Under the pieces are notes generated by a model. That model was not told the origin of the DNA, ran no database searches, and saw nothing but the letters and a program-made list of their open reading frames with translations. Source: Abditibacteriaceae bacterium (GTDB lineage: Bacteria > Armatimonadota > Abditibacteriia > Abditibacteriales > Abditibacteriaceae). Taken from it: 64,000 nucleotides of DNA. Where the stretch lies: contig JANPJS010000016.1 of assembly GCA_031425655.1 (NCBI GenBank), positions 1 to 64,000 on the forward strand, in the 5' to 3' direction. A program made the translations under genes and the position numbers. Shown here in pieces: positions 1 through 64,000 of the stretch (its first letter is position 1; each line of letters starts with the position of its first letter).

Positions 1-139
1 CGATGGTTGTCTCGCCTTTTTCCGCCTGCTGTAACAGGCCGATAATCCGTTCCTCGCTCCACTGTCGGGTTTTCATCTCGTCGTTCCTTTGGCTGAGATT
101 CTAACCTTTCAAATGGATCAGTTTTTGGGGTGCAGGTCA
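1..139 (-). mobile_element. Left end of an IS3-family (IS407-like) insertion sequence, running out of the window
   Basis: Minus strand begins at 139 with TGACCTGCACCCCAAAAACTGATCCA (TG...-type terminal IR) followed by an ATG at 76 for an OrfA-like peptide. Confidence 0.8.
2..76 (-). CDS. IS3-family transposase OrfA, N-terminus (partial)
   Basis: Hand translation MKTRQWSEERIIGLLQQAEKGETTI resembles the typical OrfA start (MKxxxFxEEQIIxxLxxAExG). Confidence 0.75.
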   Translation of the reverse strand, partial: MKTRQWSEERIIGLLQQAEKGETTI

Positions 140-359
140 AGGCCCATTCGGCGGCGCCTCTGGGGAGAAGAAGTAAGCGGAGGCGTTTGGCATCGTTGGG
201 ATAAGCAAAAAGATGGTCGTGATAATCGTCAAGAACATCGTGAAGAACGCCAAGAATGTTCTGATGATCAAAAACATAGCCGGAAGTTCCATTTAGAACT
301 CCCGATGTTTCAAAAGCATCGCCAGAAGTTCCATCAACAACACACGAAGGAGCAAAAAG

Positions 360-584
360 ATGGCGGAAAGTGACATCAAGGCGGCAGAGATTGGCACAGG
401 GAGCGAAGAAGCAACCCGCAAGCAGGATGTAATCAAGGACGACTGGCTCGCCGAACTTGAATTGGCCGAAGCGGTAGCGAAGGCCGCAAAAGCGGCATCG
501 TCTTCGACCACCGCACCGTGCAATACGCCGACGCCGCGAGTTTCATTTGCAGGACAAACGGCGCTATTCGGGATAACGTATTAA
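360..584 (+). CDS. Small hypothetical protein (74 aa)
   Basis: AAGGAG upstream of the ATG; no recognisable motif. Confidence 0.3.
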   Translation: MAESDIKAAEIGTGSEEATRKQDVIKDDWLAELELAEAVAKAAKAASSSTTAPCNTPTPRVSFAGQTALFGITY

Positions 585-821
585 CCACGGATGCACACAG
601 ATTGACACGGATGGTTTGGTTAAGTGTCTTGCAAAAATAGTTAAACCACAGAGGTCACCGAGAACACAGAGAAAACAAGAGGAAAGCCACAACGTGTGCG
701 AGGCCGCGAGCCGGAAGGCGCGACCCCCTTCTGATTTCTCTGTGTTCTCGGTGACCTCTGTGGTTTATTGGTTTATAGTCAGGGCATTTATCCGTGTTCC
801 TCCGTGTTCATCCGTGGTTAA
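581..821. repeat. Nested inverted-repeat element
   Basis: Outer arms TAACCACGGATGCACACAGATTGACACGGAT / ATCCGTGTTCCTCCGTGTTCATCCGTGGTTA; inner perfect 33-bp IR at 642-674 / 735-767. Confidence 0.9.
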
Positions 822-837
822 AAATCTTGGGGTTGAT

Positions 838-2022
838 ATGAAAAATCGGTTCTCTCTTTTTGCCGTTTCTGTGTTGTCGTGCGCGTTGGTGGGGCCGCTG
901 TTGGCGCAGGCTGCCAAGCCCGCGCCCGCGCCGGGTTCATGGGAGGCGTGGAGCGCCGTCGAACCGATTCGGCAGAAGTTTGGCGCGTTGCGCAAAACCG
1001 ACGCGGCGGCGGCGGCGGCATTGCTCGAAGACGAACTCAACAAAGTCAGCGACCCGCACGTCGCGGCGGATTTTTTCACGCTGCTGGGCGAGGTTTACAC
1101 CGACGATCTCAAAGCGCCCGATAAAACCGTGGCGCTCATTGACCGCGCGCTGCCGATTTTTCAAAAGCCCGCTTACAAGGTGCCGCCGTATCATTACATG
1201 ACGATGGTCGCCGCCAAAGCCAACGCGTTAGCGGCGCTCAAAAAAGGCGCCGAAGCCGAAGCGCTGCTCAAGGAAAACTGGCCTTTAGTGGTGCAATCGA
1301 ATCTGAGCGACAACCTTTATGCTCAGCGCACTTCGCGCGATAGCGTGCGCGCCCAAATAGCCGCTTTGGAAGCGCAGGACAAAGGCGCGCAGGTCAACGC
1401 GTTTTTGGCGGATTTTCTGCTTGGCTCGCCCAATTATTTGAATATGCAGAGCAATTCGACCGGCTACTGGATTTTCAACGAGCTGCAAACGCGCCTCAAA
1501 AAGCAGGAAAAATGGGACGAGGCGTTGGGCTGGGCCAAGCTCAGCTATCAACTGTGTCCGTTTGAGAAAGCTGAAATCGAGCGCGCCACGCAAACTTTGT
1601 CGAAGATTTGGGCCGCGCAAGACGATTTCGCGGCGGCGGGGATGTTTTCCAAGGCGCAAACCGATACGACCACAAAAAACCCGTTAGTCGCCGTGAAAAC
1701 GCCTGTGTTTTCCGAAGAAACGCGCGCCAGCCTGAAAAAGCAGATCGCCGATTTAGAGGGCAGGCAACAACTGGAATTTAAGCCCGACCGCGCCCGCATT
1801 ATCGTGAAGTTTTATTTGACGTTAGGCACGCCGGACGACATGAAAGACGCCATGAAAGCCGCCGTGAAGCTGCTCAAAGACCGCCCCGATTTGCAGGATG
1901 GCAGCCTTTCGGTGTGCCGCGTCTTCAAAGCGGCGGACTGCAATCTCATCCGCGCCAACGCTTTTCTGTCTTACATGGCTGGCGAAGGCGCGAATCCGGT
2001 GTCGGAGTTCTTGAAAAAGTAG
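838..2022 (+). CDS. Secreted alpha-helical (TPR-like) hypothetical protein, 394 aa
   Basis: Start reassigned to ATG 838 (MKNRFSLFAVSVLSCALVGPLLAQA signal peptide) because the upstream ORF extension reads through the repeat; Ala/Leu-rich helical repeats. Confidence 0.75.
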   Translation: MKNRFSLFAVSVLSCALVGPLLAQAAKPAPAPGSWEAWSAVEPIRQKFGALRKTDAAAAAALLEDELNKVSDPHVAADFFTLLGEVYTDDLKAPDKTVALIDRALPIFQKPAYKVPPYHYMTMVAAKANALAALKKGAEAEALLKENWPLVVQSNLSDNLYAQRTSRDSVRAQIAALEAQDKGAQVNAFLADFLLGSPNYLNMQSNSTGYWIFNELQTRLKKQEKWDEALGWAKLSYQLCPFEKAEIERATQTLSKIWAAQDDFAAAGMFSKAQTDTTTKNPLVAVKTPVFSEETRASLKKQIADLEGRQQLEFKPDRARIIVKFYLTLGTPDDMKDAMKAAVKLLKDRPDLQDGSLSVCRVFKAADCNLIRANAFLSYMAGEGANPVSEFLKK

Positions 2023-2038
2023 ATCGCAGCTTCGGCCT

Positions 2039-2258
2039 GAAGCTGTCTGAGAATAGCCATTAATCGTGAGTTGAGCCGCTTTTAATAGGACGCGGAGCTT
2101 CGCTTTCCTGCCCAGAGGGCGCCCGAAACAGCTTTGAAGGCGCGGTTTTGCCGAACGAAATCCGCGAAAATCAGCGCACAACGTCCGCGCAGCGAAGCTC
2201 CGCGTCCCATTGAAAAGTCTTCGCTGTTAGTAGTCATGAATTTTCAGACGGTTTCTTA
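2039..2258. mobile_element. MITE-like element, family A copy 1
   Basis: Terminal IR GAAGCTGTCTGAGAAT / ATTTTCAGACGGTTTC-TTA, internal IR GGACGCGGAGCTTCGCT / AGCGAAGCTCCGCGTCC; recurs at 13017, 24735 and 44667. Confidence 0.85.
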
Positions 2259-2275
2259 GGAAACTGGAGTTAATT

Positions 2276-4504
2276 ATGCGTTTTAGCTGTTTGGCGAGTG
2301 TCATTCTGCTGGCTTTGTGCAGTTCGGCTTTTGCGCAAGCGCCGCGCGTGGAAGATGAATTTGTCGGGCCGTTCGCGTCGTGGGCGAACCTCAAACGCGA
2401 TTATCAGGCCGTTGGCGACGGCGTGGCCGACGACAGCGCGGCCTTGCAAAAAGCCTTAGACGACTTGAAAGTAGACGGCAAGCCCAAAGTGCTTTATCTG
2501 CCCAAAGGCACTTATCGCATCACCAAAGGCTTGCAGATGATTTCGCACATTTACTTCGGCGTTTTGGGCGAAGACCCCGCGAATACAACCATCAAATGGG
2601 ACGGCGCGCCCGGCGGCACCATGCTGTTTTGCAACGGCGCGCGTTACGGTCGTTTTGGCCGCATAACGTGGGACGGCAGCGGCAAAGCCGAAACCGCCGT
2701 TGACCACGATTGGGACAGCCAGACGCCCAACGCCAACTCGCACAACGAACACGCCGACGAAGTTTTCAAGGATGTCGGCTTTGGCATTCGCGGCGGCAAA
2801 CCGCACTTCATGGATGCCGAATGCGCGGTTTTGCGCTGCAAGTTTTTGCGCTGTTCCAAAGCCGGCGTCAGCATCGAAAGCTTCAACGCGCTCGACTGGT
2901 GGATTTGGCATTCTTATTTTGAAGACTGCTTTGTCGGCGTCACCAACGACCCCGGCGCCGGGCATTTTCACGTCTACGAAAGCCTGTTCAAGAACTCAAC
3001 CGAAAGCGACCTCAAACTCAGTCACTGCTCGTATTTCAGCATTCGCGGCAACATTAGCATCGGCTCCAAAGCCTTTTACACCGGCCAATGGCGCGACTGC
3101 GCGGCGCAAGTGACGCTGCAAGGCAACACGATCCTTGACCCGACCGGCCCGACGCCGATTCAGCACGGCAATCACGGCGGCTTTTTGATGCTGGATAACG
3201 TCGTCAAAAGCACCAAAGACAAGGCCAAAGGCGAACACGTCGTTTACGTCAATAAAGGCACTTCGCTGCTCGCCGTCGGCAACACGTTTACCCAGCCAGA
3301 CGCTATTGACATCGCCGACGCTAAATCCGGCGCGCCTTTGATTTTAGCCGGCAAAGTCGTGGCGCCGAACGCCGTAAAAACGGCCCTGCCCGTTTTGCCG
3401 GGCACGCCGCCGAATTTAGCACGCCGCGTTTTTGAAGTCGCGCCCGGCGCCGATGGAACTGTGATTCAAAAGGCCATTGACGACGCCTCAGCGCTCAAAG
3501 GGCAGCGCGCGGTCGTGCATTTGCCGCCCGGCACTTATCCGATTGCCAAAACCCTTGTGGTTCCAGCCAACGCCGGCGTGCAAATCGTCGGCGACGGCTT
3601 CGCCACGCGATTGCAATGGAAAGGCGACGACCAAACGCCGCTTTTGCGTTTAATGGGGCCGGCGCGCGCAGTTTTGCGCGAAATGGAGATTCAAGCCGGC
3701 GCGGCTTCGGCGGGCATCGTCGTTGAAAAATGCGACCAGCCGAGCGCACGAGTTTGGATGGAGCAAGGCGATGTTTCGGATGCGCAAAACGTCGGCTTGT
3801 TAGTGGACGGTTTGGCCAATACCGACGTGAGCCTGCACAACTTTTATCACAGCGGCAACAAAGGCGTGGCGGTCAAAGTTATCGGCGCGCCGGGCACCAA
3901 AAACACGGCGCGCACGGTGATTTTTGGCGGCGCTTCCAGCAGCAACAATTTATCTTACGACGTGCAAAACGGTGGGCGATTGATGGCGCAGGACATCTGG
4001 TATGAAGGCGCGCCGCCGCGCTTTATTCACTTCACCGACAAGAGTTCCGGCACTTTCACGCTCAACGGCGCCACGACGGCCAGCGGGCGTCCCGGCCCCA
4101 ACGCCAACGCCGATGACCCCAATTTCGCCGCGCTGGAATTTAACGGCTTCAAGGGCGATGCGACCCTGCTCAACGTCAACATCGGCACTAATTTAACGGT
4201 CGCCGGCGACAGCCGCGAAACGCGGCTGCTGGGAATGCTGCACGGGGGCGAAAACGCGGTCGTTAATCGCTCGACGGGCGCCAAAGTCGCGCTTTTGGGC
4301 GGCAGCCAGGCTAAACCCGATGGCAGCGCGGCTGTGATTCCCAATCAGGGCAGCGCCGAACCCGCCTTTGTCTTAAAGATGCTGGAACAACTGCGCACCG
4401 ACCGCCCGCGCCCCTTGAACGCTCTCAAAGGCGGCGTAACCGATGTGCGTTTTTATCGCGTTACGGTTTCCGGCGGGCAAACGGGTGTTCACCTCACGCG
4501 CTGA
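2276..4504 (+). CDS. Secreted right-handed beta-helix carbohydrate-active protein (pectate-lyase-3 / GH55-like, two beta-helix modules)
   Basis: Signal peptide; AVGDGVADDSAALQKALD...LYLPKGTYRI and a second IQKAIDDA...VHLPPGTYPI cap motif; GGAG RBS. Confidence 0.8.
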   Translation: MRFSCLASVILLALCSSAFAQAPRVEDEFVGPFASWANLKRDYQAVGDGVADDSAALQKALDDLKVDGKPKVLYLPKGTYRITKGLQMISHIYFGVLGEDPANTTIKWDGAPGGTMLFCNGARYGRFGRITWDGSGKAETAVDHDWDSQTPNANSHNEHADEVFKDVGFGIRGGKPHFMDAECAVLRCKFLRCSKAGVSIESFNALDWWIWHSYFEDCFVGVTNDPGAGHFHVYESLFKNSTESDLKLSHCSYFSIRGNISIGSKAFYTGQWRDCAAQVTLQGNTILDPTGPTPIQHGNHGGFLMLDNVVKSTKDKAKGEHVVYVNKGTSLLAVGNTFTQPDAIDIADAKSGAPLILAGKVVAPNAVKTALPVLPGTPPNLARRVFEVAPGADGTVIQKAIDDASALKGQRAVVHLPPGTYPIAKTLVVPANAGVQIVGDGFATRLQWKGDDQTPLLRLMGPARAVLREMEIQAGAASAGIVVEKCDQPSARVWMEQGDVSDAQNVGLLVDGLANTDVSLHNFYHSGNKGVAVKVIGAPGTKNTARTVIFGGASSSNNLSYDVQNGGRLMAQDIWYEGAPPRFIHFTDKSSGTFTLNGATTASGRPGPNANADDPNFAALEFNGFKGDATLLNVNIGTNLTVAGDSRETRLLGMLHGGENAVVNRSTGAKVALLGGSQAKPDGSAAVIPNQGSAEPAFVLKMLEQLRTDRPRPLNALKGGVTDVRFYRVTVSGGQTGVHLTR

Positions 4505-5021
4505 CTGATCTTTCCTTGATTATGTAGACACGGAAAGAGAGGTTTTCCTGCTTCTGCTGCTCGATGGCGCCAGCCCACTTCTTGTTCCACTCGTCGGGTT
4601 TCAAGCGATAGCACCTGTCGAACCTGGTGCGCCAATCCAACTCCGCCACCAGTCCGAGCCGCTTCAAACCGCTCACGTTGGTCAGCGGCGTGGCTTGCAG
4701 CGAGAGCGCGACCCGGCGGTCTTTGGCAGCCCTTTCAGCCACCAATACGCAAACGCGCTCAGCCGAGAAAGCAAAACCAGAGGAATTACAACGGTTGCTG
4801 CGGTTACTCTTTATAGGAGTGGGCGCCCACCAAACATTGCGCCGATTCGGATAGGCTCTAAACCCATCATCAAGAGAGGAGACGGCACATCGGATCATGT
4901 ATGGTAATGAACTTGACCTCGTGAAAGTGTCAGGCAGTGCGAACAGCACCAATCTCACCGAAGCCGGCCCTGCGTCTTTTCGCAGCGCGAAGAGGAAAAG
5001 CATCTTTTCTCGCTCGCGCTG

Positions 5022-5135
5022 GTTTCCGCGCGTTATGTGCGTCTAACTTATCTCGATCATCACGACGCGAAAGTGCCATACTATTCGACATTCGCGTTCA
5101 CAACTGAGGCCGATGTTTACGCGCCGACTAAGTAA
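5022..5135 (+). pseudogene. Possible C-terminal remnant of a discoidin (F5/8 type C) domain gene
   Basis: Frame reads VSARYVRLTYLDHHDAKVPYYSTFAFTTEADVYAPTK*, like the ARYVRL...ExxVY end of discoidin domains; no clear start. Confidence 0.35.
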
Positions 5136-5179
5136 GCGACCTGCCTCAGATGCGAAAGCGACGCAGAAGACTCTCTCCT

Positions 5180-8100
5180 ATGAAAAAATGGACTAAATTT
5201 GCCGTCCTTCTTGTTGTCGCTTTCCTCTGCTTTGGTTCCGTGCTCTACGGCTGGGCCGTAATGCTGCGCCCGCCCCTCACCGCTGCGCCCATAAGTTATT
5301 CGCAGGAAAAGCTCGCGGAGATTAAACAACTGCGCGATGTCAGTTTCGATCCGAAAAACCCGCCGGTTGTGCAGCGCGATGTGGATTACGCGCAGGGCAA
5401 AGCAGCGCCGTGGTTTCCCAAAGGCGAATCGCCGATTTTAGCCGAGTTGGTCAAAGACAAAAAGCTGCCGCCGGTCGCCGAGCGCGTGGGGCCGGAGCCG
5501 GTCGTGCTCGAAGGCGTGGACGGCATCGGCAAATACGGCGGCACCTGGCTGCGCATCGCCAATGCGCCCGGCGATGTCGGCATCATTTCATGGCGGTTGT
5601 CGGGCGCCACTTTGGTGCGCTGGTCGCCGATGGGCTATCCAATTCGTCCGCACATCGCTAAATCGTGGACGGCCAGCCCCGACCGCCGCGAATGGACGTT
5701 CCATTTACGCAAAGGCATGAAATGGTCGGACGGACAGCCGCTCACCGCCAATGATGCCGTTTACTGGTGGCAAGCCGAACAATTGAAGATTGCCGCCACG
5801 CCGGTGCCGTGGATGACGGTAGCCGGAAAAATCGGCAAGCTGGTCAAGGTGGACGACTACACCATCAAGTTCGTCTTCCCCAAGCCGAACGGCGTGCTGC
5901 TCGAAAACCTCGTGCGGGCAACGCCGTTTTCGCCGCGCCATTACTTTGAGAAATACCATCCCGACTTGGGCGATAAGAAAACAAAAGAGGCGGCGATGGC
6001 GGCGCGCAGCCTGACTTCCGAGCGTGCGCTCTACACCGCATTGTCGGACTTTCGCAACCCGGAGTGTCCGCGTCTCTGGCCGTGGATTTATCGCACCTAC
6101 AAGTCCAGCCCGCCCGAAGGCTTCGTGCGCAATCCCTATTTCTGGGCGGTTGACCCGCAGGGCAATCAACTACCTTATGTAGATCGCATTTTGTTCGAGG
6201 TGAAAAGCCCGAAGCTGATTGCGCTAACCGCAGCCAGCGGCGACATCACCATGCAGGCGCGCCATCTCGCCTACGATAATTACACGATGCTCATGGAGAA
6301 TCGGGCGCGCAACCGCTATCAGGTTTATCACTGGTTTCCGGCATCGCGCTCGGCCTTCACGCTCTGGCCGAATAATAATCGCCGGGTTTTGCCCAACGAT
6401 GCCGTTTCGAAAAACAAAGCCACTTTGCTGGGCAATAAAACCTTTCGCCAGGCGCTGTCACTGGCGATCAACCGCCAACAAATTATCAAAGCCATCTACG
6501 CCGGCTACGGCGAGCCGGCGCAAATTGATCCAGGACGCGAATCGGAGTTTCACAGCGAAAACCTGATGAAGAGCTTCACAAAGTTCGACCCGGAGCGCGC
6601 GGGCCAGATGTTCGACGGGCTGGGGCTGGACAAACGCGACATCGAAGGAATGCGAACCTTCCCCGACGGTTCGCGCATGACCTGGTATATTGACTTCACC
6701 GACTTTACCGGCGAAGGCCCGGCGCAGTTCGTGGTGGACGATTGGGCCAAAGCCGGCGTTCGCGCCATCCACCGCGAACGCTCGCGCCCGCTCTGGACGA
6801 CGGAGAAAGCAGCCCTGCTGCACGATTTCAGTGTGTGGACGGGCGAAAGCGAATTCAATCCGCTGGTCGAGCCGCGCAGCTTCGTGGCGACTTATGGCGA
6901 ATCTCACTTCGCGCCGGCAACGGGCATCTGGTATCAAAAAGGCGGGCTTTACGGCGATCCGAAGGCGCTGCAAGGCGGCATCCAGCCACCCAAAAATAGC
7001 CCGATGCGCCGCGCCCAAGAGTTGCTACAACAAGCGCAGATGGCCCCAACCCGCGCGGCGCAAGTCAAGATTTTCAATCAAATTACGGACATCGCGGCGG
7101 ATAACGTGTGGTCTATCAGCATCGCCACACCGCCGCCGCAACTTTGCGTAGTCAGGGACGGCTTTCGTGGCGTGCCGCGCAACGTGATGTATGGCGCGTC
7201 CTACAATACGCCCGCCAACGCCGGCATCGAAACGTTTTATTTCGAAAAGCCGAAGGATTCGCCCGGCGCCATCGCGCAGATTAAAAAGGAGATGACTACG
7301 GTCACGTCGGAGACTGGAACGGTCAGCGCCGGCGTGGCTGAGGCGCCGAGCGGCGGCGGTTTGGGAAGGTTCGTCAAGCTCCTGATTTATGGCATTCTCG
7401 CGCTCGCTCTGCTGCTGGCGGCGGTGCGCCATCCCTATATCGGGCGGCGCATCCTCATCATGGTTCCGACGCTGCTGCTCATTTCGGTCGTGACGTTCGT
7501 GATTATTCAGCTTCCGCCCGGCGATTTCATCGAGACGCGCATCACCGAATTGCGCGCCACCGGCGACGAAGCCGCCATCGAGGAAGTGCAGCGTCTTTCG
7601 GAGATGTTCCACCTCGACGAGCCGCTCTGGCAACAATACTCGCGTTGGATGGGCCTCAAATGGTTCGTCACCTTCGACGAGGCCGACAAAGGTCTCTTGC
7701 AAGGCAATATGGGGCGCTCGATGGAAACGCAAAAATCGGTCAATGACATCGTCGGCGACCGCGTGATGTTGACGGTTTTAGTGTCGCTGGGCACGATACT
7801 CTTCACCTGGGCCATTGCGATGCCGATTGGCATTTATTCGGCGGTGCGCCAGTATTCGTGGGGCGACTACGTGTTGAGCTTCTTAGGCTTCATCGGGATG
7901 TGCGTGCCGAACTTCTTGCTGGGCATCATCCTGATGTATTGGAGCGGCAAATATCTCGGCGTCAACGTCACCGGGTTGTTTTCGCCCGAATACGCCGCGC
8001 AGCCCGAATGGACGTGGGGCAAGGTCGTGAATCTGCTACAGCACGTCTGGATACCAATCATCGTCATCGCTACGGCGGGCACGGCGGGCATGATCCGCGT

Positions 8101-8461
8101 CATGCGCGGCAATCTGCTTGACGAGCTTCGTAAGCCGTATGTGACAACAGCGATGGCGAAGGGCGTGCGGCCCTTCCGCCTGCTCATGAAATATCCGGTG
8201 CGGCTGGCGCTGAACCCGTTCATCTCCGGCATCGGCGGCATCTTCCCGCAACTGATTTCGGGCGGCGCCATCGTGGCGATTGTTCTCAGCCTGCCAATGG
8301 TCGGCCCGGTCATGCTGCAAGGCCTGATGACGCAGGATGTTTATCTCGCTGGCTCGATGCTGATGGTGCTCAGCCTGCTCGGCATCTTCGGCACGCTCGT
8401 TAGCGATTTGCTGCTGCTCTGGCTCGACCCGCGCATTCGCATGGAAGGAGGCTCGAAGTGA
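5180..8461 (+). CDS. ABC importer: family 5 substrate-binding protein fused to OppB/DppB-type permease (1093 aa)
   Basis: LPPVAERVGPEP, GKYGG, LRKGMKWSDGQPLTAND, NQLPYVDRI SBP motifs, then LPPGDF...YVTTAMAKGV EAA loop and WLDPRIR end; start taken at ATG 5180. Confidence 0.9.
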   Translation: MKKWTKFAVLLVVAFLCFGSVLYGWAVMLRPPLTAAPISYSQEKLAEIKQLRDVSFDPKNPPVVQRDVDYAQGKAAPWFPKGESPILAELVKDKKLPPVAERVGPEPVVLEGVDGIGKYGGTWLRIANAPGDVGIISWRLSGATLVRWSPMGYPIRPHIAKSWTASPDRREWTFHLRKGMKWSDGQPLTANDAVYWWQAEQLKIAATPVPWMTVAGKIGKLVKVDDYTIKFVFPKPNGVLLENLVRATPFSPRHYFEKYHPDLGDKKTKEAAMAARSLTSERALYTALSDFRNPECPRLWPWIYRTYKSSPPEGFVRNPYFWAVDPQGNQLPYVDRILFEVKSPKLIALTAASGDITMQARHLAYDNYTMLMENRARNRYQVYHWFPASRSAFTLWPNNNRRVLPNDAVSKNKATLLGNKTFRQALSLAINRQQIIKAIYAGYGEPAQIDPGRESEFHSENLMKSFTKFDPERAGQMFDGLGLDKRDIEGMRTFPDGSRMTWYIDFTDFTGEGPAQFVVDDWAKAGVRAIHRERSRPLWTTEKAALLHDFSVWTGESEFNPLVEPRSFVATYGESHFAPATGIWYQKGGLYGDPKALQGGIQPPKNSPMRRAQELLQQAQMAPTRAAQVKIFNQITDIAADNVWSISIATPPPQLCVVRDGFRGVPRNVMYGASYNTPANAGIETFYFEKPKDSPGAIAQIKKEMTTVTSETGTVSAGVAEAPSGGGLGRFVKLLIYGILALALLLAAVRHPYIGRRILIMVPTLLLISVVTFVIIQLPPGDFIETRITELRATGDEAAIEEVQRLSEMFHLDEPLWQQYSRWMGLKWFVTFDEADKGLLQGNMGRSMETQKSVNDIVGDRVMLTVLVSLGTILFTWAIAMPIGIYSAVRQYSWGDYVLSFLGFIGMCVPNFLLGIILMYWSGKYLGVNVTGLFSPEYAAQPEWTWGKVVNLLQHVWIPIIVIATAGTAGMIRVMRGNLLDELRKPYVTTAMAKGVRPFRLLMKYPVRLALNPFISGIGGIFPQLISGGAIVAIVLSLPMVGPVMLQGLMTQDVYLAGSMLMVLSLLGIFGTLVSDLLLLWLDPRIRMEGGSK

Positions 8462-9741
8462 GAAAAGCCCACGAACTGGAAGCGCCGGAAGAAGCCAAAG
8501 CCGAATTCGAGACCGAACACATCCGCCTGCCCGACGACATGATTCCGGTTGAAGCCATGCTGCCGCACGAACAGCTTGCGCCGCCGGAACTGATCGAAGA
8601 GCATTTATACGACCGGGATATGCCAGAAAATGACAGCGCGGCGACGCTTTCGCAATGGCAGCTCATCGCGCTGCGCTTTTCGCGGCACTATCTGGCGGTC
8701 GCCTCGCTGTTCCTACTCATTGTGCTTTATTCGACGGCGCTTTTCGCCGAATTTGTGTCGCCTTACACGCGCGGCTGGAACAATGTGGAGATGATTTACG
8801 CGCCGCCGCAACTGCCGAAGTTCAGCTTTGCCAACGGCATCTACACCAACCGCGTCGAGCGCCAGATTGACCCGATCACGCTCAAGAATTACTATCTCAA
8901 GACCGATGACGTGGTGCCGCTCGGCTTCTTCGTCAAAGGCGAGCCGTATAAATTCTGGGGTATTATTCCCATGGATCGCCATTTCTTCGGTGTGCGCACC
9001 CCCCTCAATCCCCCCTTAGCAAAGGGGGAAGAAAGGGGGGTCGGGACGTTTTATTTTCTTGGCGCCGACAAATACGGGCGCGACATTTACAGCCGCCTGA
9101 CTTATGGGGCGCGCATCAGCCTGTCCATCGGCATCGTTTCGATCATTGCGACGTTTTTGCTCGGCGCCACCATCGGCGGCATTTCGGGCTACGTCGGCGG
9201 CGCGACGGACACCTTTATCCAGCGCGTCATCGAAGTCATCAACTCATTTCCGCATCTGCCGCTGTGGCTGGCGTTCGCCGCCGTGCTGCCCAGCGACTGG
9301 TCGCCGATTCAAACTTACTTTGCCATCACCATCGTGCTGAGTTTGCTCGGCTGGACGGGACTGGCGCGTGTGGTGCGCGGCAAGATTCTCTCGCTGCGCG
9401 AGGAAGATTACGCGGTCGCGGCGCGCCTGCTCGGCGCCAGTCACAGCCGCATCATTTTTCGCCATCTGCTGCCGGGTTTCACCAGCCACATCATCGTAAG
9501 TTTGTCGCTGAGCGTGCCCGGCATGATTCTTGGCGAAACCGCGCTTTCGTTTTTGGGTTTGGGCCTACGCCCTCCGGTGGTCAGTTGGGGCGTGATGTTG
9601 CAGGAGTGCCTCAACATTGACGTGGTGGCCAACTACCCGTGGCTGCTCATGCCCGTCGTGTTCATCGTCCTGACCGTTTTGGCGTTCAACTTTTTCGGCG
9701 ACGGAATGCGCGACGCCGCCGATCCTTACTCTTCCAAATGA
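8458..9741 (+). CDS. ABC permease, OppC/DppC family
   Basis: LGADKYGRDIYSRLTYGARISL, EAA loop EDYAVAARLLGAS, GDGMRDAADP; GTGA overlap with the upstream gene. Confidence 0.92.
   Translation: MRKAHELEAPEEAKAEFETEHIRLPDDMIPVEAMLPHEQLAPPELIEEHLYDRDMPENDSAATLSQWQLIALRFSRHYLAVASLFLLIVLYSTALFAEFVSPYTRGWNNVEMIYAPPQLPKFSFANGIYTNRVERQIDPITLKNYYLKTDDVVPLGFFVKGEPYKFWGIIPMDRHFFGVRTPLNPPLAKGEERGVGTFYFLGADKYGRDIYSRLTYGARISLSIGIVSIIATFLLGATIGGISGYVGGATDTFIQRVIEVINSFPHLPLWLAFAAVLPSDWSPIQTYFAITIVLSLLGWTGLARVVRGKILSLREEDYAVAARLLGASHSRIIFRHLLPGFTSHIIVSLSLSVPGMILGETALSFLGLGLRPPVVSWGVMLQECLNIDVVANYPWLLMPVVFIVLTVLAFNFFGDGMRDAADPYSSK
8998..9041. repeat. REP-like palindrome embedded in frame in the permease gene
   Basis: ACCCCCCTCAATCCCCCCTTAGCAAAGGGGGAAGAAAGGGGGGT, translated as TPLNPPLAKGEERGV. 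Confidence 0.65.
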
Positions 9742-9747
9742 ACGACA

Positions 9748-9838
9748 AAACACAAAGAACACAAAGGGAACACAAAGAACACGAAAAGAATTGAATTGCT
9801 TTTGTGTCCTTTGTGATTTCTTTGTGTTCTTTGTGTTT
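9748..9838. repeat. Inverted array of ACACAAAGA-like short repeats
   Basis: AACACAAAG(A) units followed by (T)CTTTGTGT units forming a long hairpin between two ABC genes. Confidence 0.85.
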
Positions 9839-9860
9839 AATCAAATGTGTTTAATCAAAA

Positions 9861-10901
9861 ATGAACGAAACAGTCCTCCAAATCGAAGACTTGAAAACGT
9901 ATTTCTACACCGAAGAGGGCGAGATTCCCGCTGTCAACGGCGTCACGGTGGCGCTGGCGCGCGGCAAGGTGCTGGCGCTTGTCGGCGAAAGCGGCTGCGG
10001 CAAAAGCGTCACGTCCTATTCAATTCTGCGCCTGATTCGCAAGCCCGGCAAAATTGTCGGCGGCAAGATTCTGTTTTATCCAAAAGACGGCGAGCCGGTT
10101 GACATCGCGGCACTCGACGAAAGCTCGGATCAACTCTACAAGGTGCGCGGCGGCCACATCAGCATGATCTTTCAGGAGCCGATGACGGCGCTCAGTCCGG
10201 TGCATACCGTCAATAACCAGATCAGCGAAGCGATTTTGCTGCATCAAAACGTGACGCCGCAGCAAGCCCGCGAAACGGCTATCGAGATGCTGCGCAAAGT
10301 CGGCATTCCCGGCGCGGAGCGGCGCATTGACCAGTATCCGCACGAAATGAGCGGCGGCATGAGGCAGCGCGTGGTGATCGCGATGGCGCTGGTGTGCAAC
10401 CCCGAAATTCTCATCGCCGATGAGCCGACAACCGCCCTCGACGTGACGATTCAAGCGCAAATTCTCAAGCTGATCAAGGACTTGCAAACGGAGCGCGGCA
10501 CTTCGGTGCTTTTCATCACGCATGATCTGGGCGTGGTGGCGCAGATCGCAGACGACGTGGCCGTGATGTATCTCGGACGCGTGGTGGAAAAGGCGCCGGT
10601 GCGCCATGTGCTGAAAGCGCCGCTGCATCCCTACACGATGAGCCTGTTGCAATCGCTGCCCAGCGTGGCGCAGCGAGGCGAACGTTTGCCGGCCATCAAA
10701 GGCAGCGTGCCGTCACTGACCAAAATTCCGCCCGGCTGCCCGTTTCATCCCCGTTGCCCCCACGCCGTTCTAAGCCGCTGCGATGTCGGCAATCCACCGG
10801 CGCTGCGAACCTTCGCCGGAGGCGGTCAGGCGGCGTGTATCCGCGTCGAGGAAATTCATCCGGGCGTAAAGGAAATAAACGCCACGCTGCCCGGCGATTG
10901 A
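9861..10901 (+). CDS. ABC ATP-binding protein, OppD/DppD family
   Basis: Walker A GESGCGKS, MSGGMRQR, DEPTTALD, C-terminal GCPFHPRC. Confidence 0.95.
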   Translation: MNETVLQIEDLKTYFYTEEGEIPAVNGVTVALARGKVLALVGESGCGKSVTSYSILRLIRKPGKIVGGKILFYPKDGEPVDIAALDESSDQLYKVRGGHISMIFQEPMTALSPVHTVNNQISEAILLHQNVTPQQARETAIEMLRKVGIPGAERRIDQYPHEMSGGMRQRVVIAMALVCNPEILIADEPTTALDVTIQAQILKLIKDLQTERGTSVLFITHDLGVVAQIADDVAVMYLGRVVEKAPVRHVLKAPLHPYTMSLLQSLPSVAQRGERLPAIKGSVPSLTKIPPGCPFHPRCPHAVLSRCDVGNPPALRTFAGGGQAACIRVEEIHPGVKEINATLPGD

Positions 10902-10926
10902 AATCGCCGGGCACGAACGAGAAACC

Positions 10927-11955
10927 ATGACAACTGACGCGCCATTATTGCAAGTTCGCAATCTCTGCAAGCACTTCCCGATTATGAGCAAGGGCTTCGC
11001 TCGTAAGCGAATCGGGTCGGTGAAGGCGGTGGACGAGGTCAGTTTCGACCTGCGTCGCGGCGAAACGCTCGGACTCGTCGGCGAAAGCGGCTCCGGCAAA
11101 ACCACCTGCGCGCGGACGATTCTGCGCGCCTTAGCCCCGACCAGCGGCCAGGCTTTGTTCCACGACGACGGCCAGACGATTGACTTAGCAACGCTGTCGG
11201 ACAGCGATCTCAAGCCGCTGCGCCAGAAGATGCAGATGATTTTTCAAGACCCATTTTCATCGCTCAACCCGCGCATGACCGTCGGCGACATCGTGGCGGA
11301 GCCTCTGGTCATTCACAAGCTGGCGAGCGGCAAGGAGTTGGAGGAGCGCGTAGTTGAAATGCTGGTGAAAGTCGGCTTGAAGCCCGAACACCGGCAGCGT
11401 TATCCGCACGCTTTCAGCGGCGGGCAGCGCCAGCGCATCGGCATCGCGCGGGCGCTCATTATGAGGCCGGCGCTCGTTGTCGCCGACGAAGCGGTGTCCG
11501 CGCTCGATGTTTCGGTGCAGGCACAGGTCATTAATCTGCTGGCCGATTTGCAGGACGAGTTCAATCTCACTTACATCTTTGTGGCGCACGATCTCAGCGT
11601 GGTGCAGCACATCTGCGACCGCGTGGCGGTGATGTATGCCGGCAAAATCGTCGAGTTGGCGGCCACCGAAGAATTATTTGAGAATCCGCGCCATCCCTAC
11701 ACGCAGACGCTGCTCTCAGCAATGCCCAACATTGACCCGGATGTGAAAATGGATTTCGGCGTCGGCGGAGAAGTCGCCGACGCGGGCAAACTGCCGCCTG
11801 GATGCAGCTTCCATCCGCGCTGCTCGCACCGCTTCGCGCCCTGCGACAACATCGTGCCGTGGCTCGAACCGCTCCCGGATACGGATTGCCACGCTGCCTG
11901 TCACCTTTATATTCCCGAAGAGAAGAGGGATAACGCCCTTGCTCATGCTAAGTAG
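10927..11955 (+). CDS. ABC ATP-binding protein, OppF/DppF family
   Basis: GESGSGKT, FSGGQRQR, DEAVSALD, GCSFHPRC...ACH. Confidence 0.95.
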   Translation: MTTDAPLLQVRNLCKHFPIMSKGFARKRIGSVKAVDEVSFDLRRGETLGLVGESGSGKTTCARTILRALAPTSGQALFHDDGQTIDLATLSDSDLKPLRQKMQMIFQDPFSSLNPRMTVGDIVAEPLVIHKLASGKELEERVVEMLVKVGLKPEHRQRYPHAFSGGQRQRIGIARALIMRPALVVADEAVSALDVSVQAQVINLLADLQDEFNLTYIFVAHDLSVVQHICDRVAVMYAGKIVELAATEELFENPRHPYTQTLLSAMPNIDPDVKMDFGVGGEVADAGKLPPGCSFHPRCSHRFAPCDNIVPWLEPLPDTDCHAACHLYIPEEKRDNALAHAK

Positions 11956-12080
11956 TGAAAGGGCGGTTGATCTCGAAGGGAGACTCATTGAGCGGGAGGC
12001 GTCGGCTCTGAATGTTCGGCTTACAACGATGGTTTGGACGATGGCTTATTCTTGGGTGGGAGCGGTGTTAGTCTCAGGCT

Positions 12081-13019
12081 ATGTTCGATCAGCTTCGCTT
12101 GATTTTTACGGTTGATTGGCGTATTTTTCAGACGGCGACTTCCGTTTGGTGGCGGGGCGGTAATCCTTATGGGGTTTTATCCCCTGAATTCGACTCGCCC
12201 GGACTCTTCGCTTATCCACCGACTGCACTGACCTGGCTCAGCGTGTTCCTGCCTTTGGGCGCTGCTGGATTTTGGGTTTGGACGGGGCTGCTACTGGGCG
12301 CCTGGCGACTCCTCAGCCGGCGCAGCGGCAAGAACCAAAATTCTCTGCTCATCTGGTCGCCTGTGCTGGTGCATTTTGTGCTGGGGCAAAGCACGTTGGC
12401 GATTGTCCTTGCCGTATGGGCCGTTTATCTGGCGCCGCGTCGAAGTTGGGGGTGCGGGCTTTTACTGGCCTTCGCACTGACCAAGCCGCAGGCTGCGCTC
12501 CTGCCGGTGGCATGGCTGTTGTGGTGCGAGCGCCGCTCTCCTCAGATGCCCCGTCTGGGCGCCGGGTTGATTCTCGGCACTCTGCTTCTTGCCCTGCCTC
12601 CCACGGTGCATAATCCCCGAATATGGCAGGAGTGGATCGGGTCTTTAGGCGCCTACCGGCAAATTATCCAACAGACAGCGCCGTGGCAGGGATTCGGTCT
12701 CTTAGTCCTCCTCCCGACCGCGTGGCTTTGGTGGCGCCAGCAACGCCAGGCGCCGCATCAAGCGCCTTTACAGTCTGTTTGGCCGTGGTTTCTGACTGCG
12801 GCTTTGTTTCCACAAACGGGCGTTTATCCAGCAGTCGTGTTGCTTCCCGCCCTGCATCCTCGCCGAAATTATTGGACCATCGCCGGTTTAGCGCTCGCCA
12901 GTCTCCTGGTCGCCCCCATCACGAGTTTGACCTTGCCCCTTTTCCTTTCCGGCCAAATCCTGTCCGGCTGGCTTATTAATGGCGGGCCGTCGCCCCGGTT
13001 CAGCGAAGAAAAGTTGTGA
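12081..13019 (+). CDS. GT87 / DUF2029-like membrane glycosyltransferase
   Basis: NPY...FAYPP, GQ and KPQ motifs in a polytopic membrane protein. Confidence 0.7.
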   Translation: MFDQLRLIFTVDWRIFQTATSVWWRGGNPYGVLSPEFDSPGLFAYPPTALTWLSVFLPLGAAGFWVWTGLLLGAWRLLSRRSGKNQNSLLIWSPVLVHFVLGQSTLAIVLAVWAVYLAPRRSWGCGLLLAFALTKPQAALLPVAWLLWCERRSPQMPRLGAGLILGTLLLALPPTVHNPRIWQEWIGSLGAYRQIIQQTAPWQGFGLLVLLPTAWLWWRQQRQAPHQAPLQSVWPWFLTAALFPQTGVYPAVVLLPALHPRRNYWTIAGLALASLLVAPITSLTLPLFLSGQILSGWLINGGPSPRFSEEKL

Positions 13020-13241
13020 GAAGCTGTCTGAAAATAGCTATCAATCCTGAGTTGAGCCGCTTTTCAATAGGACGCGGAGCTTCGCTTTTCTGCCCAGAGG
13101 GCGCCCGAAACGGCTTTGAAGGCGCGGTTTTCCAGAAAAAAATCCGCGAAAATCCGCGCACAACGTCCGCGTAGCGAAGCTCCGCGTCCTATTGAAAAAT
13201 ATTCGCTTTGAGGCTTTGACGAATTCTCAGACTGATTCTTA
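13017..13241. mobile_element. MITE-like element, family A copy 2
   Basis: Highly similar to 2039-2258; its ends coincide with the stop codons of both convergent flanking genes. Confidence 0.85.
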
Positions 13242-15713
13242 AGGACGCATCCGAAATTTTAATAATCGCAGCGCATTGGCGACGACGATCAAAGTGCTGC
13301 CCTCGTGGAAAATGACGGCGATGCCCAAGCGCGCGAAGCCGAACAGCGTCGAAGGCACCAAGATGGCGATCACGCCCAAAGAAATCCACAAATTCTGGCG
13401 GATAATCGCTTTGGCCTGACGGCTGAGCGCGACGGCAAAAGGCAGCTTCGCCATGTCGTCGCCCATCAATGCCACATCGGCGGTTTCCAACGCCACGTCG
13501 GTGCCGCCGGCACCCATCGCGATGCCGACCGTCGCCTGGGCCAGAGCCGGAGCATCGTTGACGCCATCGCCCACCATCGCCACTTGGCCGTGTTGCTTTA
13601 TGAGCGCGTTGATGGCCTCGACTTTGTTTTCCGGCAGCAAATCGGCGCGAAACTCCGTGACTCCGGCTTGCGGCGCGATATGACTGGCCACGCGCGCGTT
13701 GTCGCCGGTCAGCATGACTAAAGTGCCGACACCGATTTGCCGCAGCATTTCCAACGCCTTTTTCGATTCGGGGCGGATTTCGTCGGCGAAGGACAAAGCG
13801 CCCAAAAACTTATCGCCTCGGCTGACGATCATTGTCGGCTTGCCGCTATCGCCCAACAGGGTGACTTTTTCCAAAAGCGCGGCAGGAACCGGCATTTTCG
13901 CTTCTTCAAACATCCGCGCATTGCCGATTCGCACCAGTTGTCCGCCGACTTCGGCCTGCACGCCGCGTCCCTGTAAGTTTTGTAGTTCGCCGGAATCGGG
14001 CAGCGCCAATTTGTCGTTTTGCGCGCGACGCACGACGGCCTCGGCCAACGGATGCGAAGAGCGCGTTTCGACGGCTGCGGCGATTTGCAGCAACTGTGGT
14101 TCGCTGACGCCTTCCCACGGCACGATGTCGGCAACTTCGGGGCGCCCGCGCGTGAGCGTGCCGGTTTTGTCGAAAGCGATGGCGTTCAGGCTGCCCAAGT
14201 TTTCCAGATGCACGCCGCCTTTAATCAGCACGCCGTTGCGCGCCGCCTGGGCGATGCCCGCCAAAACCGCTGCCGGAGTTGCCAACGCCAAAGCGCACGG
14301 CGAAGCCGCAACAAGAGTGGACAGGGCGCGCAAGACCGCTTCTTTCCACGACAACCAACCGGCCAACGGCGGCACAATGGCGGCTAAAACCACGACGCCG
14401 ATGATGACCGGCACAAAAACGCGCTCGAAGTTTTCCGAAAAGGTTTGCGAAGGCGCTTTCTGGCTTTGCGCTTCCTCGACCATCTGCATAACGCGCGCGA
14501 TGGCGGTGTCTTGAGCCAATTTTGTGACTTCAACTTCCAGCGCGCCGTCGCCGTTGATCGTGCCCGCAAATACGCCGTCGCCGGGCGCTTTTTCGACGGG
14601 CACACTTTCGCCTGTAATCGGGCTTTGGTCAATGGCCGAATGGCCTTCGCGGATGGTGCCGTCAACGGCAACGCGGTCGCCGGGCCGCACGATGGCAACA
14701 TCGCCGACTTGGATTTGCTCAATCGGCACTTCGATTTCCTGAGCGCCGCGCCGCACGCGCGCCGTTTTCGGCGTCAGCTTGCCCAACGCCGCAATCGCGT
14801 TGCGCGCTTTTTCCATCGCCGAATGTTCGAGGGCGTGGCCGAGCGAAAAGAGGAACAATAGAAACGCGCCTTCGCCCCACTCGCCTAAAAATGCTGCGCC
14901 GACGGCACCGGCCAACATCAGAAAATCTACGTTGAAGCGGCCTGAAAGCATGGCCGGAACAGCGTGCCGCGTCAGGTTGAAACCGCCCGCCAAGTAAGCC
15001 CCAACATAGAACGCGATAGCCGCCGCTGCGGGCCAACCCAACCACTGTTCGCCCGCGAAGCCAATTGTTAGCAGCACACCCGACAAGACTGATAAGGCCA
15101 ACTCCAAGTTTTTCTGCAGCCAGCCGCCGCGTTCGGCGTGCGAATGGCCTTCGTGTTCGTCTTTGGGCTTGGCTGTGGCGGGGTCTGTGTGTTCGTGCCC
15201 GGCGTGGTCGTTCGGGCGCGGAGTGGAAAGCGCCATCGGCAGGCCGCGTTCGCCGGACGGCACGCGATAACCAAGTTTGTTGACGGCTTTGACGAGCGCA
15301 GCGCGATCAACTAAAGTCGAATCGTATTCGACTTTCATTTTCTGCGTCGGATAGTTCACGCCGACGTTCAGCACGCCGGGCTGCTTGCGAACGATGTGTT
15401 CAATCGAAGCAGCGCACGAAGCGCAGTCCATGCCCGCAATCAGCAGCGTTTCGTGACGAAACCGCTGCGTGATAGCCGCGCCCTCATCACGCGCCAAACG
15501 CTCCAATTTTTCCAGCGGCACTAAATTTGGGTCGTAGTGCAGGCACAAAAGCGTTTTGCCGTTTTGCTCGTCGAGATGCACCTGATGAATGCCGGTTTGC
15601 TCGATTAACCGCTCTTGCAGCCGCGCCACACAGCCGTCGGCAGCGCTGTCCACGCCCGGCAAAACGTGAGGAATTTCCAGTTGCAGCGTCGGTTCTTGCG
15701 TGTGATAGGACAT
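13239..15713 (-). CDS. Heavy-metal P1B-type ATPase (SPC/HEGST, P1B-4-like) with N-terminal HMA domains
   Basis: GMDCASC, TGES, SPCAL, DKTGTLT, SSHPLA, GDGVNDAP, HEGST. Confidence 0.95.
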   Translation of the reverse strand: MSYHTQEPTLQLEIPHVLPGVDSAADGCVARLQERLIEQTGIHQVHLDEQNGKTLLCLHYDPNLVPLEKLERLARDEGAAITQRFRHETLLIAGMDCASCAASIEHIVRKQPGVLNVGVNYPTQKMKVEYDSTLVDRAALVKAVNKLGYRVPSGERGLPMALSTPRPNDHAGHEHTDPATAKPKDEHEGHSHAERGGWLQKNLELALSVLSGVLLTIGFAGEQWLGWPAAAAIAFYVGAYLAGGFNLTRHAVPAMLSGRFNVDFLMLAGAVGAAFLGEWGEGAFLLFLFSLGHALEHSAMEKARNAIAALGKLTPKTARVRRGAQEIEVPIEQIQVGDVAIVRPGDRVAVDGTIREGHSAIDQSPITGESVPVEKAPGDGVFAGTINGDGALEVEVTKLAQDTAIARVMQMVEEAQSQKAPSQTFSENFERVFVPVIIGVVVLAAIVPPLAGWLSWKEAVLRALSTLVAASPCALALATPAAVLAGIAQAARNGVLIKGGVHLENLGSLNAIAFDKTGTLTRGRPEVADIVPWEGVSEPQLLQIAAAVETRSSHPLAEAVVRRAQNDKLALPDSGELQNLQGRGVQAEVGGQLVRIGNARMFEEAKMPVPAALLEKVTLLGDSGKPTMIVSRGDKFLGALSFADEIRPESKKALEMLRQIGVGTLVMLTGDNARVASHIAPQAGVTEFRADLLPENKVEAINALIKQHGQVAMVGDGVNDAPALAQATVGIAMGAGGTDVALETADVALMGDDMAKLPFAVALSRQAKAIIRQNLWISLGVIAILVPSTLFGFARLGIAVIFHEGSTLIVVANALRLLKFRMRP

Positions 15714-15783
15714 AAACAGAGTTTATTTTATGAGTTTGCGAAGTTATCAGCTTCAACTTAGGAGAGCGTCCATTTCTCACCTG

Positions 15784-18700
15784 TTAAACCTCAACCGCCT
15801 GCCGCTCATCTTTCTCGAACCAGTTATACAGCGTGGGCAGCACGAAAAGCGTGAGTAGCGTGGACGTGATTAAGCCGCCGATGACGACGGTTGCCAGTGG
15901 CCGCTGCACTTCGGCACCGGCGCCGTGCCCCATCGCCATCGGCAAAAATCCGATGCTGGCCACTGCCGCCGTCATCAAAACCGGGCGCAGGCGCAGCAAA
16001 CAGCCGCGTTCGACGGCTTCGCGCAACGGCACGCCTTCGCTGCGAAGTTGGTTGATGAAACTTACCAAAACCAAACCGTTCAAAACCGCGACGCCAAAAA
16101 GCGCGATGAAGCCGACCGCCGCCGACATCGAAAAGGGAATGCCGCGAAACAAGAGCGCCAAAATGCCGCCGGTAATGGCGAAAGGAATGCCGGTAAAAAC
16201 CAAAGCCGCTTGTTTCATCGAGCCGAAAGTAGTGAAAAGCAGCAGAAAAATGACGGCGAAAGTGATCGGCACAATCAGCGCCAAACGAGCACGTCCGCTT
16301 TGCAGTTTTTCGTAGTTGCCGCCGTATTCCAAACGATAGCCGGGCGGCAGTTTGACTTCGCGCTCGATTTTGTCGCGCGCTTCTTCGACAAAGCTTCCCA
16401 AGTCGCGTCCGCGCACGTTGCTTTGAATCACGACGCGGCGGCTGCCGTTTTCGCGCGAGATTTGAACCGGGCCTTCGGTTGAATTAATCGAAGCCAACTG
16501 GCCAAGAGGAATCGCGCTTCCGTCCGGCGCGGGCACCGTGATGCGTCCAATCGCTTCGGGATCGCGGCGATACGATTCGGCCAAACGCAAAGCAATCGGA
16601 AACTTGGCGTCGCCCTGAATAATTTGCCCGACTTCCTGCCCGCCGATGGCGGCTTGAATCACTTGCTGCACATCGGCGATGTTGATGCCGTGTCGCGCGA
16701 TGGCCTCGCGGTGAATATCAATATCCAAAACCGGCAAACCTTCGGTCGCTTCGACGGCGACATCGGCGTTGCCCGGCACGCTTCGCAATACTTTGCCGAT
16801 TTCCGCGCCTTTTTGTGCCAATGTTTGCAAGTCGTCGCCGTAAAGTTTGATGCCCAATTCGCTGCGGATGCCGACGCCTTCGATCAGTTCGTTCATACGC
16901 ATTTGAATCGGCTGCGTCATCGAAATGCCCATGCCGGGCATCGCTTCGGATTTTTCGGCGATGGCCGTTACCAACTCGTCTTTGGAGTGCGCTTTTTTCC
17001 AATTCTCCATCGGCCTCAGCGTCATGATTAAATCGTGCTGCGAGGGCAGCATCGGGTCGGTGGCGACTTCGGGCCGGCCAATGCGCGTGAAAACTGCCGA
17101 TATTTCATCGGGAAATTCGCGCAGAAGCATTTTTTCGTAGGCCGTGGCACGCTCAACTGCGTATTCGATGCTCATCGAAGGCGGATAACCGATTTGAACG
17201 GCAACCGATCCTTCGTCCAGTTGCGGCAAAAATTCGCTGCCCAAACGCGGAAATAGCGCGGCGCAAAACAGAAAAAACCCAATGGCTCCGGCTAAAACCG
17301 GAAAGCGATGATTTAAAGCCCAGCGCAAGGCCGGCGCGTAGCCTTTGGCCGAATAAGTGATGATCGGCGATTCTTTTTCGCTTTTTACGCGCAAAAAATA
17401 AGCGCACAAAGCGGGAATCACGGTCATCGAAAGCAGCAACGCGCCGATTAAAGCCATGATGACGACCAAGCCCATCGGCTTGAACATTTTGCCTTCGATG
17501 CCAACCAGCGACAAAATCGGCAGATAAGCGGCGATGATAATCATCTCGCCGAACTGCGATGATTGCCGCACCTCGACTGCGCCCTCGTAAATTTCGGCAA
17601 GCCGCTCTTCTTCAGTCAAATCGCGCCCCAGATTGTGCCGCGCTTCGGCCAATCTTCGCACCGCGTTTTCGACGATGATAACCGCGCCGTCCACGATGAG
17701 GCCAAAGTCAACGGCGCCCAAACTCATCAGGTTGGCCGAAACCCCGAAATATCTCATGCCGATGATGGCGAAAAACATGGCCAACGGAATCGCCGCCGAC
17801 ACGATCAAGCCCGCGCGCAGTTGAAGCAGAAACAAAAACAGCACGCCGATGACGAGCAGGCCGCCTTCGGCCAAGTTTTTAATCGCCGTGCCCAAGGTGC
17901 GACTGATGAGTTCGCCTCTGTCCAATTCGCCGACGAGTTTGGTTCCCGCAGGCAGAGTTTTCTGGATTTTTTCGACGCGCTCTTTAACACGATCTACCAC
18001 GATGCGCCCGTTTTCTCCGAGCAGCAGCATAGTGATTCCCGCGACGGCTTCGCCCTTGCCGCCTTTGGTCACGGCGCCCTGACGCGGACGCCCGCCGGTT
18101 GTGACGACGGCCACATCGCGTATCATAATCGGCACGCCGCTTTGGGCTTTAAGCACGATGGTTTCGATGTCGCGCGCACTTTGCAAAGTGCCCACGCCGC
18201 GCACTAATTGCTGCTCGTCGCCCCTGTTGAGGTAACCTCCGCCCGCGTTCTGATTGTTTTGTTCCAGCGCTAAGGCCACGTCGCGCACGCTTAATCTACG
18301 CGCCGCGAGTTTTTGCGGGTCAACAATCACTTGATACTGCTTGGCCTGTCCGCCCCAGGTGTTGACTTCACTCAAACCCGGAACGGTTCGCAGTTGCGGC
18401 TTGACGGTGTAATCCATCAAGGTGCGCCGCTCTTCCAAGTTTTGCGGGCCATCCAAAAACAGATAATAAATCTCGCCCAGTCCCGTAGAAACCGGCCCCA
18501 TTTCGGGTTTTGCGCCGGTCGGCAACTCGTCCTGCGCGCTTTGCAAGCGCTCGAAGACCATTTGGCGCGCGAAATAAATATCTACGTTGTCTTCGAAAAT
18601 CACCGTAACCTGCGAAAGCCCGAACTGTGAAATCGAGCGTGTTTCCTGCAAACGCGGCATTCCCGCCAGAGCGACTTCGAGTGGAAACGTGACCTGCCGC

Positions 18701-18885
18701 TCGATTTCCGGCGGCGCCAATCCGGCCACGACCGTATTAATTTGCACCTGTTTGTTGGTGACATCGGGAATAGCGTCAATCGGCAGATTGAGGGCGTTGT
18801 AAGCGCCCGCGACCAATAAAATCAGCGCCATCAGCAAAACGAAAAACCGCTGTTTGATGGAAAAGCGGATCAATAGGTTAATCAT
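15784..18885 (-). CDS. czcA: CusA/CzcA family heavy-metal RND permease (1033 aa)
   Basis: LPIDAIPDVTNKQVQINT, ANLMSLGAVDFGLIVDGAVIIVEN, RLRPVLMTA, GAEVQRPLATVVIGG; start at ATG 18885. Confidence 0.92.
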   Translation of the reverse strand: MINLLIRFSIKQRFFVLLMALILLVAGAYNALNLPIDAIPDVTNKQVQINTVVAGLAPPEIERQVTFPLEVALAGMPRLQETRSISQFGLSQVTVIFEDNVDIYFARQMVFERLQSAQDELPTGAKPEMGPVSTGLGEIYYLFLDGPQNLEERRTLMDYTVKPQLRTVPGLSEVNTWGGQAKQYQVIVDPQKLAARRLSVRDVALALEQNNQNAGGGYLNRGDEQQLVRGVGTLQSARDIETIVLKAQSGVPIMIRDVAVVTTGGRPRQGAVTKGGKGEAVAGITMLLLGENGRIVVDRVKERVEKIQKTLPAGTKLVGELDRGELISRTLGTAIKNLAEGGLLVIGVLFLFLLQLRAGLIVSAAIPLAMFFAIIGMRYFGVSANLMSLGAVDFGLIVDGAVIIVENAVRRLAEARHNLGRDLTEEERLAEIYEGAVEVRQSSQFGEMIIIAAYLPILSLVGIEGKMFKPMGLVVIMALIGALLLSMTVIPALCAYFLRVKSEKESPIITYSAKGYAPALRWALNHRFPVLAGAIGFFLFCAALFPRLGSEFLPQLDEGSVAVQIGYPPSMSIEYAVERATAYEKMLLREFPDEISAVFTRIGRPEVATDPMLPSQHDLIMTLRPMENWKKAHSKDELVTAIAEKSEAMPGMGISMTQPIQMRMNELIEGVGIRSELGIKLYGDDLQTLAQKGAEIGKVLRSVPGNADVAVEATEGLPVLDIDIHREAIARHGINIADVQQVIQAAIGGQEVGQIIQGDAKFPIALRLAESYRRDPEAIGRITVPAPDGSAIPLGQLASINSTEGPVQISRENGSRRVVIQSNVRGRDLGSFVEEARDKIEREVKLPPGYRLEYGGNYEKLQSGRARLALIVPITFAVIFLLLFTTFGSMKQAALVFTGIPFAITGGILALLFRGIPFSMSAAVGFIALFGVAVLNGLVLVSFINQLRSEGVPLREAVERGCLLRLRPVLMTAAVASIGFLPMAMGHGAGAEVQRPLATVVIGGLITSTLLTLFVLPTLYNWFEKDERQAVEV

Positions 18886-19573
18886 GGGTGTTTTCCTCCG
18901 ATTCACACGCCGCGCCTGAAGCGTGGCAGCCACAACTTTGCCCCTGCCAGCTTTGCCAGCCTTCTTTAACGATGATGGGCGTCATAGCCAGAGCAGCCAC
19001 AGAATCAGCCCACCACCAGCCGAAAAAGGCATTTAAAATCAGGCCGGCCAGCACGATAATCGAGAGGTAAACGCAAATATCGGTTTGGCGTGAGTCGGCT
19101 TCCAAGGCGCGGCTTCCCAGAAGTTGTCCGGTGCGCCGTTTGGCTCTGGCTAAAAATGGCATCACGAATACAGAAAGCGTCGTCATGCCCACGCCCAACC
19201 AAGAAATTTCGGGTGCTTCCTTACGCAGCAACGAACTTCCAGCATCGAAGGCAATATAAGCCGCCAAAACTAAAAACGCCATGCCTACCAAGCGCAAGGC
19301 GATGGGTTCGCGGCTTTCTCCCACTTCGCCATCACGCAAGCGCCACAAAAGAACGGCGCCGGACAGCGATTCGATAAAAGAATCCACGCCAAAGCCGATC
19401 AGCGCCACACTGCCCGCCAAAACTCCGGCTGTGATGGAAACGCCGCCTTCGAGCACATTCCAAGCTAAAGTCAGGTATTCCAGCCGCCTTCCGCGTTGCA
19501 GCAGTTGAGCGCGAGAAACCATTTTTGTAGCGGGCGCAGGCACGCTTTCGGATGAAAGGTTTAAGTTGTTCAT
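18878..19573 (-). CDS. Cation diffusion facilitator-type cation transporter (short form)
   Basis: GSVALIGFGVDSFIE, LEADSRQT, WWWADSVAAL; CGCH tail. Confidence 0.85.
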   Translation of the reverse strand: MNNLNLSSESVPAPATKMVSRAQLLQRGRRLEYLTLAWNVLEGGVSITAGVLAGSVALIGFGVDSFIESLSGAVLLWRLRDGEVGESREPIALRLVGMAFLVLAAYIAFDAGSSLLRKEAPEISWLGVGMTTLSVFVMPFLARAKRRTGQLLGSRALEADSRQTDICVYLSIIVLAGLILNAFFGWWWADSVAALAMTPIIVKEGWQSWQGQSCGCHASGAACESEENTHD

Positions 19574-19575
19574 TG

Positions 19576-21966
19576 TTAATGCTCGTGGCCGAGTTCGGCT
19601 TTCATGCTTTGCGCCTTCACCATGAACGCGCCTTTAACCACGACTTTTTCGCCGTTTTTGAGGCCGTTTTTGATGACCGTTTGCCCGCCTTCGGTCGTGC
19701 CGACTTCCACTTCGCGCGCCACGTAAGTATTTGGTTCGTCGCCTTGCAAATAGACGACGGTTTTGTCTTCGGTTTTCAACACGGACGCGGCGGGCACAGT
19801 AATAACACTGCCGCCTGACGAAGTGACGATTTTGCCGCGCACAAACATTCCCAGCCGCAAATCGCCGGGATTGGGAATATCGGCGTGCGCTTCGACAGTG
19901 CGCGTTTTCTCGTCCAATGTGGTGTGAATCAGCTCGATAGAACCGTTGATAACGCGCCCCGGCAGGGCATCCACTGTAGCGCGCAACAGCGAACCAACGC
20001 GCACTTTGGCCATGTCGCGTTCGGGCAAAAACAGGTCAACGTGAACGCGGCTGAGATTGACGATGGTCATCAAATGCGCGTCGGCGTCCAATACTTCCCC
20101 CGGCGCGACTTCGCGGTCTTGCACCACGCCGGAAATGGGAGCTACAATCGGAATCGAAGCCGCGCGGCCCGGCGCGCTTTTCAGCAGCGATAAGGCCATC
20201 CGCGCCGCCTGCCTATCGCTTTGCGCCGATACGAGCAGCGAACGCGCGGCTTGCAATTGCGCGACGTTGTTGAGATTCTGGCCGTAGATGCCTTCTTCTC
20301 GTTGCAGCACGCCGGCGGCAACCGCCAAAGACTGCCGCGTCTGCTGCGCCGACGACTGCGCTGTTTGCAGATTGGCCAGCGCTAAGCTGACCTCGCGGCG
20401 ATTGGCGACTTTTTGCCCGAAAAGGCGCCGTTCGCGCTCCAAAGCCGCCGTCGTAACTTTTACCGATTGGCGCGCTTTGACCAGCGCCGTTTGCGCGGTT
20501 TCAAGAGCATTGCGCGCCGCACTCGTTTCACGACGATTGGCAAGCCCTTCCTTCCAAATCGCTTCCTCACGTTCGAGGGCCACTTTTGCCAGACGCACGC
20601 TCGAACGCGCCCGCGCGACTTCTGCGGTGCGCGTGCTGACATCCGATTGTGCCTCGGCAAGCGACGCCTGCGCCTGCTGCACTTCGGCGATACCGGCCAA
20701 GTCGCTGCTGGCCAAACGCTGCTGGCGAGCCACCTCTTCTTTGGCGGTCGCTTCGTCGGACTGCCCGCTTTCGAGACGCGCCGTTGCCGTATCGAAAGCC
20801 TGCTGCGCCGCTTCCAGATCGCGCTGCGACACCAAACCTTCGGCGCGCAGCGTTTTGGCGCGGGCTAAATTGGCGCGCGTTGTCGTCACTTCACTTTGCG
20901 CTGAGGCACGAGCCGACTGCGCCGTCACCAGAGCGCGCCGCGCTTCCTGCAAAGGGCGCGATTGATAAGCGCCCGCAGCCGCCAATTCGCGGCGGCGCTT
21001 CAGTTCAGCTTGCGCCGAAGTTGTCGCCGCCTGGGCGTTTTGCAGCGCGGCTTCGGCTGTGCGTTCGGCTTCTTCGGCCTGCGCCGACTGGTCGCGCGCG
21101 GCTTCCAAAGCCGGATTCGCAAATTTTCCTACGCGCGCCAAACTTTCGGCGTTTTGCAGCGCGGCCTGCGCTTGCCGCACGGCGGTTTCGCGCGTGCTGA
21201 CATCGGCAATTGCTGCGGCCTGATTTTCTTCGGCGGCTTCCAAAGCCGGGCTGGCGTAACCGCCCGCCCGCGCCACGCGCAGCACGTTTTCGTAAGCGAC
21301 CTGCGTCTGGCGCAAAGCGACTTGGGCAGAGCGCACTTGCCCTGCCGCTTCGACTTGCGCTTTGCGGGCGATTTCGAGCGGCGCGCGAGCAAAAACCCCG
21401 GCCCGCGCCTGCTTGGTTACAACATTGAGATTCGATTGGGCGTTTTGCAAGCGCGACCCGGCCTGCTGATAAGCCGATTGCGCTTCACCGATGGCGCGGC
21501 TTTCTACGATGGCTAAGGTTTGCCCTTTTCGCACGTTGGAGCCGACGGCAACGAAGAGTTTCGCCACGCGCCCCGGCACAAGCGAAGCCACACGCACCAC
21601 GCTGTCCGGGTCAGCCGCGATTTCTCCGTTGAAGGGGATGCCGCTGCTCTGCATTTCCATGCGAACCGGCGCCACTTGAATGCCGGCGATTTTGGCCGCG
21701 TCGCCCTCAAATTTGATTTCTTCAGCGCCGTGACCGCCTTCTTCCGCGTGACCTTCTGCGCTTTCCTCGTGGCCGTGTTCGTCCTTGTGCCCGGCTTCGG
21801 CAACAAGGGGTTTGGAGGTGTCGGGTGCATTTTGGCGCCCGACGAAAAAGGCCGCTACTGCTACGCCCGACACCAACATTACGATGTAAAACGGCGTGTT
21901 TTTAGTTGGTTTTGTTGAATTCGGTTTATCGCCCACATCAAGGGGCGTGATTGGCTGATTATTCAT
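19576..21966 (-). CDS. RND periplasmic adaptor (CzcB-like) with a greatly extended coiled coil, 796 aa
   Basis: N-terminal TM and His-rich tract, lipoyl halves (VASLVPGRV / IVAPISGVV), RLS tip RAKTLRAEGLVS, GLKNGEKVVVKGAF. Confidence 0.9.
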   Translation of the reverse strand: MNNQPITPLDVGDKPNSTKPTKNTPFYIVMLVSGVAVAAFFVGRQNAPDTSKPLVAEAGHKDEHGHEESAEGHAEEGGHGAEEIKFEGDAAKIAGIQVAPVRMEMQSSGIPFNGEIAADPDSVVRVASLVPGRVAKLFVAVGSNVRKGQTLAIVESRAIGEAQSAYQQAGSRLQNAQSNLNVVTKQARAGVFARAPLEIARKAQVEAAGQVRSAQVALRQTQVAYENVLRVARAGGYASPALEAAEENQAAAIADVSTRETAVRQAQAALQNAESLARVGKFANPALEAARDQSAQAEEAERTAEAALQNAQAATTSAQAELKRRRELAAAGAYQSRPLQEARRALVTAQSARASAQSEVTTTRANLARAKTLRAEGLVSQRDLEAAQQAFDTATARLESGQSDEATAKEEVARQQRLASSDLAGIAEVQQAQASLAEAQSDVSTRTAEVARARSSVRLAKVALEREEAIWKEGLANRRETSAARNALETAQTALVKARQSVKVTTAALERERRLFGQKVANRREVSLALANLQTAQSSAQQTRQSLAVAAGVLQREEGIYGQNLNNVAQLQAARSLLVSAQSDRQAARMALSLLKSAPGRAASIPIVAPISGVVQDREVAPGEVLDADAHLMTIVNLSRVHVDLFLPERDMAKVRVGSLLRATVDALPGRVINGSIELIHTTLDEKTRTVEAHADIPNPGDLRLGMFVRGKIVTSSGGSVITVPAASVLKTEDKTVVYLQGDEPNTYVAREVEVGTTEGGQTVIKNGLKNGEKVVVKGAFMVKAQSMKAELGHEH

Positions 21967-21978
21967 GTTTTTGGCTCC

Positions 21979-23385
21979 CTATCGCGCGGGCGGATTTTGC
22001 AAGGTGCCGGTTAGTTTGGCAGGCAGCGCGGCTCCGATGGCACTTTCCAGTGCGGCTTCGCCCGACCGCACGCCGACAAGGGCTTGCAAATACTCGGTTT
22101 GCACTTGGCGCAGCGTGCGTTGCGCTTCCAAAACTTCCAAATAAGTGCTGGCCCCGGCGTTGTAGCCGATCTGCGTTTTGCGGAGTAAATCCAGCGTGAG
22201 CGGCACAATTCCACTGCGGAAGCGTTCGACGGTCTGCCGCTGTTGTTCCAAGCGGAGCAGCGCTTGTTCGACTTGCGTGGAAACCTGCGAACGGAGAAAA
22301 GTAATTTGTGATTCTTGAGCGCGCACCTCGGCTTGTGCAGCGCGGCGTTCGGCTTTGAACGAGCCAAAATCGAACAGCGGAACGGTTACAACGGCGCGCA
22401 AAGCATAAGAACCTTGTCGCCCAAAAAACGATGAGCGGCGCCCTTGCACTTCGAGTTGAGGGCGCCCCTGACGGCGCAAAACGCCCACTTGGGCCTGTCG
22501 CGCTTCGAGAGTCGCTTGGGCGCTGAGTAAGTCGGGGCGCGTGCTTAAAGCGTTGGGCAAAATCTGGCCGCGTGCGCCCACCAAACTGCTGCCGACCTGC
22601 AAAGGCGGAACGGTGGAAGGTGGAACTGGGGAGGTGGAACTTGGAATTTGGGCGGCGAGGCCGTTGGTTCCAACTCCCAAACTCCACATTCCACCTCCTT
22701 CAAAAGCTACGCGCAACGGCGTTTCGGGCGCTTGTCCGACTAACTGGTTGAGTCCGGCGCGCCGCGCAAGCCGCTCGGTCTGCGCGTTGGTCAGCTCATT
22801 CTGCACGCGCAAGAGTTCCAGTTCGGCACGCTGCACCTGCACCGGCGGAACGTCGCCCAATTCGGCGCGGCGCGCGGCGGCGTTGCGAAATGCCTGCGCC
22901 ACTTCCACTTGCGCCACGCCCAACGACTCGGCTTCCTGAGCCGCGAATAAGGCGGCAGCGGCGTTTTTCACCTGCAAAATAAGCGTGCGTTCGGTGAGGG
23001 TGGTTTCGGCCTGTGCGCGGCGCAGTTCCGCCGCTGCGACTGCGGCTTGGGCGCGGCGCTGTCCGAAGACATCAATCGTCTGCGAGAGAATGACTTCTTC
23101 GTCGCGCGCCTCACGGCTGCCGCCAAAGCCCGGCACCAGTTGTAAAACCGGATTAGGCCGCGAACGCAAGCCATTCAAGCGTTCCCGCGCTGCGTCCTGA
23201 CTGGCCCGCGCGGTGGGCAACTGGGGATTATTCGCCAGAGCGCGGCGAATCAGATCATCGAGAGAGATTTCCGGCTCCACTGCCGATGGAATAGAAGCAA
23301 GCGGCGCGGCATCTTCAGCGCGCACAGCATCGCCGATGAAAAGCGGCACGAGGCCGCACAATAGAATTAACGATAAACGGGACAA
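21979..23385 (-). CDS. TolC-family outer-membrane factor (CzcC-like)
   Basis: Signal peptide, LIRRALANNPQL, VPLFDFG, YNAGASTYLEVLEAQR; TTG start with GGAGGT RBS. Confidence 0.88.
   Translation of the reverse strand: MSRLSLILLCGLVPLFIGDAVRAEDAAPLASIPSAVEPEISLDDLIRRALANNPQLPTARASQDAARERLNGLRSRPNPVLQLVPGFGGSREARDEEVILSQTIDVFGQRRAQAAVAAAELRRAQAETTLTERTLILQVKNAAAALFAAQEAESLGVAQVEVAQAFRNAAARRAELGDVPPVQVQRAELELLRVQNELTNAQTERLARRAGLNQLVGQAPETPLRVAFEGGGMWSLGVGTNGLAAQIPSSTSPVPPSTVPPLQVGSSLVGARGQILPNALSTRPDLLSAQATLEARQAQVGVLRRQGRPQLEVQGRRSSFFGRQGSYALRAVVTVPLFDFGSFKAERRAAQAEVRAQESQITFLRSQVSTQVEQALLRLEQQRQTVERFRSGIVPLTLDLLRKTQIGYNAGASTYLEVLEAQRTLRQVQTEYLQALVGVRSGEAALESAIGAALPAKLTGTLQNPPAR
22604..22700. 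repeat. Heptamer inverted-repeat array inserted in frame in the TolC gene
   Basis: (A/C)GGTGGA-like units followed by TTCCACC-like units. Confidence 0.7.
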
Positions 23386-23391
23386 GCGTAA

Positions 23392-23506
23392 CCTCCGATT
23401 AGAACCTGAAAAGCAGCAGCCGGCAGCCGCGACAGTGTGCGGGCCGGATGAGCGACAGCGGTCAGGGCGTGAGCCTTAACGCGCTTTGTCAGGCCGAAAT
23501 CGGAGG
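23392..23506 (-). promoter_or_regulatory. Putative anti-SD/SD pairing between the leader's Pro-Pro-Ile codons and the czcC RBS
   Basis: mRNA CCUCCGAUU (23506-23498) is the exact complement of AAUCGGAGG (23400-23392). Confidence 0.65.
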
Positions 23507-23932
23507 GGCACGACCGGAACAAGGAGAAGTGAGAAACTGGCTGCGAAGCCGGGCCAGAGGCGGCCCGTCGCTACCTAAAAAGGCAATCAGGGTCGCGGGC
23601 GCAGCATTCGCGTCCCGCAGGGAAGCGACAACCGGGACATCAATCAGCGGCGCATCGAGTTGAAAATTGACGACCTGCGCTCGTGTGGCAAGCTCCGATG
23701 TGGATTCGCAGCCGTCTTTCTCGTGGGAATCTGAATCAAGGGGAAACGGCACGCAAACACAATCGGCGCAAAGACAGGCCACGCCGGGCCGCGCGCTGCA
23801 CTGGGCGCCATTATGGGTAACAGTAAGCACCTGAGCGGTTAGACCTATCCGAGGAATGCCGGTGTGAGAAGCGCAGACATCAAGCGAATGGATCGCCAGA
23901 ACTACACACAACAAGGCCGCCACCCACGTCAT
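23489..23932 (-). CDS. Cys-rich exported leader protein with C-terminal RAPP motif (DUF2946/CruR/CutF/CzcI-like)
   Basis: Hydrophobic N-terminus, CLCADCVC cluster, ends GRAPPISA*; first gene of the efflux operon; alternative start at 23983. Confidence 0.7.
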   Translation of the reverse strand: MTWVAALLCVVLAIHSLDVCASHTGIPRIGLTAQVLTVTHNGAQCSARPGVACLCADCVCVPFPLDSDSHEKDGCESTSELATRAQVVNFQLDAPLIDVPVVASLRDANAAPATLIAFLGSDGPPLARLRSQFLTSPCSGRAPPISA

Positions 23933-24063
23933 AAAACGGGGACGGTTGAAGAAACCTTGTTTGAGAAAAGAACCGCTCAACATTATTAATGGCGCTCTGG
24001 CCGGCAAAATATGGCTTTACTGCCGAGTTTAACAGCAGCCGTCTTTTTCAATGGGAAGAACGG

Positions 24064-24275
24064 GAAGTCTCACCGGACAATCGCATTAGAAAATTGGGAG
24101 GCCAAAGCGGATGTCATTCCGAGCGGGCGCCCTTTGGGCAGGGTCGAGGAATCTTAATTTTCGGTGCAACGGCAAGATTCCTCGACTCCAAAACTCGCTG
24201 AGGCTCGTTTTTTCGCTCGGAATGACACTTTCTTTGGCTCTTCAAAATCCTAATACAATTGTCCTGGGAAGTCTC
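24064..24275. repeat. Composite palindromic element (outer imperfect IR around a GTCATTCCGAGC...GAGGAATCT REP doublet)
   Basis: Inner TGTCATTCCGAGC..GTCGAGGAATCT / AGATTCCTCGAC..GCTCGGAATGACA at 24112-24227; outer GGACAAT..GCCAAAG / CTTTGGC..ATTGTCC. Confidence 0.8.
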
Positions 24276-24451
24276 GAAAGTTGACGAGACGAAAAAGCAG
24301 CTTGAACACAGCCCTCATCCAATATCCAAGCGCAAACCCAACAAATAATGTTGATGTGCCTGTCCCAAGCACTCAAATCTCTTTCCGTTTTTCCGTTCTA
24401 CCCGTTGAAAAACCACGGAGGCATCGCAAGCTGCGTAAGGCGACTAACGAC

Positions 24452-24486
24452 GATGCCCTCAAGAAAAGGCTTTCTTGAGGGCATCA
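24452..24486. terminator. Hairpin downstream of tRNA-Ala, probable terminator
   Basis: GATGCCCTCAAGAAA-AGGC-TTTCTTGAGGGGCATC; no clear U-tract. Confidence 0.45.
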
Positions 24487-24541
24487 TTCGGTTTTAAACG
24501 TCTTGTTTCACTGGCTTTTGGCTGCTGTGCCGGTCTTCGGA

Positions 24542-24614
<73 letters not shown>

Positions 24615-24734
24615 GATTTTGTGCGTATTCTCTTTGTCCGCTCTTAAAGAGAGTTTGGGCACTCCATCCCATTCAAACGCCTCATCAATTTTAGCGAAAT
24701 TTAGAGAGAAGTCAAGCCGGCCTCGACGCGCCCC

Positions 24735-24941
24735 TTAGAATCTGTTCTGAGAATAGCCATTAATCGTGAGTTGAGCCGCTTTCAATGGCACGCGGATTTT
24801 ATACGCGGACACAGCTTTGAAGGCGCGGTTTTACCGAAAGAAATCAGCGAGAATCAGCGCACAACGTCCGCGTAGCGAAGCTCCGCGTCCCATTAAAAAG
24901 TCTTCGGTGTTAGTAGTCATGAATTCTCAGACGGCTTCTTA
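24735..24941. mobile_element. MITE-like element, family A copy 3
   Basis: Same arms as 2039-2258 but lacks the 17-bp insert in its core. Confidence 0.85.
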
Positions 24942-25064
24942 GGACCCACGGATGCTTGGCCGGCATTTGCACAGAAGCGAGAGGTATTATTTAGCCGGGC
25001 CGACCGCGTGCAAAATTCCTCAGCGCCGCACAGGGTCATTCAGTTCTATACACTTGGTGGAGCC

Positions 25065-25204
25065 TGACCTCCCGATTAAAATCGAGGTCTACCGCTACCA
25101 AGCCGATCTTCGTCGGCTGAACCAAGCAAGCAGTGAGAGTCCGCGCCGGGTGCCCTCCGGGCGAGGGACTTCGTAACCATAGACCCCGATTAAAATCGGG
25201 GCCG
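25065..25204. repeat. REP-like pair of CCCGATTAAAATCG(A/G)G hairpins
   Basis: GACCTCCCGATTAAAATCGAGGTCTAC and ATAGACCCCGATTAAAATCGGGGCC, resembling GTAG-type REPs. Confidence 0.65.
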
Positions 25205-25595
25205 TATCGCGCCGCACAAGAAGCGAATGACCCTGGCACCGCATTTGTTGATTGACTCGTCAATACAGTAAAATAAGCGTGCATGAAATAGCATTGCGGT
25301 TTCGCACTTTGGGGTTAGCTTCGATGATACGACAAACTAACTTCGGCCCCGTTCAATCATGGGCAGATTGGCCTGTCGGCGCGTTCGGGCTGAACGGAAC
25401 GCGAAGTTCGATTTCCAGTCTCTGCAATCCGCTGTTTCACTTCCCGACAAACTGTTCCTGCGCCGAAAGGCCGACCTTATAACGGAAATTTCTCAGGTTT
25501 TCGAGGTTCACCCGGCGCTTTTTCTGCGCTGTTCTCTTTAAGAGGATGGCACCGAAGTTGTATCCTATAGTTCCCGGTTGGTTAAGGGTGAGCAT

Positions 25596-27431
25596 ATGGC
25601 GACATCCCAGAAAAAATCCTTGCTGCAGGTCTTAGGTGAAAAGCGCAAAATCACCATCGAACAAGCGCGCGAAGCCGTCACGCGCCGCCAGACCAGCGGC
25701 GACTCGTTCGAGAACACCCTCGTCGAAATGGGCATCGAGGAAAACGATGTCTACGAGGCCAAAGCCGAATTGGACGGCGTGACTTTCCTTGATCTCGAAA
25801 CAGTCGAGGTTAGCTCCGAAGTGCGCGATCTTTTAGCGGAAGACCTTCAAGACCGTTACGAAGCCGTGCCGGTCTTTCAGGAAGGCAACAAGCTGACGGT
25901 CGCCATGACCAACCCCAAAGATGTCTTCGCCGTGGACGAAATCCGCATGAAGACCGGGCTGGACATTCGCGCAGTGCTAATTACGCCGTCGCAGCACGAA
26001 GCTCTGCGCGATGGCAGTTGGGGCGTCAGCACCAACGGTAACGGCCACGAAGCCGGCGAAGAAGCCGAAGAATCGGACGATGCGATCCAGGATATGCTGG
26101 ATATGCTCGATCCGACCAAAGCCCCCAAAGAAGCCGTAAAAAAGGGCTTTCTCGGTATGGGCGGCACCAAAGCGCAGGAAGGCGGCGGCTCCGGCGTTCC
26201 CGACACCACCGCAGAAGAAGAAGAAGACGGCGAAATCATGGGTGATTTCGCCGGCGCCGACGAAGCGCCGATTATTCGCATCGTGAACACGATTCTCATG
26301 TATGCGATCCGCGACGGCGCCAGCGACATCCACATCGAGCCGCAACGCAAAGGCGTGCGCATTCGCTATCGCATTGACGGCGTGCTGCACGAGCAAATGA
26401 AAGTGCCGCAATATGTGCTGAACCCGCTAATTTCGCGCATCAAGATCATGGGCGACATGAACATCGCCGAGCGCCGCGTGCCTCAGGACGGTCGTATTCA
26501 CATCAAGATGCAAGAAAAGGAATACGATATGCGTGTCAATACGTGTCCGACTGCCTTCGGCGAAAAAGTCGTGATGCGTATTCTCGACAAAAGCTCGGTG
26601 ATGATCGGTCTGGACAAATTGGGCCTTTATCCCGAAACGCAAACCCAGCTTCTCGACATCTGCAACCAGCCCAACGGCTGTTTTATGATTTGCGGCCCGA
26701 CCGGTTCGGGCAAAACCACGACGCTGTATTCAGTTCTCAACGTGGTCAACAGCGTTGAAAAAAACGTGATGACGGTCGAAGACCCGGTTGAATATCAGTT
26801 GCCCGGACTTTCTCAGGTTCACGTCAACCGCAAAGCCGGCCTGACCTTCGCCAACGCTTTGCGCGCCTTCCTTCGGCAAGACCCCGATGTCATCATGGTC
26901 GGAGAAATCCGCGACTTGGAAACGGCGGAAATCGCCGTGCAGGCGGCTCTGACCGGTCACCTTGTGCTGTCTACGATTCACACTAACGACGCGCCATCTA
27001 CGGCAACGCGCTTAGGCGACATGGGCGTGGAACCGTTTCTGATTTCGGCGTCCTTAGTCGGCGCCTTAGCGCAACGATTATCGCGCCGCATTTGCGCGAA
27101 CTGCAAAAGCGCTTATGTGCCGCAGCGCGAACTGCTGATGCGCTTCGGCTTCGATCCGCTTCAGCATCCCGAAGCCGAGTTTTTCAAAGGTATGGGCTGC
27201 GAGCGCTGCCGCCAAACCGGCTATAAAGGCCGTCTGGGCTGCTACGAATTAATGCGCATCAACGAAGAACTCGCCGAACTTATCGTGCGCCGCGCGCCTC
27301 TATCTGAACTAAAGGAAGCGGCCCGTTCCAACGGCATGGCGACTTTGCAGGAAGACGGCTTTCGCAAATGCCGCGACGGCTTCACCAACGTCGAAGAAGT
27401 TATGCGCGTCGTCTTCACCGGCGGACACTAA
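25596..27431 (+). CDS. pilB: Type IV pilus assembly ATPase (PilB/GspE family)
   Basis: GASDIHIEP, GPTGSGKTTT, TVEDPVE, LRQDPDVIMVGEIRD, two CxxC zinc motifs. Confidence 0.92.
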   Translation: MATSQKKSLLQVLGEKRKITIEQAREAVTRRQTSGDSFENTLVEMGIEENDVYEAKAELDGVTFLDLETVEVSSEVRDLLAEDLQDRYEAVPVFQEGNKLTVAMTNPKDVFAVDEIRMKTGLDIRAVLITPSQHEALRDGSWGVSTNGNGHEAGEEAEESDDAIQDMLDMLDPTKAPKEAVKKGFLGMGGTKAQEGGGSGVPDTTAEEEEDGEIMGDFAGADEAPIIRIVNTILMYAIRDGASDIHIEPQRKGVRIRYRIDGVLHEQMKVPQYVLNPLISRIKIMGDMNIAERRVPQDGRIHIKMQEKEYDMRVNTCPTAFGEKVVMRILDKSSVMIGLDKLGLYPETQTQLLDICNQPNGCFMICGPTGSGKTTTLYSVLNVVNSVEKNVMTVEDPVEYQLPGLSQVHVNRKAGLTFANALRAFLRQDPDVIMVGEIRDLETAEIAVQAALTGHLVLSTIHTNDAPSTATRLGDMGVEPFLISASLVGALAQRLSRRICANCKSAYVPQRELLMRFGFDPLQHPEAEFFKGMGCERCRQTGYKGRLGCYELMRINEELAELIVRRAPLSELKEAARSNGMATLQEDGFRKCRDGFTNVEEVMRVVFTGGH

Positions 27432-27436
27432 ACAGC

Positions 27437-27506
27437 AGTTTTGAGTTCTAAGTTTTGAGTTTTGAATTAAATACAACTCAAAACTCAAAACTCAAAATTC
27501 AAAACT
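27437..27506. repeat. Heptamer (AGTTTTG / CAAAACT) inverted tandem repeat
   Basis: About four AGTTTTG-like units then about four CAAAACT-like units between pilB and pilT. Confidence 0.9.
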
Positions 27507-27512
27507 AATACC

Positions 27513-28808
27513 ATGGCTCAACATCCCGCAAATATTGGACGACCGCCCGGCGCCGTGCCGGGACAAGTGCCCGCGCCGGGCGCGCCGCGCGAAATGCCGG
27601 TGCCGGTTTACACCCCGCCCAACGGCACCGACAACGGTTATCTGGACGCCTCGGACGAGCTTGTCGAGGTCGAGGAAGTGCCGAAAATTTCGCTTGACGA
27701 GGTTCACATTGACGAATTGTGTGCCAAAGTCGTGGAAATGGGCGCCAGCGACTTGCATATGGCGGTCGGTTTGCCGCCTTGCGTGCGTTTGCACGGCAAG
27801 GTTATGCAGCTTCCTGAATACGAAGTGTTCACGCCGACGCACACGCAGCGCATTATTTACGATATTTTGTCGGACGAGCAAATTCAGCGTTTTGAAAACG
27901 ATCTGGAACTCGACATGGCTTATACGGCGCAGCACGTCGCACGCTTTCGTGTCAACGCTTACCGCGACAAAACCTTCGTCGCCGCCGCGCTGCGCGTGAT
28001 TCCCAGCAAAATCCCCACGCCCGAAGACCTCAAACTGCCGCCGATCATCATGGAATTGGCTAATCGTCCGCGCGGCTTGATGCTGGTGACGGGGCCGACC
28101 GGTTCGGGCAAATCAACGACTTTAGCCGCCGTGATTGACGCCATTAATACGTTGCACGAAGGCCATATTCTCACCATCGAAGACCCGATTGAGTTTGTGC
28201 ATCCGCACAAGCGATGCGTGGTCAACCAACGCGAAGTCGGAACCGACACGCGCGCTTTTAAAAACGCCTTGCGCGCCGCATTGCGCGAAGACCCGGACGT
28301 GATTCTCGTCGGTGAAATGCGTGATAACGAAACCATTCACTTGGCTGTAACCGCAGCCGAAACCGGTCACCTTGTGTTCGGCACGCTGCACACCAACTCG
28401 GCGGCGGAATCGGTTGACCGCATGGTCGGCGTGTTCCCTTCGGATCAGCAGGAACAGATTCGCACTCAGCTTTCCAACTCGTTAGTGGCGATTGTGTCGC
28501 AACAGCTTTTGCGAAAAGTCGGCGGAGGGCGCTGCGCGGCCATCGAAATCATGATTTGCAATTCGGCGATTCGCAACCTGATCCGCGAAAACAAAGCGCA
28601 CCAAATGCTTTCCGTGATGCAAACACAAAACGGACTGGGAATGCAAACGATGGATCAATCGCTGCGCGACCTGTTCCTCAAAAACTTCATTACTTACGAT
28701 GATGCCGTGGCGCGTTCGCACAACGCGGCGGAACTCGAAGTTATGATCAGCGGCGGCTTGGACATACAAGCCCAAGCCGCTGCAACCGCCCAAAAAGGCC
28801 GCCGTTAG
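27513..28808 (+). CDS. pilT: Type IV pilus retraction ATPase
   Basis: GASDLH, GPTGSGKSTT, LREDPDVILVGEMRD, AIRNLIRE signature, GMQTMDQSL. Confidence 0.95.
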   Translation: MAQHPANIGRPPGAVPGQVPAPGAPREMPVPVYTPPNGTDNGYLDASDELVEVEEVPKISLDEVHIDELCAKVVEMGASDLHMAVGLPPCVRLHGKVMQLPEYEVFTPTHTQRIIYDILSDEQIQRFENDLELDMAYTAQHVARFRVNAYRDKTFVAAALRVIPSKIPTPEDLKLPPIIMELANRPRGLMLVTGPTGSGKSTTLAAVIDAINTLHEGHILTIEDPIEFVHPHKRCVVNQREVGTDTRAFKNALRAALREDPDVILVGEMRDNETIHLAVTAAETGHLVFGTLHTNSAAESVDRMVGVFPSDQQEQIRTQLSNSLVAIVSQQLLRKVGGGRCAAIEIMICNSAIRNLIRENKAHQMLSVMQTQNGLGMQTMDQSLRDLFLKNFITYDDAVARSHNAAELEVMISGGLDIQAQAAATAQKGRR

Positions 28809-28839
28809 TCGGTATTTCGCAGGCATTTAGGAGACGCAC

Positions 28840-30105
28840 ATGGCGCAATCATTCGCATACGTGGCCAAAGACAAGGCCGGAAAAATCCATCGTGGCCGCA
28901 AAGAAGCGGCTAACGAAAAAGAGCTGACCAAACAGCTTATGGAAACCGGTTGGACGGTCACTTCGGTCACCAAAGACGGCGCCAAGGGCGTCAAAAAGCA
29001 AAGCCCTCTTTTGCGATTCAAAAAGGTCGGGTTGAAAGACCTTTCGATCTTTTGCCGTCAGTTCGCCACCATGATCAACGCCGGCGTGAGCCTTGTGCGT
29101 TGTCTTTCCGTGTTGGAGCAGCAAACCGCGAATCCCAAGCTGAAACTTACTATCCGAGACGTGCAAAACCGCGTCGAAGCCGGCGAAACGCTGTCGCGCT
29201 CGATGATGTATCACAACAATATCTTCAACAATTTGTTCATCGGTCTGGTGCGCGCGGGCGAAGTCGGCGGCGTCTTGGACGAAACTCTGGATCGCCTTTC
29301 GCACTTCTTAGAATCCGACCTTCGTTTGCGCTCCAAGATCAAAGCCGCTATGACCTATCCGGTTTTGGTCATGTGCGTGGCGTTCCTGATCGTGACCGGC
29401 CTGGTTGTCTTCATCGTGCCGCAGTTCATCGCAATCTTCAAAGATTTCGATGTCAAAATGCCCGCGCCGACCGCGTTTCTGATCTTGATTTCTGAAAACT
29501 CACGCACGCCGGTCGGTATGATTTCCATTATTTTCGGCCCGTTCGCGCTGAAAACTGGTTGGAGCAAATTCGTCAAAACCAAGTTCGGCAAGCGATTTTG
29601 GGACAAAAGCAAGAAAAAGCTGCCGATTTTCGGCAAACTTGGCATCAACATCGCCGTGGCGCGCTTTTGCCGCACTTTGGCCACGCTGCTCACTTCGGGC
29701 GTGCCGATTTTGCAGGCTTTGGAAACCGTCGCCAACGCGATTGACGACGAAGTTTTCACTACAGTCATCATGAACGCGCGCACCCGCATTCGTGAAGGCG
29801 ACCCGATTGGCGAGCCTCTGGAAAAAAGCAAAATGTTCCCGCCGATGGTGATTCAGATGATCAACATCGGCGAAGAAACCGGCGCACTTGACCAAATGTT
29901 GGGCAAAGTCGCCGACTTTTACGAGCAGGAAGTCGAAACGCAGCTTGAATCGCTCGCGGCGGCTCTGGAACCGCTGATGATCGTGATTTTGGGCGCTATC
30001 GTCGGCTTCATTGTCATCGCCATGTTCATGCCTTTGATCGCTATCATTAATCAGTTGTCCGGCGGCGACGACGACAAGCCAAAAGCCACCGGCGGCGACG
30101 ACTAA
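28840..30105 (+). CDS. pilC: Type IV pilus platform protein (PilC/GspF family)
   Basis: FCRQFATMINAGV, AGEVGGVLD, KIKAAMTYP, GEETGALD, LEPLMIV. Confidence 0.95.
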   Translation: MAQSFAYVAKDKAGKIHRGRKEAANEKELTKQLMETGWTVTSVTKDGAKGVKKQSPLLRFKKVGLKDLSIFCRQFATMINAGVSLVRCLSVLEQQTANPKLKLTIRDVQNRVEAGETLSRSMMYHNNIFNNLFIGLVRAGEVGGVLDETLDRLSHFLESDLRLRSKIKAAMTYPVLVMCVAFLIVTGLVVFIVPQFIAIFKDFDVKMPAPTAFLILISENSRTPVGMISIIFGPFALKTGWSKFVKTKFGKRFWDKSKKKLPIFGKLGINIAVARFCRTLATLLTSGVPILQALETVANAIDDEVFTTVIMNARTRIREGDPIGEPLEKSKMFPPMVIQMINIGEETGALDQMLGKVADFYEQEVETQLESLAAALEPLMIVILGAIVGFIVIAMFMPLIAIINQLSGGDDDKPKATGGDD

Positions 30106-30183
30106 CGCGCTGTTTTTAGTTTCTATCGGGGCAGGTTTGCGAGGCATCGCAGCCTGCCCCGTTTTCGGCTGTGACCTGCGATA

Positions 30184-31161
30184 ATGGAGATTGCAATTTT
30201 TCTGTTCGTGCTGGGTGCCATCGTTGGCTCGTTTCTCAACGTGTGCATCTGGCGCCTGCCGCGTCACGAAAGCGTGGTGCATCCTCCCTCGCATTGCCCG
30301 CGCTGCGACACGCAGTTGCAGCCGATTGACCTTGTGCCTTTAGTTTCGCAAGTTGCCTTGCGCGCCCGATGCCGCTATTGTGGCGCGAAGATTTCGTGGC
30401 GCTATTTCGGCATCGAATTTTTGACGGGCTGCCTTTTCGCCTTAGTCGGGCTGCACGCAACGTGGATGGTAAACGGACAATGGATCGGCGATCCCGTCGA
30501 ACTCTTGCGCGGTTTGATTTTCATGGCGGCGTTAGTTGTCATTTTCTGGATTGACTACGATGTGCGCTTGATTCAAATGGAAGCGGTGCTGCTTTTGGGC
30601 ATCGCCGGCGTCGGACTGGATTTTTGGCGGGTTCGCGGCAACGTCGCTTCTTTAACCACGGGCCGCGTCTTCGATCAGTTCGATTTGCTGCCGGCGCCTC
30701 TGCCCGGTTCGATTTTGGCGATGATTGTCACGGCGGCGGTGCTGTGGCTGCTGCGCGAAGTGTTTTCGCGCCTTTACGGACGCGAAGCGATGGGCTTTGG
30801 CGATGTCTTGCTGGTCGCGGCCATCGCGGCCAACCTTGGTTGGAACCTGACTCTCGTCACATTCTTCTTTCTGGCGTTCGTCGCGGGCGCACCGTTGGCC
30901 ATTGGCTTGCAAATACCCAGCGCCTTCCGCGCTTATCGCTGGGGCCGAGCGCGCCAACGAAAATATGGCGCTTCACCCGTCCTGGCCAAAGCGCTGGCCC
31001 GCCGCAGTTTTCGCCGCTCGATTCCCTTCGGGCCGATGCTGGCCATCGCTGCAGTTTTCGCCTTGCTTTATGGGCCGCAGTTAAACGCGGCTTATCTGAA
31101 TACGATCTCGCCGAGTGCCATAAGTGCGCCTTTCACATCGCGCTCGGTGCCAACAGGTTAA
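30184..31161 (+). CDS. pilD: Prepilin peptidase (A24)
   Basis: GSFLNVCIWRLP, SHCPRC, CRYC, WID, MGFGD, IPFGP. Confidence 0.93.
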   Translation: MEIAIFLFVLGAIVGSFLNVCIWRLPRHESVVHPPSHCPRCDTQLQPIDLVPLVSQVALRARCRYCGAKISWRYFGIEFLTGCLFALVGLHATWMVNGQWIGDPVELLRGLIFMAALVVIFWIDYDVRLIQMEAVLLLGIAGVGLDFWRVRGNVASLTTGRVFDQFDLLPAPLPGSILAMIVTAAVLWLLREVFSRLYGREAMGFGDVLLVAAIAANLGWNLTLVTFFFLAFVAGAPLAIGLQIPSAFRAYRWGRARQRKYGASPVLAKALARRSFRRSIPFGPMLAIAAVFALLYGPQLNAAYLNTISPSAISAPFTSRSVPTG

Positions 31162-31246
31162 GAATCCGTCCAAGTGGGCATAATGCCTTATAATTAATGC
31201 ACTGAAGCGCACTTTTCAACGCAGGTTTCCGGTGGAGAACAAAGTT

Positions 31247-32101
31247 ATGAAGAAGCAAACATCGCAGATGCGGGCCTCCGGCTTTACTTTAGTCGAGCTT
31301 TTGGTGGTGCTGGCGATCATCGCTTTGCTCGCCGGCCTGCTGTTTCCCGCTTTCAATCGGATGCAGGAAAGAGCCTCTCAAACGACCTGCGTCACCAACC
31401 TGAATCAAATCAGCACCGCTGTGCGGCAATATTATCTCGATGAAAAAGCGTATCCCAATTCGCTGACTTTCCTAATGCCAATCAGCGCTGAATTAGATGG
31501 CAACGCCGCGACGGTAGATGACAACGCAAAGAGCGCAGCTTTTCTGTCGTCGCTGGATTCGGGAAAATGCCCGAACGACGACACCGACACTACCACTTCG
31601 CACCTTTCTTATGGACAATTCGGCGTTCCGGTTCCGACGCCTTTGCCAACACCCTTGACCGCCACGACTACCTTTGATGGCGGACAATATGTGTGGAATT
31701 ACTGGGGCTACCGCACCGATGGCTATTCTTATCAGAGCGCATCCGAAGCGGCGGCGGCGCAGGGAAGCGGGCCAGTGTATGAGTTTTTGTTAGACAAAAA
31801 CAAGGCGTATAACCATCCGTATGCCCCGGCAACGCCTGCGTCTCCGCAAAAGAACCTCGTCGAAAAGTCGCTTTCCAACCGCTACGCGACCTCCGACACC
31901 ATCATCACCCATTGCATTTATCATCGCACGACGTCGAGCGGTTTGAACTTTCCGACAGAACTTTACATGACTCCAGCCAATGACAAAGGCGCGAGAGACA
32001 TCGTTTTGCTGCTCGACGGCAGAGTGAAAACTTTAGATGTCAGCAATTTCACAACGTCCGCCGCTGGTGGTAAAAGCCAGTGGCAAGTGCAGAAATTTTA
32101 A
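31247..32101 (+). CDS. Prepilin-type N-methylation protein, DUF1559/H-X9-DG-like
   Basis: G^FTLVELLVVLAIIALLAGLLFP, CVTNLNQI..Y..D, CPND, C-terminal HCIYHR...LLLDGRV. Confidence 0.85.
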   Translation: MKKQTSQMRASGFTLVELLVVLAIIALLAGLLFPAFNRMQERASQTTCVTNLNQISTAVRQYYLDEKAYPNSLTFLMPISAELDGNAATVDDNAKSAAFLSSLDSGKCPNDDTDTTTSHLSYGQFGVPVPTPLPTPLTATTTFDGGQYVWNYWGYRTDGYSYQSASEAAAAQGSGPVYEFLLDKNKAYNHPYAPATPASPQKNLVEKSLSNRYATSDTIITHCIYHRTTSSGLNFPTELYMTPANDKGARDIVLLLDGRVKTLDVSNFTTSAAGGKSQWQVQKF

Positions 32102-32160
32102 GATTCCGGCGCGCATTCTTTGAGAATGCGCGCCGATTTGTAACTCAAAGCAGGTAAACG

Positions 32161-33972
32161 ATGCGTGAACGAACATTTCCGAGGGTAACAGCGCGCAAGT
32201 CACGGCGTCAGGGCTTCACATTAGTCGAAATCATGGTGGCGCTGGTCATTTTCGTTTTCGGCGCCATCGCCATCCTGCGTATTTTTCCGCAAGGCCTGGG
32301 CATCGTGCGCGACACCGAACACCGCGCTGTCGCCACGCGCATGAGCCGCACCACGCTTGGTGAGCAGGAATCAAGAATCGCTGTTCAGCCCGAAGCGGTT
32401 TATAACTTTGACCCCGCCAGCACATTTCCCGGCGGTTGGGCTGAGGCTATTAATTTAGCCGGTCAAGCCTTGTCATATACAGGTGGGCCTAACAGTAATT
32501 CCATCCCCAGAGGGCCACAAGACCCGATTCAAGAGACAGCACTTGGACGTTTTGGGCGCATTCGCGGCGAGCGCCAAACCGTTAAGAATGCCAGCGGCGG
32601 CGCTTATACTGGCTCTTATGTGCTGACTCGGTTTCCGTATGTAGGAGATCCTACTGCCCCGCCAGAACTCAGGAAAGTTTATGTTTACCGGGAAGAAATC
32701 ATCAATGGCGTAAGAATAAGTGCCAGCGGTTTTCTCGATTTCAGCCGCGCCAAAACTGCCAATGGAGCAAGTTTCTCCGGCACCCCTGCCGTGCGTCCCC
32801 CAGACACTCATCGTCACAGCATGGCACTCACCGACGCGGTAGATGACACCACCTATTACGTTTCTTATCTCTGGCAGCAGGCGCTCTCTTCAGGTTCTCC
32901 ACGAGTTCAGGGAGTTACTGAGGAGAGTCTGCGTATGCCTAAAGACACAACTGCGCCTGTCTGGACTGATGGTGTTGACGGACGTGTAACTACGATGACC
33001 GGGACTGTAATTCCAGGATTAGTGCAAGTGCGTCTTCGCCAGTTGGCAAGCATAGTTACGTCTTCAACCACTCCCACATCACCAGTATTAACGCCACCTC
33101 AAGATTTCAATGATGCCACAGCCGGATTAGTCAGACTAAGCCTTTCTGCCGGCCAATCTGTGAGCCTCGACTATAATGTGGCGGATTGGCAAGCCTTAGC
33201 TCACGATGAGACGGTATCGAACCCATCACCGGCTGAGACTCCGGCACCAACCGTAGGAAAGCGGTGGACTGTCAGCGCGCCGATGCGAGGCATTGACGGA
33301 GAGCCGGGCATTACCACGCTCTTTATTCGTTCTAATGGCACGGTAGAGTGGGCGCAGTTGAAAGGCACAGTGACTAATAGTGGTGGCGCGACCGGCTCGA
33401 CTATCTTCGAGCCGGGTTTTAACGGTCCGGCATCACGCTTAACTTACGACACGCCGGACAACACCCAAACTCGCACTGTTTATCGCACTTTAGATAATTG
33501 GTCGCATCAGCTTGGAGTTGCGGCTCGCACATATCAGCACTTCATTACCAATCGCGCAACTGCGGCTCCTAACAGCCCGCGTGAAGGCTGGCGCGAGTTT
33601 GTTTGGCTGCCTGGTAACAATCCAAATGGCGGAAAGCTTTACTTCCAGCCGTCCGACGCCGGCAAAGTGGTCATGGTGACCTATGAATACATGGACGGCA
33701 CCACGCCGCGCCTAATTTCAAATGCGATGGTGCCTATCGGCGAAGAGCTGATAGAAACAGGTTCCATTCCAACTTTCCCTGCTGGCTTCGCTCCTGTAAC
33801 GAGCAGAGTAGTCTTCGCTCAATTGAGTGATTTGCAAGGGAATCCGCTTGGCGCCGGCGTGAGCGCCGTGCGTTCGGTGCAAGGCGTTTCGACGATGGCG
33901 CGCACGGCGTGGATCAGGGGCCAGCGTTATTCGCAGGTTATCGCTAAAGGAATGCGCCCGCTGGTGCAGTAA
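32161..33972 (+). CDS. Large minor pilin (PilV/GspI-like N-terminus), 603 aa
   Basis: G^FTLVEIMVALVIFVFGAIAIL followed by a long beta-rich domain. Confidence 0.8.
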   Translation: MRERTFPRVTARKSRRQGFTLVEIMVALVIFVFGAIAILRIFPQGLGIVRDTEHRAVATRMSRTTLGEQESRIAVQPEAVYNFDPASTFPGGWAEAINLAGQALSYTGGPNSNSIPRGPQDPIQETALGRFGRIRGERQTVKNASGGAYTGSYVLTRFPYVGDPTAPPELRKVYVYREEIINGVRISASGFLDFSRAKTANGASFSGTPAVRPPDTHRHSMALTDAVDDTTYYVSYLWQQALSSGSPRVQGVTEESLRMPKDTTAPVWTDGVDGRVTTMTGTVIPGLVQVRLRQLASIVTSSTTPTSPVLTPPQDFNDATAGLVRLSLSAGQSVSLDYNVADWQALAHDETVSNPSPAETPAPTVGKRWTVSAPMRGIDGEPGITTLFIRSNGTVEWAQLKGTVTNSGGATGSTIFEPGFNGPASRLTYDTPDNTQTRTVYRTLDNWSHQLGVAARTYQHFITNRATAAPNSPREGWREFVWLPGNNPNGGKLYFQPSDAGKVVMVTYEYMDGTTPRLISNAMVPIGEELIETGSIPTFPAGFAPVTSRVVFAQLSDLQGNPLGAGVSAVRSVQGVSTMARTAWIRGQRYSQVIAKGMRPLVQ

Positions 33973-34050
33973 GCCGGCGCAAGGGAAACGAAACGGCATG
34001 ATGCGTCAGGCGTCGTGTCGGCCACAGAATTAGAGAGATTCGGCATCGCT

Positions 34051-34824
34051 ATGAAAACACGAAGCGTTCGAGAATCGTTGGTGACACGGCGCCCAAATCG
34101 GCGCGGTGCTTTTACGCTCGTGGAATTGCTGGTTGTGATTTCCATTGCCAGCCTGCTTGCAGCGATTACATTAGGCGGCTATCGTTCCATCGGCGAAGGC
34201 CAAACTCGCCTTTCCTGCCAGACCAACCTCACGCAGATTTACGCGGCGCTGCGCCTTTATGGAAACGACAACGACGGGCTGTTTCCAGCCTACGCCCCGA
34301 CTAATTCAGCGGGAAATAAAGGCATCGGACTGTGGGCGCTTTATGTGCTGCCATCCAGCACCGATGCCGACAAAACTTCGGACGTAGGCGACACGTTAAC
34401 CGGCGGGGCGCCAAAGCCCATCGCTTCTTATCTGCGCAATCACAAACAGTTGCACTGTCCATCGGACACGGACAACGAAGATCGCTTTTTGTCCGGCACC
34501 GGCGATCAGTTCAACATGAGCTATTTGTCGTATCAGGCGCAGGACGGAAGCGAATGGACTTACAAACCGTCACGCACAACCGTTCAAACCGATCCGCTTT
34601 TCAAGCGCCAATTAATCCGTTATCAAGGCGCATCCACGACTCCTCTGATTCGCACGCCCGATGACACGACGGTCGTGACGTGGTGCAAATGGCATCGCCT
34701 TACGCGCGAGATTGATAACGTCTTGTTCTTCGACGGCTCGGTGCGCCCGATTCCCAAAGAGCAACCCGACCCTTCCGGCGGCCCCACCATTTTTACGGAT
34801 TGGAAACGCCTGCCCCGCAATTGA
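34051..34824 (+). CDS. Prepilin-type N-methylation protein, DUF1559/H-X9-DG-like
   Basis: GA^FTLVELLVVISIASLLAAI, CQTNLTQI..Y..D, CPSD, WCKWHR...NVLFFDGSV. Confidence 0.85.
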   Translation: MKTRSVRESLVTRRPNRRGAFTLVELLVVISIASLLAAITLGGYRSIGEGQTRLSCQTNLTQIYAALRLYGNDNDGLFPAYAPTNSAGNKGIGLWALYVLPSSTDADKTSDVGDTLTGGAPKPIASYLRNHKQLHCPSDTDNEDRFLSGTGDQFNMSYLSYQAQDGSEWTYKPSRTTVQTDPLFKRQLIRYQGASTTPLIRTPDDTTVVTWCKWHRLTREIDNVLFFDGSVRPIPKEQPDPSGGPTIFTDWKRLPRN

Positions 34825-34852
34825 CTCCTAAGCGACTTTTATCGGCAATCAC

Positions 34853-36016
34853 ATGATCGAAAATTCTCGGCCTAAAACCATTCTGCGGCGTGCCTTTTCC
34901 AAGGCGCGTCGTCCTGCGAGCGCCGCCACGCGCCGCGCGGGCTTCACGATGATCGAGATTTTGGTCGCGCTGGCGATTTTCTCGATTATGATGGTCATCA
35001 TTTTCGTGCCGCTCAACTTGGGCCTGAAGTTCTTTCACATCGGCAAAACGCGTTCGGATATGCTGGCTTCGGCGCAAACCACGATGGATGCGATGGAGCG
35101 AGAGCTTCGCAAAGCGATTTTCGTGTTTCCCAACGAAGCCCTACCCGGCGTCACCGACCGCGCGCCTTATAATACTGCCGGCGGAGTTAATCCCGAAGGT
35201 CGTCCTTATCTCCGTGTCAACGCTAATCTTATCGGCGTGTGTGATACCGATACAGCCAACGCCACATATGTAGATAACGCCTCGCGCCTTGATTTCTTAT
35301 TAGCGGATAATTTCGATACAGCTTCAGGAACAGAGCTTCTGCAACCGATTTCTCCCCTGCGTCCGACGCCATATTTTGTAAGTTTTTATGCGCGGCGTCA
35401 GAAAATGGAGATAATACTTCCGAATACTCAACCGCCACCGCCAGAGCCTTTTGAAAACCCAATTGTGCTTTTCCGCGCTCAGATGCCTTATCGTGAGCAT
35501 AACGGAGCGTATGTGCCGAACCCGGTGACTCCTTCGGCCCGTAATGCTAATCTGTCTTCCACGTTGAATAGCCGCTATCCTAATCCGGCACCTACAAGTC
35601 CGGGGCAATGCGATGCCACTTCCTCCAACGATACCAACCTCGGTTCTTACTGGTTGAACCAATTCGCGGGCACGAATGAACCCAACCTCGAACCGCTGTG
35701 CTTCGATTCAACAGGGGCTGGCGGCTTTGCTTCGGTGCCCGGCACGCACACGCAGATGCTGCCGCGTGGCGTGAGTCTGCTGGCGCGCAAAGCGTATGAC
35801 CCGTTGTCCGACGGCACGGCGAACCCCAACCCAGATTACACGCCTGACACCACGTTTCATTGCGCCGACACCGATGGCGACCACAAGATAGATCAGGTCA
35901 AGATCACGCTTTCGCTGAGTTCGTTCGACGACATTGGCGCCGACCGCAAGGGCGGAGAGCTTCGCCCACAAAATCAGGCGTTGACCCAAACCATCAGCCT
36001 GCCGAACGTGCGTTAA
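34853..36016 (+). CDS. Minor pilin (PilW/GspJ-like)
   Basis: G^FTMIEILVALAIFSIMM, AQTTMDAMERELRKA helix, C-terminal LTQTISLPN. Confidence 0.82.
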   Translation: MIENSRPKTILRRAFSKARRPASAATRRAGFTMIEILVALAIFSIMMVIIFVPLNLGLKFFHIGKTRSDMLASAQTTMDAMERELRKAIFVFPNEALPGVTDRAPYNTAGGVNPEGRPYLRVNANLIGVCDTDTANATYVDNASRLDFLLADNFDTASGTELLQPISPLRPTPYFVSFYARRQKMEIILPNTQPPPPEPFENPIVLFRAQMPYREHNGAYVPNPVTPSARNANLSSTLNSRYPNPAPTSPGQCDATSSNDTNLGSYWLNQFAGTNEPNLEPLCFDSTGAGGFASVPGTHTQMLPRGVSLLARKAYDPLSDGTANPNPDYTPDTTFHCADTDGDHKIDQVKITLSLSSFDDIGADRKGGELRPQNQALTQTISLPNVR

Positions 36017-36078
36017 ACGGCGTTAAACGCTGCGTGGACGGCACTTGAGCCTCGGAATTACCTCTCGGAGACATTATC

Positions 36079-36519
36079 ATGGCTGGACTTTTTCGTTTAC
36101 TCGCTTCGATTTTGGCGCACGTTTTTTGGAATCGCGCCGGACGCCGGGGGCCGTTGCCGCCGGTTCGCCTGCCCGGACGGCGCACGACGCATCTGCCGGT
36201 GCCGTCGCCGTGGCAAATCATGGCGGCGACATGGGCCGCCGAGCGGGTGTGGACAGCTTACGGGCCGACGGTGAAACAAAAATTGAAGCAACATCCGGCG
36301 CCGATGGCTCACAAAATCAGCGATTTGCTGCCGGGGCCGGAGCAAGTCGCGCCGGCCCCGCCCAATGCGCAGAAGCCTGTGCAGGCAACGACACCCGTCC
36401 ACACGATAAAGGCATCGAAGCCAAGCGGCGCGGCGACGCAACGGCTGCCGCAAAACGACACGGACGACGCCACGCTGCCGTCCGGTTCGGTATTGCGTTC
36501 GATACGGCCCTCGAATTAA
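36079..36519 (+). CDS. Hypothetical Pro-rich protein within the pilin operon
   Basis: GGAG RBS before ATG and genome-typical codon usage; overlaps only the spurious 5' extension of the long ORF. Confidence 0.55.
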   Translation: MAGLFRLLASILAHVFWNRAGRRGPLPPVRLPGRRTTHLPVPSPWQIMAATWAAERVWTAYGPTVKQKLKQHPAPMAHKISDLLPGPEQVAPAPPNAQKPVQATTPVHTIKASKPSGAATQRLPQNDTDDATLPSGSVLRSIRPSN

Positions 36520-36555
36520 CGAGGTCATTGTCGTGCAACAGAGACAGGACTGTCT

Positions 36556-36704
36556 TTAGAAGCAGTTTGAAAAGTGACGGCGACACCCTTCCCCTTTGCC
36601 GTATCAAGGGGAAGGGCCGGGGGTGGGGTTCGGAAAAACAGCAGAACCCCACCCTAACCCTCCCCTTAAACGGCAAGGGGAGGGGACTTTTCAGACTGCC
36701 TTTA
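36556..36704. mobile_element. MITE-like element with family-A-like termini and a CCCTTCCCC/GGGGAAGGG REP core
   Basis: TTAGAAGCAGTTTGAAAAGT / ACTTTTCAGACTGCCTTTA ends around two inverted REP hairpins. Confidence 0.7.
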
Positions 36705-36785
36705 GAAATTGTTTCCCGACGTTTTGCTGTATTTGTGACCCGTGGCCCTGCCATCTCCACGGTCGCTCCCATTAGAGGTTTCAGG

Positions 36786-39700
36786 ATGAACATCCACACT
36801 TTTCGGTCTTTGATTTCCGCTCCCGCCGCTTTGCGTCGCGGCGCACCACGACGCGGGCAGGCGCTCTTGTTAGCTGTCCTCGTGATGATTTTCGCAGCCT
36901 TAATCGGCTCCACCTTCATTACTGTTCTGGCGCTAAACATAGATCGCACATCGGCGCAGGAGCAGCGCGTTGCCGCCGCCAACGCGGCGCGCAACGGCCT
37001 TGAAGCCGTCAATTACCAGTTAGTCGCCAACGGCAGCGATTGGCGCCCGGAGCAAATCGCGCCGCCGCCCGCGCCGGGCGATGTAACCTACAACTTCTAT
37101 TACACGCCGCAGGAAATCTCTCAAGGTTTCGCGCGTTACACGCTTCATCCTACCACTGACTTAGACGGGGATGGACAAACTTATACAACCGCCAACCCGG
37201 ATTTTGAAGATGACTGGATTGCGTTGGAAAATGCTAAAAACGCAAACCCTTCGCAACCTACGTTCGTAAAATTCCCCGACCCACGCATCGAACAAGTTAC
37301 CGACGTGCCGACGTATTTAGCCGAAGTGCGCGTTGAGAAGGACACGATTAACCATCCTGACAAGGTTGGTATGCTGCGCATGACAGTTGTCGGAGCATCG
37401 CCGAATGATCCTAATGTTTTGGTGCCTCGTGTCAGCTATAAAAGCACATTAGAACGCAATAGTGTGTTTAGTTGGGGTTTGGTTCACACAGGTTGGAACT
37501 ATCAGAAAAATACTCCAACATGGACGGAATGGAAGCCCGCAATTAATACAAGCGCGGGGGCTACTTCTATCATAGTGGAAGATGCCACTGGGATCTCTCC
37601 GGGTCGCCTGTTAACTTTGCAGCAAGGGGCTACCAATGAGTCCGTGATGGTTGCGGGTGTAAACAGCAACACAATTACTTTCAAAGGTAGCACTACACAA
37701 AGTTATCTCGCCACATTAATTGGCGGGGCTGTTTCCGTGCGGGCAGCGACTACATTAATGAATGAGCTGGTGGGACAGGATGGCGTAGCAGCATCACCTT
37801 CAATTACGCCTCAGTTTGACGCGGATGGGGAAACGGCATCCAGCACTTGGGAGCAAACACAAGCACAGGAACAACTGACGACTCTGGGCTGTTTTTTTAA
37901 TACAGATTTAGTTTTGCAAGGCAAAGCTGATTTAGTGTTGGGCGCAAACCAGCAAATGAAAGTTACCGGCCTTATTAGCACGCTAACAGGACAAACCCAA
38001 GCTCGCTTAAAACCAAGCTCTGGCGGCGCAACATCTACGATGCCTACGTCCCAAGATGTGCCAACGAATCAAGTCGGTTCAGCAAGCCTACCCAATGCGG
38101 AACAAGCTCGCGTTTACGATAATCCTTATCCGGCGAGTGGGCCTGTCGCAGACTCTCCATTTAATCGTTCGGTGCGGCCTCAAATACCGCCTGACATCAA
38201 TCAATTCACCAAGTTACAAGATGTCACTAAATACGCTGCCGGTGGAGCGGTGGGATTGGGGCCGGGACTCTTTATCAACAATTCCGATGATGTTGAACAA
38301 GTGGCCGAGAACGGCATCCTGCGTGCGCTAAGTGTGTCGGATTTTCACCGATTGGGGCAAGGAAAGTCCTTACCATCAACCTCCACCACAGGTAACGTCA
38401 CGGCTGGTGATACCAACGGAATTGCTGCGGTCGCTGGAAATAATACAGGGTCAGGGCACCGTTTAGTTTTCCCAAATCTTACTCCGCCAAACACCGATGG
38501 TTACAAATACCCGCTGACGTTCGGCTCCCTTGAGCAGCGTGGAATTCGTGGTTGGATCAGCACTTTCGAGTTTTTGCCGCGAGGAGCATTAATCGAGTTG
38601 AACGGGAGTATTATCACGGTTACCTTGGATGATCGTTCTGATGCTTACCCCGATTTGCCAGACCCAAGCAAAGCGTGGCCGTGGGCCAGCAACGCGGCAT
38701 TCACAACTGTGCCGTTAGACAAATGCTATCGCATGGAAATTAATGCTCTGACGAATGCGCGTGTCTGCCGCGCATCGTCAACTTCCACTATCCAAGCGAC
38801 TCCTTCTCAAACTCTTCCTGCCTTTAACGGAATTATTTACGCCGAGGGAAATGTGCGAGTGCGGGGCACCAGCGGCGCTGTTCCAATCACGATTGTTTCG
38901 ATGGGTAACATTTATGTCGAAGGTGAACTAAAACAATCCAGCGCCACGGGCCTTATTGGTCTGATCGCTAAGAAAAATGTCGTGTTCAATCCAACGCAAA
39001 TTGTTACTCGCGTGGCCGGTTCCCAAGACCGTGCGGTAGCCGAACGAGCGTTCAATCCGGCTTATCCCGCGACTCCTGACAAAGTCACCACATCGCCCGT
39101 CTCTCTCGCCAATCCTGTAACAGTTGATGCTGCCAACACTACAAATGAAACACAATCGTTTCGAGTTGGTGATTTAGTGCGAGTCGGAGTTGGCCCCGAA
39201 TGGCGCAGAGTTGAGCAAGTGAATGCGACATCGTTGTCACTTGTTCCGGCCCTCACCACTGCGCCTACCTCTGGCACCGAAGTGCGAATTCTTACAGATC
39301 CAGCTTTCGTAGCTGGTTCCGACACTACTTTATTTCCTGCACCTGTAGCCAATGTGACGACACCCGCAGGATCGCGCAGGATTGGCGATGTCTTTCAGGT
39401 AACCGAATGGTTTTATCGAATGGAGAGCGCCGCCACGCAAAGCGATGTTCTGGCGCGTGACATCAAGATTGATAATGCGGTGCCCAGTGCTGGTTCGGGA
39501 GGCTCGTTAATATTATCTGCTCGCATGGTCGGTGAGCGTAAAGAAGCAGCGTCATTGCGCTTTACGGGACTTGATGACACTCCACCGCCCCCTGTGCCTG
39601 GGCCTCTTCCGGCGCCTTACAGCATTAGCGCACGAGAAGACACCAATAACAATGGCTTATGGGAAATCACCGAAGATATTTTCAAAGGCTCAAGCCTGAC

Positions 39701-40799
39701 TGATACGACATTTCCCTTCAGCATTGATCTACGCAATGTTACAGGCTCTTCAGGAGGAGACACAGTCGAGACCGTGGCCCAATTAAAGGCCAACTTCAAC
39801 ACTGCCTTTAACGGAACTCCTCCTAAATGGAGTCTTGCTGATCCGGATTCCTTCGGGAGCTTAGTTAACGGCGCTACCGGAGATGCCGCAGTAGCAGCTC
39901 GCTATTTAGCGCGCATCGGCCATCTCAATGGCACAGGTGACGATGTTACTGCACCAACAGCTACAACATACACAGGCGATGAAGTCCTCAAATTGCCAAT
40001 AACTGTATCCGTTGGCTTACATTGGTTAGACCCTCAAATTAGTTTAACGACGCCAACAGCACCTCTTTCGTGGATTGGCACAAATCCCACCGCTGCCAAC
40101 GGTGACGATGTTGAGACCTCCCGCGCAGACTTCTACTGGTTTAAGAACGCGGATTCTGGCAATCGCGACAAACAGCAGTGGTTACGCTGGATAAGCCGCC
40201 CGATGGTTGCCCCTGCATTTCCCAGTCCTGCCGCAGTAGGCAGTAACGTCATGGCACTAGTTCGGTCTCAGACAACAGATGCGACTTTGCCCCCGTTGCG
40301 CGTGGGCGGTTTTAAATTGGAGCGTGACGATTTCAAACTTCCCGCTCACACATATGGAGCAATTCCCGTTGAGATTCAAGCAACGATATTCGCGCAGGAA
40401 GGCTCTTGGTTTGTGATTGCGGCGCCACAACAACATCGCACCGACGAAAATAGTAATGGGAGCAACAATGCGCGCGAAAGGGCTTTTGCAACTCGAATGA
40501 ATCGCACCCATTACGAGGCACAACTCACAGGCCGCATTGTGCAGAATTACGCTCCTACAGGACTTCTTGATTACGATTTGGAGCATTCGCCAGATAATCG
40601 AACCGTTGGTGCTATGGCTCAATGGATTGATGCACTGTCTTATCCAGCGACAATCGAAAGTGATGGCGTAGGTGCTCCTAATGGCCCAAATCCACGCGGC
40701 AGAGATTGGAAAGCTATGAGGTATAACGCCAATGTGTCCTTGCCTCCTGCCTATGGCGGTTACTTGCCGCTCTCACCAGGCATGGAATTGGTGAACTAA
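36786..40799 (+). CDS. Giant PilX/GspK-like minor pilin (1337 aa)
   Basis: RRG^QALLLAVLVMIFAALIG (no Glu5, as in PilX/GspK), AAANAARNGL helix, GIIYAEGNVRVRG beta motifs; start reassigned to ATG 36786 with GAGGT RBS. Confidence 0.82.
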   Translation: MNIHTFRSLISAPAALRRGAPRRGQALLLAVLVMIFAALIGSTFITVLALNIDRTSAQEQRVAAANAARNGLEAVNYQLVANGSDWRPEQIAPPPAPGDVTYNFYYTPQEISQGFARYTLHPTTDLDGDGQTYTTANPDFEDDWIALENAKNANPSQPTFVKFPDPRIEQVTDVPTYLAEVRVEKDTINHPDKVGMLRMTVVGASPNDPNVLVPRVSYKSTLERNSVFSWGLVHTGWNYQKNTPTWTEWKPAINTSAGATSIIVEDATGISPGRLLTLQQGATNESVMVAGVNSNTITFKGSTTQSYLATLIGGAVSVRAATTLMNELVGQDGVAASPSITPQFDADGETASSTWEQTQAQEQLTTLGCFFNTDLVLQGKADLVLGANQQMKVTGLISTLTGQTQARLKPSSGGATSTMPTSQDVPTNQVGSASLPNAEQARVYDNPYPASGPVADSPFNRSVRPQIPPDINQFTKLQDVTKYAAGGAVGLGPGLFINNSDDVEQVAENGILRALSVSDFHRLGQGKSLPSTSTTGNVTAGDTNGIAAVAGNNTGSGHRLVFPNLTPPNTDGYKYPLTFGSLEQRGIRGWISTFEFLPRGALIELNGSIITVTLDDRSDAYPDLPDPSKAWPWASNAAFTTVPLDKCYRMEINALTNARVCRASSTSTIQATPSQTLPAFNGIIYAEGNVRVRGTSGAVPITIVSMGNIYVEGELKQSSATGLIGLIAKKNVVFNPTQIVTRVAGSQDRAVAERAFNPAYPATPDKVTTSPVSLANPVTVDAANTTNETQSFRVGDLVRVGVGPEWRRVEQVNATSLSLVPALTTAPTSGTEVRILTDPAFVAGSDTTLFPAPVANVTTPAGSRRIGDVFQVTEWFYRMESAATQSDVLARDIKIDNAVPSAGSGGSLILSARMVGERKEAASLRFTGLDDTPPPPVPGPLPAPYSISAREDTNNNGLWEITEDIFKGSSLTDTTFPFSIDLRNVTGSSGGDTVETVAQLKANFNTAFNGTPPKWSLADPDSFGSLVNGATGDAAVAARYLARIGHLNGTGDDVTAPTATTYTGDEVLKLPITVSVGLHWLDPQISLTTPTAPLSWIGTNPTAANGDDVETSRADFYWFKNADSGNRDKQQWLRWISRPMVAPAFPSPAAVGSNVMALVRSQTTDATLPPLRVGGFKLERDDFKLPAHTYGAIPVEIQATIFAQEGSWFVIAAPQQHRTDENSNGSNNARERAFATRMNRTHYEAQLTGRIVQNYAPTGLLDYDLEHSPDNRTVGAMAQWIDALSYPATIESDGVGAPNGPNPRGRDWKAMRYNANVSLPPAYGGYLPLSPGMELVN

Positions 40800-40807
40800 A
40801 CCAAAAG

Positions 40808-40851
40808 AAAAGAAAAGCGCCGTCCTCAATTGAGGACGGCGCTTTTCTTTT
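40808..40851. terminator. Bidirectional intrinsic terminator
   Basis: AAAAGAAAAGCGCCGTCCTCA-AT-TGAGGACGGCGCTTTTCTTTT between convergent genes. Confidence 0.9.
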
Positions 40852-40861
40852 GTCCAGCCTG

Positions 40862-43045
40862 TCAGCGCAGCTTGGCTTTCAAGCGCGGCGCGTTGCGTTC
40901 GTCGTCCAAAGCTTTGCGGGTTTCGGCTAAGGCGATGACTTTCCAGCCGTGCGGCGGCAGCGTCACGTTGAACGTGGTTTGGCCGCCGCGAATCGAGGAT
41001 GGCGCTTCGGTTTCGGTCGTTAAATCAAGTGCGGTTTTGGCGGCGCCTTCGACCGTGGCTCGCACGCCGGCTTCGCGCGAAGCTGTGTTAAACAGCCCGA
41101 CCAAAAGCGCGCCTTTGGGCGAACGGCGCAAGGCCACGCGAACGACTTCAGGGCCGGCGATGTTTTGCGCGCCGCTGTTGGTAGCCGTCGCGGCGCGCAG
41201 TTGCACAAGGCGAGGTGCGACGTAATCGGCGATGCCCGCATAGAATTTCTGCCACGGCAACAGCTTTTGGCTGGTGACGGGAGCGGTGGGAGCCAGTGCG
41301 CTGCCCGGCGCGGCTGCGGTGGGAAGGGGCGAAGTGGCACCTTCGCTCATTTTCAGGCGATGCGGCAGCCACACGACTTCGCCTTTGCCCAACACGTTGA
41401 TAACAACTGCCGGTGAGCCGTCTTCGAGTTTGGCGACACTGCGCGAGCCAATCGGCACGAAAGCGCCTTTTTCGGTTTTGGCCTGCGACGACATCGTGGG
41501 CGGTTTCAGCGTTACGGTCAGGCTTTGCTCGACCGGGACGGAAGTGCCGCGTCCGGTTCCGAAAATCCACGGATCGTCTAAGATTATCGCGCTGTTTTTG
41601 GGCGCCAGCGGCGCGACGGAGGCGCCGACCAAAGTTTCCAGACGCCACGGCGCTTGGTTGCCTTGCTCGTCCAATTGCGGCGCGCCTTCGAGATAAATAC
41701 GCGCTCCGGCACGCGCCAGCGCTTCAAGGCGCAAAACGGCGGCGTTGCTGATGCGCTCGCCCAAACGCAGCGAAAACGGTTCGGGCGCGCCGCCTTTTTC
41801 CGGCAACGCGGAGCGCGCCAGCAAAGGAATGCGCCCGATGGAGCGCAAGCGATGGGCAAGCAAAATAGGACTTTCGTCTTCAATGGTTCCGGCGCCGTCC
41901 AGAGGAAAGGCTAAACCGGCGTCTTCCAATGTCACCGAGCCTGTCCACAGCGAGGCGTTGCGTTTCAGGAAAGCATCGAAGTTTGGCGTCGTGTTTTCGC
42001 TCGTGTCCGGCGATTTGCCCGAAAGAATCAGGCCGCTGGCACCGCCCATCAAAGCATTCAGCCACAAATCGCCGTTCGATGCGTTATCCAACTCAACCCA
42101 AACCGGCAGATCGAAAAACAACTGTTCTTCGGCGATTTTGCGCGCGACTTTGAGCGGCCACAGGCATTCGGGCGCGTTGTTGGCGCGAATCACCACGGCA
42201 TCGCATTGTGCCGCCACGAAATCCAAGTCGCGCGCGGCTTGCGCCGGCGAAGCGATGGCATCCACTTGAAAAATCAGCGCGGCGCCGGGCGCGGCAGCAT
42301 CGAGAAGGGGACGAAGCTGCGCTAAAACATTGGCCGCGTTCGCCGAAAGCGGCGCGCCGTTGCCCGACGGCAACGAAAAGCCCGCGAAACCGCGCTGTCC
42401 GCCCGCTTGCGCGTCCTGCACGCGCCGCGCGACTTCGCTACGCAGCGCCGCGAAATCGTAATTCGGCGCCAGCATTTCGCGCAGAGTCGGCACTGGCAGC
42501 GTGCGCCACGATAAATAAAGGTTGTTCGGAGCGCGCCACGTCGCAAGCGGCGCTTTGGCTTTGCGACCGAAATCGCGCTTCAAATTGGGCAAAAACAGCG
42601 GCCAATCCGGCGATGATGGCGCGTTGTGCATTGCATGAACCCACGGCGCGCCGTTGAAAAGCCAGAATCCCGGCCCGTGTTCGACTCCGGGCACTGTCAG
42701 CGCATCGCTTGGCGCGTCGGCGGTGAGCGGCGTCGCGGCGCGGTTGGTCGTGAGCAGGCGGAATTCGTAGTTGCCGGGATCGGCTTCAACTTGCACGTTG
42801 GTCTGCCAGCGCCCGTTCACCAGCGTCAGTTGGCGTGTGACATCGGCGATGCGCGTGGCGCGTCCGGCCTCGAATAAGCCGACACGCACACGGGGCGAAG
42901 GCAGCACCGCGCCGGGCGGCAAACTCAAAGTGACTCGTCCATCGGCGCCCAAAACCGAAGGCGCGACTTCCAAAGCGGGCCACGTCTGGGCCGAGAGCGG
43001 CGCGGCGCAAAGCAAAACGAGAAGTAAACGAGTAAGAAATTTCAC
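40862..43045 (-). CDS. Secreted hypothetical protein, possibly with a beta-galactosidase-trimerisation-like C-terminal domain
   Basis: Signal peptide; EDGSPAVVINVLGKGEVVWL motif; long ORF with typical codon usage. Confidence 0.65.
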   Translation of the reverse strand: MKFLTRLLLVLLCAAPLSAQTWPALEVAPSVLGADGRVTLSLPPGAVLPSPRVRVGLFEAGRATRIADVTRQLTLVNGRWQTNVQVEADPGNYEFRLLTTNRAATPLTADAPSDALTVPGVEHGPGFWLFNGAPWVHAMHNAPSSPDWPLFLPNLKRDFGRKAKAPLATWRAPNNLYLSWRTLPVPTLREMLAPNYDFAALRSEVARRVQDAQAGGQRGFAGFSLPSGNGAPLSANAANVLAQLRPLLDAAAPGAALIFQVDAIASPAQAARDLDFVAAQCDAVVIRANNAPECLWPLKVARKIAEEQLFFDLPVWVELDNASNGDLWLNALMGGASGLILSGKSPDTSENTTPNFDAFLKRNASLWTGSVTLEDAGLAFPLDGAGTIEDESPILLAHRLRSIGRIPLLARSALPEKGGAPEPFSLRLGERISNAAVLRLEALARAGARIYLEGAPQLDEQGNQAPWRLETLVGASVAPLAPKNSAIILDDPWIFGTGRGTSVPVEQSLTVTLKPPTMSSQAKTEKGAFVPIGSRSVAKLEDGSPAVVINVLGKGEVVWLPHRLKMSEGATSPLPTAAAPGSALAPTAPVTSQKLLPWQKFYAGIADYVAPRLVQLRAATATNSGAQNIAGPEVVRVALRRSPKGALLVGLFNTASREAGVRATVEGAAKTALDLTTETEAPSSIRGGQTTFNVTLPPHGWKVIALAETRKALDDERNAPRLKAKLR

Positions 43046-43141
43046 AAAAACCTTTGAAAAGAAAATATCTGTGGCCAGACGCCGCAGCCCGCACGCGGTT
43101 CGCGGGGCATTTAAGCGTGGATTTGTCGGGCAGCGCCGACT

Positions 43142-43266
43142 TGACGATGGAACCCTCCCCTAACCCCTCCCGTTGGAGGGGAATTTACGCCCCTTGTGTT
43201 CAAACTTGAACTGAGATCGCCAAGTTCCCCTCCAACGGGAGGGGTTAGGGGAGGGTTCCACCGTCA
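43142..43266. repeat. REP doublet (42-bp inverted repeat)
   Basis: 43142-43183 pairs with 43225-43266 with one mismatch. Confidence 0.9.
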
Positions 43267-43336
43267 GCCTAATCAAGGTTATCGCCATGCCCAAAAGTTG
43301 ACACTTCGACGGCAAAACGAAACACTGTCCAAGATT

Positions 43337-43813
43337 ATGAGCAACGATAAAAACCTTAAAAACGAACTGTCGCGCCGCGAATTGATCGGCGGCGCCATTG
43401 CGGCTGGGCTGACGATAGGTGTTGCGGGTTGCGCATCGCAAGACACCGAATCGGCGGCGCCGGTCGCTGCGGCACCGGGCGCTGCGACACCGGGCGCTGC
43501 GGCACAGAGCGGCACCACGACTATTGTAGGCGGCGGCAAACTGCTCGCCGGCACCGCTTTACCGATTCAACTGCCCAACGGGCAGCCCGCCGTGCTTGTC
43601 AATCCCAAATCCGGCGCTCTGCTGGCGGTTTCGGCGCTTTGCACGCATTCCGGCTGCACCGTGGTCTGGAAAGACGCAGAGCAAAAACTGCACTGCCCGT
43701 GTCACGGCTCGGTTTTCGATGCCGCCGGCAAAGTTCAAACCGGCCCGGCCACAGCGCCTTTAGCCACTTTTAAGGTGCAAAAAAAGGGCGACGACGCGGT
43801 TCTCACCTTGTAA
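43337..43813 (+). CDS. Tat-exported Rieske 2Fe-2S lipoprotein (QcrA/PetC-like)
   Basis: SRRELI twin-arginine motif, VAGC lipobox, CTHSGC and CPCHGS; start reassigned to ATG 43337. Confidence 0.88.
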   Translation: MSNDKNLKNELSRRELIGGAIAAGLTIGVAGCASQDTESAAPVAAAPGAATPGAAAQSGTTTIVGGGKLLAGTALPIQLPNGQPAVLVNPKSGALLAVSALCTHSGCTVVWKDAEQKLHCPCHGSVFDAAGKVQTGPATAPLATFKVQKKGDDAVLTL

Positions 43814-43851
43814 ACCCTGTTTCACTTCGAGCAGTTTTCTCTTTTTCGGAC

Positions 43852-43881
43852 TTGCCACCGTTGCGCTGTGGTAGCTATAAT
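43852..43881 (+). promoter_or_regulatory. Putative sigma70 promoter
   Basis: TTGCCA-18 nt-TATAAT upstream of the gene at 43950. Confidence 0.5.
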
Positions 43882-43949
43882 GGCGATGTTCAGGTCGCCA
43901 TCGCAGCATTGCGAGCCGGCCCGAATCGTCAATTAAGGAGTTGTAACTG

Positions 43950-44669
43950 TTGCACTGGACACGCAAGACTATCATCGAACACATCAAGCAACTGCATTCT
44001 CAGGGAGCCGAACTCAACTATACCTCAGCCGAACGAGAACACTTGAATTTAGTGCGCGCCGCCGCCTGGCATTTTGGAACATGGCGCCAGGCTGTCGAGG
44101 CCGCCGAGGTCAATTACGAAGGTTTATCGAAGTATCGCCGCTGGAACCGCGAACGCATCGTCGAACGCATCAAAGAGTTGCACACGCAGGGCGCCGATCT
44201 CAGTTGGCGCTCCGTCAGCACCGAAGTTGACCCGCCTTTAGCCGCCGCCGCCTTGCGCGCCAACGGCTTTCCGAGTTGGCGCGAAGCCATTGCCGCCGCC
44301 GGACTCGACATTGACAACGTGGCGCGCTACCGCTTTTGGAACGAAGAGCGCGTCATCGCGGCGATTCGTGAATTGCAAGCCGCCGGACACCCTTTGTCGT
44401 CCAAAGCGATGCAAACCAGCGATCAATCGTTGTTTTGCGCGGCGCGGCGTCGTTTCGGCTCGTGGGACAAAGCCCTCGTCGCTGCGGGTTTCAACGTCGA
44501 GGAAATTCGTTTGCGCCGGCCAAAATCAGCGAAGCGAAAACTCAAAGCAAAGCCCGAAACCCATGCTAAAAACGGTGTTTCTCTCAATGGACACACCAAA
44601 AACGGACACGCCGAAAACGGACACGCCGGCGCTGTGAAACCACGTCGCAGGGTGGTGCTGGCGCGCTAA
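43950..44669 (+). CDS. Protein with three tandem W..E.I...I...FGSW..A..AAG repeats (homing-endonuclease-associated-repeat-like)
   Basis: Three ~62-aa repeats, basic tail; TAAGGAG RBS before TTG. Confidence 0.8.
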   Translation: MHWTRKTIIEHIKQLHSQGAELNYTSAEREHLNLVRAAAWHFGTWRQAVEAAEVNYEGLSKYRRWNRERIVERIKELHTQGADLSWRSVSTEVDPPLAAAALRANGFPSWREAIAAAGLDIDNVARYRFWNEERVIAAIRELQAAGHPLSSKAMQTSDQSLFCAARRRFGSWDKALVAAGFNVEEIRLRRPKSAKRKLKAKPETHAKNGVSLNGHTKNGHAENGHAGAVKPRRRVVLAR

Positions 44670-44878
44670 GAGTCTGTCTGAGAATTCGTTACAGACTAAC
44701 ACCAAAAACTTTTAATGGGACGCGGAGCTTCGCTACGCGGATTTCATGCGCGGATTCTCGCGGTTTTACAAAAGAAAATCAGCGAAAATCAGCGCACAAC
44801 GTCCGCGCAGCGAAGCTCCGCGTCCTATTAAAAAGCGACTCAACTCAGGATTAATGACTATTCTCAGACAGCTTCTTA
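44667..44878. mobile_element. MITE-like element, family A copy 4 (outer arms inverted)
   Basis: Arms are the reverse complement of those of copy 1; starts at the TAA stop of the upstream gene. Confidence 0.85.
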
Positions 44879-45070
44879 GATTTCGTATCATTGAAAAACG
44901 CAAAATGCGACAGGATTTTCAAGGAAGCAGCATTGATCTGCGCGAATCCGTGTCGTTTCGGGCGCCCTCTGGGCAGGGAACCCGTGTTCCATTTGGCGTT
45001 TCGAGATGATAAATACCGATTTCAGGCCCAAAATTCCCGCTTCGCCGCGTGTTGAACTAAACTGCACATC

Positions 45071-45907
45071 ATGCTTATTACCGTAGCGCACTCGCCGGAT
45101 TCGGACGATGCTTTCATGCATTACGCTTTGGCGCGTCACAAAATTGACACCGGCGGGCTGGAATTTCAGCACGTTTTGCAGGACATCGAAACGCTGAATC
45201 AGCGTGCCGCATCCGGCACTTACGAAGTCACGGCGATTTCGATTCACGCTTACGCTTATCTGGCCGATAAATATGCTCTGCTGCCGCACGGCGCTTCAAT
45301 GGGCGAAAATTACGGCCCGATGATCGTGGCGCGCGAAGCGTTTTCGCGCGAGACCATTAAAAATCAAACCGTCGCCGTGCCGGGTTTGATGACTTCGGCG
45401 TATTTGGCGCTCAAGCTTTTCGCGCCGGAAATCGCCACCGTCGTGATGCCTTTCGACGAGATTTTGCCCGCCGTCGAGCGCGGCGAAGTGGCCGCAGGTT
45501 TGCTCATCCACGAGGGCCAACTTACATATGGCGATGCCGGATTGCACAACGTCGTGGATTTGGGTGTTTGGTGGAGCGAGCAAACCGGCGGACTGCCGTT
45601 ACCGTTGGGCGGCAACGCCATCCGGCGCGATCTGGGGCCGGAATTAACCATCCAAGTTTCAGATTTGCTGCGCGAAAGCATTCGCTATGCGTTGGCGCAC
45701 CGCGAGGAAGCCTTAGACTACGCTCTGGAATTCGCGCGCGGCATGGAAGAACGGCCTCAACTGACCGACGAATTCGTCGGGATGTATGTCAATCAGCGCA
45801 CGCTCGATTATGGCGATGATGGCCGGCGTTCGGTGCAATTATTCTTAGATCGCGGCTTTGAATCCGGCGTGATTCCGCATCGCGTTGCTGTCGAATTTGC
45901 CGGATAA
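45071..45907 (+). CDS. mqnD: 1,4-dihydroxy-6-naphthoate synthase (futalosine menaquinone pathway)
   Basis: [40 protein letters not shown]. Confidence 0.9.
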
Positions 45908-45927
45908 ATTGTCGAACAGGAGACTTT

Positions 45928-46587
45928 ATGCCCAAAGTTGGCGTTTTGCTATCAGGCTGTGGCGTCGAGGACGGCAGCGAAGTTTACGAAGCAGTCCTCA
46001 CGATTTTGGCGCTCGAAAAAGCCGGCGCCGATTGGCAGGCCTTAGCGCCGGATACCGAGCAATCGCACGTCGTCAATCATTACAAAGGCGAGGAAAGCCG
46101 TCAGGAAACGCGCAACGTCTTGCCCGAAGCGGCGCGCATCGTGCGCGGCAAAGTCACCTCTGTCGGCGAAGTTTCGGCGCACGAAATTGACGCCTTAGTG
46201 ATTCCCGGCGGCTTCGGCGTGACTAAAAATCTGTGTTCCTTCGCCGCCGACGGCGTGAATGCCACGGTCAACCCTCACGTGCAGCGCTTGATTCAGGATT
46301 TGCACGGTCTGGGAAAACCGATTGGTGCCATTTGTGTCGCGCCGGTTCTGGTCGCTCTGGCATTGCGTGGACAAAACCTCACCATGACTGTCGGCAGCGA
46401 TGCCTCGACATCACTGGCGATTAACCGCCTCGACGCGCATCATCACATCGCCGCCGTGGACGAGATTTACATAGACGAGCGCAACAATGTCGTCTCGACG
46501 CCGGCTTTCATGCTGGCCAAAAGCCCCAGCGAAGCCGAGCCGGGCATCACCAAATTAGTGAACGCCGTCCTCAAATTGATTCCCTAA
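45928..46587 (+). CDS. elbB: ElbB-type glyoxalase (DJ-1/PfpI superfamily)
   Basis: LSGCGVEDGSEVYEAV, RNVLPEAARIVRG, PGGFG..KNL, KPIGAIC, STPAFM. Confidence 0.9.
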   Translation: MPKVGVLLSGCGVEDGSEVYEAVLTILALEKAGADWQALAPDTEQSHVVNHYKGEESRQETRNVLPEAARIVRGKVTSVGEVSAHEIDALVIPGGFGVTKNLCSFAADGVNATVNPHVQRLIQDLHGLGKPIGAICVAPVLVALALRGQNLTMTVGSDASTSLAINRLDAHHHIAAVDEIYIDERNNVVSTPAFMLAKSPSEAEPGITKLVNAVLKLIP

Positions 46588-46651
46588 AATCGAGAAAGGC
46601 CGGCTCGTTTCTTACGAGCCGGCCTCTTTTTGTCTTCCGAGGTTGTCCTTC

Positions 46652-46957
46652 ATGCCCGAATTCGTAACCATAGCGCAAGCCGATGACATCAAAGACGGCG
46701 CCGCGCGCTGCGTCACCGTGAATGCGAAAGAGTTGGCCATATTCCGCGTCGGCGACGATTTTTACGCGATTGACAACGAATGCTCGCACTACGGCGCAGC
46801 CCTGTGCGACGGTTGGACGGACGGCACCACCGTCACTTGCCCGTGGCACTGCTGGCAATTCGATATCACCAACGGCAAATGCCTGACGGTGGACGATTAC
46901 GACGTGACGGCCTACCCCATTCGCATCGAAAACGGCCAAGTTAAAGTGCAGATATGA
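46652..46957 (+). CDS. Rieske-type ferredoxin (NirD/dioxygenase ferredoxin-like)
   Basis: CSHYG and CPWH motifs, 101 aa. Confidence 0.88.
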   Translation: MPEFVTIAQADDIKDGAARCVTVNAKELAIFRVGDDFYAIDNECSHYGAALCDGWTDGTTVTCPWHCWQFDITNGKCLTVDDYDVTAYPIRIENGQVKVQI

Positions 46958-47106
46958 AGAGAATGTTGGTCACTTATCAGCTTAATCGTTCAATATCGCA
47001 GATTACACGGAATATTGCGGGATAATAAAGAGTTATCTTGCTGCGCGCGGTTTGGTGCGGTTGTGATACAATAAAGTCATCCAAAATCGCAATTCTGTAA
47101 CTACTT

Positions 47107-48387
47107 ATGGACACTCAACCAACCAACGAAAACGCCGATAGCGCTAATGAGGCGCAGCAACCCGCTGAAAATCCAGCGGGCAGTCTTCCGAATGCCGCCC
47201 CGACAGTTGCGAACAACACATCGCGTAAGAGCAACGCTGCTAAGGCAGCACCAAAGACCCCCAAAAAGCCGTCTGCATCTAAGAAATCGAAGCCTCGCAA
47301 GAAAGCCCCAGCACAAAAAATTACCAAATCACCGGGAGCTTCTAATTTCCGTCAAGAAGTGCAACGACCTTTCCCTCGTGCCACTTTAGATGCGGCGCTA
47401 CAGGTGGCTGCACAAATAAAAAGTCTGAACGGCGGCAATCCTTGGGACACAGCCGAAGTAGCGAAGGCTTTCGGCATGAGTGTGCAAAACACGAAATTTT
47501 ATTACTTGACGGCCTCTTCGCGTGATTTTGGATTAACAACGGGAACGAGAAATACACCGAAGATAGAATTAACGGATTTAGGGAGGAGCATAGTTTATGC
47601 TCCTGATCCACAAGCCGAGCATGAGAAAAAGATTGAAGCTTTTCTAAGCGTGGAAACATTCAGGAAAGTTTTGGAGCATTATAAAGGTAGCGCGTTGCCT
47701 GAGATGAAGTATTTAGGCAATACGCTCGAAAAAGAATTTGGCCTGCATCCCTCAGTCCATGAAGAGTTCGCAACGCTATTCCGCCAGAATTGCCAAGATT
47801 TAGGCATAGAAGCAGGTTTTGATGAATTACAAAACATTGGAACTGGAAAACCTTCGGCTGGCCCCACGACCGTTATGCTGGGCGAACCCAAAGGAGCAAC
47901 AAAAGCGACGTTAAAGGCTTTTGTCATAATGCCGTTTGTAGAAAGAAATGATAGCCATCCCAAAGGTTTCTTTTCCGAAGTATTGCGTAGCTTGATTACA
48001 CCTTCTGCGATTGAAGCGGGATTTTCCGTAGAAACGGCCAACAGGCAAGGCAGTGACGTTATTCAATCCACGATTATCAACGACTTGTTGGAAGCAGACT
48101 TAGTTATCGCAGACCTAACAGCACACAACCCCAATGTGCTTTTTGAGCTTGGGGTTAGGATGGCTCACGACAAACCCGTAGCTTTAATCAAATCCACAGG
48201 GACAGGAAAAATATTCGATGTTGATAACATGCTGCGAGTGGTGGAGTATGATGCCAATATGTGGCCTTCGACTATCGAAAAGGACTTGCCGAAGTTGAGA
48301 GACCATATCAAAGGAACGTGGGACAATAGGAACACTAACCAATCGTATATGAAAATACTCCGTAAAGGACAAACGGGAGGTAGCTAA
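47107..48387 (+). CDS. Integron cassette protein: disordered N-terminus, winged-helix-like domain, C-terminal NDT/TIR-like domain
   Basis: AFVIMPF...ADLVIADLTAHNPNVLFELGVR...KP motif; more AT-rich than flanks; followed by attC. Confidence 0.75.
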   Translation: MDTQPTNENADSANEAQQPAENPAGSLPNAAPTVANNTSRKSNAAKAAPKTPKKPSASKKSKPRKKAPAQKITKSPGASNFRQEVQRPFPRATLDAALQVAAQIKSLNGGNPWDTAEVAKAFGMSVQNTKFYYLTASSRDFGLTTGTRNTPKIELTDLGRSIVYAPDPQAEHEKKIEAFLSVETFRKVLEHYKGSALPEMKYLGNTLEKEFGLHPSVHEEFATLFRQNCQDLGIEAGFDELQNIGTGKPSAGPTTVMLGEPKGATKATLKAFVIMPFVERNDSHPKGFFSEVLRSLITPSAIEAGFSVETANRQGSDVIQSTIINDLLEADLVIADLTAHNPNVLFELGVRMAHDKPVALIKSTGTGKIFDVDNMLRVVEYDANMWPSTIEKDLPKLRDHIKGTWDNRNTNQSYMKILRKGQTGGS

Positions 48388-48412
48388 GAGAGTGTGCTAC
48401 TCCCTAACAGCC

Positions 48413-48516
48413 GCCGAACAAGGCGCTGCACCCGACCGCCTGCAGCTTCGTTCCCTTCGCTCGTTCCTCGCTCTGGTCTCTGCGCTTCCGGCGGCGGGTG
48501 AGCTTGATCGTTGGGA
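48413..48516 (+). mobile_element. Integron attC site 1
   Basis: GCCGAAC-AAGGCGCTGCACCCGACCGCC ... GGCGGCGGGTGAGCTTGATC-GTTGGGA, imperfect palindrome with R and L boxes. Confidence 0.85.
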
Positions 48517-48564
48517 CGCTTGCGCGCGGCGTTGCTCGAAACCCAAATTTTCAGATAAACTTGA

Positions 48565-48861
48565 ATGGTGGAATTCGAGTGGGACGAAGACAAGAACGAA
48601 TCAAATATCGAAAAGCACGGCTTCGATTTTGAAGACGCTTCCGAAGTCTTTGATAGCCCGATGCTCGTCGCACTCGACACGCGGCCAGATTACGGAGAAG
48701 ACCGCTGGATTGGTCTGGGTTTGCTGGAGCATCGTGTCGTAGTCGTGGTTTATACTTATCGTGATTCTGATAAAATTCGCGTCATCTCAATGCGAAAGGC
48801 GTTGCAACATGAAAGATTCCAATATGAAGAGTTCCTCCGTAACCGATTGGGAACGGATTGA
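48565..48861 (+). CDS. brnT: BrnT-family toxin
   Basis: FEWDEDKNESNIEKHGFDF, YGEDRW, IRVISMRKA. Confidence 0.92.
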   Translation: MVEFEWDEDKNESNIEKHGFDFEDASEVFDSPMLVALDTRPDYGEDRWIGLGLLEHRVVVVVYTYRDSDKIRVISMRKALQHERFQYEEFLRNRLGTD

Positions 48862-49078
48862 CAAACTCACTGACGAACAAATAGATACTTCAGACATTTC
48901 GCCTTTGGATGCTGATTTCTTTTCTCGCGCCACATTGCAGATGCCGAGCAAATCTACCGTCGTGTTGAACGTGGATGCGGATGTTCTCGAATGGTTCCAA
49001 GCACAAGGCGAAAAATCAAAAGAGAGAATGAACGCCGCATTGCGTATCTATGTGGAAGCGCACAAACGGGCGGCGTAA
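48809..49078 (+). CDS. brnA: BrnA-family antitoxin
   Basis: TDWERI..IDTSDIS, VDADVLEWFQAQG...RMNAALR. Confidence 0.9.
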   Translation: MKDSNMKSSSVTDWERIDKLTDEQIDTSDISPLDADFFSRATLQMPSKSTVVLNVDADVLEWFQAQGEKSKERMNAALRIYVEAHKRAA

Positions 49079-49092
49079 CGTCTTAACAAGCG

Positions 49093-49226
49093 ACACGACA
49101 AGGCACTGCACCACCTGCCCAAAGGGCGCCCGGCCTCTGCCCAGAGGGCGCCCCGCTTCGTTCCCTTCGCTCGTGCCTCGCTTCGGTCTCTGCGCTTCCG
49201 GCGGCGGGTGAGCTTGGTCGTTAGGA
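49093..49226 (+). mobile_element. Integron attC site 2 (left arm disrupted by two 17-bp inserts)
   Basis: Nearly identical to attC 1 in its right two-thirds, ends GGTGAGCTTGGTCGTTAGGA. Confidence 0.8.
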
Positions 49227-49266
49227 GGCTTGCGCGCAGCGTTTCGAGAAGCGAGACTTAAAAACG

Positions 49267-49539
49267 ATGCCGTCAAAGCGATTTGAGAAACATTCGAGCC
49301 TTCTGTTTTTCTGTTTAGGCTTTTTTGGCTCGTTCATTTTGCTTGGCTTAATGGTAGCCATAATCCAAAGCGGCTATGCGTCTTGGGTGTTCTTCGCTTT
49401 ATGGGTGTTTGCGTGTTTAAAGTTTTTTAAATGGTCGCCCGTAGCAGCGAAAAGGGCTTTTTCCGGTTTGGGAGTTGGTTTAACTGTAATTATGGTTGTC
49501 ATGCTTTGGTGGCTTCATGTCACCGGGCTTTCAGATTAG
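49267..49539 (+). CDS. Small membrane protein (integron cassette)
   Basis: Three hydrophobic segments, AT-rich, lies between attC 2 and attC 3. Confidence 0.65.
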   Translation: MPSKRFEKHSSLLFFCLGFFGSFILLGLMVAIIQSGYASWVFFALWVFACLKFFKWSPVAAKRAFSGLGVGLTVIMVVMLWWLHVTGLSD

Positions 49540-49565
49540 TCTGTCAAGACACGTCCAGACAAGCA

Positions 49566-49600
49566 GCAGAACAAGGCGCTGCACCCGACCACCTACCGCC
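49566..49600 (+). mobile_element. Truncated attC site 3 (left half only)
   Basis: GCAGAACAAGGCGCTGCACCCGACC matches the left arm of attC 1; right arm absent. Confidence 0.7.
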
Positions 49601-49665
49601 TGCAACAGCGTGCCGCTGAACTTCAGCGGCACGATGCGCGATAAGACACTGCTTGCATTCTGCGG

Positions 49666-50149
49666 CTACATATCCGGGCTTTCATCCGGGGTTGTGGAGG
49701 GCGCTATGATGGTAAATTTCAGCACGCCGTCCAAAGCCGAGGCAGAGAAAGGCGCATCCGATAGCGCGGTGCCGGCTATGCCATTGGCGGTTACGCCGGC
49801 GCTGGCTCCGCTGAAGTTACCTTTGCTGTCGCGGGCCGTTGCTCGCAGCGAGTAATCGCCGATAGACAACTGCGGCAATTTTAAGCTCCACGTCGAGTAG
49901 GCGGCCTCGGTCGTGGCTGTATTGGTCGCCGCCACCTCGTTGACCAAAGCATCGTATTCCGCTGTGAAGGCCGGATTACTCACACTGCCATTCCAATAGC
50001 CTGACGCATTACCGGAAGTCGCCTCGCGATACAGATAAACAGTCACCTTTGCGATGCCGTCGCTGTCGCCGGCGGTGCCCGTTGCTTCGCTCAGGCTACC
50101 GTCGCCGGTGCCACCGGTATAGCTGGCGCCCGCTTGCGGAGAAGTGATA
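49666..50149 (-). pseudogene. Detached 3' part of the large surface protein gene
   Basis: Ig-like module ITSP...LYR...GYWNG homologous to the preceding module; rejoins the frame when the MITE is removed. Confidence 0.8.
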
Positions 50150-50227
50150 TAGGATTCCTCCATGAGTTGTGAATTCAGTCAAGTTCGGGGGCACCTCTCG
50201 GAATTTACAACTCGCTTAGGGGCACTA
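50150..50227. mobile_element. 78-bp MITE with TA target duplication (IS630-type signature)
   Basis: TA-[TAGGATTCCTCCATGAGTTGTGAATTC ... GAATTTACAACTCGCTTAGGGGCACTA]-TA. Confidence 0.8.
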
Positions 50228-53200
50228 TAGTCACTTGCGGCGTGCCGTCGTTTATGATGAACGACACCGCCTGCATCGTGGTTTGGCCATAGGCATCCAG
50301 AGCTTCCATGCGCAAGCGATATTGGCCCGGAAGCAAAAGCGGCAACGCGGGCTGATCGGCGTTTTGCGGCAAAAGCAAAGTCCAGGTTGCAAAACCATCG
50401 CTGCTTTGCACGGCGGGCAGCGAGGAAACCATGTTGTCTTCCAAAAATTGCGGATTACCCAAGTCGCCATTCCAATAGCCGGGACTATTGGCGCCTTCTT
50501 TGGTGCGATACAAAGCCAAGCAGCGCACGCTCACGATGCCGCCGGCGCTGGCCGCCGTGCCGCCGGCCTGTGTCGGAGCTATCGAAATGGTGCCCGCGCT
50601 GGGCGAAGTGATGTTCAACTGCGGCGCGGCCTGACCGGGCGCCGTTACGCTGAGGCTTTCGCCGGCCAGACTGAAGGCGCTTTTGCCGCCGCGCCGGCCC
50701 GGAGACGCATCACCAAAAGCGCCGTTGACATCTCCGTTCGAGGCGTGACTTTGATCCCAGGCGAAGAAACGCAGCGCATCGGGCAGCGTGGCTGGTGCGG
50801 CGCTCTTGGCTAAAAAGCGCAGGCGCGTGCTGGAGCCGTCCGAGGCCAAAAGGCGCGCTCTGTCACCGCGCACCGCGCCTAAAGCCGTCCAGGTCGCGCC
50901 GCCATCTGTGGTGAATTCCCAGCGGCCTTGCGGGCTGTCGGCTTCAAGGGCATCGAAGACGGCGATGCCCTGCACGGCTCCGGCGTCCTCATCGCTAATC
51001 GGCGCGTTATAGGCGCCGGATTGCAGCAAATCGGTGATGCTGCTGCCCGCCGCGCTGACGGTCAACTGCACCGCCCCGCTGTTATCGAGAACCGGCGCAT
51101 CGTTGGTGTCGGTCACGCTGATCGTGAACTTTTTGTCGAAGCTTAACCCGTCGCTATCACTGCCCCGCACTAAGATTGCGTAACTGTTTTTCTGCTCGTA
51201 GTTGAAGTTTCCTTTGGCTTGCAGCGCATTGCCGACGATGCGAAAAAGGCTGTTGCTGCCTCGACCTGTAGGCAAGCTGAAGGTCAAGGTGTCGCCAACG
51301 TCGGGATCGCTGCCGCTCAAGGTGCCAATCGGGGCGTTGGCGCCGGAGTTTTCGGCCACGCTGCTCTTGGAAAGCGCGATGGCGGTCGGCGTTTGGCCGG
51401 GCACTTCAAAGGCGCCAATGTCTATTCTGCCGCCGCGAACACGCGCGAAGCCAGTTCCACGTTGGTCGAAGGGAATCGGCTCGGTCGTGTTGGTATCGCC
51501 ATCCAAATCGAGGGTGTCAGTAGGCAACAGCGCATTATTTCCCGCGTTAATGGCCGGGCTACCCGGCAAAACCGCGATGGTTTTGGTCGGCCCACCATTG
51601 TCTTTGAGCAGCGGCAGACTGGTGTTATCCAGTTCAAGTCCAGCCTCCGCCGCCGTGCCACTCGTGATATTATGGCCGCCATTGGTGAGGCTGCCGCTTG
51701 TGTTGACATCGTTGCCGACAACAAGAGTATTCTTAAGCGTCACCGCGCCTTTGATTTTACTGATGCCGAATCTGTTGCCGCTCACGGTGCAGTTGGTGGC
51801 GGTCAGCGTGCCGGAGCCGTTGTAAATACCGTATTGGGAGTTGCGGTTCAGGGTGCAATTAGTGGAAGTTAACGTGCCGCTGTTGAGAATACCAAAGTAG
51901 TTGAAGCTTAGGGTGCAATTGCTGACGTTCATTGTGCTGTTGGTGGCGTTGACGATGCCTGCGTTGTCGTTGCCACTCAGGGTGCAGTTCTTGGCGGTCA
52001 GCGTGCCGGAGCCGTTGACGATACTATTGGTGCCGCCGCTCAGGATGCAATTGGTGGCGGTCGCTGTGGCGCCCAGGTTGAGGATGCCAAAGGCGTTGGC
52101 ATTCAGAGTGCAATTGGCGGCGTTCAACGTGCCGCTGGTGCCGTTGTAGATGCCATAAAAGTTGTTGTTCAGGGCGCAGTTAGTGATAACCAATGTGCCT
52201 AAGTTGTTGACGCCGTAATGGCTGCGGCTGACGTTCAATCCGTTGAAGTTCACCTTCACGCCACTATTCACGCTGAAAATATCGAACGTGTTTGCGTTGA
52301 CGGCTTGCAGCGTTACGCGCGCCACCGGGCCGGTAATGGTGACATCCGCGCTCAGAGCGTCCAACGCAGTGCCCAGCGAAATGGTCTGCGTGTTCGCAAA
52401 GACCGTCGCATCGAAGGTGATCTGGACGGGATTGGCGAGCGCACTGCCCGTATCGTTAGAGGCATTGATGGCTTCGCGCAGGGTGCAATCCTGAACGCTA
52501 CAAGCGCCGTCGTCGGTATCGGCGGTGCTGGTGACTACGAAGTTCGAGCCGCTTTGCGCCGTGTCGAGTTCAAAAGCGCCGATGTCGCTGCCATTGCCGC
52601 CCGTCGCGTTGGCGACTGCCGGCAAGTCAACAGGCCGCCTGAAGCCACGCTGATCCGTTGCAATTGTGCTGTTGCCGGCATCAAGGGCCGGACTGCCGGG
52701 CAAAAGGGCATGAGTTGGCGTCGGGCCGCCGTTGTCGGCCAGAGGGCCAAGCTGCGGATTGGTATTGCTTATGTCGCCGGGGCCGTTCACGTAGAAGCCT
52801 CTGCTACCGGCAAAGGTGAAGTCGCTACGCAGGTTGTAGCCTTGCGAAGTGACGGTGCCTCCGTTGTTCTCGATGTTTACATTCGGACTGGAGACGGCGA
52901 GGATGGTGTGACTCAGCAGGACTTTCGCATAAAAGCCTTCATTGTAGAAACTTGCGCCATTGCTGGCCGAATTTTCGGCGAAGGTGCAGTGACTTAAAGT
53001 CGCGGTTATCCCGCAGTTATCGAAAGCTTTATTGGAAAGGCCGCCTCCGCTGCCAAAATTCGCGGAGTTTTGGCTGAAAGTGCAGTTGGTTGCCGCCAGA
53101 GTGGTATGACCCAGAAAGTAAACCTCGTTGAAGATGCCGCCGCCCTGATTATTTGCCGTATTCTGTTTCAGGGTGCAACCAGTTAAAGTCATATCCGCAT

Positions 53201-56200
53201 TACGGTTGAAGCCGCTGCCGTCGTTGCCGCTACCGTTATAAATGCCGCCTCCATAATTCGCGGAGTTCTGGCTGATCAAGCAGTTGGTCAGATTAGCAGT
53301 AGAGTTAAAGCTGGCAATGCCACCGCCGTAATTCACCCTATTCTCACTGACCGCGCTATTCTGGCTAATAACGCAGTTGGTTAAGCTCAGGTTGGAAATG
53401 CCGTTAAGACTGCTGGAAGTGTCGTTAAAAACGCCGCCTCCGAAACGCGCAGTGTTCTGTGTGATGACGCAATCGGTCAGGCTCGTGGTGGAAGAGTTGT
53501 TGTAAATGGCGCCGCCCGCTATGTTGAGGGAAGTGCCATCGAAGGCGCCGGCAACGAATCCATTGGTGAATGTCAATCCGGAAATGCTGACTGTGCTGCG
53601 ATCAATGAAAAGCAGACGATAATTGCCGCCGGTATCGCGGCGCACGGTCAGGAGATTGGCGCCCGGCCCGCGCAGGTTGATATTGCTCCTCAACGGAGGC
53701 AAAGCGCCGCTCAGTTGAATCGTGCCGGTTACATTCGCTGCGAAGCTAATCATATCGTCGCCCGCCGCATTGTTGGCGGTGTTGATGGCTTCGCGCAAAG
53801 AGCAGTCGGTTGGGCCGCAAACGCCGTCGTCGTGATCGGCTAAGGTGTTGACCACAAACCTCGGACTAATCTGCGGCGATTCGTTCTTCTCAAAGGCACC
53901 GATGTCCGCCGCGTTGCCGCCCGCCGCGTTGCCCACGCCGGGCAAATCGAGAGGCCGCGTCGAGCCGCGCTGATCGGTGCTGAGCGTGCTGTTGCCGGCA
54001 TCAATGGCCGGACTGCCGGGCAAAAGCGCGAAGGTCAATGTCGGCCCGCCGTTGATGTCAAGCGGGCCAAGATTCGCCGCTTGGCCGGTGATATTATGCG
54101 TGCCGCTTAGCCTAACGCCCGAAATAGCCTGCACCAAGTTGTAATCGCCCGCCGCCACGGTGCCGGAAATATCGCTGCCGCCGCTGTCTGCCGTGTTGCC
54201 CGCGACGATGCTGTTGCTCAAGTTCAAAGTGCCATTGGCGTCGCTGAAGATGCCGCCGCCGCGCCCGGTCGCACGGTTGGCGCTGAAGGTGCTGCTTTGC
54301 ACCGTCAGCGTGCCGAAGTTGCTGATGCCGCCGCCGTTGAGAGCCGCATTGTTGCCGGAAAAAGTGCTGTTGCTCACATTTACCGTCCCGGCATTATTGA
54401 AAATGGCGCCGCCACGCTTGGCAGCGCTGTTACCTGCGAGCGTGCTGCTGCTGAGGTTCACCGTCCCGCCGTTGTTATAAATAGCGCCGCCGTTGTTAGC
54501 GGCGATGTTGTTGCCGAGATGGCTGTTGCTCAGGTTCAAGGTGCCGAAGTTGTTGACGATGCCGGCGCCGTTGAAGCCACTGCCCTGCAAGATCACCACG
54601 CCGCTGATGCTGACAATCGGGCCATTTACTGTTCCGTTGGAAATGGTCAAGACGCGAAAATTGTTGTTGCCGCTGATTTGGAGAAGGTTGCCTGTCCCCG
54701 TAGAGGCGCTTGTGCTGCTAATGCTGAGGTTGCTGCTCAAGTCGGGCAATGCGCTGTTAAGGCCAATCCCGCGGCCTACGCCGTTTGCGAAAGTAATGCT
54801 CGAAGCATCTGGATTGGCGTTGGCGAAGGTTATTGCTTCGCGCAGGCTGGTTTTTCCATCGTTGGCCGTCGCGTCGAACGGGGTGGTGACGATCAAAGAC
54901 GGTATTTCGAGAATCTCGATGGCAACGGTGCCGGCCACGCTGCCACCGATGCCGTCATCGGCGCTGAAATTGAAACTGTCGGGGACGATGATGAGGCGGG
55001 CCTCATAACTCAGCCTGCCGGCGTTGATATCGGCTTGCGTAAACCTGCCGCCGGTGCTGACTATTCCACCATTCAACCTCAGCGAGCCTTGAGCCGGCTG
55101 CGTTGCGAGCGTATACGTTACGGTGTCGCCATCGGCATCGCTGATGTTCAACTGGGAATTGGTGATGATCGCCGTCGTGCCGGCAACAAGACTCAGGCCA
55201 GTATTGGCAGCCACGATTGGAGCAGTGTTTGGCGTGTCGGCTAAGAAAACGTCTGGAGCGTTGTTGGTGTCGCTCAGCGCCGTCAGGTTGGAAGCCGAAC
55301 TCAGAAAGGCGATCTTGCTGCCGTCCCCATTAAACATAGGATAAGAGGAGACCTTGTCGCCGCTGGCGGTGCCGAGGCTGTTCTGACTGATTAAAGTCGT
55401 CACGCCACTGGCCAAAGTGCGCACGAAAATGTCCTGAGCATTGTTGGTATCGCTTTGGGAGGTCAAGTTGGTAGCATCGCTCAGAAAAGCGATCCTGCTG
55501 CCGTCCGGACTAAATATGGGAAAGGATGAGGCTTTATTGCCGGGGCCAGTGCCATCGAGGTTCTGGCTGACCAGAGTCGTAATGCCCTGCGTCAGATCGC
55601 GCACAAAAATGTCTAAATTACCATTGGTGTCGGAGAAAGAGGTCAGGTTGGACGCATAGCTGATAAAAGCGATCTTGCTGCCGTTCGGGCTAAATAATAT
55701 GGACGAGTCCGAGGGAACAGTGGTTGAAGTGCCAGAAACGCCGGTGCCATTTCCAGCGAAGTTTTGACTGACCACAGTCGTGACGCCTTGAGCAAAACCA
55801 TGCACAAAAATATCTGCATCGAAGTTGGTATCGGTTACAGAGGTTAAGTCGGTAGCGAAACTCAAGAAAGCAATTTTGCTCCCATCTGGACTGAATATGG
55901 GATTGGATGAGCTACTGTTGCCGCTGTTGGTGCCGTCTTTATTCTGGCTGACCAGAGTCGTGACGCCACTGGCTAAATCGCGCACGAAAACGTCTCCGAC
56001 GCCGTTTGTATCGCTTAAGTTAGTCAAGTCGGAAGATGAACTTTCAAAAGCGATCTTCCTGCCGTCCGGGCTAAACACGAAGTTTCCACTCCCAGAGTCG
56101 CTACTGGCGCTGCCGTCTTTGTTCTGGCTAACCAGAGCGGTCGCAGCGTGGGCACTGGCGCACATCATCCCCAGCAACACGGACAAAGCCAACGCACACA

Positions 56201-56243
56201 AGAAGTTTCGGCACGACCTCATTACAATTCTTTGTTTCATCAT
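50205..56243 (-). CDS. Large secreted surface protein: TolB/PD40-like propeller, cadherin-like, CSLREA/beta-helix and choice-of-anchor-Q-like repeats (C-terminally truncated)
   Basis: Signal peptide; repeated FSPDGSKIAF; SLREAI x3; NGGPT.T.ALLPGSPAIDAG...DQRG...DIGAFE x3. Confidence 0.88.
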   Translation of the reverse strand: MMKQRIVMRSCRNFLCALALSVLLGMMCASAHAATALVSQNKDGSASSDSGSGNFVFSPDGRKIAFESSSSDLTNLSDTNGVGDVFVRDLASGVTTLVSQNKDGTNSGNSSSSNPIFSPDGSKIAFLSFATDLTSVTDTNFDADIFVHGFAQGVTTVVSQNFAGNGTGVSGTSTTVPSDSSILFSPNGSKIAFISYASNLTSFSDTNGNLDIFVRDLTQGITTLVSQNLDGTGPGNKASSFPIFSPDGSRIAFLSDATNLTSQSDTNNAQDIFVRTLASGVTTLISQNSLGTASGDKVSSYPMFNGDGSKIAFLSSASNLTALSDTNNAPDVFLADTPNTAPIVAANTGLSLVAGTTAIITNSQLNISDADGDTVTYTLATQPAQGSLRLNGGIVSTGGRFTQADINAGRLSYEARLIIVPDSFNFSADDGIGGSVAGTVAIEILEIPSLIVTTPFDATANDGKTSLREAITFANANPDASSITFANGVGRGIGLNSALPDLSSNLSISSTSASTGTGNLLQISGNNNFRVLTISNGTVNGPIVSISGVVILQGSGFNGAGIVNNFGTLNLSNSHLGNNIAANNGGAIYNNGGTVNLSSSTLAGNSAAKRGGAIFNNAGTVNVSNSTFSGNNAALNGGGISNFGTLTVQSSTFSANRATGRGGGIFSDANGTLNLSNSIVAGNTADSGGSDISGTVAAGDYNLVQAISGVRLSGTHNITGQAANLGPLDINGGPTLTFALLPGSPAIDAGNSTLSTDQRGSTRPLDLPGVGNAAGGNAADIGAFEKNESPQISPRFVVNTLADHDDGVCGPTDCSLREAINTANNAAGDDMISFAANVTGTIQLSGALPPLRSNINLRGPGANLLTVRRDTGGNYRLLFIDRSTVSISGLTFTNGFVAGAFDGTSLNIAGGAIYNNSSTTSLTDCVITQNTARFGGGVFNDTSSSLNGISNLSLTNCVISQNSAVSENRVNYGGGIASFNSTANLTNCLISQNSANYGGGIYNGSGNDGSGFNRNADMTLTGCTLKQNTANNQGGGIFNEVYFLGHTTLAATNCTFSQNSANFGSGGGLSNKAFDNCGITATLSHCTFAENSASNGASFYNEGFYAKVLLSHTILAVSSPNVNIENNGGTVTSQGYNLRSDFTFAGSRGFYVNGPGDISNTNPQLGPLADNGGPTPTHALLPGSPALDAGNSTIATDQRGFRRPVDLPAVANATGGNGSDIGAFELDTAQSGSNFVVTSTADTDDGACSVQDCTLREAINASNDTGSALANPVQITFDATVFANTQTISLGTALDALSADVTITGPVARVTLQAVNANTFDIFSVNSGVKVNFNGLNVSRSHYGVNNLGTLVITNCALNNNFYGIYNGTSGTLNAANCTLNANAFGILNLGATATATNCILSGGTNSIVNGSGTLTAKNCTLSGNDNAGIVNATNSTMNVSNCTLSFNYFGILNSGTLTSTNCTLNRNSQYGIYNGSGTLTATNCTVSGNRFGISKIKGAVTLKNTLVVGNDVNTSGSLTNGGHNITSGTAAEAGLELDNTSLPLLKDNGGPTKTIAVLPGSPAINAGNNALLPTDTLDLDGDTNTTEPIPFDQRGTGFARVRGGRIDIGAFEVPGQTPTAIALSKSSVAENSGANAPIGTLSGSDPDVGDTLTFSLPTGRGSNSLFRIVGNALQAKGNFNYEQKNSYAILVRGSDSDGLSFDKKFTISVTDTNDAPVLDNSGAVQLTVSAAGSSITDLLQSGAYNAPISDEDAGAVQGIAVFDALEADSPQGRWEFTTDGGATWTALGAVRGDRARLLASDGSSTRLRFLAKSAAPATLPDALRFFAWDQSHASNGDVNGAFGDASPGRRGGKSAFSLAGESLSVTAPGQAAPQLNITSPSAGTISIAPTQAGGTAASAGGIVSVRCLALYRTKEGANSPGYWNGDLGNPQFLEDNMVSSLPAVQSSDGFATWTLLLPQNADQPALPLLLPGQYRLRMEALDAYGQTTMQAVSFIINDGTPQVTIVPLSEL

Positions 56244-56299
56244 AATTTTCCTTTAAAATAACATCTGTAAAGACGACTGTTTATCACAGACGCCGATAT

Positions 56300-56343
56300 A
56301 AAGTCGAACAGGCGGCCTCCGGAGAAGCCGCCTGCTCGACTTT
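56300..56343 (-). terminator. Hairpin/terminator between the two surface protein genes
   Basis: AAAGTCGAACAGGCGGC-CTCCGGAGAA-GCCGCCTGCTCGACTTT. Confidence 0.65.
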
Positions 56344-56361
56344 GTTAAAACGCGCCAGCGA

Positions 56362-59300
56362 TTATTCCGCTGTCAGCGTCAAGGCGCCGCTCGGCCACGA
56401 TACGCTCACTTGATCTTCGACTTGCAGCGAGCCGTTGGGCAGAAGCAGCGTTACGCTTTGGCCACTGCGCTCGGTGCTTTGCACCGTCGCCGCCACGCCG
56501 TTGACCTGCACTGTGAAGTCGCCCGCCGGCACCGTGCCGCTGAAACTCAGCGCGATGCTGCCGGCTGAGGCGTTGGCGGTGCCGCTCGCAGGAGGCGCGG
56601 CGATATTCTGGGCCTGCGCTGCGCCGGCCTTCTTGAAGTTCCTCGAAGAAGTAGCCAATTTCCCGGCGCGATCATAAGCATACGCCGACAGATAATAGGT
56701 GCCGTCGGCGAACGAAGCGCCATCCGGCCAAGCGCTGCTGCGGCTCCACGTCACGCTGGCGCCGCCCGCTGCCGGGCTGAGAGTGGTCGTGAGAACGGGA
56801 ATGGCGACTGCACCGCCGGGAGTAATCCAAGCGCTGCCGTTCCAATATTCATAAACGCCAGCCGTCGCGGTCTGGCGATACAAGCGCAGAACGACTTTCG
56901 CTACGCCGCTGCCGCTGTCGGCGGCGATTCCGGTAATAGTCGGAAAGGTGCTGCTGGTTATGGTGGCGCCGTTAACAGGCGTGGTGCCGGGCGGTGTCGT
57001 CGCCGCAGTGGTAAAGCTGACAGTCGGCGGCGTGGTGTCAAAATCGTCGTTGGTAACCGTGCCCAAGCCCTGACTGTCGCCAAACATGGCATTAACGGCC
57101 CTGCTCAGACTCACGAAGAAAGTTTCGTCGGCTTCGGGCACATAATCGCCGACGATAGGCACCGTAATCGTTTTGGTAGTCTCGCCGGGGTTGAAGGTCA
57201 GAGTGCCTTTGGTCGAACGAAAGTCGCTATTCACCAAAGCGGGATTCGTGGTGCCTTTAATGGCCGCATATTGCACCGTCACGGTTCGGCTGCTGGGGTT
57301 GGAAAGCGTGACAGTGAACGTCGCAGGCGATGTTGCACTATTGCCTTCCGTAATCGTCACGTCGTCAATATTCACGGTCGGCGCGTTATCATCATCGCTA
57401 ATGGTGCCCAAGCCTTGCGCGTCTGCGATGGTCGCGTTAGTGGCGCCGGACAGGTTGAGAGTGAAAGTTTCGCTGTCCTCGTCCGCTAAATCCGTAGTGA
57501 TCGGCACCGAAACCGTGACGCTGGTCTGGCCGGCGGCGATGAGAACGGTGCGATTGACGTTTTGGTAATCCACGCCGGAAAGCGCCGTGCCGTTCTGCGT
57601 AACCACGTCTACGGCCATTACTCTTTCGCTGAGGCCGTTGACCGTGATTGTGAAAACCGCCTCGTTGGTGCCGCCGCTGCCTTCGATAACTTGCACGTCG
57701 TTGACGGAAAGCGTCGGCGTAGCGTCATCGTCGGTGATGGTCGCCACGCCCTGAGCGGTGTTGGCTGCGTTGTCGTATTCCACAAGGTAAAAAGTGACGG
57801 CGGCATCTACCACGTCAGCGGAAATATCGTTCCAGGTGCCCGTCGAGGTGTAATAAAGCGTGTCTTCAATGCCGGTGGGGTTGGCGTTGTTAGGTTCGCC
57901 GGAGCGCCAATTGGTGTAAACGAAAGGTTCTCCGGTAATCCATGTGAAACCGCCGCCCGGCTCTGCGCTGCCAGCCGGTTGCAAGGCGCCCAACCACGCT
58001 TGTTTATTAGTCGCTATTGTAGCAATGAAACTCTGCTCGGCAGCGCTGGTGACGGTGGCCAGATGGCCGCTGACGCCAAAGTAGCTGCGCGCTGCCGCCG
58101 CCGCACGAGCATTGCTCCACGAGAGCGAAGCCGCTACCAACTCGTAGGCATGGCCCGTCGCCGGGTCGCGCGGCAGGGCCGCAGCGAATGCAAGAGTCGC
58201 GTTAACCGGATTGGATAGATTAGCCGTGAAGGTCTCGTCGCCTTCGTCCGCTAAATCCGTAGTGATCGGGACGGAAAAAGTGGCCGTGGCCTGACCCACC
58301 GGGATGGAAATCGTGCTATTGACGCTCTCATAATCCACGCCGGCCAGCGCGGTGCCATCTTGAGTGGCCACGTCCACGGAAATCGGTTTTTTGCTGACTC
58401 CATTGACGGTTATCGTGAAAACCGCGTCTTGAGTGCCGCCACTTCCTTCGATGATCTGAACGCTGTCAATGGAAAGCGATGGCGGCGTATCATCGTTGAT
58501 GATGGTCGCCACAGCCTGAACAGCGTTAGGAACATTGTCGTATTCGACTAAATAGCGAGCGACTGTGGACGCACGGGAAAGGTCGTTCCATAAGCCGTTA
58601 AAACCGAATAAAACCGTGTCTTCACCGCCCGCATTGTTAGGCTCACCGGAACTCCAGTTGGTGTAATTGAAAGGTTCTCCGGTGATCCAGGTGTATCCGC
58701 CCGCCGGCTCCGGGCTGCCCGACGGTTGCGTTCCGCCTATCCAGGCCTCCGTACCGCTAATGAGATTTGCGACATAACTTTGCTCGGCGGCGCTGGTGAT
58801 GGTGGCCAGATGACCCGAAGTGCCCAAATAAGTGCGCGCAGCAGCAGCGGTGCGAGCGTTGTCCCAGTTCAGCGAGGCAGTTACCAGTTGATAAGCGTTG
58901 CCGGTGGACGCATCGCGCGGCAAGCCGGACGCCAAGAACGCATTAACCGGATTACTCAGCACCAGAAAAAAGGTCTCATTGGCTTCATTATCAATGTCGC
59001 CATTAACGCTGACGCTGATGGTTTTGCTGGTGTCGCCGGGCAAAATGGTGCGACTGCCGCTGGCGGTTATATAGTCTTCGTCGGCAGTGGCCGTGCCGGG
59101 CGCGGTGGCGAAATCAAAGCTGACGGCATCCGTGGACGCCTGCGAAAGCGTGACGGTAAAAGTCACATCCGTTTGCCCGCTGTCGCCCTCGGTCACGCTC
59201 GTCGTCGAAATGCTAATAATCGGCAGATCATCGTTGCGAATCGTTGCGGTCGCCTGATTATCGGCTAAAGTCGCGTTAACCGGCGCGCTTAGTGTCACCA

Positions 59301-60768
59301 GAAATGTTTCGTCCGCTTCTTTGCTCGCATCGCCGATAACCGGCACGCTGACGTTAGCCGTCGTCACTCCCGCCGCAAACGAAACGGTGCCGCTACGCGC
59401 CGAGTAATCCACCGCTTGCGTGGCGGTGCCATCCGAGGTGGCGTAGCTGACACTGATAGTGCGGCTGCTCGGCGCGGAAAGCGTGAGCGCGAAAACGAAG
59501 TTGCTCGAATTGCTGTTTCCTTCAAATTGGCTAACGTCGGCGATGGAAATGGTTGGAAACGGATCGTTGTCCACAATTGTGCCCACTGCCGCACTGTCAC
59601 CTAAAAAGGCGTTGGTGGCGCTGCGTAAAGTTAAATTCAGCGTTTCATTAGCTTCATCGAGCGTATCGCCCTGCACCGCCACTTTAACGAGTTTGCTGGT
59701 TTGCCCCGGAGCGAAGGTCAGAGTAACGGGCGCCGGCACGGTGTAATCGCCGGGCGCCGTCGCGGTGCCGTTAGAAGTGCCGGATTGCACCGTCACGGTT
59801 TGCGAACTGGCTGCGGTCAATCGGACGACAAACGATAAATCGGTGGTGCCGCTATCGCCTTCGGTCACAGCGGCATCGCTGACGTTAAGCGTCGGCGAAC
59901 CGGCGGGGACGGGCATGATCCATGACGGCTCGGTGTCGTTGGCGGAATTGGTCGTCAACTGCGTCACACCGCTGCCATCGGCGTTCATCACATGAATTTC
60001 GTTGTTGCCGGCGCGGTTGGAAACAAAAGCGATCTGAGTGCCATCCGGGCTGAAACAAGGCAGATCGTCCGAGGCGTTGTGGGCGGTCAGACGGGTCTGA
60101 TTCGTCCCGTCGGGGTTCATGACGTAGATTTCGTTGTTGCCGTCGCGCGAGGAGCGAAACACGATTTTGCTGCCGTCAGGACTCCAACTGGCGTTCTGGC
60201 TGTTGCCCGCCGTCGTCAGGCGCAGCTGGCCGCTGCCATTAGCATTGGCGATGCAAACTTCGGGCGTATAGTTGCTGCCGAAAAAAGTGTAAAACGTGAA
60301 TTTATTGCCGTCGGGACTCCATCGCGTGAAATAGTCACCGTAGGTGTTACTGAGAATTTGCGTTAGCCCGCTGCCGTCGGCATTCACACGAACAACGTCG
60401 TAGTCCGAGGTGATGGGCCGCGAAAAGATAATCGGGCTGCCGGAAGGATGAAAATCCGGCCACTGCGGGCCGCCGCCTTGCGAGAGGACAGCCTGCCCGG
60501 AGCCGTCCGCGTTCATCGTCCAGAGCGCATCAGTGCGCTGATAAACGATTTTGCCGCCGTCCCATCGCCATCGCGGGCCGCCTTCCTGAACGCCCACCGT
60601 GTTCGACAAATTCGTTTGAGCGCTGCCGTCAGCGTTCATCACATAAGTTTCGCTATTGCCGTCGCGGTTGGACGTGAAGGCAATCTTCCCGCCGGCGGCA
60701 AAGGCCGGCATCAAGCTCAATAGCAGGCCCGCACATAAAAATGGTGTTCTCATTACGATTTTCCTCAT
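56362..60768 (-). CDS. Large secreted surface protein: TolB-like propeller, Calx-beta repeats, two C-type lectin-like domains, Ig-like module
   Basis: Signal peptide; WSPDGSKI/SNRDGN; VTEGDSG...ETF.V.LS...TI.NDD repeats; GHLATITSAAEQ...YTNW..GEPNN...WND twice. Confidence 0.9.
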   Translation of the reverse strand: MRKIVMRTPFLCAGLLLSLMPAFAAGGKIAFTSNRDGNSETYVMNADGSAQTNLSNTVGVQEGGPRWRWDGGKIVYQRTDALWTMNADGSGQAVLSQGGGPQWPDFHPSGSPIIFSRPITSDYDVVRVNADGSGLTQILSNTYGDYFTRWSPDGNKFTFYTFFGSNYTPEVCIANANGSGQLRLTTAGNSQNASWSPDGSKIVFRSSRDGNNEIYVMNPDGTNQTRLTAHNASDDLPCFSPDGTQIAFVSNRAGNNEIHVMNADGSGVTQLTTNSANDTEPSWIMPVPAGSPTLNVSDAAVTEGDSGTTDLSFVVRLTAASSQTVTVQSGTSNGTATAPGDYTVPAPVTLTFAPGQTSKLVKVAVQGDTLDEANETLNLTLRSATNAFLGDSAAVGTIVDNDPFPTISIADVSQFEGNSNSSNFVFALTLSAPSSRTISVSYATSDGTATQAVDYSARSGTVSFAAGVTTANVSVPVIGDASKEADETFLVTLSAPVNATLADNQATATIRNDDLPIISISTTSVTEGDSGQTDVTFTVTLSQASTDAVSFDFATAPGTATADEDYITASGSRTILPGDTSKTISVSVNGDIDNEANETFFLVLSNPVNAFLASGLPRDASTGNAYQLVTASLNWDNARTAAAARTYLGTSGHLATITSAAEQSYVANLISGTEAWIGGTQPSGSPEPAGGYTWITGEPFNYTNWSSGEPNNAGGEDTVLFGFNGLWNDLSRASTVARYLVEYDNVPNAVQAVATIINDDTPPSLSIDSVQIIEGSGGTQDAVFTITVNGVSKKPISVDVATQDGTALAGVDYESVNSTISIPVGQATATFSVPITTDLADEGDETFTANLSNPVNATLAFAAALPRDPATGHAYELVAASLSWSNARAAAAARSYFGVSGHLATVTSAAEQSFIATIATNKQAWLGALQPAGSAEPGGGFTWITGEPFVYTNWRSGEPNNANPTGIEDTLYYTSTGTWNDISADVVDAAVTFYLVEYDNAANTAQGVATITDDDATPTLSVNDVQVIEGSGGTNEAVFTITVNGLSERVMAVDVVTQNGTALSGVDYQNVNRTVLIAAGQTSVTVSVPITTDLADEDSETFTLNLSGATNATIADAQGLGTISDDDNAPTVNIDDVTITEGNSATSPATFTVTLSNPSSRTVTVQYAAIKGTTNPALVNSDFRSTKGTLTFNPGETTKTITVPIVGDYVPEADETFFVSLSRAVNAMFGDSQGLGTVTNDDFDTTPPTVSFTTAATTPPGTTPVNGATITSSTFPTITGIAADSGSGVAKVVLRLYRQTATAGVYEYWNGSAWITPGGAVAIPVLTTTLSPAAGGASVTWSRSSAWPDGASFADGTYYLSAYAYDRAGKLATSSRNFKKAGAAQAQNIAAPPASGTANASAGSIALSFSGTVPAGDFTVQVNGVAATVQSTERSGQSVTLLLPNGSLQVEDQVSVSWPSGALTLTAE

Positions 60769-61003
60769 CCATCAACCTAAAGACAATCCTTGCCTTTTAA
60801 CTGCTTGATTATAGCACTTTCAGGCGGCTTTAACAAATTAAATAATATAAGTCAAAATACATCGTGTATCCTTATATGCCTTTATTTCTGAGACAAAATG
60901 GGGCTATGATTAGGTAAAATCGCACTCCGAATGAGCGGCCATAATTTGGTAATTCTCATAATCCGCTTAAAATCTAAAAGGCAAGGACGCAAACTTCTCA
61001 TTT

Positions 61004-63781
61004 ATGTATGACTCGCTTTGGAAAGCCGTAGCGCCCCGTCTCAACGCCGAGCGAATGCAGGCCGACATCGCCGAGTTTTTCGCGCTTTCGCGTTGGTCGT
61101 CCTTCGACAAAATCAATGCTTTAGCCCGGCTCATCGCGGCGAAGATGAACGAGGCCGGTCTTTGCGACGTGCGGCTCATCGAAGCGCCTGCCGACGGCAA
61201 AACGGCTTACGGCGGCTGGGTCATGCCCAAAGCTTACGATGTCGAAGCGGCGCGCTTGACTTTGCTGCCCGACGATGGTTCGACGCGACTTCTGGCCGAT
61301 TACCACGCCAACCCGCCGAGCTTGATGCTTTACAGCATGAAGACGCCGGATGAAGGCATCACGGCGGAGTTAATCGTGGCCGACAGCGCCGATGAATGCC
61401 GCTCGCAAACTTTGGCGGGACGCTTGGTTTTGACTTCGTGCGGCGGTGTCGAATTCAGCCAAAGCGCGATGCGCGCCGGTGCTTTGGGCCTTATCTGCGA
61501 TGGCCGCTTCGGGCGCCGCTTCATCAAAGAAGGCGCTTATCTTGACGACACCAACGAATGGCACAATTACACCATCCCGCCGTGGGACGATGAAAGTAAG
61601 GGCTTTGGATTTTCGATTTCTCCGGCAGAGGGCCAACAGTTGCGCGCCCGGCTTGAAGCGCGGGAGCAAGTGCGGCTGCACGCCGTCGTGAAAACCCGGC
61701 ACTACGATGGTGTGATTCCTGTCGTCAGTGGCCGATTGCCGGGAATTGAGCCTGAAGAAATCGTCCTCACCGGGCATTACGATGAGTTCGGCGCCGATGA
61801 CAACTGCTCGCAAATCGCGGTTGGTCTGGAAGTGTTGCGAGCGATTCGCGCCATGCTGGAATCGGGCGAAATACCGCCCTTAAAACGCGGTATTCGCCTG
61901 CTTTTTCCGATGGAAGTGCGCGGCTTCAACGCCTTAGTTCAAGACCGAGAAGAAACCAAAAACATCCGGCTGGGCTTGAACATTGACACCGTCGGGACGG
62001 ATCAAAATCGGGCGACGACGATCTGCACTCTGGTTGAAAGTTTCGCCGCTTTGCCTTCGTTTGCCGAAGAATTGCTCGCCGAGTTATTGGAGCGCACGCA
62101 GGCAGAAAACCCGCTTTTTCGCTGGCGGCGCGTCGGGGCCGATGTGATTGATAACGTCTTCGGCGAGCCGCTTCTTGGCGCGCCGACGCCGTGCCTTTAT
62201 CACTACAGCGCCACCCATCATCTGCCGCTCGATACGCCCGACCGCATTAATCGTCCGATGCTGCTCGACATGGCGCGCATCGCGGCCACTTATGCCGCTT
62301 TCGTGGCCAACGCCGGGCTGAACGAAGCGCTCTGGCTGAGCGAACTGGTGGCGGATCATGCCACGCAGCGCCTCGATCATAGCGCCACCCGTGCGCTGCG
62401 AAATCCAGCCGATTCCAGTCAATTTCCGGCGCTGCTGCAACAAGTCGAGGCTTTGCACGACATCTACGGGCGGCGAATCACTTCATCGCGTTGGCTGGTG
62501 CCACCGCAGTTCGTTTTTCCTACGCCGCAAGATGTGGAAGGCCAAAGCGAGGTTTTCATCGGCGACAGGCGCTTGTTGCCGCGCGAGATTTACAACGAGC
62601 GCATCACGGCTTTGCGGGAGCGAATCGAGCGCGCCCGCGCCGAAGCGGAGACTCGAATTCGTGAGCGCGCCGCTGCCTTCCACCAGGTGCAAATATCGAG
62701 TGACGCAGAGCCGCCCACGGTCAGCCATTGCGTGCCGGTCAAGGCATTTCGCGGCTTCTTGGCCTTCGAAGATTTGAGCGGACGCGAGCGCGAATTTGTG
62801 GCGAAGCAACTTGGCATTGACGGCGGCTGGGGCGCGCCCGTCTGGTTGCAAGAAGCGCTGATGTTCGCCAACGGCAAACGCACGGCGGGTGAAATCGCCG
62901 TTCTGCTTCAGCGGCATGGACTTCACGCGCCGGAGGTTCGGCGCCTCGAAAAGGTGTTCGATTTTCTCAGCGAACGCGGCTTGGTGCGTCTGCGGCCTTA
63001 TCTCACGCAAGCCGATGTGAGAACCGCGTTGGAACAAGCCAGCGTAGCACGCGGCGATGCCGTGCTGGGCCATTTTTCGCTCAGCCGCTTCGGCTATATC
63101 GAAGGCGGAGCGGCAGGTTTGATTGACACCCTACTCGATTTGCTCGGCCCCGACGGAACCCTGATAATGCCGGCGTTTGCCTTTTGCTGGCTGGGGCGCC
63201 CGCCTTACGACCCGGCGCGCTCCGCCTCGCGTGTGGGCATGGTGAGCGAACACTTTTGGCGAAGGCCCGGCGTGCAGCGCAGCCAGCATCCCACGCACTC
63301 TTTCGCGGCAACGGGCAAGCTGACTTCGGCGCTGCTGGAAGGCCACGATCACACGCAGCCGCCTCTTGGAGAACACAGTCCCATCAAGCGATTGGCCGAT
63401 GCGGGCGGCAAGATTTTGATGTTCGCGCCGAAGCAATCGAATACTTCGATGCACGTCGGCGAACACTTGGCGGGCGTTCCTTTTGTGGACTTCTTGTGTC
63501 CGATGATGGAAAACGGCGCGCGTCGTGAGATTGTGGTGCCGCAATGCCCGTGGCACGTTCAATTCGAGCCGGCTTATGCGAAACTTTACGCGCGCGGGCT
63601 AATTCAAGATGTGCCGTTGGGCGAAGGCGTGATTCACATGATGCGTTGCGCCGATGCCATCGCAGCACAGAACGAAGTGGCGCGCGAAACACCGGAAATG
63701 CTTATCCAGCCCGGCTGCGATTGCCTTTACTGTCAGAATCTTCAAGCCTTTTGTGAAGCGCAGAATCGGATGCGCGCTTAA
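61004..63781 (+). CDS. M28/DUF4910-like peptidase with wHTH fused to an AAC(3)/YokD-family N-acetyltransferase
   Basis: GHYD..GADDNCS, PME, NIDTVG, HH..DT metal ligands; then GHFSLSRFG...GTLIMPAF...RSQHPTHSFAA...NTSMH. Confidence 0.85.
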   Translation: MYDSLWKAVAPRLNAERMQADIAEFFALSRWSSFDKINALARLIAAKMNEAGLCDVRLIEAPADGKTAYGGWVMPKAYDVEAARLTLLPDDGSTRLLADYHANPPSLMLYSMKTPDEGITAELIVADSADECRSQTLAGRLVLTSCGGVEFSQSAMRAGALGLICDGRFGRRFIKEGAYLDDTNEWHNYTIPPWDDESKGFGFSISPAEGQQLRARLEAREQVRLHAVVKTRHYDGVIPVVSGRLPGIEPEEIVLTGHYDEFGADDNCSQIAVGLEVLRAIRAMLESGEIPPLKRGIRLLFPMEVRGFNALVQDREETKNIRLGLNIDTVGTDQNRATTICTLVESFAALPSFAEELLAELLERTQAENPLFRWRRVGADVIDNVFGEPLLGAPTPCLYHYSATHHLPLDTPDRINRPMLLDMARIAATYAAFVANAGLNEALWLSELVADHATQRLDHSATRALRNPADSSQFPALLQQVEALHDIYGRRITSSRWLVPPQFVFPTPQDVEGQSEVFIGDRRLLPREIYNERITALRERIERARAEAETRIRERAAAFHQVQISSDAEPPTVSHCVPVKAFRGFLAFEDLSGREREFVAKQLGIDGGWGAPVWLQEALMFANGKRTAGEIAVLLQRHGLHAPEVRRLEKVFDFLSERGLVRLRPYLTQADVRTALEQASVARGDAVLGHFSLSRFGYIEGGAAGLIDTLLDLLGPDGTLIMPAFAFCWLGRPPYDPARSASRVGMVSEHFWRRPGVQRSQHPTHSFAATGKLTSALLEGHDHTQPPLGEHSPIKRLADAGGKILMFAPKQSNTSMHVGEHLAGVPFVDFLCPMMENGARREIVVPQCPWHVQFEPAYAKLYARGLIQDVPLGEGVIHMMRCADAIAAQNEVARETPEMLIQPGCDCLYCQNLQAFCEAQNRMRA

Positions 63782-63784
63782 TTA

Positions 63785-63934
63785 GACCTTATCGGAAATA
63801 AAGGTTTGCTTCAGGAAACAGGCGGGGCTGCGCCCTCTTCCAAACGGATTGGTCTGAAAAAGCAAGGTTTGGAAGGGTGCGTAGCCCCGCTTCTGCCTCG
63901 CTGTCACACAGTTTTGCCTAAACCCGATAATGTC
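63785..63934. repeat. Nested inverted-repeat element
   Basis: Outer GACCTTATCGG / CCGATAATGTC; inner GCGGGGCTGCGCCCTCTTCCAAAC / GTTTGGAAGGGTGCGTAGCCCCGC. Confidence 0.7.
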
Positions 63935-63951
63935 CTTTGAAAGTTATAACC

Positions 63952-64000
63952 ATGAAGCCAAAAGTCATTCTCGACCCGCACCACAACGAGGTCAACAAGC
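63952..64000 (+). CDS. Start of a gene running out of the window
   Basis: MKPKVILDPHHNEVNK...; too short to assign. Confidence 0.4.
   Translation, partial: MKPKVILDPHHNEVNK

Follow-up and report, generated by a model that had tools for sequence, protein, structure and literature searches.

A sequence of 17 bp recurs inside several hairpin-forming repeats of the 64,000-nucleotide stretch of an Abditibacteriaceae genome analysed here (the window), and the question raised by this locus is what so short a sequence could be and by what means it reaches new sites. The initial annotation had read it as a mobile insert of a size below that of MITEs, present in both orientations and free of target duplication, and in this it was right: the sequence belongs to a non-coding, non-autonomous mobile unit of 19–24 nt that enters new sites by replacement.

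Sequence, copies and surroundings of the unit

All six exact 17-mers noticed at the outset were recovered on their respective strands (2108-2124, 13090-13106, 24125-24141, 44960-44976, 49115-49131 and 49137-49153), together with the variant at 25148-25163, while 100 shuffles gave a mean of 0.61 and a maximum of 3 matches even with 3 mismatches allowed. A genome-wide count, as proposed by the initial annotation, yielded 147 exact copies against 0.006 expected under an order-3 Markov model, and 321 near copies which were grouped by their flanks into 40 clusters. The repeat is real; its true unit is however 20 nt long and not 17, consisting of a variable base, C, the 17-mer (position 13 of which is also A or G) and G. 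Across the size range the core can be written as n-C-C-T-GCCC-loop-GGGC-R-CCCG. The copies and empty sites in the window are as follows:

2106..2125, + strand: 20-nt unit TCCTGCCCAGAGGGCGCCCG in a MITE-like repeat, replacing a 5-mer (CGCGG in the sibling empties)
13088..13107, + strand: 20-nt unit with T as second base, same site in a second MITE copy
24124..24143, - strand: 20-nt unit whose loop is AAA, within one arm of a REP of GTCATTC type (the 5-mer reads CTTCG in the empty sibling)
24804..24808, + strand: empty target 5-mer CGCGG in a sibling MITE, read against the two filled MITE copies
25147..25166, - strand: variant 20-nt unit (loop GGA, position 13 A) lying in a REP of RAYT type; against 19 empty siblings the net change is +15
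44736..44740, + strand: empty target 5-mer CGCGG in a sibling MITE (this type of site is filled elsewhere in the genome by a 24-nt sibling element)
44959..44978, - strand: 20-nt unit in an ACACGG-type repeat
48433..48445, + strand: attC-like site 1 with both targets empty, CGACC (48433-48437) and TGCAG (48441-48445), 3 bp apart
49113..49132, + strand: 20-nt unit in place of CGACC in attC-like site 2
49136..49155, + strand: second 20-nt unit (T + 17-mer + CG) in place of TGCAG, 3 bp after the first

The hairpin of the unit is weak (4-bp stem, -3.4 kcal/mol, z -0.95), its ends do not pair and terminal inverted repeats are absent. The basal stem pair covaries, being G-C or A-T in 42 of 44 distinct 19-mers although the search pattern permitted all four pairings, a count to be read with the copies not being independent of one another. 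The loop is exchangeable between copies, each genome holds few alleles, and in this genome loop positions 1 and 3 are about 95% fixed. At the level of reads, a Logan unitig (run X1) covers 48795-49205 with zero differences across both copies in attC-like site 2; since X1 may be the source sample, this agreement is an assembly check only. An Rfam search of the window returned only a tRNA.

The core is present in 24 of 27 genomes of the family, with zero copies in G004, G007 and G041, as well as in other Armatimonadota families, in Chloroflexota including Thermomicrobiales, and in Opitutales records; a search of a plasmid collection gave no meaningful match. This genome and two congeners, all fragmented MAGs of 85–97% completeness, hold 281, 151 and 52 copies, and among relatives the numbers range over 81 (G019), 78 (G059), 59 (G009), 36 (G011), 5 (G008) and none (G004).

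Replacement of host bases and comparison with known elements

An empty sibling was available for 169 of 311 copies, and the net length change among these was +15 in 131 and +14 in 26, even though the tie-break of the script favoured +13. Five host bases are thereby replaced in the usual case, which makes exact the earlier suggestion that a few were lost. The first replaced base is C in 74 of the 77 clean junction classes and in 94% of 51 collapsed targets, and G at the Chloroflexota sites checked; a further 32 of 109 junction classes do not fit the five-base split cleanly. At the other end the joint is exact, the terminal G being element-derived in 65 of 69 classes irrespective of the fifth host base. 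The first base of the unit is variable and site-dependent (T 39, C 15, A 15 and G 0 in 69 classes), and it depends on the left neighbour (p=2.5e-4) and not on the internal alleles (p=0.77 and 0.85). One target site is occupied by either a 20-mer or a 24-mer with identical ends. These figures are to be read with the caution that most empty sites are paralogues and that copies within amplified host repeats are not independent events; for the window repeats, the orthologous position in G003 lacks the entire host repeat.

The empty siblings in the two MITEs and in attC-like site 1 are real, and the two filled MITE copies, which share a junction class, plausibly go back to one event as had been suspected. 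The same five-base rule is followed in TyrS, a Calx-beta repeat, a phage portal pair, a Chloroflexota repeat (G045) and self-nested copies. A 20-mer adds net 15 bases and reading frames therefore survive: TyrS gains five in-frame residues at a site that is empty in all three congeners, a phage portal protein likewise gains five, and the empty state of the filled Calx-beta repeat was read from its paralogues.

The unit has a strong preference for folded or repeat DNA (REP-like repeats, attC-like sites, tRNA genes and itself), with 227 of 321 copies being repeat-flanked as compared with 1139 of 5559 random intergenic positions. The placement inside hairpin elements first remarked upon is hence a strong enrichment and not a confinement, as ordinary genes and phage genes are entered too. 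Among 52 folded empty targets the replaced 5-mer had no fixed place in host stem or loop, and no strand bias was found relative to transcription (58:54 intergenic, 16:20 within long ORFs) or to GC skew.

A literature search that did not take in the repeat consensuses listed by Di Nocera 2013 and Quentin 2018 gave no description of this element, in agreement with the initial annotation; a described analogue does exist, to judge by likeness, in the small dispersed repeats (SDRs) of cyanobacteria. These were reportedly described by Elhai et al. 2008 (Genome Res 18:1484) as 21–27 nt long, with a shared fold, self-nesting and a stem kept by compensatory change. The unit appears SDR-like in being very short, in having filled and empty sites, in lying inside other repeats and itself and in its covarying stem. 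SDR1-8 of Nostocaceae are the closest known case: mobile repeats of very small size, to which no enzyme is assigned in the accounts consulted (PMC5861425, PMC4390886, PMC3116915), where they are reported only from Nostocaceae and SDR5 inserts precisely inside another repeat, the single octamer HIP1. By these descriptions in citing papers, the unit differs in its spread over Abditibacteriaceae, other Armatimonadota, Chloroflexota and Opitutales records, and in replacing five bases at many unrelated sites.

With REP/REPIN-RAYT systems, as far as the cited descriptions go (PMC3116915, PMC8266576, PMC6006769, PMC3733652), the unit shares a short hairpin, an unpaired tetranucleotide-like foot, a high copy number and a mostly extragenic, sometimes in-frame placement. 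It differs in lacking a GTAG or CGTC tag, in its 4-bp stem against the 7–20 bp of the REP descriptor, and in that it is not arranged round a RAYT gene, parasitises REPs and replaces bases. Prokaryotic MITEs and Rickettsia palindromic elements (RPEs) are likewise non-autonomous, and RPEs add an in-frame peptide to unrelated proteins; unlike them, the unit has neither terminal inverted repeats nor target duplication, and its 20 nt compare with the roughly 150 nt of RPEs in the account cited (PMC10969869).

How the unit may be moved

The reading we favour, with a little more confidence than doubt, is that of a non-autonomous single-strand hairpin inserted by a nick and strand transfer. The unit would move as DNA, probably as a folded single strand, and a trans-acting nicking and strand-transfer enzyme would read the 4-bp hairpin and the CCCG end. 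The target strand would be cut just before the C (or the G at the checked Chloroflexota sites) and again 5 nt further, and the donor strand would be joined in place of the removed 5 nt. Replication or repair would then fix the other strand, one base being added or miscopied at the 5' joint. HUH enzymes, in the account cited, cleave folded ssDNA and carry out strand transfer where a short guide directs them (PMC8266576). Our guess is an enzyme taken over from host repeats, of HUH/Y1 type or another covalent strand transferase like it. Against this, described HUH insertion removes, to our knowledge, no target bases; the weakness of the hairpin and the lack of a fixed place for the replaced 5-mer in host stems or loops also count against the reading.

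The source locus beside an RT, retron or RAYT/HUH gene that had been envisaged was not found, no enzyme gene was tied to the unit and no master copy turned up among copies from subsets of G005-G024, in G011 (about 36 copies) or in the low-copy genomes. The near-fixation of loop positions 1 and 3 nevertheless suits a few master templates better than free copying from copy to copy. Clustering of 372 genes near copies, based on home-made gene calls, revealed no dedicated enzyme family, and a variable-gap scan for long cargo forms in phages gave mostly chance matches. RAYT/Y1 as the mover was rejected: these enzymes have their own REPs and their gene counts are unrelated to copies of the unit (Y1 genes/copies 1/36 in G011, 1/81 in G019, 5/0 in G004 and 0/5 in G008). 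Y1 loci were flanked by the unit in none of 18 in relatives (20 fetched, 2 without an ORF call) and none of 6, inspected by eye, in this genome; two Y1 genes are broken by the unit, which lies in only 2 of 12 split Y1 loci. A small GIY-YIG nuclease was also set aside, being found in 0 of 14 genomes of family f15 and commonly in unit-free families (one protein query, 1e-10).

Templated synthesis from a master RNA or DNA, by target-primed reverse transcription or a primase-polymerase, is an unlikely alternative. A nick would prime copying and the displaced 5 nt would be trimmed, as in prime editing. The exact 3' joint with a single variable base at the other, and the few alleles in each genome, are in line with it; the complement of that base's spectrum matches A-first untemplated addition, and target-primed retrotransposition is known to give fixed target deletions. 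However, no RVT_1 match exists in this genome or the two congeners, fragmented as these MAGs are, and the family's common RT has no tblastn match here and yet occurs in the copy-free G004, G007 and G041. The lack of transcription strand bias and of any unique context shared by the copies of low-copy genomes also speaks against it. Of the templated insertion first proposed (from an RT, HUH-nuclease or repair product), neither an RT in this genome nor an adjoining source locus or enzyme gene was found; with no RT found, the unit is set apart from the products of retrons, DGRs and group II introns. The family RT itself looks retron-like from its neighbour genes.

Topoisomerase IB or tyrosine-recombinase chemistry, in which cuts 5 nt apart free a short oligonucleotide and the covalent 3' end captures a hairpin one, is improbable. 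Topo IB is known to produce short deletions and join foreign ends in vitro, and it is carried by 20 of 26 genomes of the family, by G045 (Chloroflexota) and, outside the family, by 6 of 12 element-rich genomes as compared with 60 of 286 in the phylum sample, an overlap confounded by kinship. On the other hand, it was not found in G059 (98% complete, 78 copies), G210, G246, G039, G025 or G091, this genome has only a truncated remnant, and many unit-free genomes carry it (G004, G007, G041 and most of family f31).

IS110 junctions and the remaining alternatives

In this genome each of the 19 IS110 junctions lies directly against one half of the unit. The IS has a transposase with a Transposase_20 domain (PF02371, E 2.7e-16), a CT core and a non-coding end upstream of the gene, and in this end a predicted bridge RNA carries both the left and the right target guide, spelling the unit. 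In sister copies the guides change to match three target classes, other repeats included. IS110 is the sole long cargo found between unit halves, in an assembly whose contigs break at repeats. By sequence, then, the IS appears to have been retargeted to the unit as a landing site and does not move it. With IS621 and ISPpu9, the REP-targeting IS110 bridge recombinases, the passenger shares domain, core and guide layout and is an ordinary member as far as the cited accounts describe them (PMC11208160, bioRxiv 10.1101/2025.01.17.633520); it differs in that the programmed target here is itself a 20-nt mobile unit inside repeats, a third tier of parasitism. This comparison describes the passenger and not the unit.

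That the unit is a footprint or passenger of this IS110, as the junctions and guides might suggest, is largely refuted and very improbable. IS110 excision is scarless and insertion requires a pre-existing target in the source cited (PMC11208160), the IS was not found in the single-contig G011 (36 copies) or the near-closed G009 (59 copies), sister copies target other repeats with matching guides, and the unit sits inside transposase genes of the same clade (L171, L198).

Equally hard to credit is an immobile unit, a module of one longer repeat family spread via gene conversion. Most copies do lie in repeats and many share one junction with up to about 20 others; against this stand the 40 flank clusters, the 51 distinct targets with clean empties and, decisively, single insertions without a common flank in TyrS, Calx-beta repeats, tRNA genes, IS200-type tnpA genes and phage genes. 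That an oligonucleotide was captured while Ku/LigD joined the ends of a break, or following cleavage by NucS (end joining typically leaves one variable junction base, NucS 5-nt overhangs), is refuted in the genomes searched: Ku was found in none of the 26 family genomes and in none of 14 from family f15, NucS in 1 of 26 by a weak match. A library or assembly artefact is excluded by alleles specific to lineages, by copies that keep the frame of coding sequences and by the programming of an IS against the unit, as well as by the occurrence in many independent genomes and the empty TyrS sites. Either explanation has next to no probability.

Even the dissemination of REPs is called poorly understood in the source cited (PMC8266576). 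On the spread of mobile repeats some 20 bases long, the present case places hard constraints that earlier ones seem to lack: the number of replaced bases is fixed at five, the 3' joint is exact, the first base follows a rule, loops can be exchanged, and close relatives are at hand both with the unit and without it. These bring the mover within reach of comparative genomics and of tests in a cultured host. It is conceivable, and we put it forward tentatively, that a natural DNA-editing reaction not described before and shared across phyla exchanges a patch of exactly 5 nt for a short hairpin oligonucleotide, with only loose demands on the site; it would be free of homology, keep frames, preferentially mark mobile and repeat DNA and plant landing pads that IS110 has come to use, and it would be carried out by a recombinase or writer of a new kind. 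Through the unit, essential and phage proteins acquire insertions of five residues, and in the IS110 an RNA-guided element may have been reprogrammed to target a parasite of 20 bases.

Boundaries of the unit and replacement of host bases

All six exact 17-mers of the initial annotation, and its variant copy, were confirmed at their positions in the window, for which shuffled sequence gave at most three matches even with three mismatches allowed. The genome assembly (G000) totals 5.98 Mb on 327 contigs at 97% completeness; across it the exact 17-mer occurs 147 times against 0.006 copies expected, and 336 copies are found with up to two mismatches. Base frequencies around the copies reveal a C kept before the 17-mer, a G kept after it and a second A/G position. 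The core of the element first described stands and its 17-bp length does not: the true unit is 20 nt, n-C-CTGCCC-ARA-GGGC-R-CCC-G, with 321 genomic copies under a stricter core definition, and a 19-nt allele without the T also exists.

Filled copies were paired through their flanks with empty siblings, the same host site without the unit, and such a sibling was found for 169 of the 311 full-flank copies in this genome. Of these pairs, 131 differ by a net +15, 26 by +14 and 12 by another value; the tie-break of the script leaned to +13, and +15 was therefore not imposed. Exact replacement of five host bases fits 77 of 109 distinct junction classes, and 32 show no clean fit to a five-base split; the "few host bases" of the earlier reading are thus exactly five in the clean classes. 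In 74 of these 77, replacement starts at a C. Of the 69 clean +15 classes, 65 have a unit with a terminal G, regardless of the fifth host base; across all 69 the unit begins with T (39), C (15) or A (15) and never G. It is this terminal G, together with the variable first base and the flanking C, that defines the unit as 20 nt. Every window site with a clear sibling follows the rule, attC 2 holding two replacements 3 bp apart; the sibling of the unit at 44959 is ambiguous. In a Chloroflexota genome (G045) the replaced 5-mer begins with G and the unit with TG or TA, and the second base of the unit therefore tends to track the host base at the start of that 5-mer.

Other features of the window and genome
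43950-44669: 239-aa ORF with homing-endonuclease-associated repeat (PF18780), directly before the empty MITE
47107-49700: attC-like array, no integrase ORF seen in its vicinity; it holds a 426-aa ORF, a cassette for a BrnA-type antitoxin and other small ORFs; sister IS110s target a sequence that matches its attC-like core
61004-63781: 925-aa ORF, peptidase M28 domain fused to an aminoglycoside 3-N-acetyltransferase-like domain
Contigs C103 and C182: putative integron-integrase-like genes, two in all

Range, alleles and landing sites

The core pattern is present in 24 of 27 Abditibacteriaceae genomes (0-281 copies each; reversed-pattern control, 0-1 matches per genome), and a related pattern reaches at least five copies in four other Armatimonadota families, in which rich and unit-free genomes stand side by side. 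Among the matches listed, records of Thermomicrobiales, other Chloroflexota and Opitutales contain the exact 18-mer, in most cases within host repeats of the same kinds; some single matches look like chance. The isolated hairpin folds weakly, and the evidence for it is therefore covariation rather than energy: the basal stem pair is swapped between alleles, G-C or A-T in 42 of 44 distinct 19-mers, with which a hand count of the first 150 related-pattern matches listed agrees, and the loop is exchanged among 3-nt, 6-nt and 7-nt forms. In G000 a 24-nt sibling (12 copies) and the 20-mer share one MITE site as target. This sibling and a 21-nt one (5 copies) have an A-T basal pair, a CCCCG end and the targets of the 20-nt unit (C27, C73, C145, C150, C228, C231 and others in G000). 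Six loci of unpublished G047 are counted in the 18-mer, 19-mer and nested-copy tallies, and no claim depends on that genome alone.

Repeat DNA lies within 12 nt of 227 of the 321 copies in G000, compared with 1139 of 5559 intergenic positions drawn at random, which bears out the early view that the element sits inside other hairpins; the remaining copies, inspected by eye, are mostly in REP-like repeats too. Copy flanks form 40 clusters, and 51 distinct targets have clean empties. Unique sites are occupied as well. In a putative TyrS gene, so named from its sequence without a domain scan, the unit is exactly +15 nt relative to 3/3 congeners; a further copy, within a Calx-beta-type repeat, stands opposite a 5-nt gap in paralogues. 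A prohead protease and a portal protein encoded on phage contigs include it as the in-frame peptide (P/A)AQRAP, the filled and empty members of one portal pair differing by +15. Copies also lie inside a tRNA-like gene of G000, two IS200-type tnpA genes and, three times, one tRNA array of G013, where only two strict matches occur genome-wide. At four Chloroflexota loci a copy is nested in an older copy with five bases replaced, and G021 has similar nesting.

The tRNA array (L223/L248, G013:C45:80000-83100) comprises at least 17 genes, and all three units are on the tRNA sense strand, as in other tRNA-like matches (G000 C61, L433). Frameshifts near the HUH motif affect many of the family's IS200-type tnpA genes (L236-L247); the unit accounts for only 2 of 12. 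Unit-bearing host REPs within long ORFs (G000 C114:6600, C267:5876, C51, C128, C211) may be translated, for example as the N-terminus of the ORF on C114. Upstream of a small GIY-YIG gene on C253 (L235), the left half of a filled REP is present twice as a perfect palindrome, the two halves meeting at the unit's loop.

An IS110-family element aimed at the unit

Half-units at G000 contig ends trace to a collapsed IS110-family element of about ten copies, its middle unassembled. All 19 junctions (9 left, 10 right) adjoin the unit at the CT core in its loop; at one left junction the rest of the IS is absent. The non-coding end upstream of the IS110 gene holds both target guides, which covary with the target in three classes across relatives and metagenome contigs. 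Members of the clade share their ends, while their guides between them match three or more different repeats, attC-like sites included.

Target classes and ends of the insertion sequences
Class 1: 20-nt unit; G000, 5/5 loci read in G016, G006, L193 and L197 (right junction only)
Class 2: CCCCT/CTCCC-type REP; relatives or metagenome contigs
Class 3: attC-like site, like those of the window; relatives or metagenome contigs
IS110 ends in G000: C15, C23, C58, C65, C66, C70, C71, C88, C97, C101, C154, C170, C189, C205, C212, C220, C248, C302
Further IS110-clade loci: L174, L176, L194
Second collapsed IS in G000, 8 ends seen, varied insertion sites: C63, C126, C133, C134, C135, C144, C213, C248; also L170

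One copy in G003 has the same guide at an imperfect site; in that genome the second IS interrupts the IS110. The IS110 was not found in unit-rich G011 or G009, and it is therefore a user of the unit rather than its source, in agreement with IS110 biology as excerpts of PMC11208160 describe it.

Candidate movers and known relatives

The copies display the replacement geometry, a site-dependent first base, conserved structure and a preference for repeats, with no strand bias relative to transcription. The unit would move at the DNA level by a single-strand process, in which a nick would fall ahead of the first replaced base, 5 nt would be lost from the target and an exact 3' joint would be made, the favoured candidate for the joining step being strand transfer by a covalent enzyme of HUH/Y1 or similar type that the unit would borrow. 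The case for such an enzyme is that RAYT-type REPs, attC-like sites and tRNA genes make up many of the hosts, and that HUH enzymes act on folded single strands (excerpts of PMC8266576). Against this reading, Y1 genes do not vary in number with the unit or lie beside it, and loop bases that are nearly fixed point to a small number of templates.

Templated synthesis accounts well for the variable first base, but no reverse transcriptase was found in G000; of the sources first proposed for a templated insertion (a reverse transcriptase, an HUH nuclease or a repair product), it is the HUH type that is favoured. Most family genomes encode a conserved reverse transcriptase of ~480-530 aa with a long N-terminal extension (L410-L428), retron-like by reading and often after a BRCT-like gene end; it was not found in G000. 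Type IB topoisomerase overlaps partly with the unit's distribution, but is absent from three unit-rich genomes of one genus and truncated in G000 (L511, G000:C157:7865-8188), the gene being intact in most family genomes. Searches for Ku, NucS and a small GIY-YIG nuclease did not find them in the genomes that would require them.

The unit did not pass the membership tests for REP/REPIN or for MITE, the latter in keeping with the initial remark that the element is too small for a MITE. It works like cyanobacterial SDRs as excerpts of citing papers describe them, a comparison by description. The literature search, which covered article text, found no description of the unit. Overall, the 20-nt unit is real and its kind is barely described; this example contributes a 5-for-20 rule that is quantified and holds across phyla, empty sites at orthologous positions, and a bridge-RNA IS aimed at the unit.

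Follow-up and report, generated by a model that had tools for sequence, protein, structure and literature searches.

How is a metal efflux operon controlled when no regulator is encoded beside it? This question is raised by a locus of an Abditibacteriaceae genome, which we analyzed in a 64,000-nucleotide stretch of contig JANPJS010000016.1 (here referred to as the window). Downstream of a small leader open reading frame (ORF), and like it on the minus strand, lie genes for a CzcC-like outer-membrane efflux protein (OEP) with a TTG start (21979..23385, PF02321), a CzcB-like periplasmic adaptor that begins 13 nt after czcC (19576..21966), a CDF-family transporter domain (18878..19573, PF01545), a CzcA-like heavy-metal RND pump whose start overlaps the CDF stop (15784..18885, TIGR00914 over cut-off), and a P1B-type ATPase of divalent-metal type (13239..15713, TIGR01512 over cut-off). 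The first four are closely packed, and a 70-nt gap separates the RND gene from the ATPase gene downstream. The best solved relative of the RND pump is ZneA (745 bits versus 658 for CusA), and that of the ATPase is 7qbz, "cadmium translocating," followed by ZntA; its SPC and HEGS motifs are those of what we take to be group P1B-4. An OEP, an adaptor and a CzcA-type RND pump together make a czcCBA-type set, here accompanied by a divalent-type ATPase, and by sequence the operon is thus assigned to Zn/Cd/Co-type divalent-metal efflux.

An earlier note on this DNA had reported no ArsR, MerR or two-component regulator near the operon, and the same is true of the entire contig. The three ArsR, two MerR and seven OmpR-type matches in the genome are all on other contigs, from which they could act in trans. 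Rfam models detected no riboswitch between 23200 and 25600 (just a tRNA and one sub-threshold match), and no sigma-70 candidate passed the promoter scan. From RNA folding models and analogy with characterized leaders, we consider it probable that the leader is itself a cis-acting, metal-responsive translation ON-switch for the operon, with czcC as the candidate for the directly gated gene.

The leader ORF (23489..23932) encodes 147 amino acids from ATG 23932 or, from ATG 23983, the 164 amino acids of the database protein, which include an additional basic n-region; a clear Shine-Dalgarno sequence (SD) precedes neither start, and the choice of start places the leader on one or the other side of the <150-amino-acid rule for CutF-like proteins. 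Translation of the minus strand agrees with the description in the earlier note of an exported-looking protein with CLCADCVC and the end GRAPPISA before the stop. Residues 3 to 16 (23885..23926) form a hydrophobic, export-signal-like segment (Kyte-Doolittle 15-residue maximum, 2.63) predicted to be helical with a pLDDT of ∼90, within an AlphaFold model of low overall confidence (pLDDT 58.9). The cluster CLCADCVC (residues 53 to 60, 23753..23776) supplies candidate metal ligands; the leader lacks a strict CxxxC, and its CxCxxCxC and further Cys and His residues make up a putative metal-binding motif. CxCxxCxC is retained in the closest homologues, and distant ones have His-rich or other Cys clusters in its place; the sequence of this segment is not conserved. 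The last Cys, Cys75 (23708..23710), falls in a column of alignment A1 where 20 of 21 rows have Cys; leader L074 is an exception in lacking a Cys at the usual distance.

Homologues of the leader share 55 to 77% identity with it, and scans against Pfam and NCBIfam returned no family name. PF11162 (DUF2946) did not match the window leader, at E≤1 it matched none of the 21 leaders in the alignment, and a genome-wide DUF2946 scan returned nothing at the leader locus and a single sub-threshold match elsewhere. As a lead only, the ESM Atlas gave unnamed 150-amino-acid clusters and a set in which 33% of members are DUF6769. The names Abditibacter and Armatimon do not occur in three text supplements of the survey of CutF-like proteins (PMC9973294).

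Three residues before its stop, the leader carries R141-A-P-P144 (23501..23512), a candidate arrest motif that we call site 2. An intact R[AGS]PP leader is present at 24 of the 27 evaluable Abditibacteriaceae czcC loci. The motif is rare elsewhere: the long ORFs of the genome, 1.14 M residues in all, contain RAPP once and AAPP 81 times. The same genome has three other hydrophobic small ORFs that end in RAPP, at least two of which head metal-efflux or copper-linked genes.

The Pro codons of site 2, CCT CCG, begin an anti-SD. Together with the following ATT (23506-23498) they form a perfect complement to AATCGGAGG (23400-23392), the 9-nt match that the earlier note had pointed out for the Pro-Pro-Ile codons. 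Its reading of the target is also correct, in that GGAGG (23396-23392) lies 6 nt before TTG 23385, the start of the PF02321 OEP/TolC gene. Its proposed stem extension stood in part: the helix is longer than 9 nt, but the outer CGUG/UACG forms just some of its pairs in the fold that was predicted, and the main extension runs inward, where GGCCUGA, across the stop codon, pairs with UCAGGUU. By folding and as a 21-nt inverted repeat (23392-23412/23486-23506), the helix has a 5′ arm of CCUCCGAUU plus GGCCUGA (23486..23506), covering the last five codons and the stop, and a 3′ arm of UCAGGUU followed by AAUCGGAGG (23392..23412), which contains the czcC SD. Folding of the minus-strand mRNA, which that note had suggested, predicts the helix, with −60.3 kcal/mol for a 161-nt segment; shuffled versions averaged −48 (z, −3.46), and 1 in 200 of them did as well.

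Every CCU-CCN codon pair complements an SD, and CCN-CCN pairs with any GGAGG, so the match could in principle be due to chance and the leader an ordinary secreted metal-binding protein. We regard this as very improbable, given that the pairing reaches 10 to 15 nt past the SD, that both arms change in step, that ordinary genes avoid RAPP, and that two controls contradict it. When arms were swapped among 25 loci, cognate duplexes stood at −18.46 kcal/mol versus −11.96 ± 0.7 for permuted ones, with none of 20,000 permutations as good, and at 21 of 25 loci synonymous recoding made the duplex weaker (fraction ≤0.1; 0.003 at the window locus). Codon choice follows the same pattern: 15 of 25 leaders encode the first Pro by the rare CCU, a codon whose share is 10.7% genome-wide and 34 of 229 among the other Pro codons of the leaders. 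Across these loci, which are kin and not independent of one another, the base after the Pro-Pro codons shows four pair types and the second Pro wobble shows G-C, C-G and U-A, as counted from per-locus duplexes, a method that leans towards pairing and was adopted because the MAFFT stem alignment lost the register of the arms. Covariation of the pairing in orthologous loci, on which the earlier note had staked its proposal, was thus found, and the arm-swap, synonymous-recoding and codon-choice controls all favor selection on pairing.

That the covariation centers on the SD also bears on whether Rho-dependent termination in the 103-nt leader-czcC intergenic region, the mechanism of CruR (PMC9426467), is the main control and the helix secondary. 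In its favor, the intergenic regions have structure and are rich in pyrimidines, but at three loci they span just 28 to 31 nt, and the terminator-like matches within the region have weak tails. We consider control of this kind distinctly improbable.

If translation is what the helix controls, the position of the ribosome should matter. In a footprint scan scored by MFE energies, a ribosome modeled on RAPP opened the czcC ribosome binding site (RBS), as the earlier note had supposed, and footprints 5 to 19 codons upstream left it shut. Placing a ribosome on RAPP lowered the RBS-opening cost by >3 kcal/mol at 15 of 24 family loci and 10 of 15 phylum loci. At the window locus the computed gain varies with the segment that is folded (from 18.1 to 4.5 or from 12.3 to 7.2 kcal/mol), and the unpaired probability of the SD rose only from 0.001 to 0.196. 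A terminating ribosome melts the same helix (unpaired probability, 0.121), and therefore only dwell time separates the states. The gain was ≤3 kcal/mol in 9 of 24 family loci, including six GRAPPA[FC] loci, where the RAPP codons lie in a local hairpin and a different hairpin holds the SD. A relay for the GRAPPA[FC] group was not supported, with footprint gains of <3 kcal/mol, and neither was a two-hairpin relay at czcI loci, where no clear RBS opening was found in 2 of 2; the C. metallidurans locus L116 was left out of the comparison.

Because the anti-SD is predicted to hide the czcC RBS and a likely stall at RAPP would free it, the leader is likely an ON-switch. In free mRNA, or with the ribosome upstream, the leader's last codons would hide the RBS; a ribosome stalled on RAPP would cover the anti-SD codons and expose it. 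There are precedents for both halves, since CutF stalling opens the cutO SD (PMC9973294; 10.1101/2025.02.05.636593) and CruR arrests at RAPP by toeprint (PMC12992588). By analogy with ApdA, ApdP and CruR, arrest would set in while the P site holds the first Pro and be released by pull on the exported chain. The Cys cluster, by then outside the inner membrane, may bind metal and so lengthen occupancy of RAPP. In the CutF-type route, which we rank first, if at slightly less than an even chance, metal would block a force-generating folding or disulfide step, with an upstream GPP site as an accessory pause. The genes czcB, CDF and czcA would follow czcC through translational coupling and polarity; the stall itself, metal as the input and control of the whole operon are inferred.

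The likeness to CutF-cutO of Rhodobacter capsulatus lies in an exported leader that contains Cys and has a Pro motif at its C terminus, in a stem that hides the downstream SD, and in a metal-defense gene switched on by stalling (PMC9973294; 10.1101/2025.02.05.636593). CutF differs in having an EF-P-sensitive EGPPP stall 45 residues past CxxxC and a stem described as intergenic, whereas in the window leader the anti-SD lies within the codons of a terminal RAPP, the target is a divalent-metal RND/CDF/P1B operon, and what stands at the 45-residue distance is a GPP motif, 20 residues before RAPP. CruR of Bordetella pertussis (Bp2923, DUF2946) likewise has RAPP three residues from its end, Cys ligands, the first position in a metal operon and a long intergenic region (PMC9426467; PMC12992588). 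There, the stall is lifted by metal, which shuts off an importer via Rho, and CXXC precedes RAPP by 45 residues. The DUF2946 family keeps this spacing, and lengthening it by 5 abolishes the CruR copper response (PMC9426467). The window leader, with an efflux target and without a DUF2946 match, falls outside a CXXC-RAPP distance of 45 ± 2, its RAPP lying 65 residues from the last Cys and 82 from CxxC.

The 45-residue spacing in the window leader instead ends at a second arrest-like motif upstream of RAPP, which is new here; neither it nor the Cys spacing appeared in the earlier note. This site 1, S-D-G-P-P (23558..23572), is a pause-like motif that in most relatives reads R-[DAE]-G-P or R-[AG]-P-P (for example RDGP, RAGP or RGPP) and sits 10 to 21 residues before RAPP. 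A broad pattern finds it in 24 of 25 family leaders and a strict Arg motif in 15 of 25, with codons that vary synonymously at most positions. The last Cys precedes site 1 by 44 to 49 residues in 16 of 25 family leaders and by 48 to 49 in 28 of 34 second-subfamily matches; a Cys 30 to 60 residues before RAPP was found in none of 25 leaders. Among leaders of other families in the phylum, 15 of 18 have tandem RGPP..R[AG]PP motifs, as do 34 of 34 second-subfamily matches, a count inflated because the search profile contained both motifs. In the Armatimonadota genomes examined, the tandem design is the rule for czcC leaders.

These spacings, at or near the 45 residues of CruR, raise the possibility of a two-site relay, a sub-case of the ON-switch. 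Without metal, the ribosome would park at site 1 (xDGP/RGPP), beyond reach of the helix, and czcC would be off; metal would fold the Cys cluster at the CruR distance and pull the chain out of site 1, and the ribosome would advance 15 to 20 codons to RAPP and stall on the anti-SD, turning czcC on. The leader would then be a CruR-type release sensor to which a module of 15 to 20 residues, with a second arrest motif written in the anti-SD, has been added. A ribosome modeled at site 1 leaves the RBS shut, the opening cost falling by >3 kcal/mol in only 1 of 24 family and 1 of 15 phylum loci, and RDGP, LAGP and TGPP belong to a published RAPP-like query list (PMC10987492). Yet site 1 lacks Arg in the window leader and its closest homologues (S/G-D/N-G-P-P), and leaders without a clear site 1 (L033 and L140, with L030 and C28 counted by eye) still hold Cys-RAPP at 62 to 67. 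That distance also suits periplasmic folding, reported to exert pull at 60 to 70 residues (10.1101/2021.02.06.430026). Outside the phylum, where our range was four loci on plasmids and, from a published uORF table, 89 rows, most TolC leaders have one motif: by eye, a clear second motif was seen in 7 of 60 TolC and 3 of 29 TonB-receptor rows, so that no efflux link is visible in that list. As a mark of efflux over import genes, tandem motifs therefore failed in this small by-eye sample. We hold the relay to be possible, although the less probable of the two routes.

Site 1 need not be regulatory at all. RAPP may be the sole regulatory stall and site 1 a traffic brake that keeps the following ribosome away and so shields the stalled one against collision-triggered rescue, or a membrane-targeting pause. 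Every offset between the two sites, at 10 to 21 codons, spans one ribosome footprint or more, site 1 is absent from some leaders, and tandem motifs precede TonB receptors too; what this leaves unexplained is the placement of site 1 at 44 to 52 residues past the last Cys in three subgroups with differing offsets, and we think it rather unlikely.

A signal-like segment and a terminal RAPP also recall SecM, ApdA/ApdP and the RQH-family monitors, which combine a signal, a spacer and a terminal RAPP-like arrest (PMC10987492, PMC7897499). They precede sec/yidC genes and sense export. Stalling opens a stem around the SD in SecM and in one member of the RQH family, as proposed here; for ApcA, ApdA and ApdP no SD-hiding hairpin is predicted. 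Were the leader such a monitor, its stall would report Sec or disulfide capacity, and metal control would be transcriptional, through the ArsR, MerR and OmpR-type regulators on other contigs. The poor conservation of the Cys/His region fits this idea. However, induction under poor export would be a bad moment for making an exported pump, and the leaders are rich in Cys and His and keep the distance from Cys to stall fixed. Moreover, in family member L052 the leader is missing and a histidine kinase gene stands immediately before czcC, as though the two kinds of control, by leader or by two-component system, could replace each other. An envelope monitor is, in our judgment, improbable, and a metal-responsive ON-switch remains our preferred reading.

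The class to which such a switch would belong is already known. CutF-like proteins form 29 published clusters, with OEP genes (CusC/CzcC/SilC) as their most frequent neighbors (Ozturk 2023, PMC9973294), and RAPP/RGPP uORFs before TolC genes share gene context and motif class with the window leader (Fujiwara 2025, PMC12992588); the source data of the latter list 530 RAPP cases, 5.5-fold enriched before TolC genes. With leaders before CusC/CzcC/TolC the commonest or strongly enriched in two surveys, the earlier note had overstated novelty. The Fujiwara work lists genes, and we came across no description in it of an anti-SD in arrest codons or of tandem motifs. CzcI of Cupriavidus/Ralstonia czc operons is likewise a small exported His/Cys protein directly before czcC, but it ends RAPDRPQW... 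without RAPP, and its operons have two-component regulators.

Characterized leaders of the class in the surveyed literature (CruR and CutF) respond to copper only; this locus family is a divalent-metal case whose putative RNA switch has covariation support. How metal prolongs a stall is stated to be unknown (PMC9973294). The relay, if true, would invert the sign of a force-release sensor and explain how metal binding can appear stall-inducing, and the second motif may be why metal turns the switch on rather than off. Half of such a switch can escape surveys that retain the final Pro-Pro motif alone, and one from 2024 took only the most C-terminal di-proline motif for its queries (PMC10987492). 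The tandem design makes the sign problem testable. Natural variants found among the loci are a RAPP-to-PAPP change, a site 2 deletion, one-motif leaders and the sensor kinase that replaces the leader.

The observed feature is real, and the class of leader to which it belongs is already known; what is new here, as read from sequence, is a tandem motif with Cys spacing of the length found in CruR (a copper-responsive DUF2946 leader of Bordetella pertussis), together with a covarying anti-SD within the arrest codons. The leader, a minus-strand ORF preceding the czcC-type efflux operon, spans 23489 to 23932 (or 23983) by ORF translation and ends GRAPPISA*, as the earlier note had described for an exported-looking first ORF. 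The note had also paired the Pro-Pro-Ile codons with the stretch bearing the czcC Shine-Dalgarno sequence (SD), and the codons CCT CCG ATT were found to be complementary to AATCGGAGG, within which the SD lies. The pairing continues inward as a second helix (GGCCUGA/UCAGGUU), and folding of the mRNA segment, a check that the note had proposed, gave −60.3 kcal/mol (z −3.46) for the helix segment.

The anti-SD/SD pairing is under selection. We compared 25 loci, comprising the 24 of the family (Abditibacteriaceae) with an intact leader and L066, a locus described below. All 5′ arms, taken as the 24 nt that begin with the first Pro codon, were paired with all 3′ arms, taken as the 26 nt preceding the start. 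In this covariation check, also suggested in the note, mean duplex energy was −18.46 kcal/mol for own partners versus −11.96 (SD, 0.7) for permuted ones, and none of 20,000 permutations reached the observed value. Random synonymous recoding weakened the duplex at 21 of the 25 loci, the four exceptions being GRAPPA[FC] loci, and CCU is the first Pro codon in 15/25 loci versus 10.7% genome-wide. Across 34 loci (25 family and 9 metagenome; L104, L105, two duplicates, and two chance matches were omitted), CCUCC pairs directly with the SD in 21. In those 21, the second Pro wobble is G-C in 2, C-G in 6, U-A in 6, G-U in 1, and unpaired in 6, and the base after the Pro-Pro codons is A-U in 2, U-A in 4, G-C in 8, G-U in 5, and unpaired in 2, counts that are not independent events because they derive from per-locus duplex predictions and related sequences. 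In other subgroups, the SD is hidden by the codons right after Pro-Pro or by the stop codon, within the footprint of a stalled ribosome. The GRAPPA[FC] group (L004, L006, L008, L038, L039, and L040) has a local hairpin formed from the RAPP codons and the SD in a separate hairpin, with the freed arm complementary to a stretch adjoining the anti-SD; a hairpin relay is possible there, although the modeled MFE gains were <3 kcal/mol.

In published toeprints, the P site of the arrested ribosome is at the first of the two RAPP prolines (PMC10987492; PMC12992588). We modeled the ribosome by keeping −12 to +15 around the first-Pro codon unpaired and scored a drop of >3 kcal/mol in the cost of opening the ribosome binding site (RBS). 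A footprint on RAPP produced such a drop at 15/25 loci and footprints 5 to 19 codons upstream at only 1 to 2 of 25; the gain was ≤3 kcal/mol at 9/24 family loci. For the window leader, a ribosome on RAPP brought the opening cost down to 4.5 kcal/mol from 18.1 in one calculation and to 7.2 kcal/mol from 12.3 in another, the two differing in the length of upstream RNA folded, and it raised the unpaired probability of the SD from 0.001 to 0.196. The helix is melted by a ribosome at termination as well (SD unpaired probability, 0.121), so the switch must depend on how long the ribosome dwells. The helix, the covariation of its arms, and the footprint modeling leave the switch mechanism predicted in the earlier note well supported at the RNA level; the ribosome stall and the metal response are putative.

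A search with the N-terminal portion of CzcC gave 29 matching sites, spread over 19 of the 27 family genomes. Two without a 5′ end were set aside; at 24 of the 27 evaluable loci, czcC is preceded by an intact leader with R[AGS]PP at its end, and identity to the window leader is mostly 19 to 34% among family leaders. L066 (G016:C8) carries PAPP instead of RAPP, with a perfect stem/anti-SD helix and an upstream RAGPP. At L051 (G017:C30, leader at about 3476-4048), RAPP, anti-SD, and stop are all lost, and the ORF, which retains RAGPP 45 residues past the last Cys, runs through the SD and stops four codons inside czcC; possible explanations are a translationally coupled form with site 1 alone and an error in the assembly. 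L052 (G005:C53) lacks the leader and has a histidine kinase gene directly before czcC, so that two-component control may replace it. Among nine distant matches to the outer-membrane efflux protein (OEP) in other families, one (L030) has such a leader. Of 14 matches from a motif scan of metagenomes, 2 were due to chance and 12 were leaders, 11 of which have an OEP gene behind them. The window's genome carries three more RAPP leaders: C149:14117-14635 (+), an RDGP..RAPP leader whose upstream neighbors are a copper-ATPase-like gene and a CsoR-like ORF (labeled by eye) and whose RAPP codons pair with the next SD; C28:8316-8849 (+), with a single motif; and C256:11619-12263 (−), His rich, with OEP/RND genes behind it.

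A second arrest-like motif (site 1; SDGPP in the window) lies 10 to 21 residues before RAPP in 24/25 family leaders: RDGP (6), RAGP (4), RGPP (3), REGP (1), RAPP (1), R[GS]PD (6), SDGPP (1), GDGPP (1), and LAGPP (1). The five strict motifs (RDGP, RAGP, RGPP, REGP, and RAPP) occur 26 times in total in the 1.14 million residues of the window genome's long ORFs, and site 1 motifs lacking Arg, including the window's, have two prolines. RGPP, the most robust arrest sequence among the motifs reported in PMC12992588, lies 14 to 15 residues before the terminal R[AG]PP in all 34 protein matches of a second subfamily, a count that includes two query proteins and comes from a search profile containing both motifs. 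A phylum survey found the leader at 18/20 loci (two matches with internal stops and three query loci omitted), 15 of the 18 with tandem RGPP..R[AG]PP, mostly before OEP-like genes. Outside the phylum, tandem motifs appear to be a minority, because a clear second motif was seen by eye in 7/60 TolC rows and 3/29 TonB-receptor rows of a published uORF table (PMC12992588; two blocks from 288 TolC rows and one block of TonB rows); efflux specificity is not supported by the sampled rows.

No family leader (0/25) has a Cys 30 to 60 residues before the RAPP proline; the last upstream Cys lies 62 to 73 residues before it in 24/25. The gap from last Cys to site 1 is 45 in the window leader and, across the family, 44 to 49 in 16/25, 51 to 52 in 6, 38 in 1, and 108 in 1, with site 1 absent in 1; it is 48 to 49 in 28/34 second-subfamily matches. 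DUF2946 proteins are reported to hold CXXC-RAPP spacing at 45 residues, and five added residues destroy the copper response of CruR (PMC9426467); the spacing is also 45 in CutF, the copper-responsive leader of cutO in Rhodobacter capsulatus (PMC9973294). This match in spacing would fit a two-site relay, in which metal releases the ribosome from site 1 and lets it advance onto RAPP and the anti-SD, turning czcC on. At the 15 tandem-motif phylum loci, a modeled ribosome opened the RBS from site 1 in 1 and from site 2 (RAPP) in 10. We nevertheless consider the relay the less likely reading: the pull of periplasmic folding is reported to act at a distance of about 70 residues from the catalytic center of the ribosome (10.1101/2021.02.06.430026), so a single site fits too; leaders without site 1 still hold Cys-RAPP at 62 to 67; and tandem motifs are few in the uORF rows sampled.

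In the window, a 103-nt gap separates the leader from the OEP gene, which is followed by genes for a periplasmic adaptor, a CDF domain, a CusA/CzcA-family RND protein, and a P1B ATPase. The cargo is probably Zn/Cd/Co, because the RND protein is nearer to ZneA than to CusA among solved structures and the ATPase is nearer to cadmium and zinc structures than to copper ones. The contig lacks any ArsR, MerR, or OmpR-type gene (genome-wide matches, 3, 2, and 7, all elsewhere), in agreement with the note's statement that no ArsR, MerR, or two-component regulator is near the operon. At 796 aa, the adaptor (19576-21966) is longer than usual; a repeated insert resembling a coiled coil separates its lipoyl-like halves, and its N-terminal region bears a patch rich in His/Glu. 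The SPC/HEGS core of the ATPase (13239-15713) is accompanied by an HMA domain (CASC) at the N terminus and by a linker rich in His. An ABC substrate-binding domain and its permease form one 1,103-aa fusion (5150-8461). Between tRNA-Ala(GGC) (24542-24614, minus strand, with its own terminator hairpin at 24452-24485) and the leader lies a nested palindrome with arms around GTCATTCCGAGCG (24070-24269), which we take to be REP-like.

The window leader resembles CruR (Roy 2022, PMC9426467), differs from DUF2946 on two criteria, and by analogy may work as CutF does. Ozturk 2023 (PMC9973294) defines CutF-like leaders, most commonly neighbored by OEP genes, and demonstrates SD opening by a stall for cutO; CutF stalling is reported to be induced by Cu (Ozturk 2025, 10.1101/2025.02.05.636593), and Fujiwara 2025 (PMC12992588) lists 530 RAPP uORFs before TolC genes. 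Our literature search found no description of tandem arrest motifs or an arrest-codon anti-SD for such leaders; unread figures and subscription papers may hold one. CzcI (L114:1705-2061 and L118:1744-2076) ends RAPDRPQW, with a CGTCTCGCC-like word at the stop and again downstream, flanking one complementary copy; the footprint test gave no clear RBS opening at these two loci. Two unnamed, His-rich ORFs that precede czcC on plasmids of Proteobacteria (L115:2045-2413 and L117:1184-1543) have the C termini FRPPIV and LRPPASLLV, respectively; the codons at their ends pair with the SD of czcC, and with the footprint in place the RBS is cheaper to open by about 3 and 7 kcal/mol.
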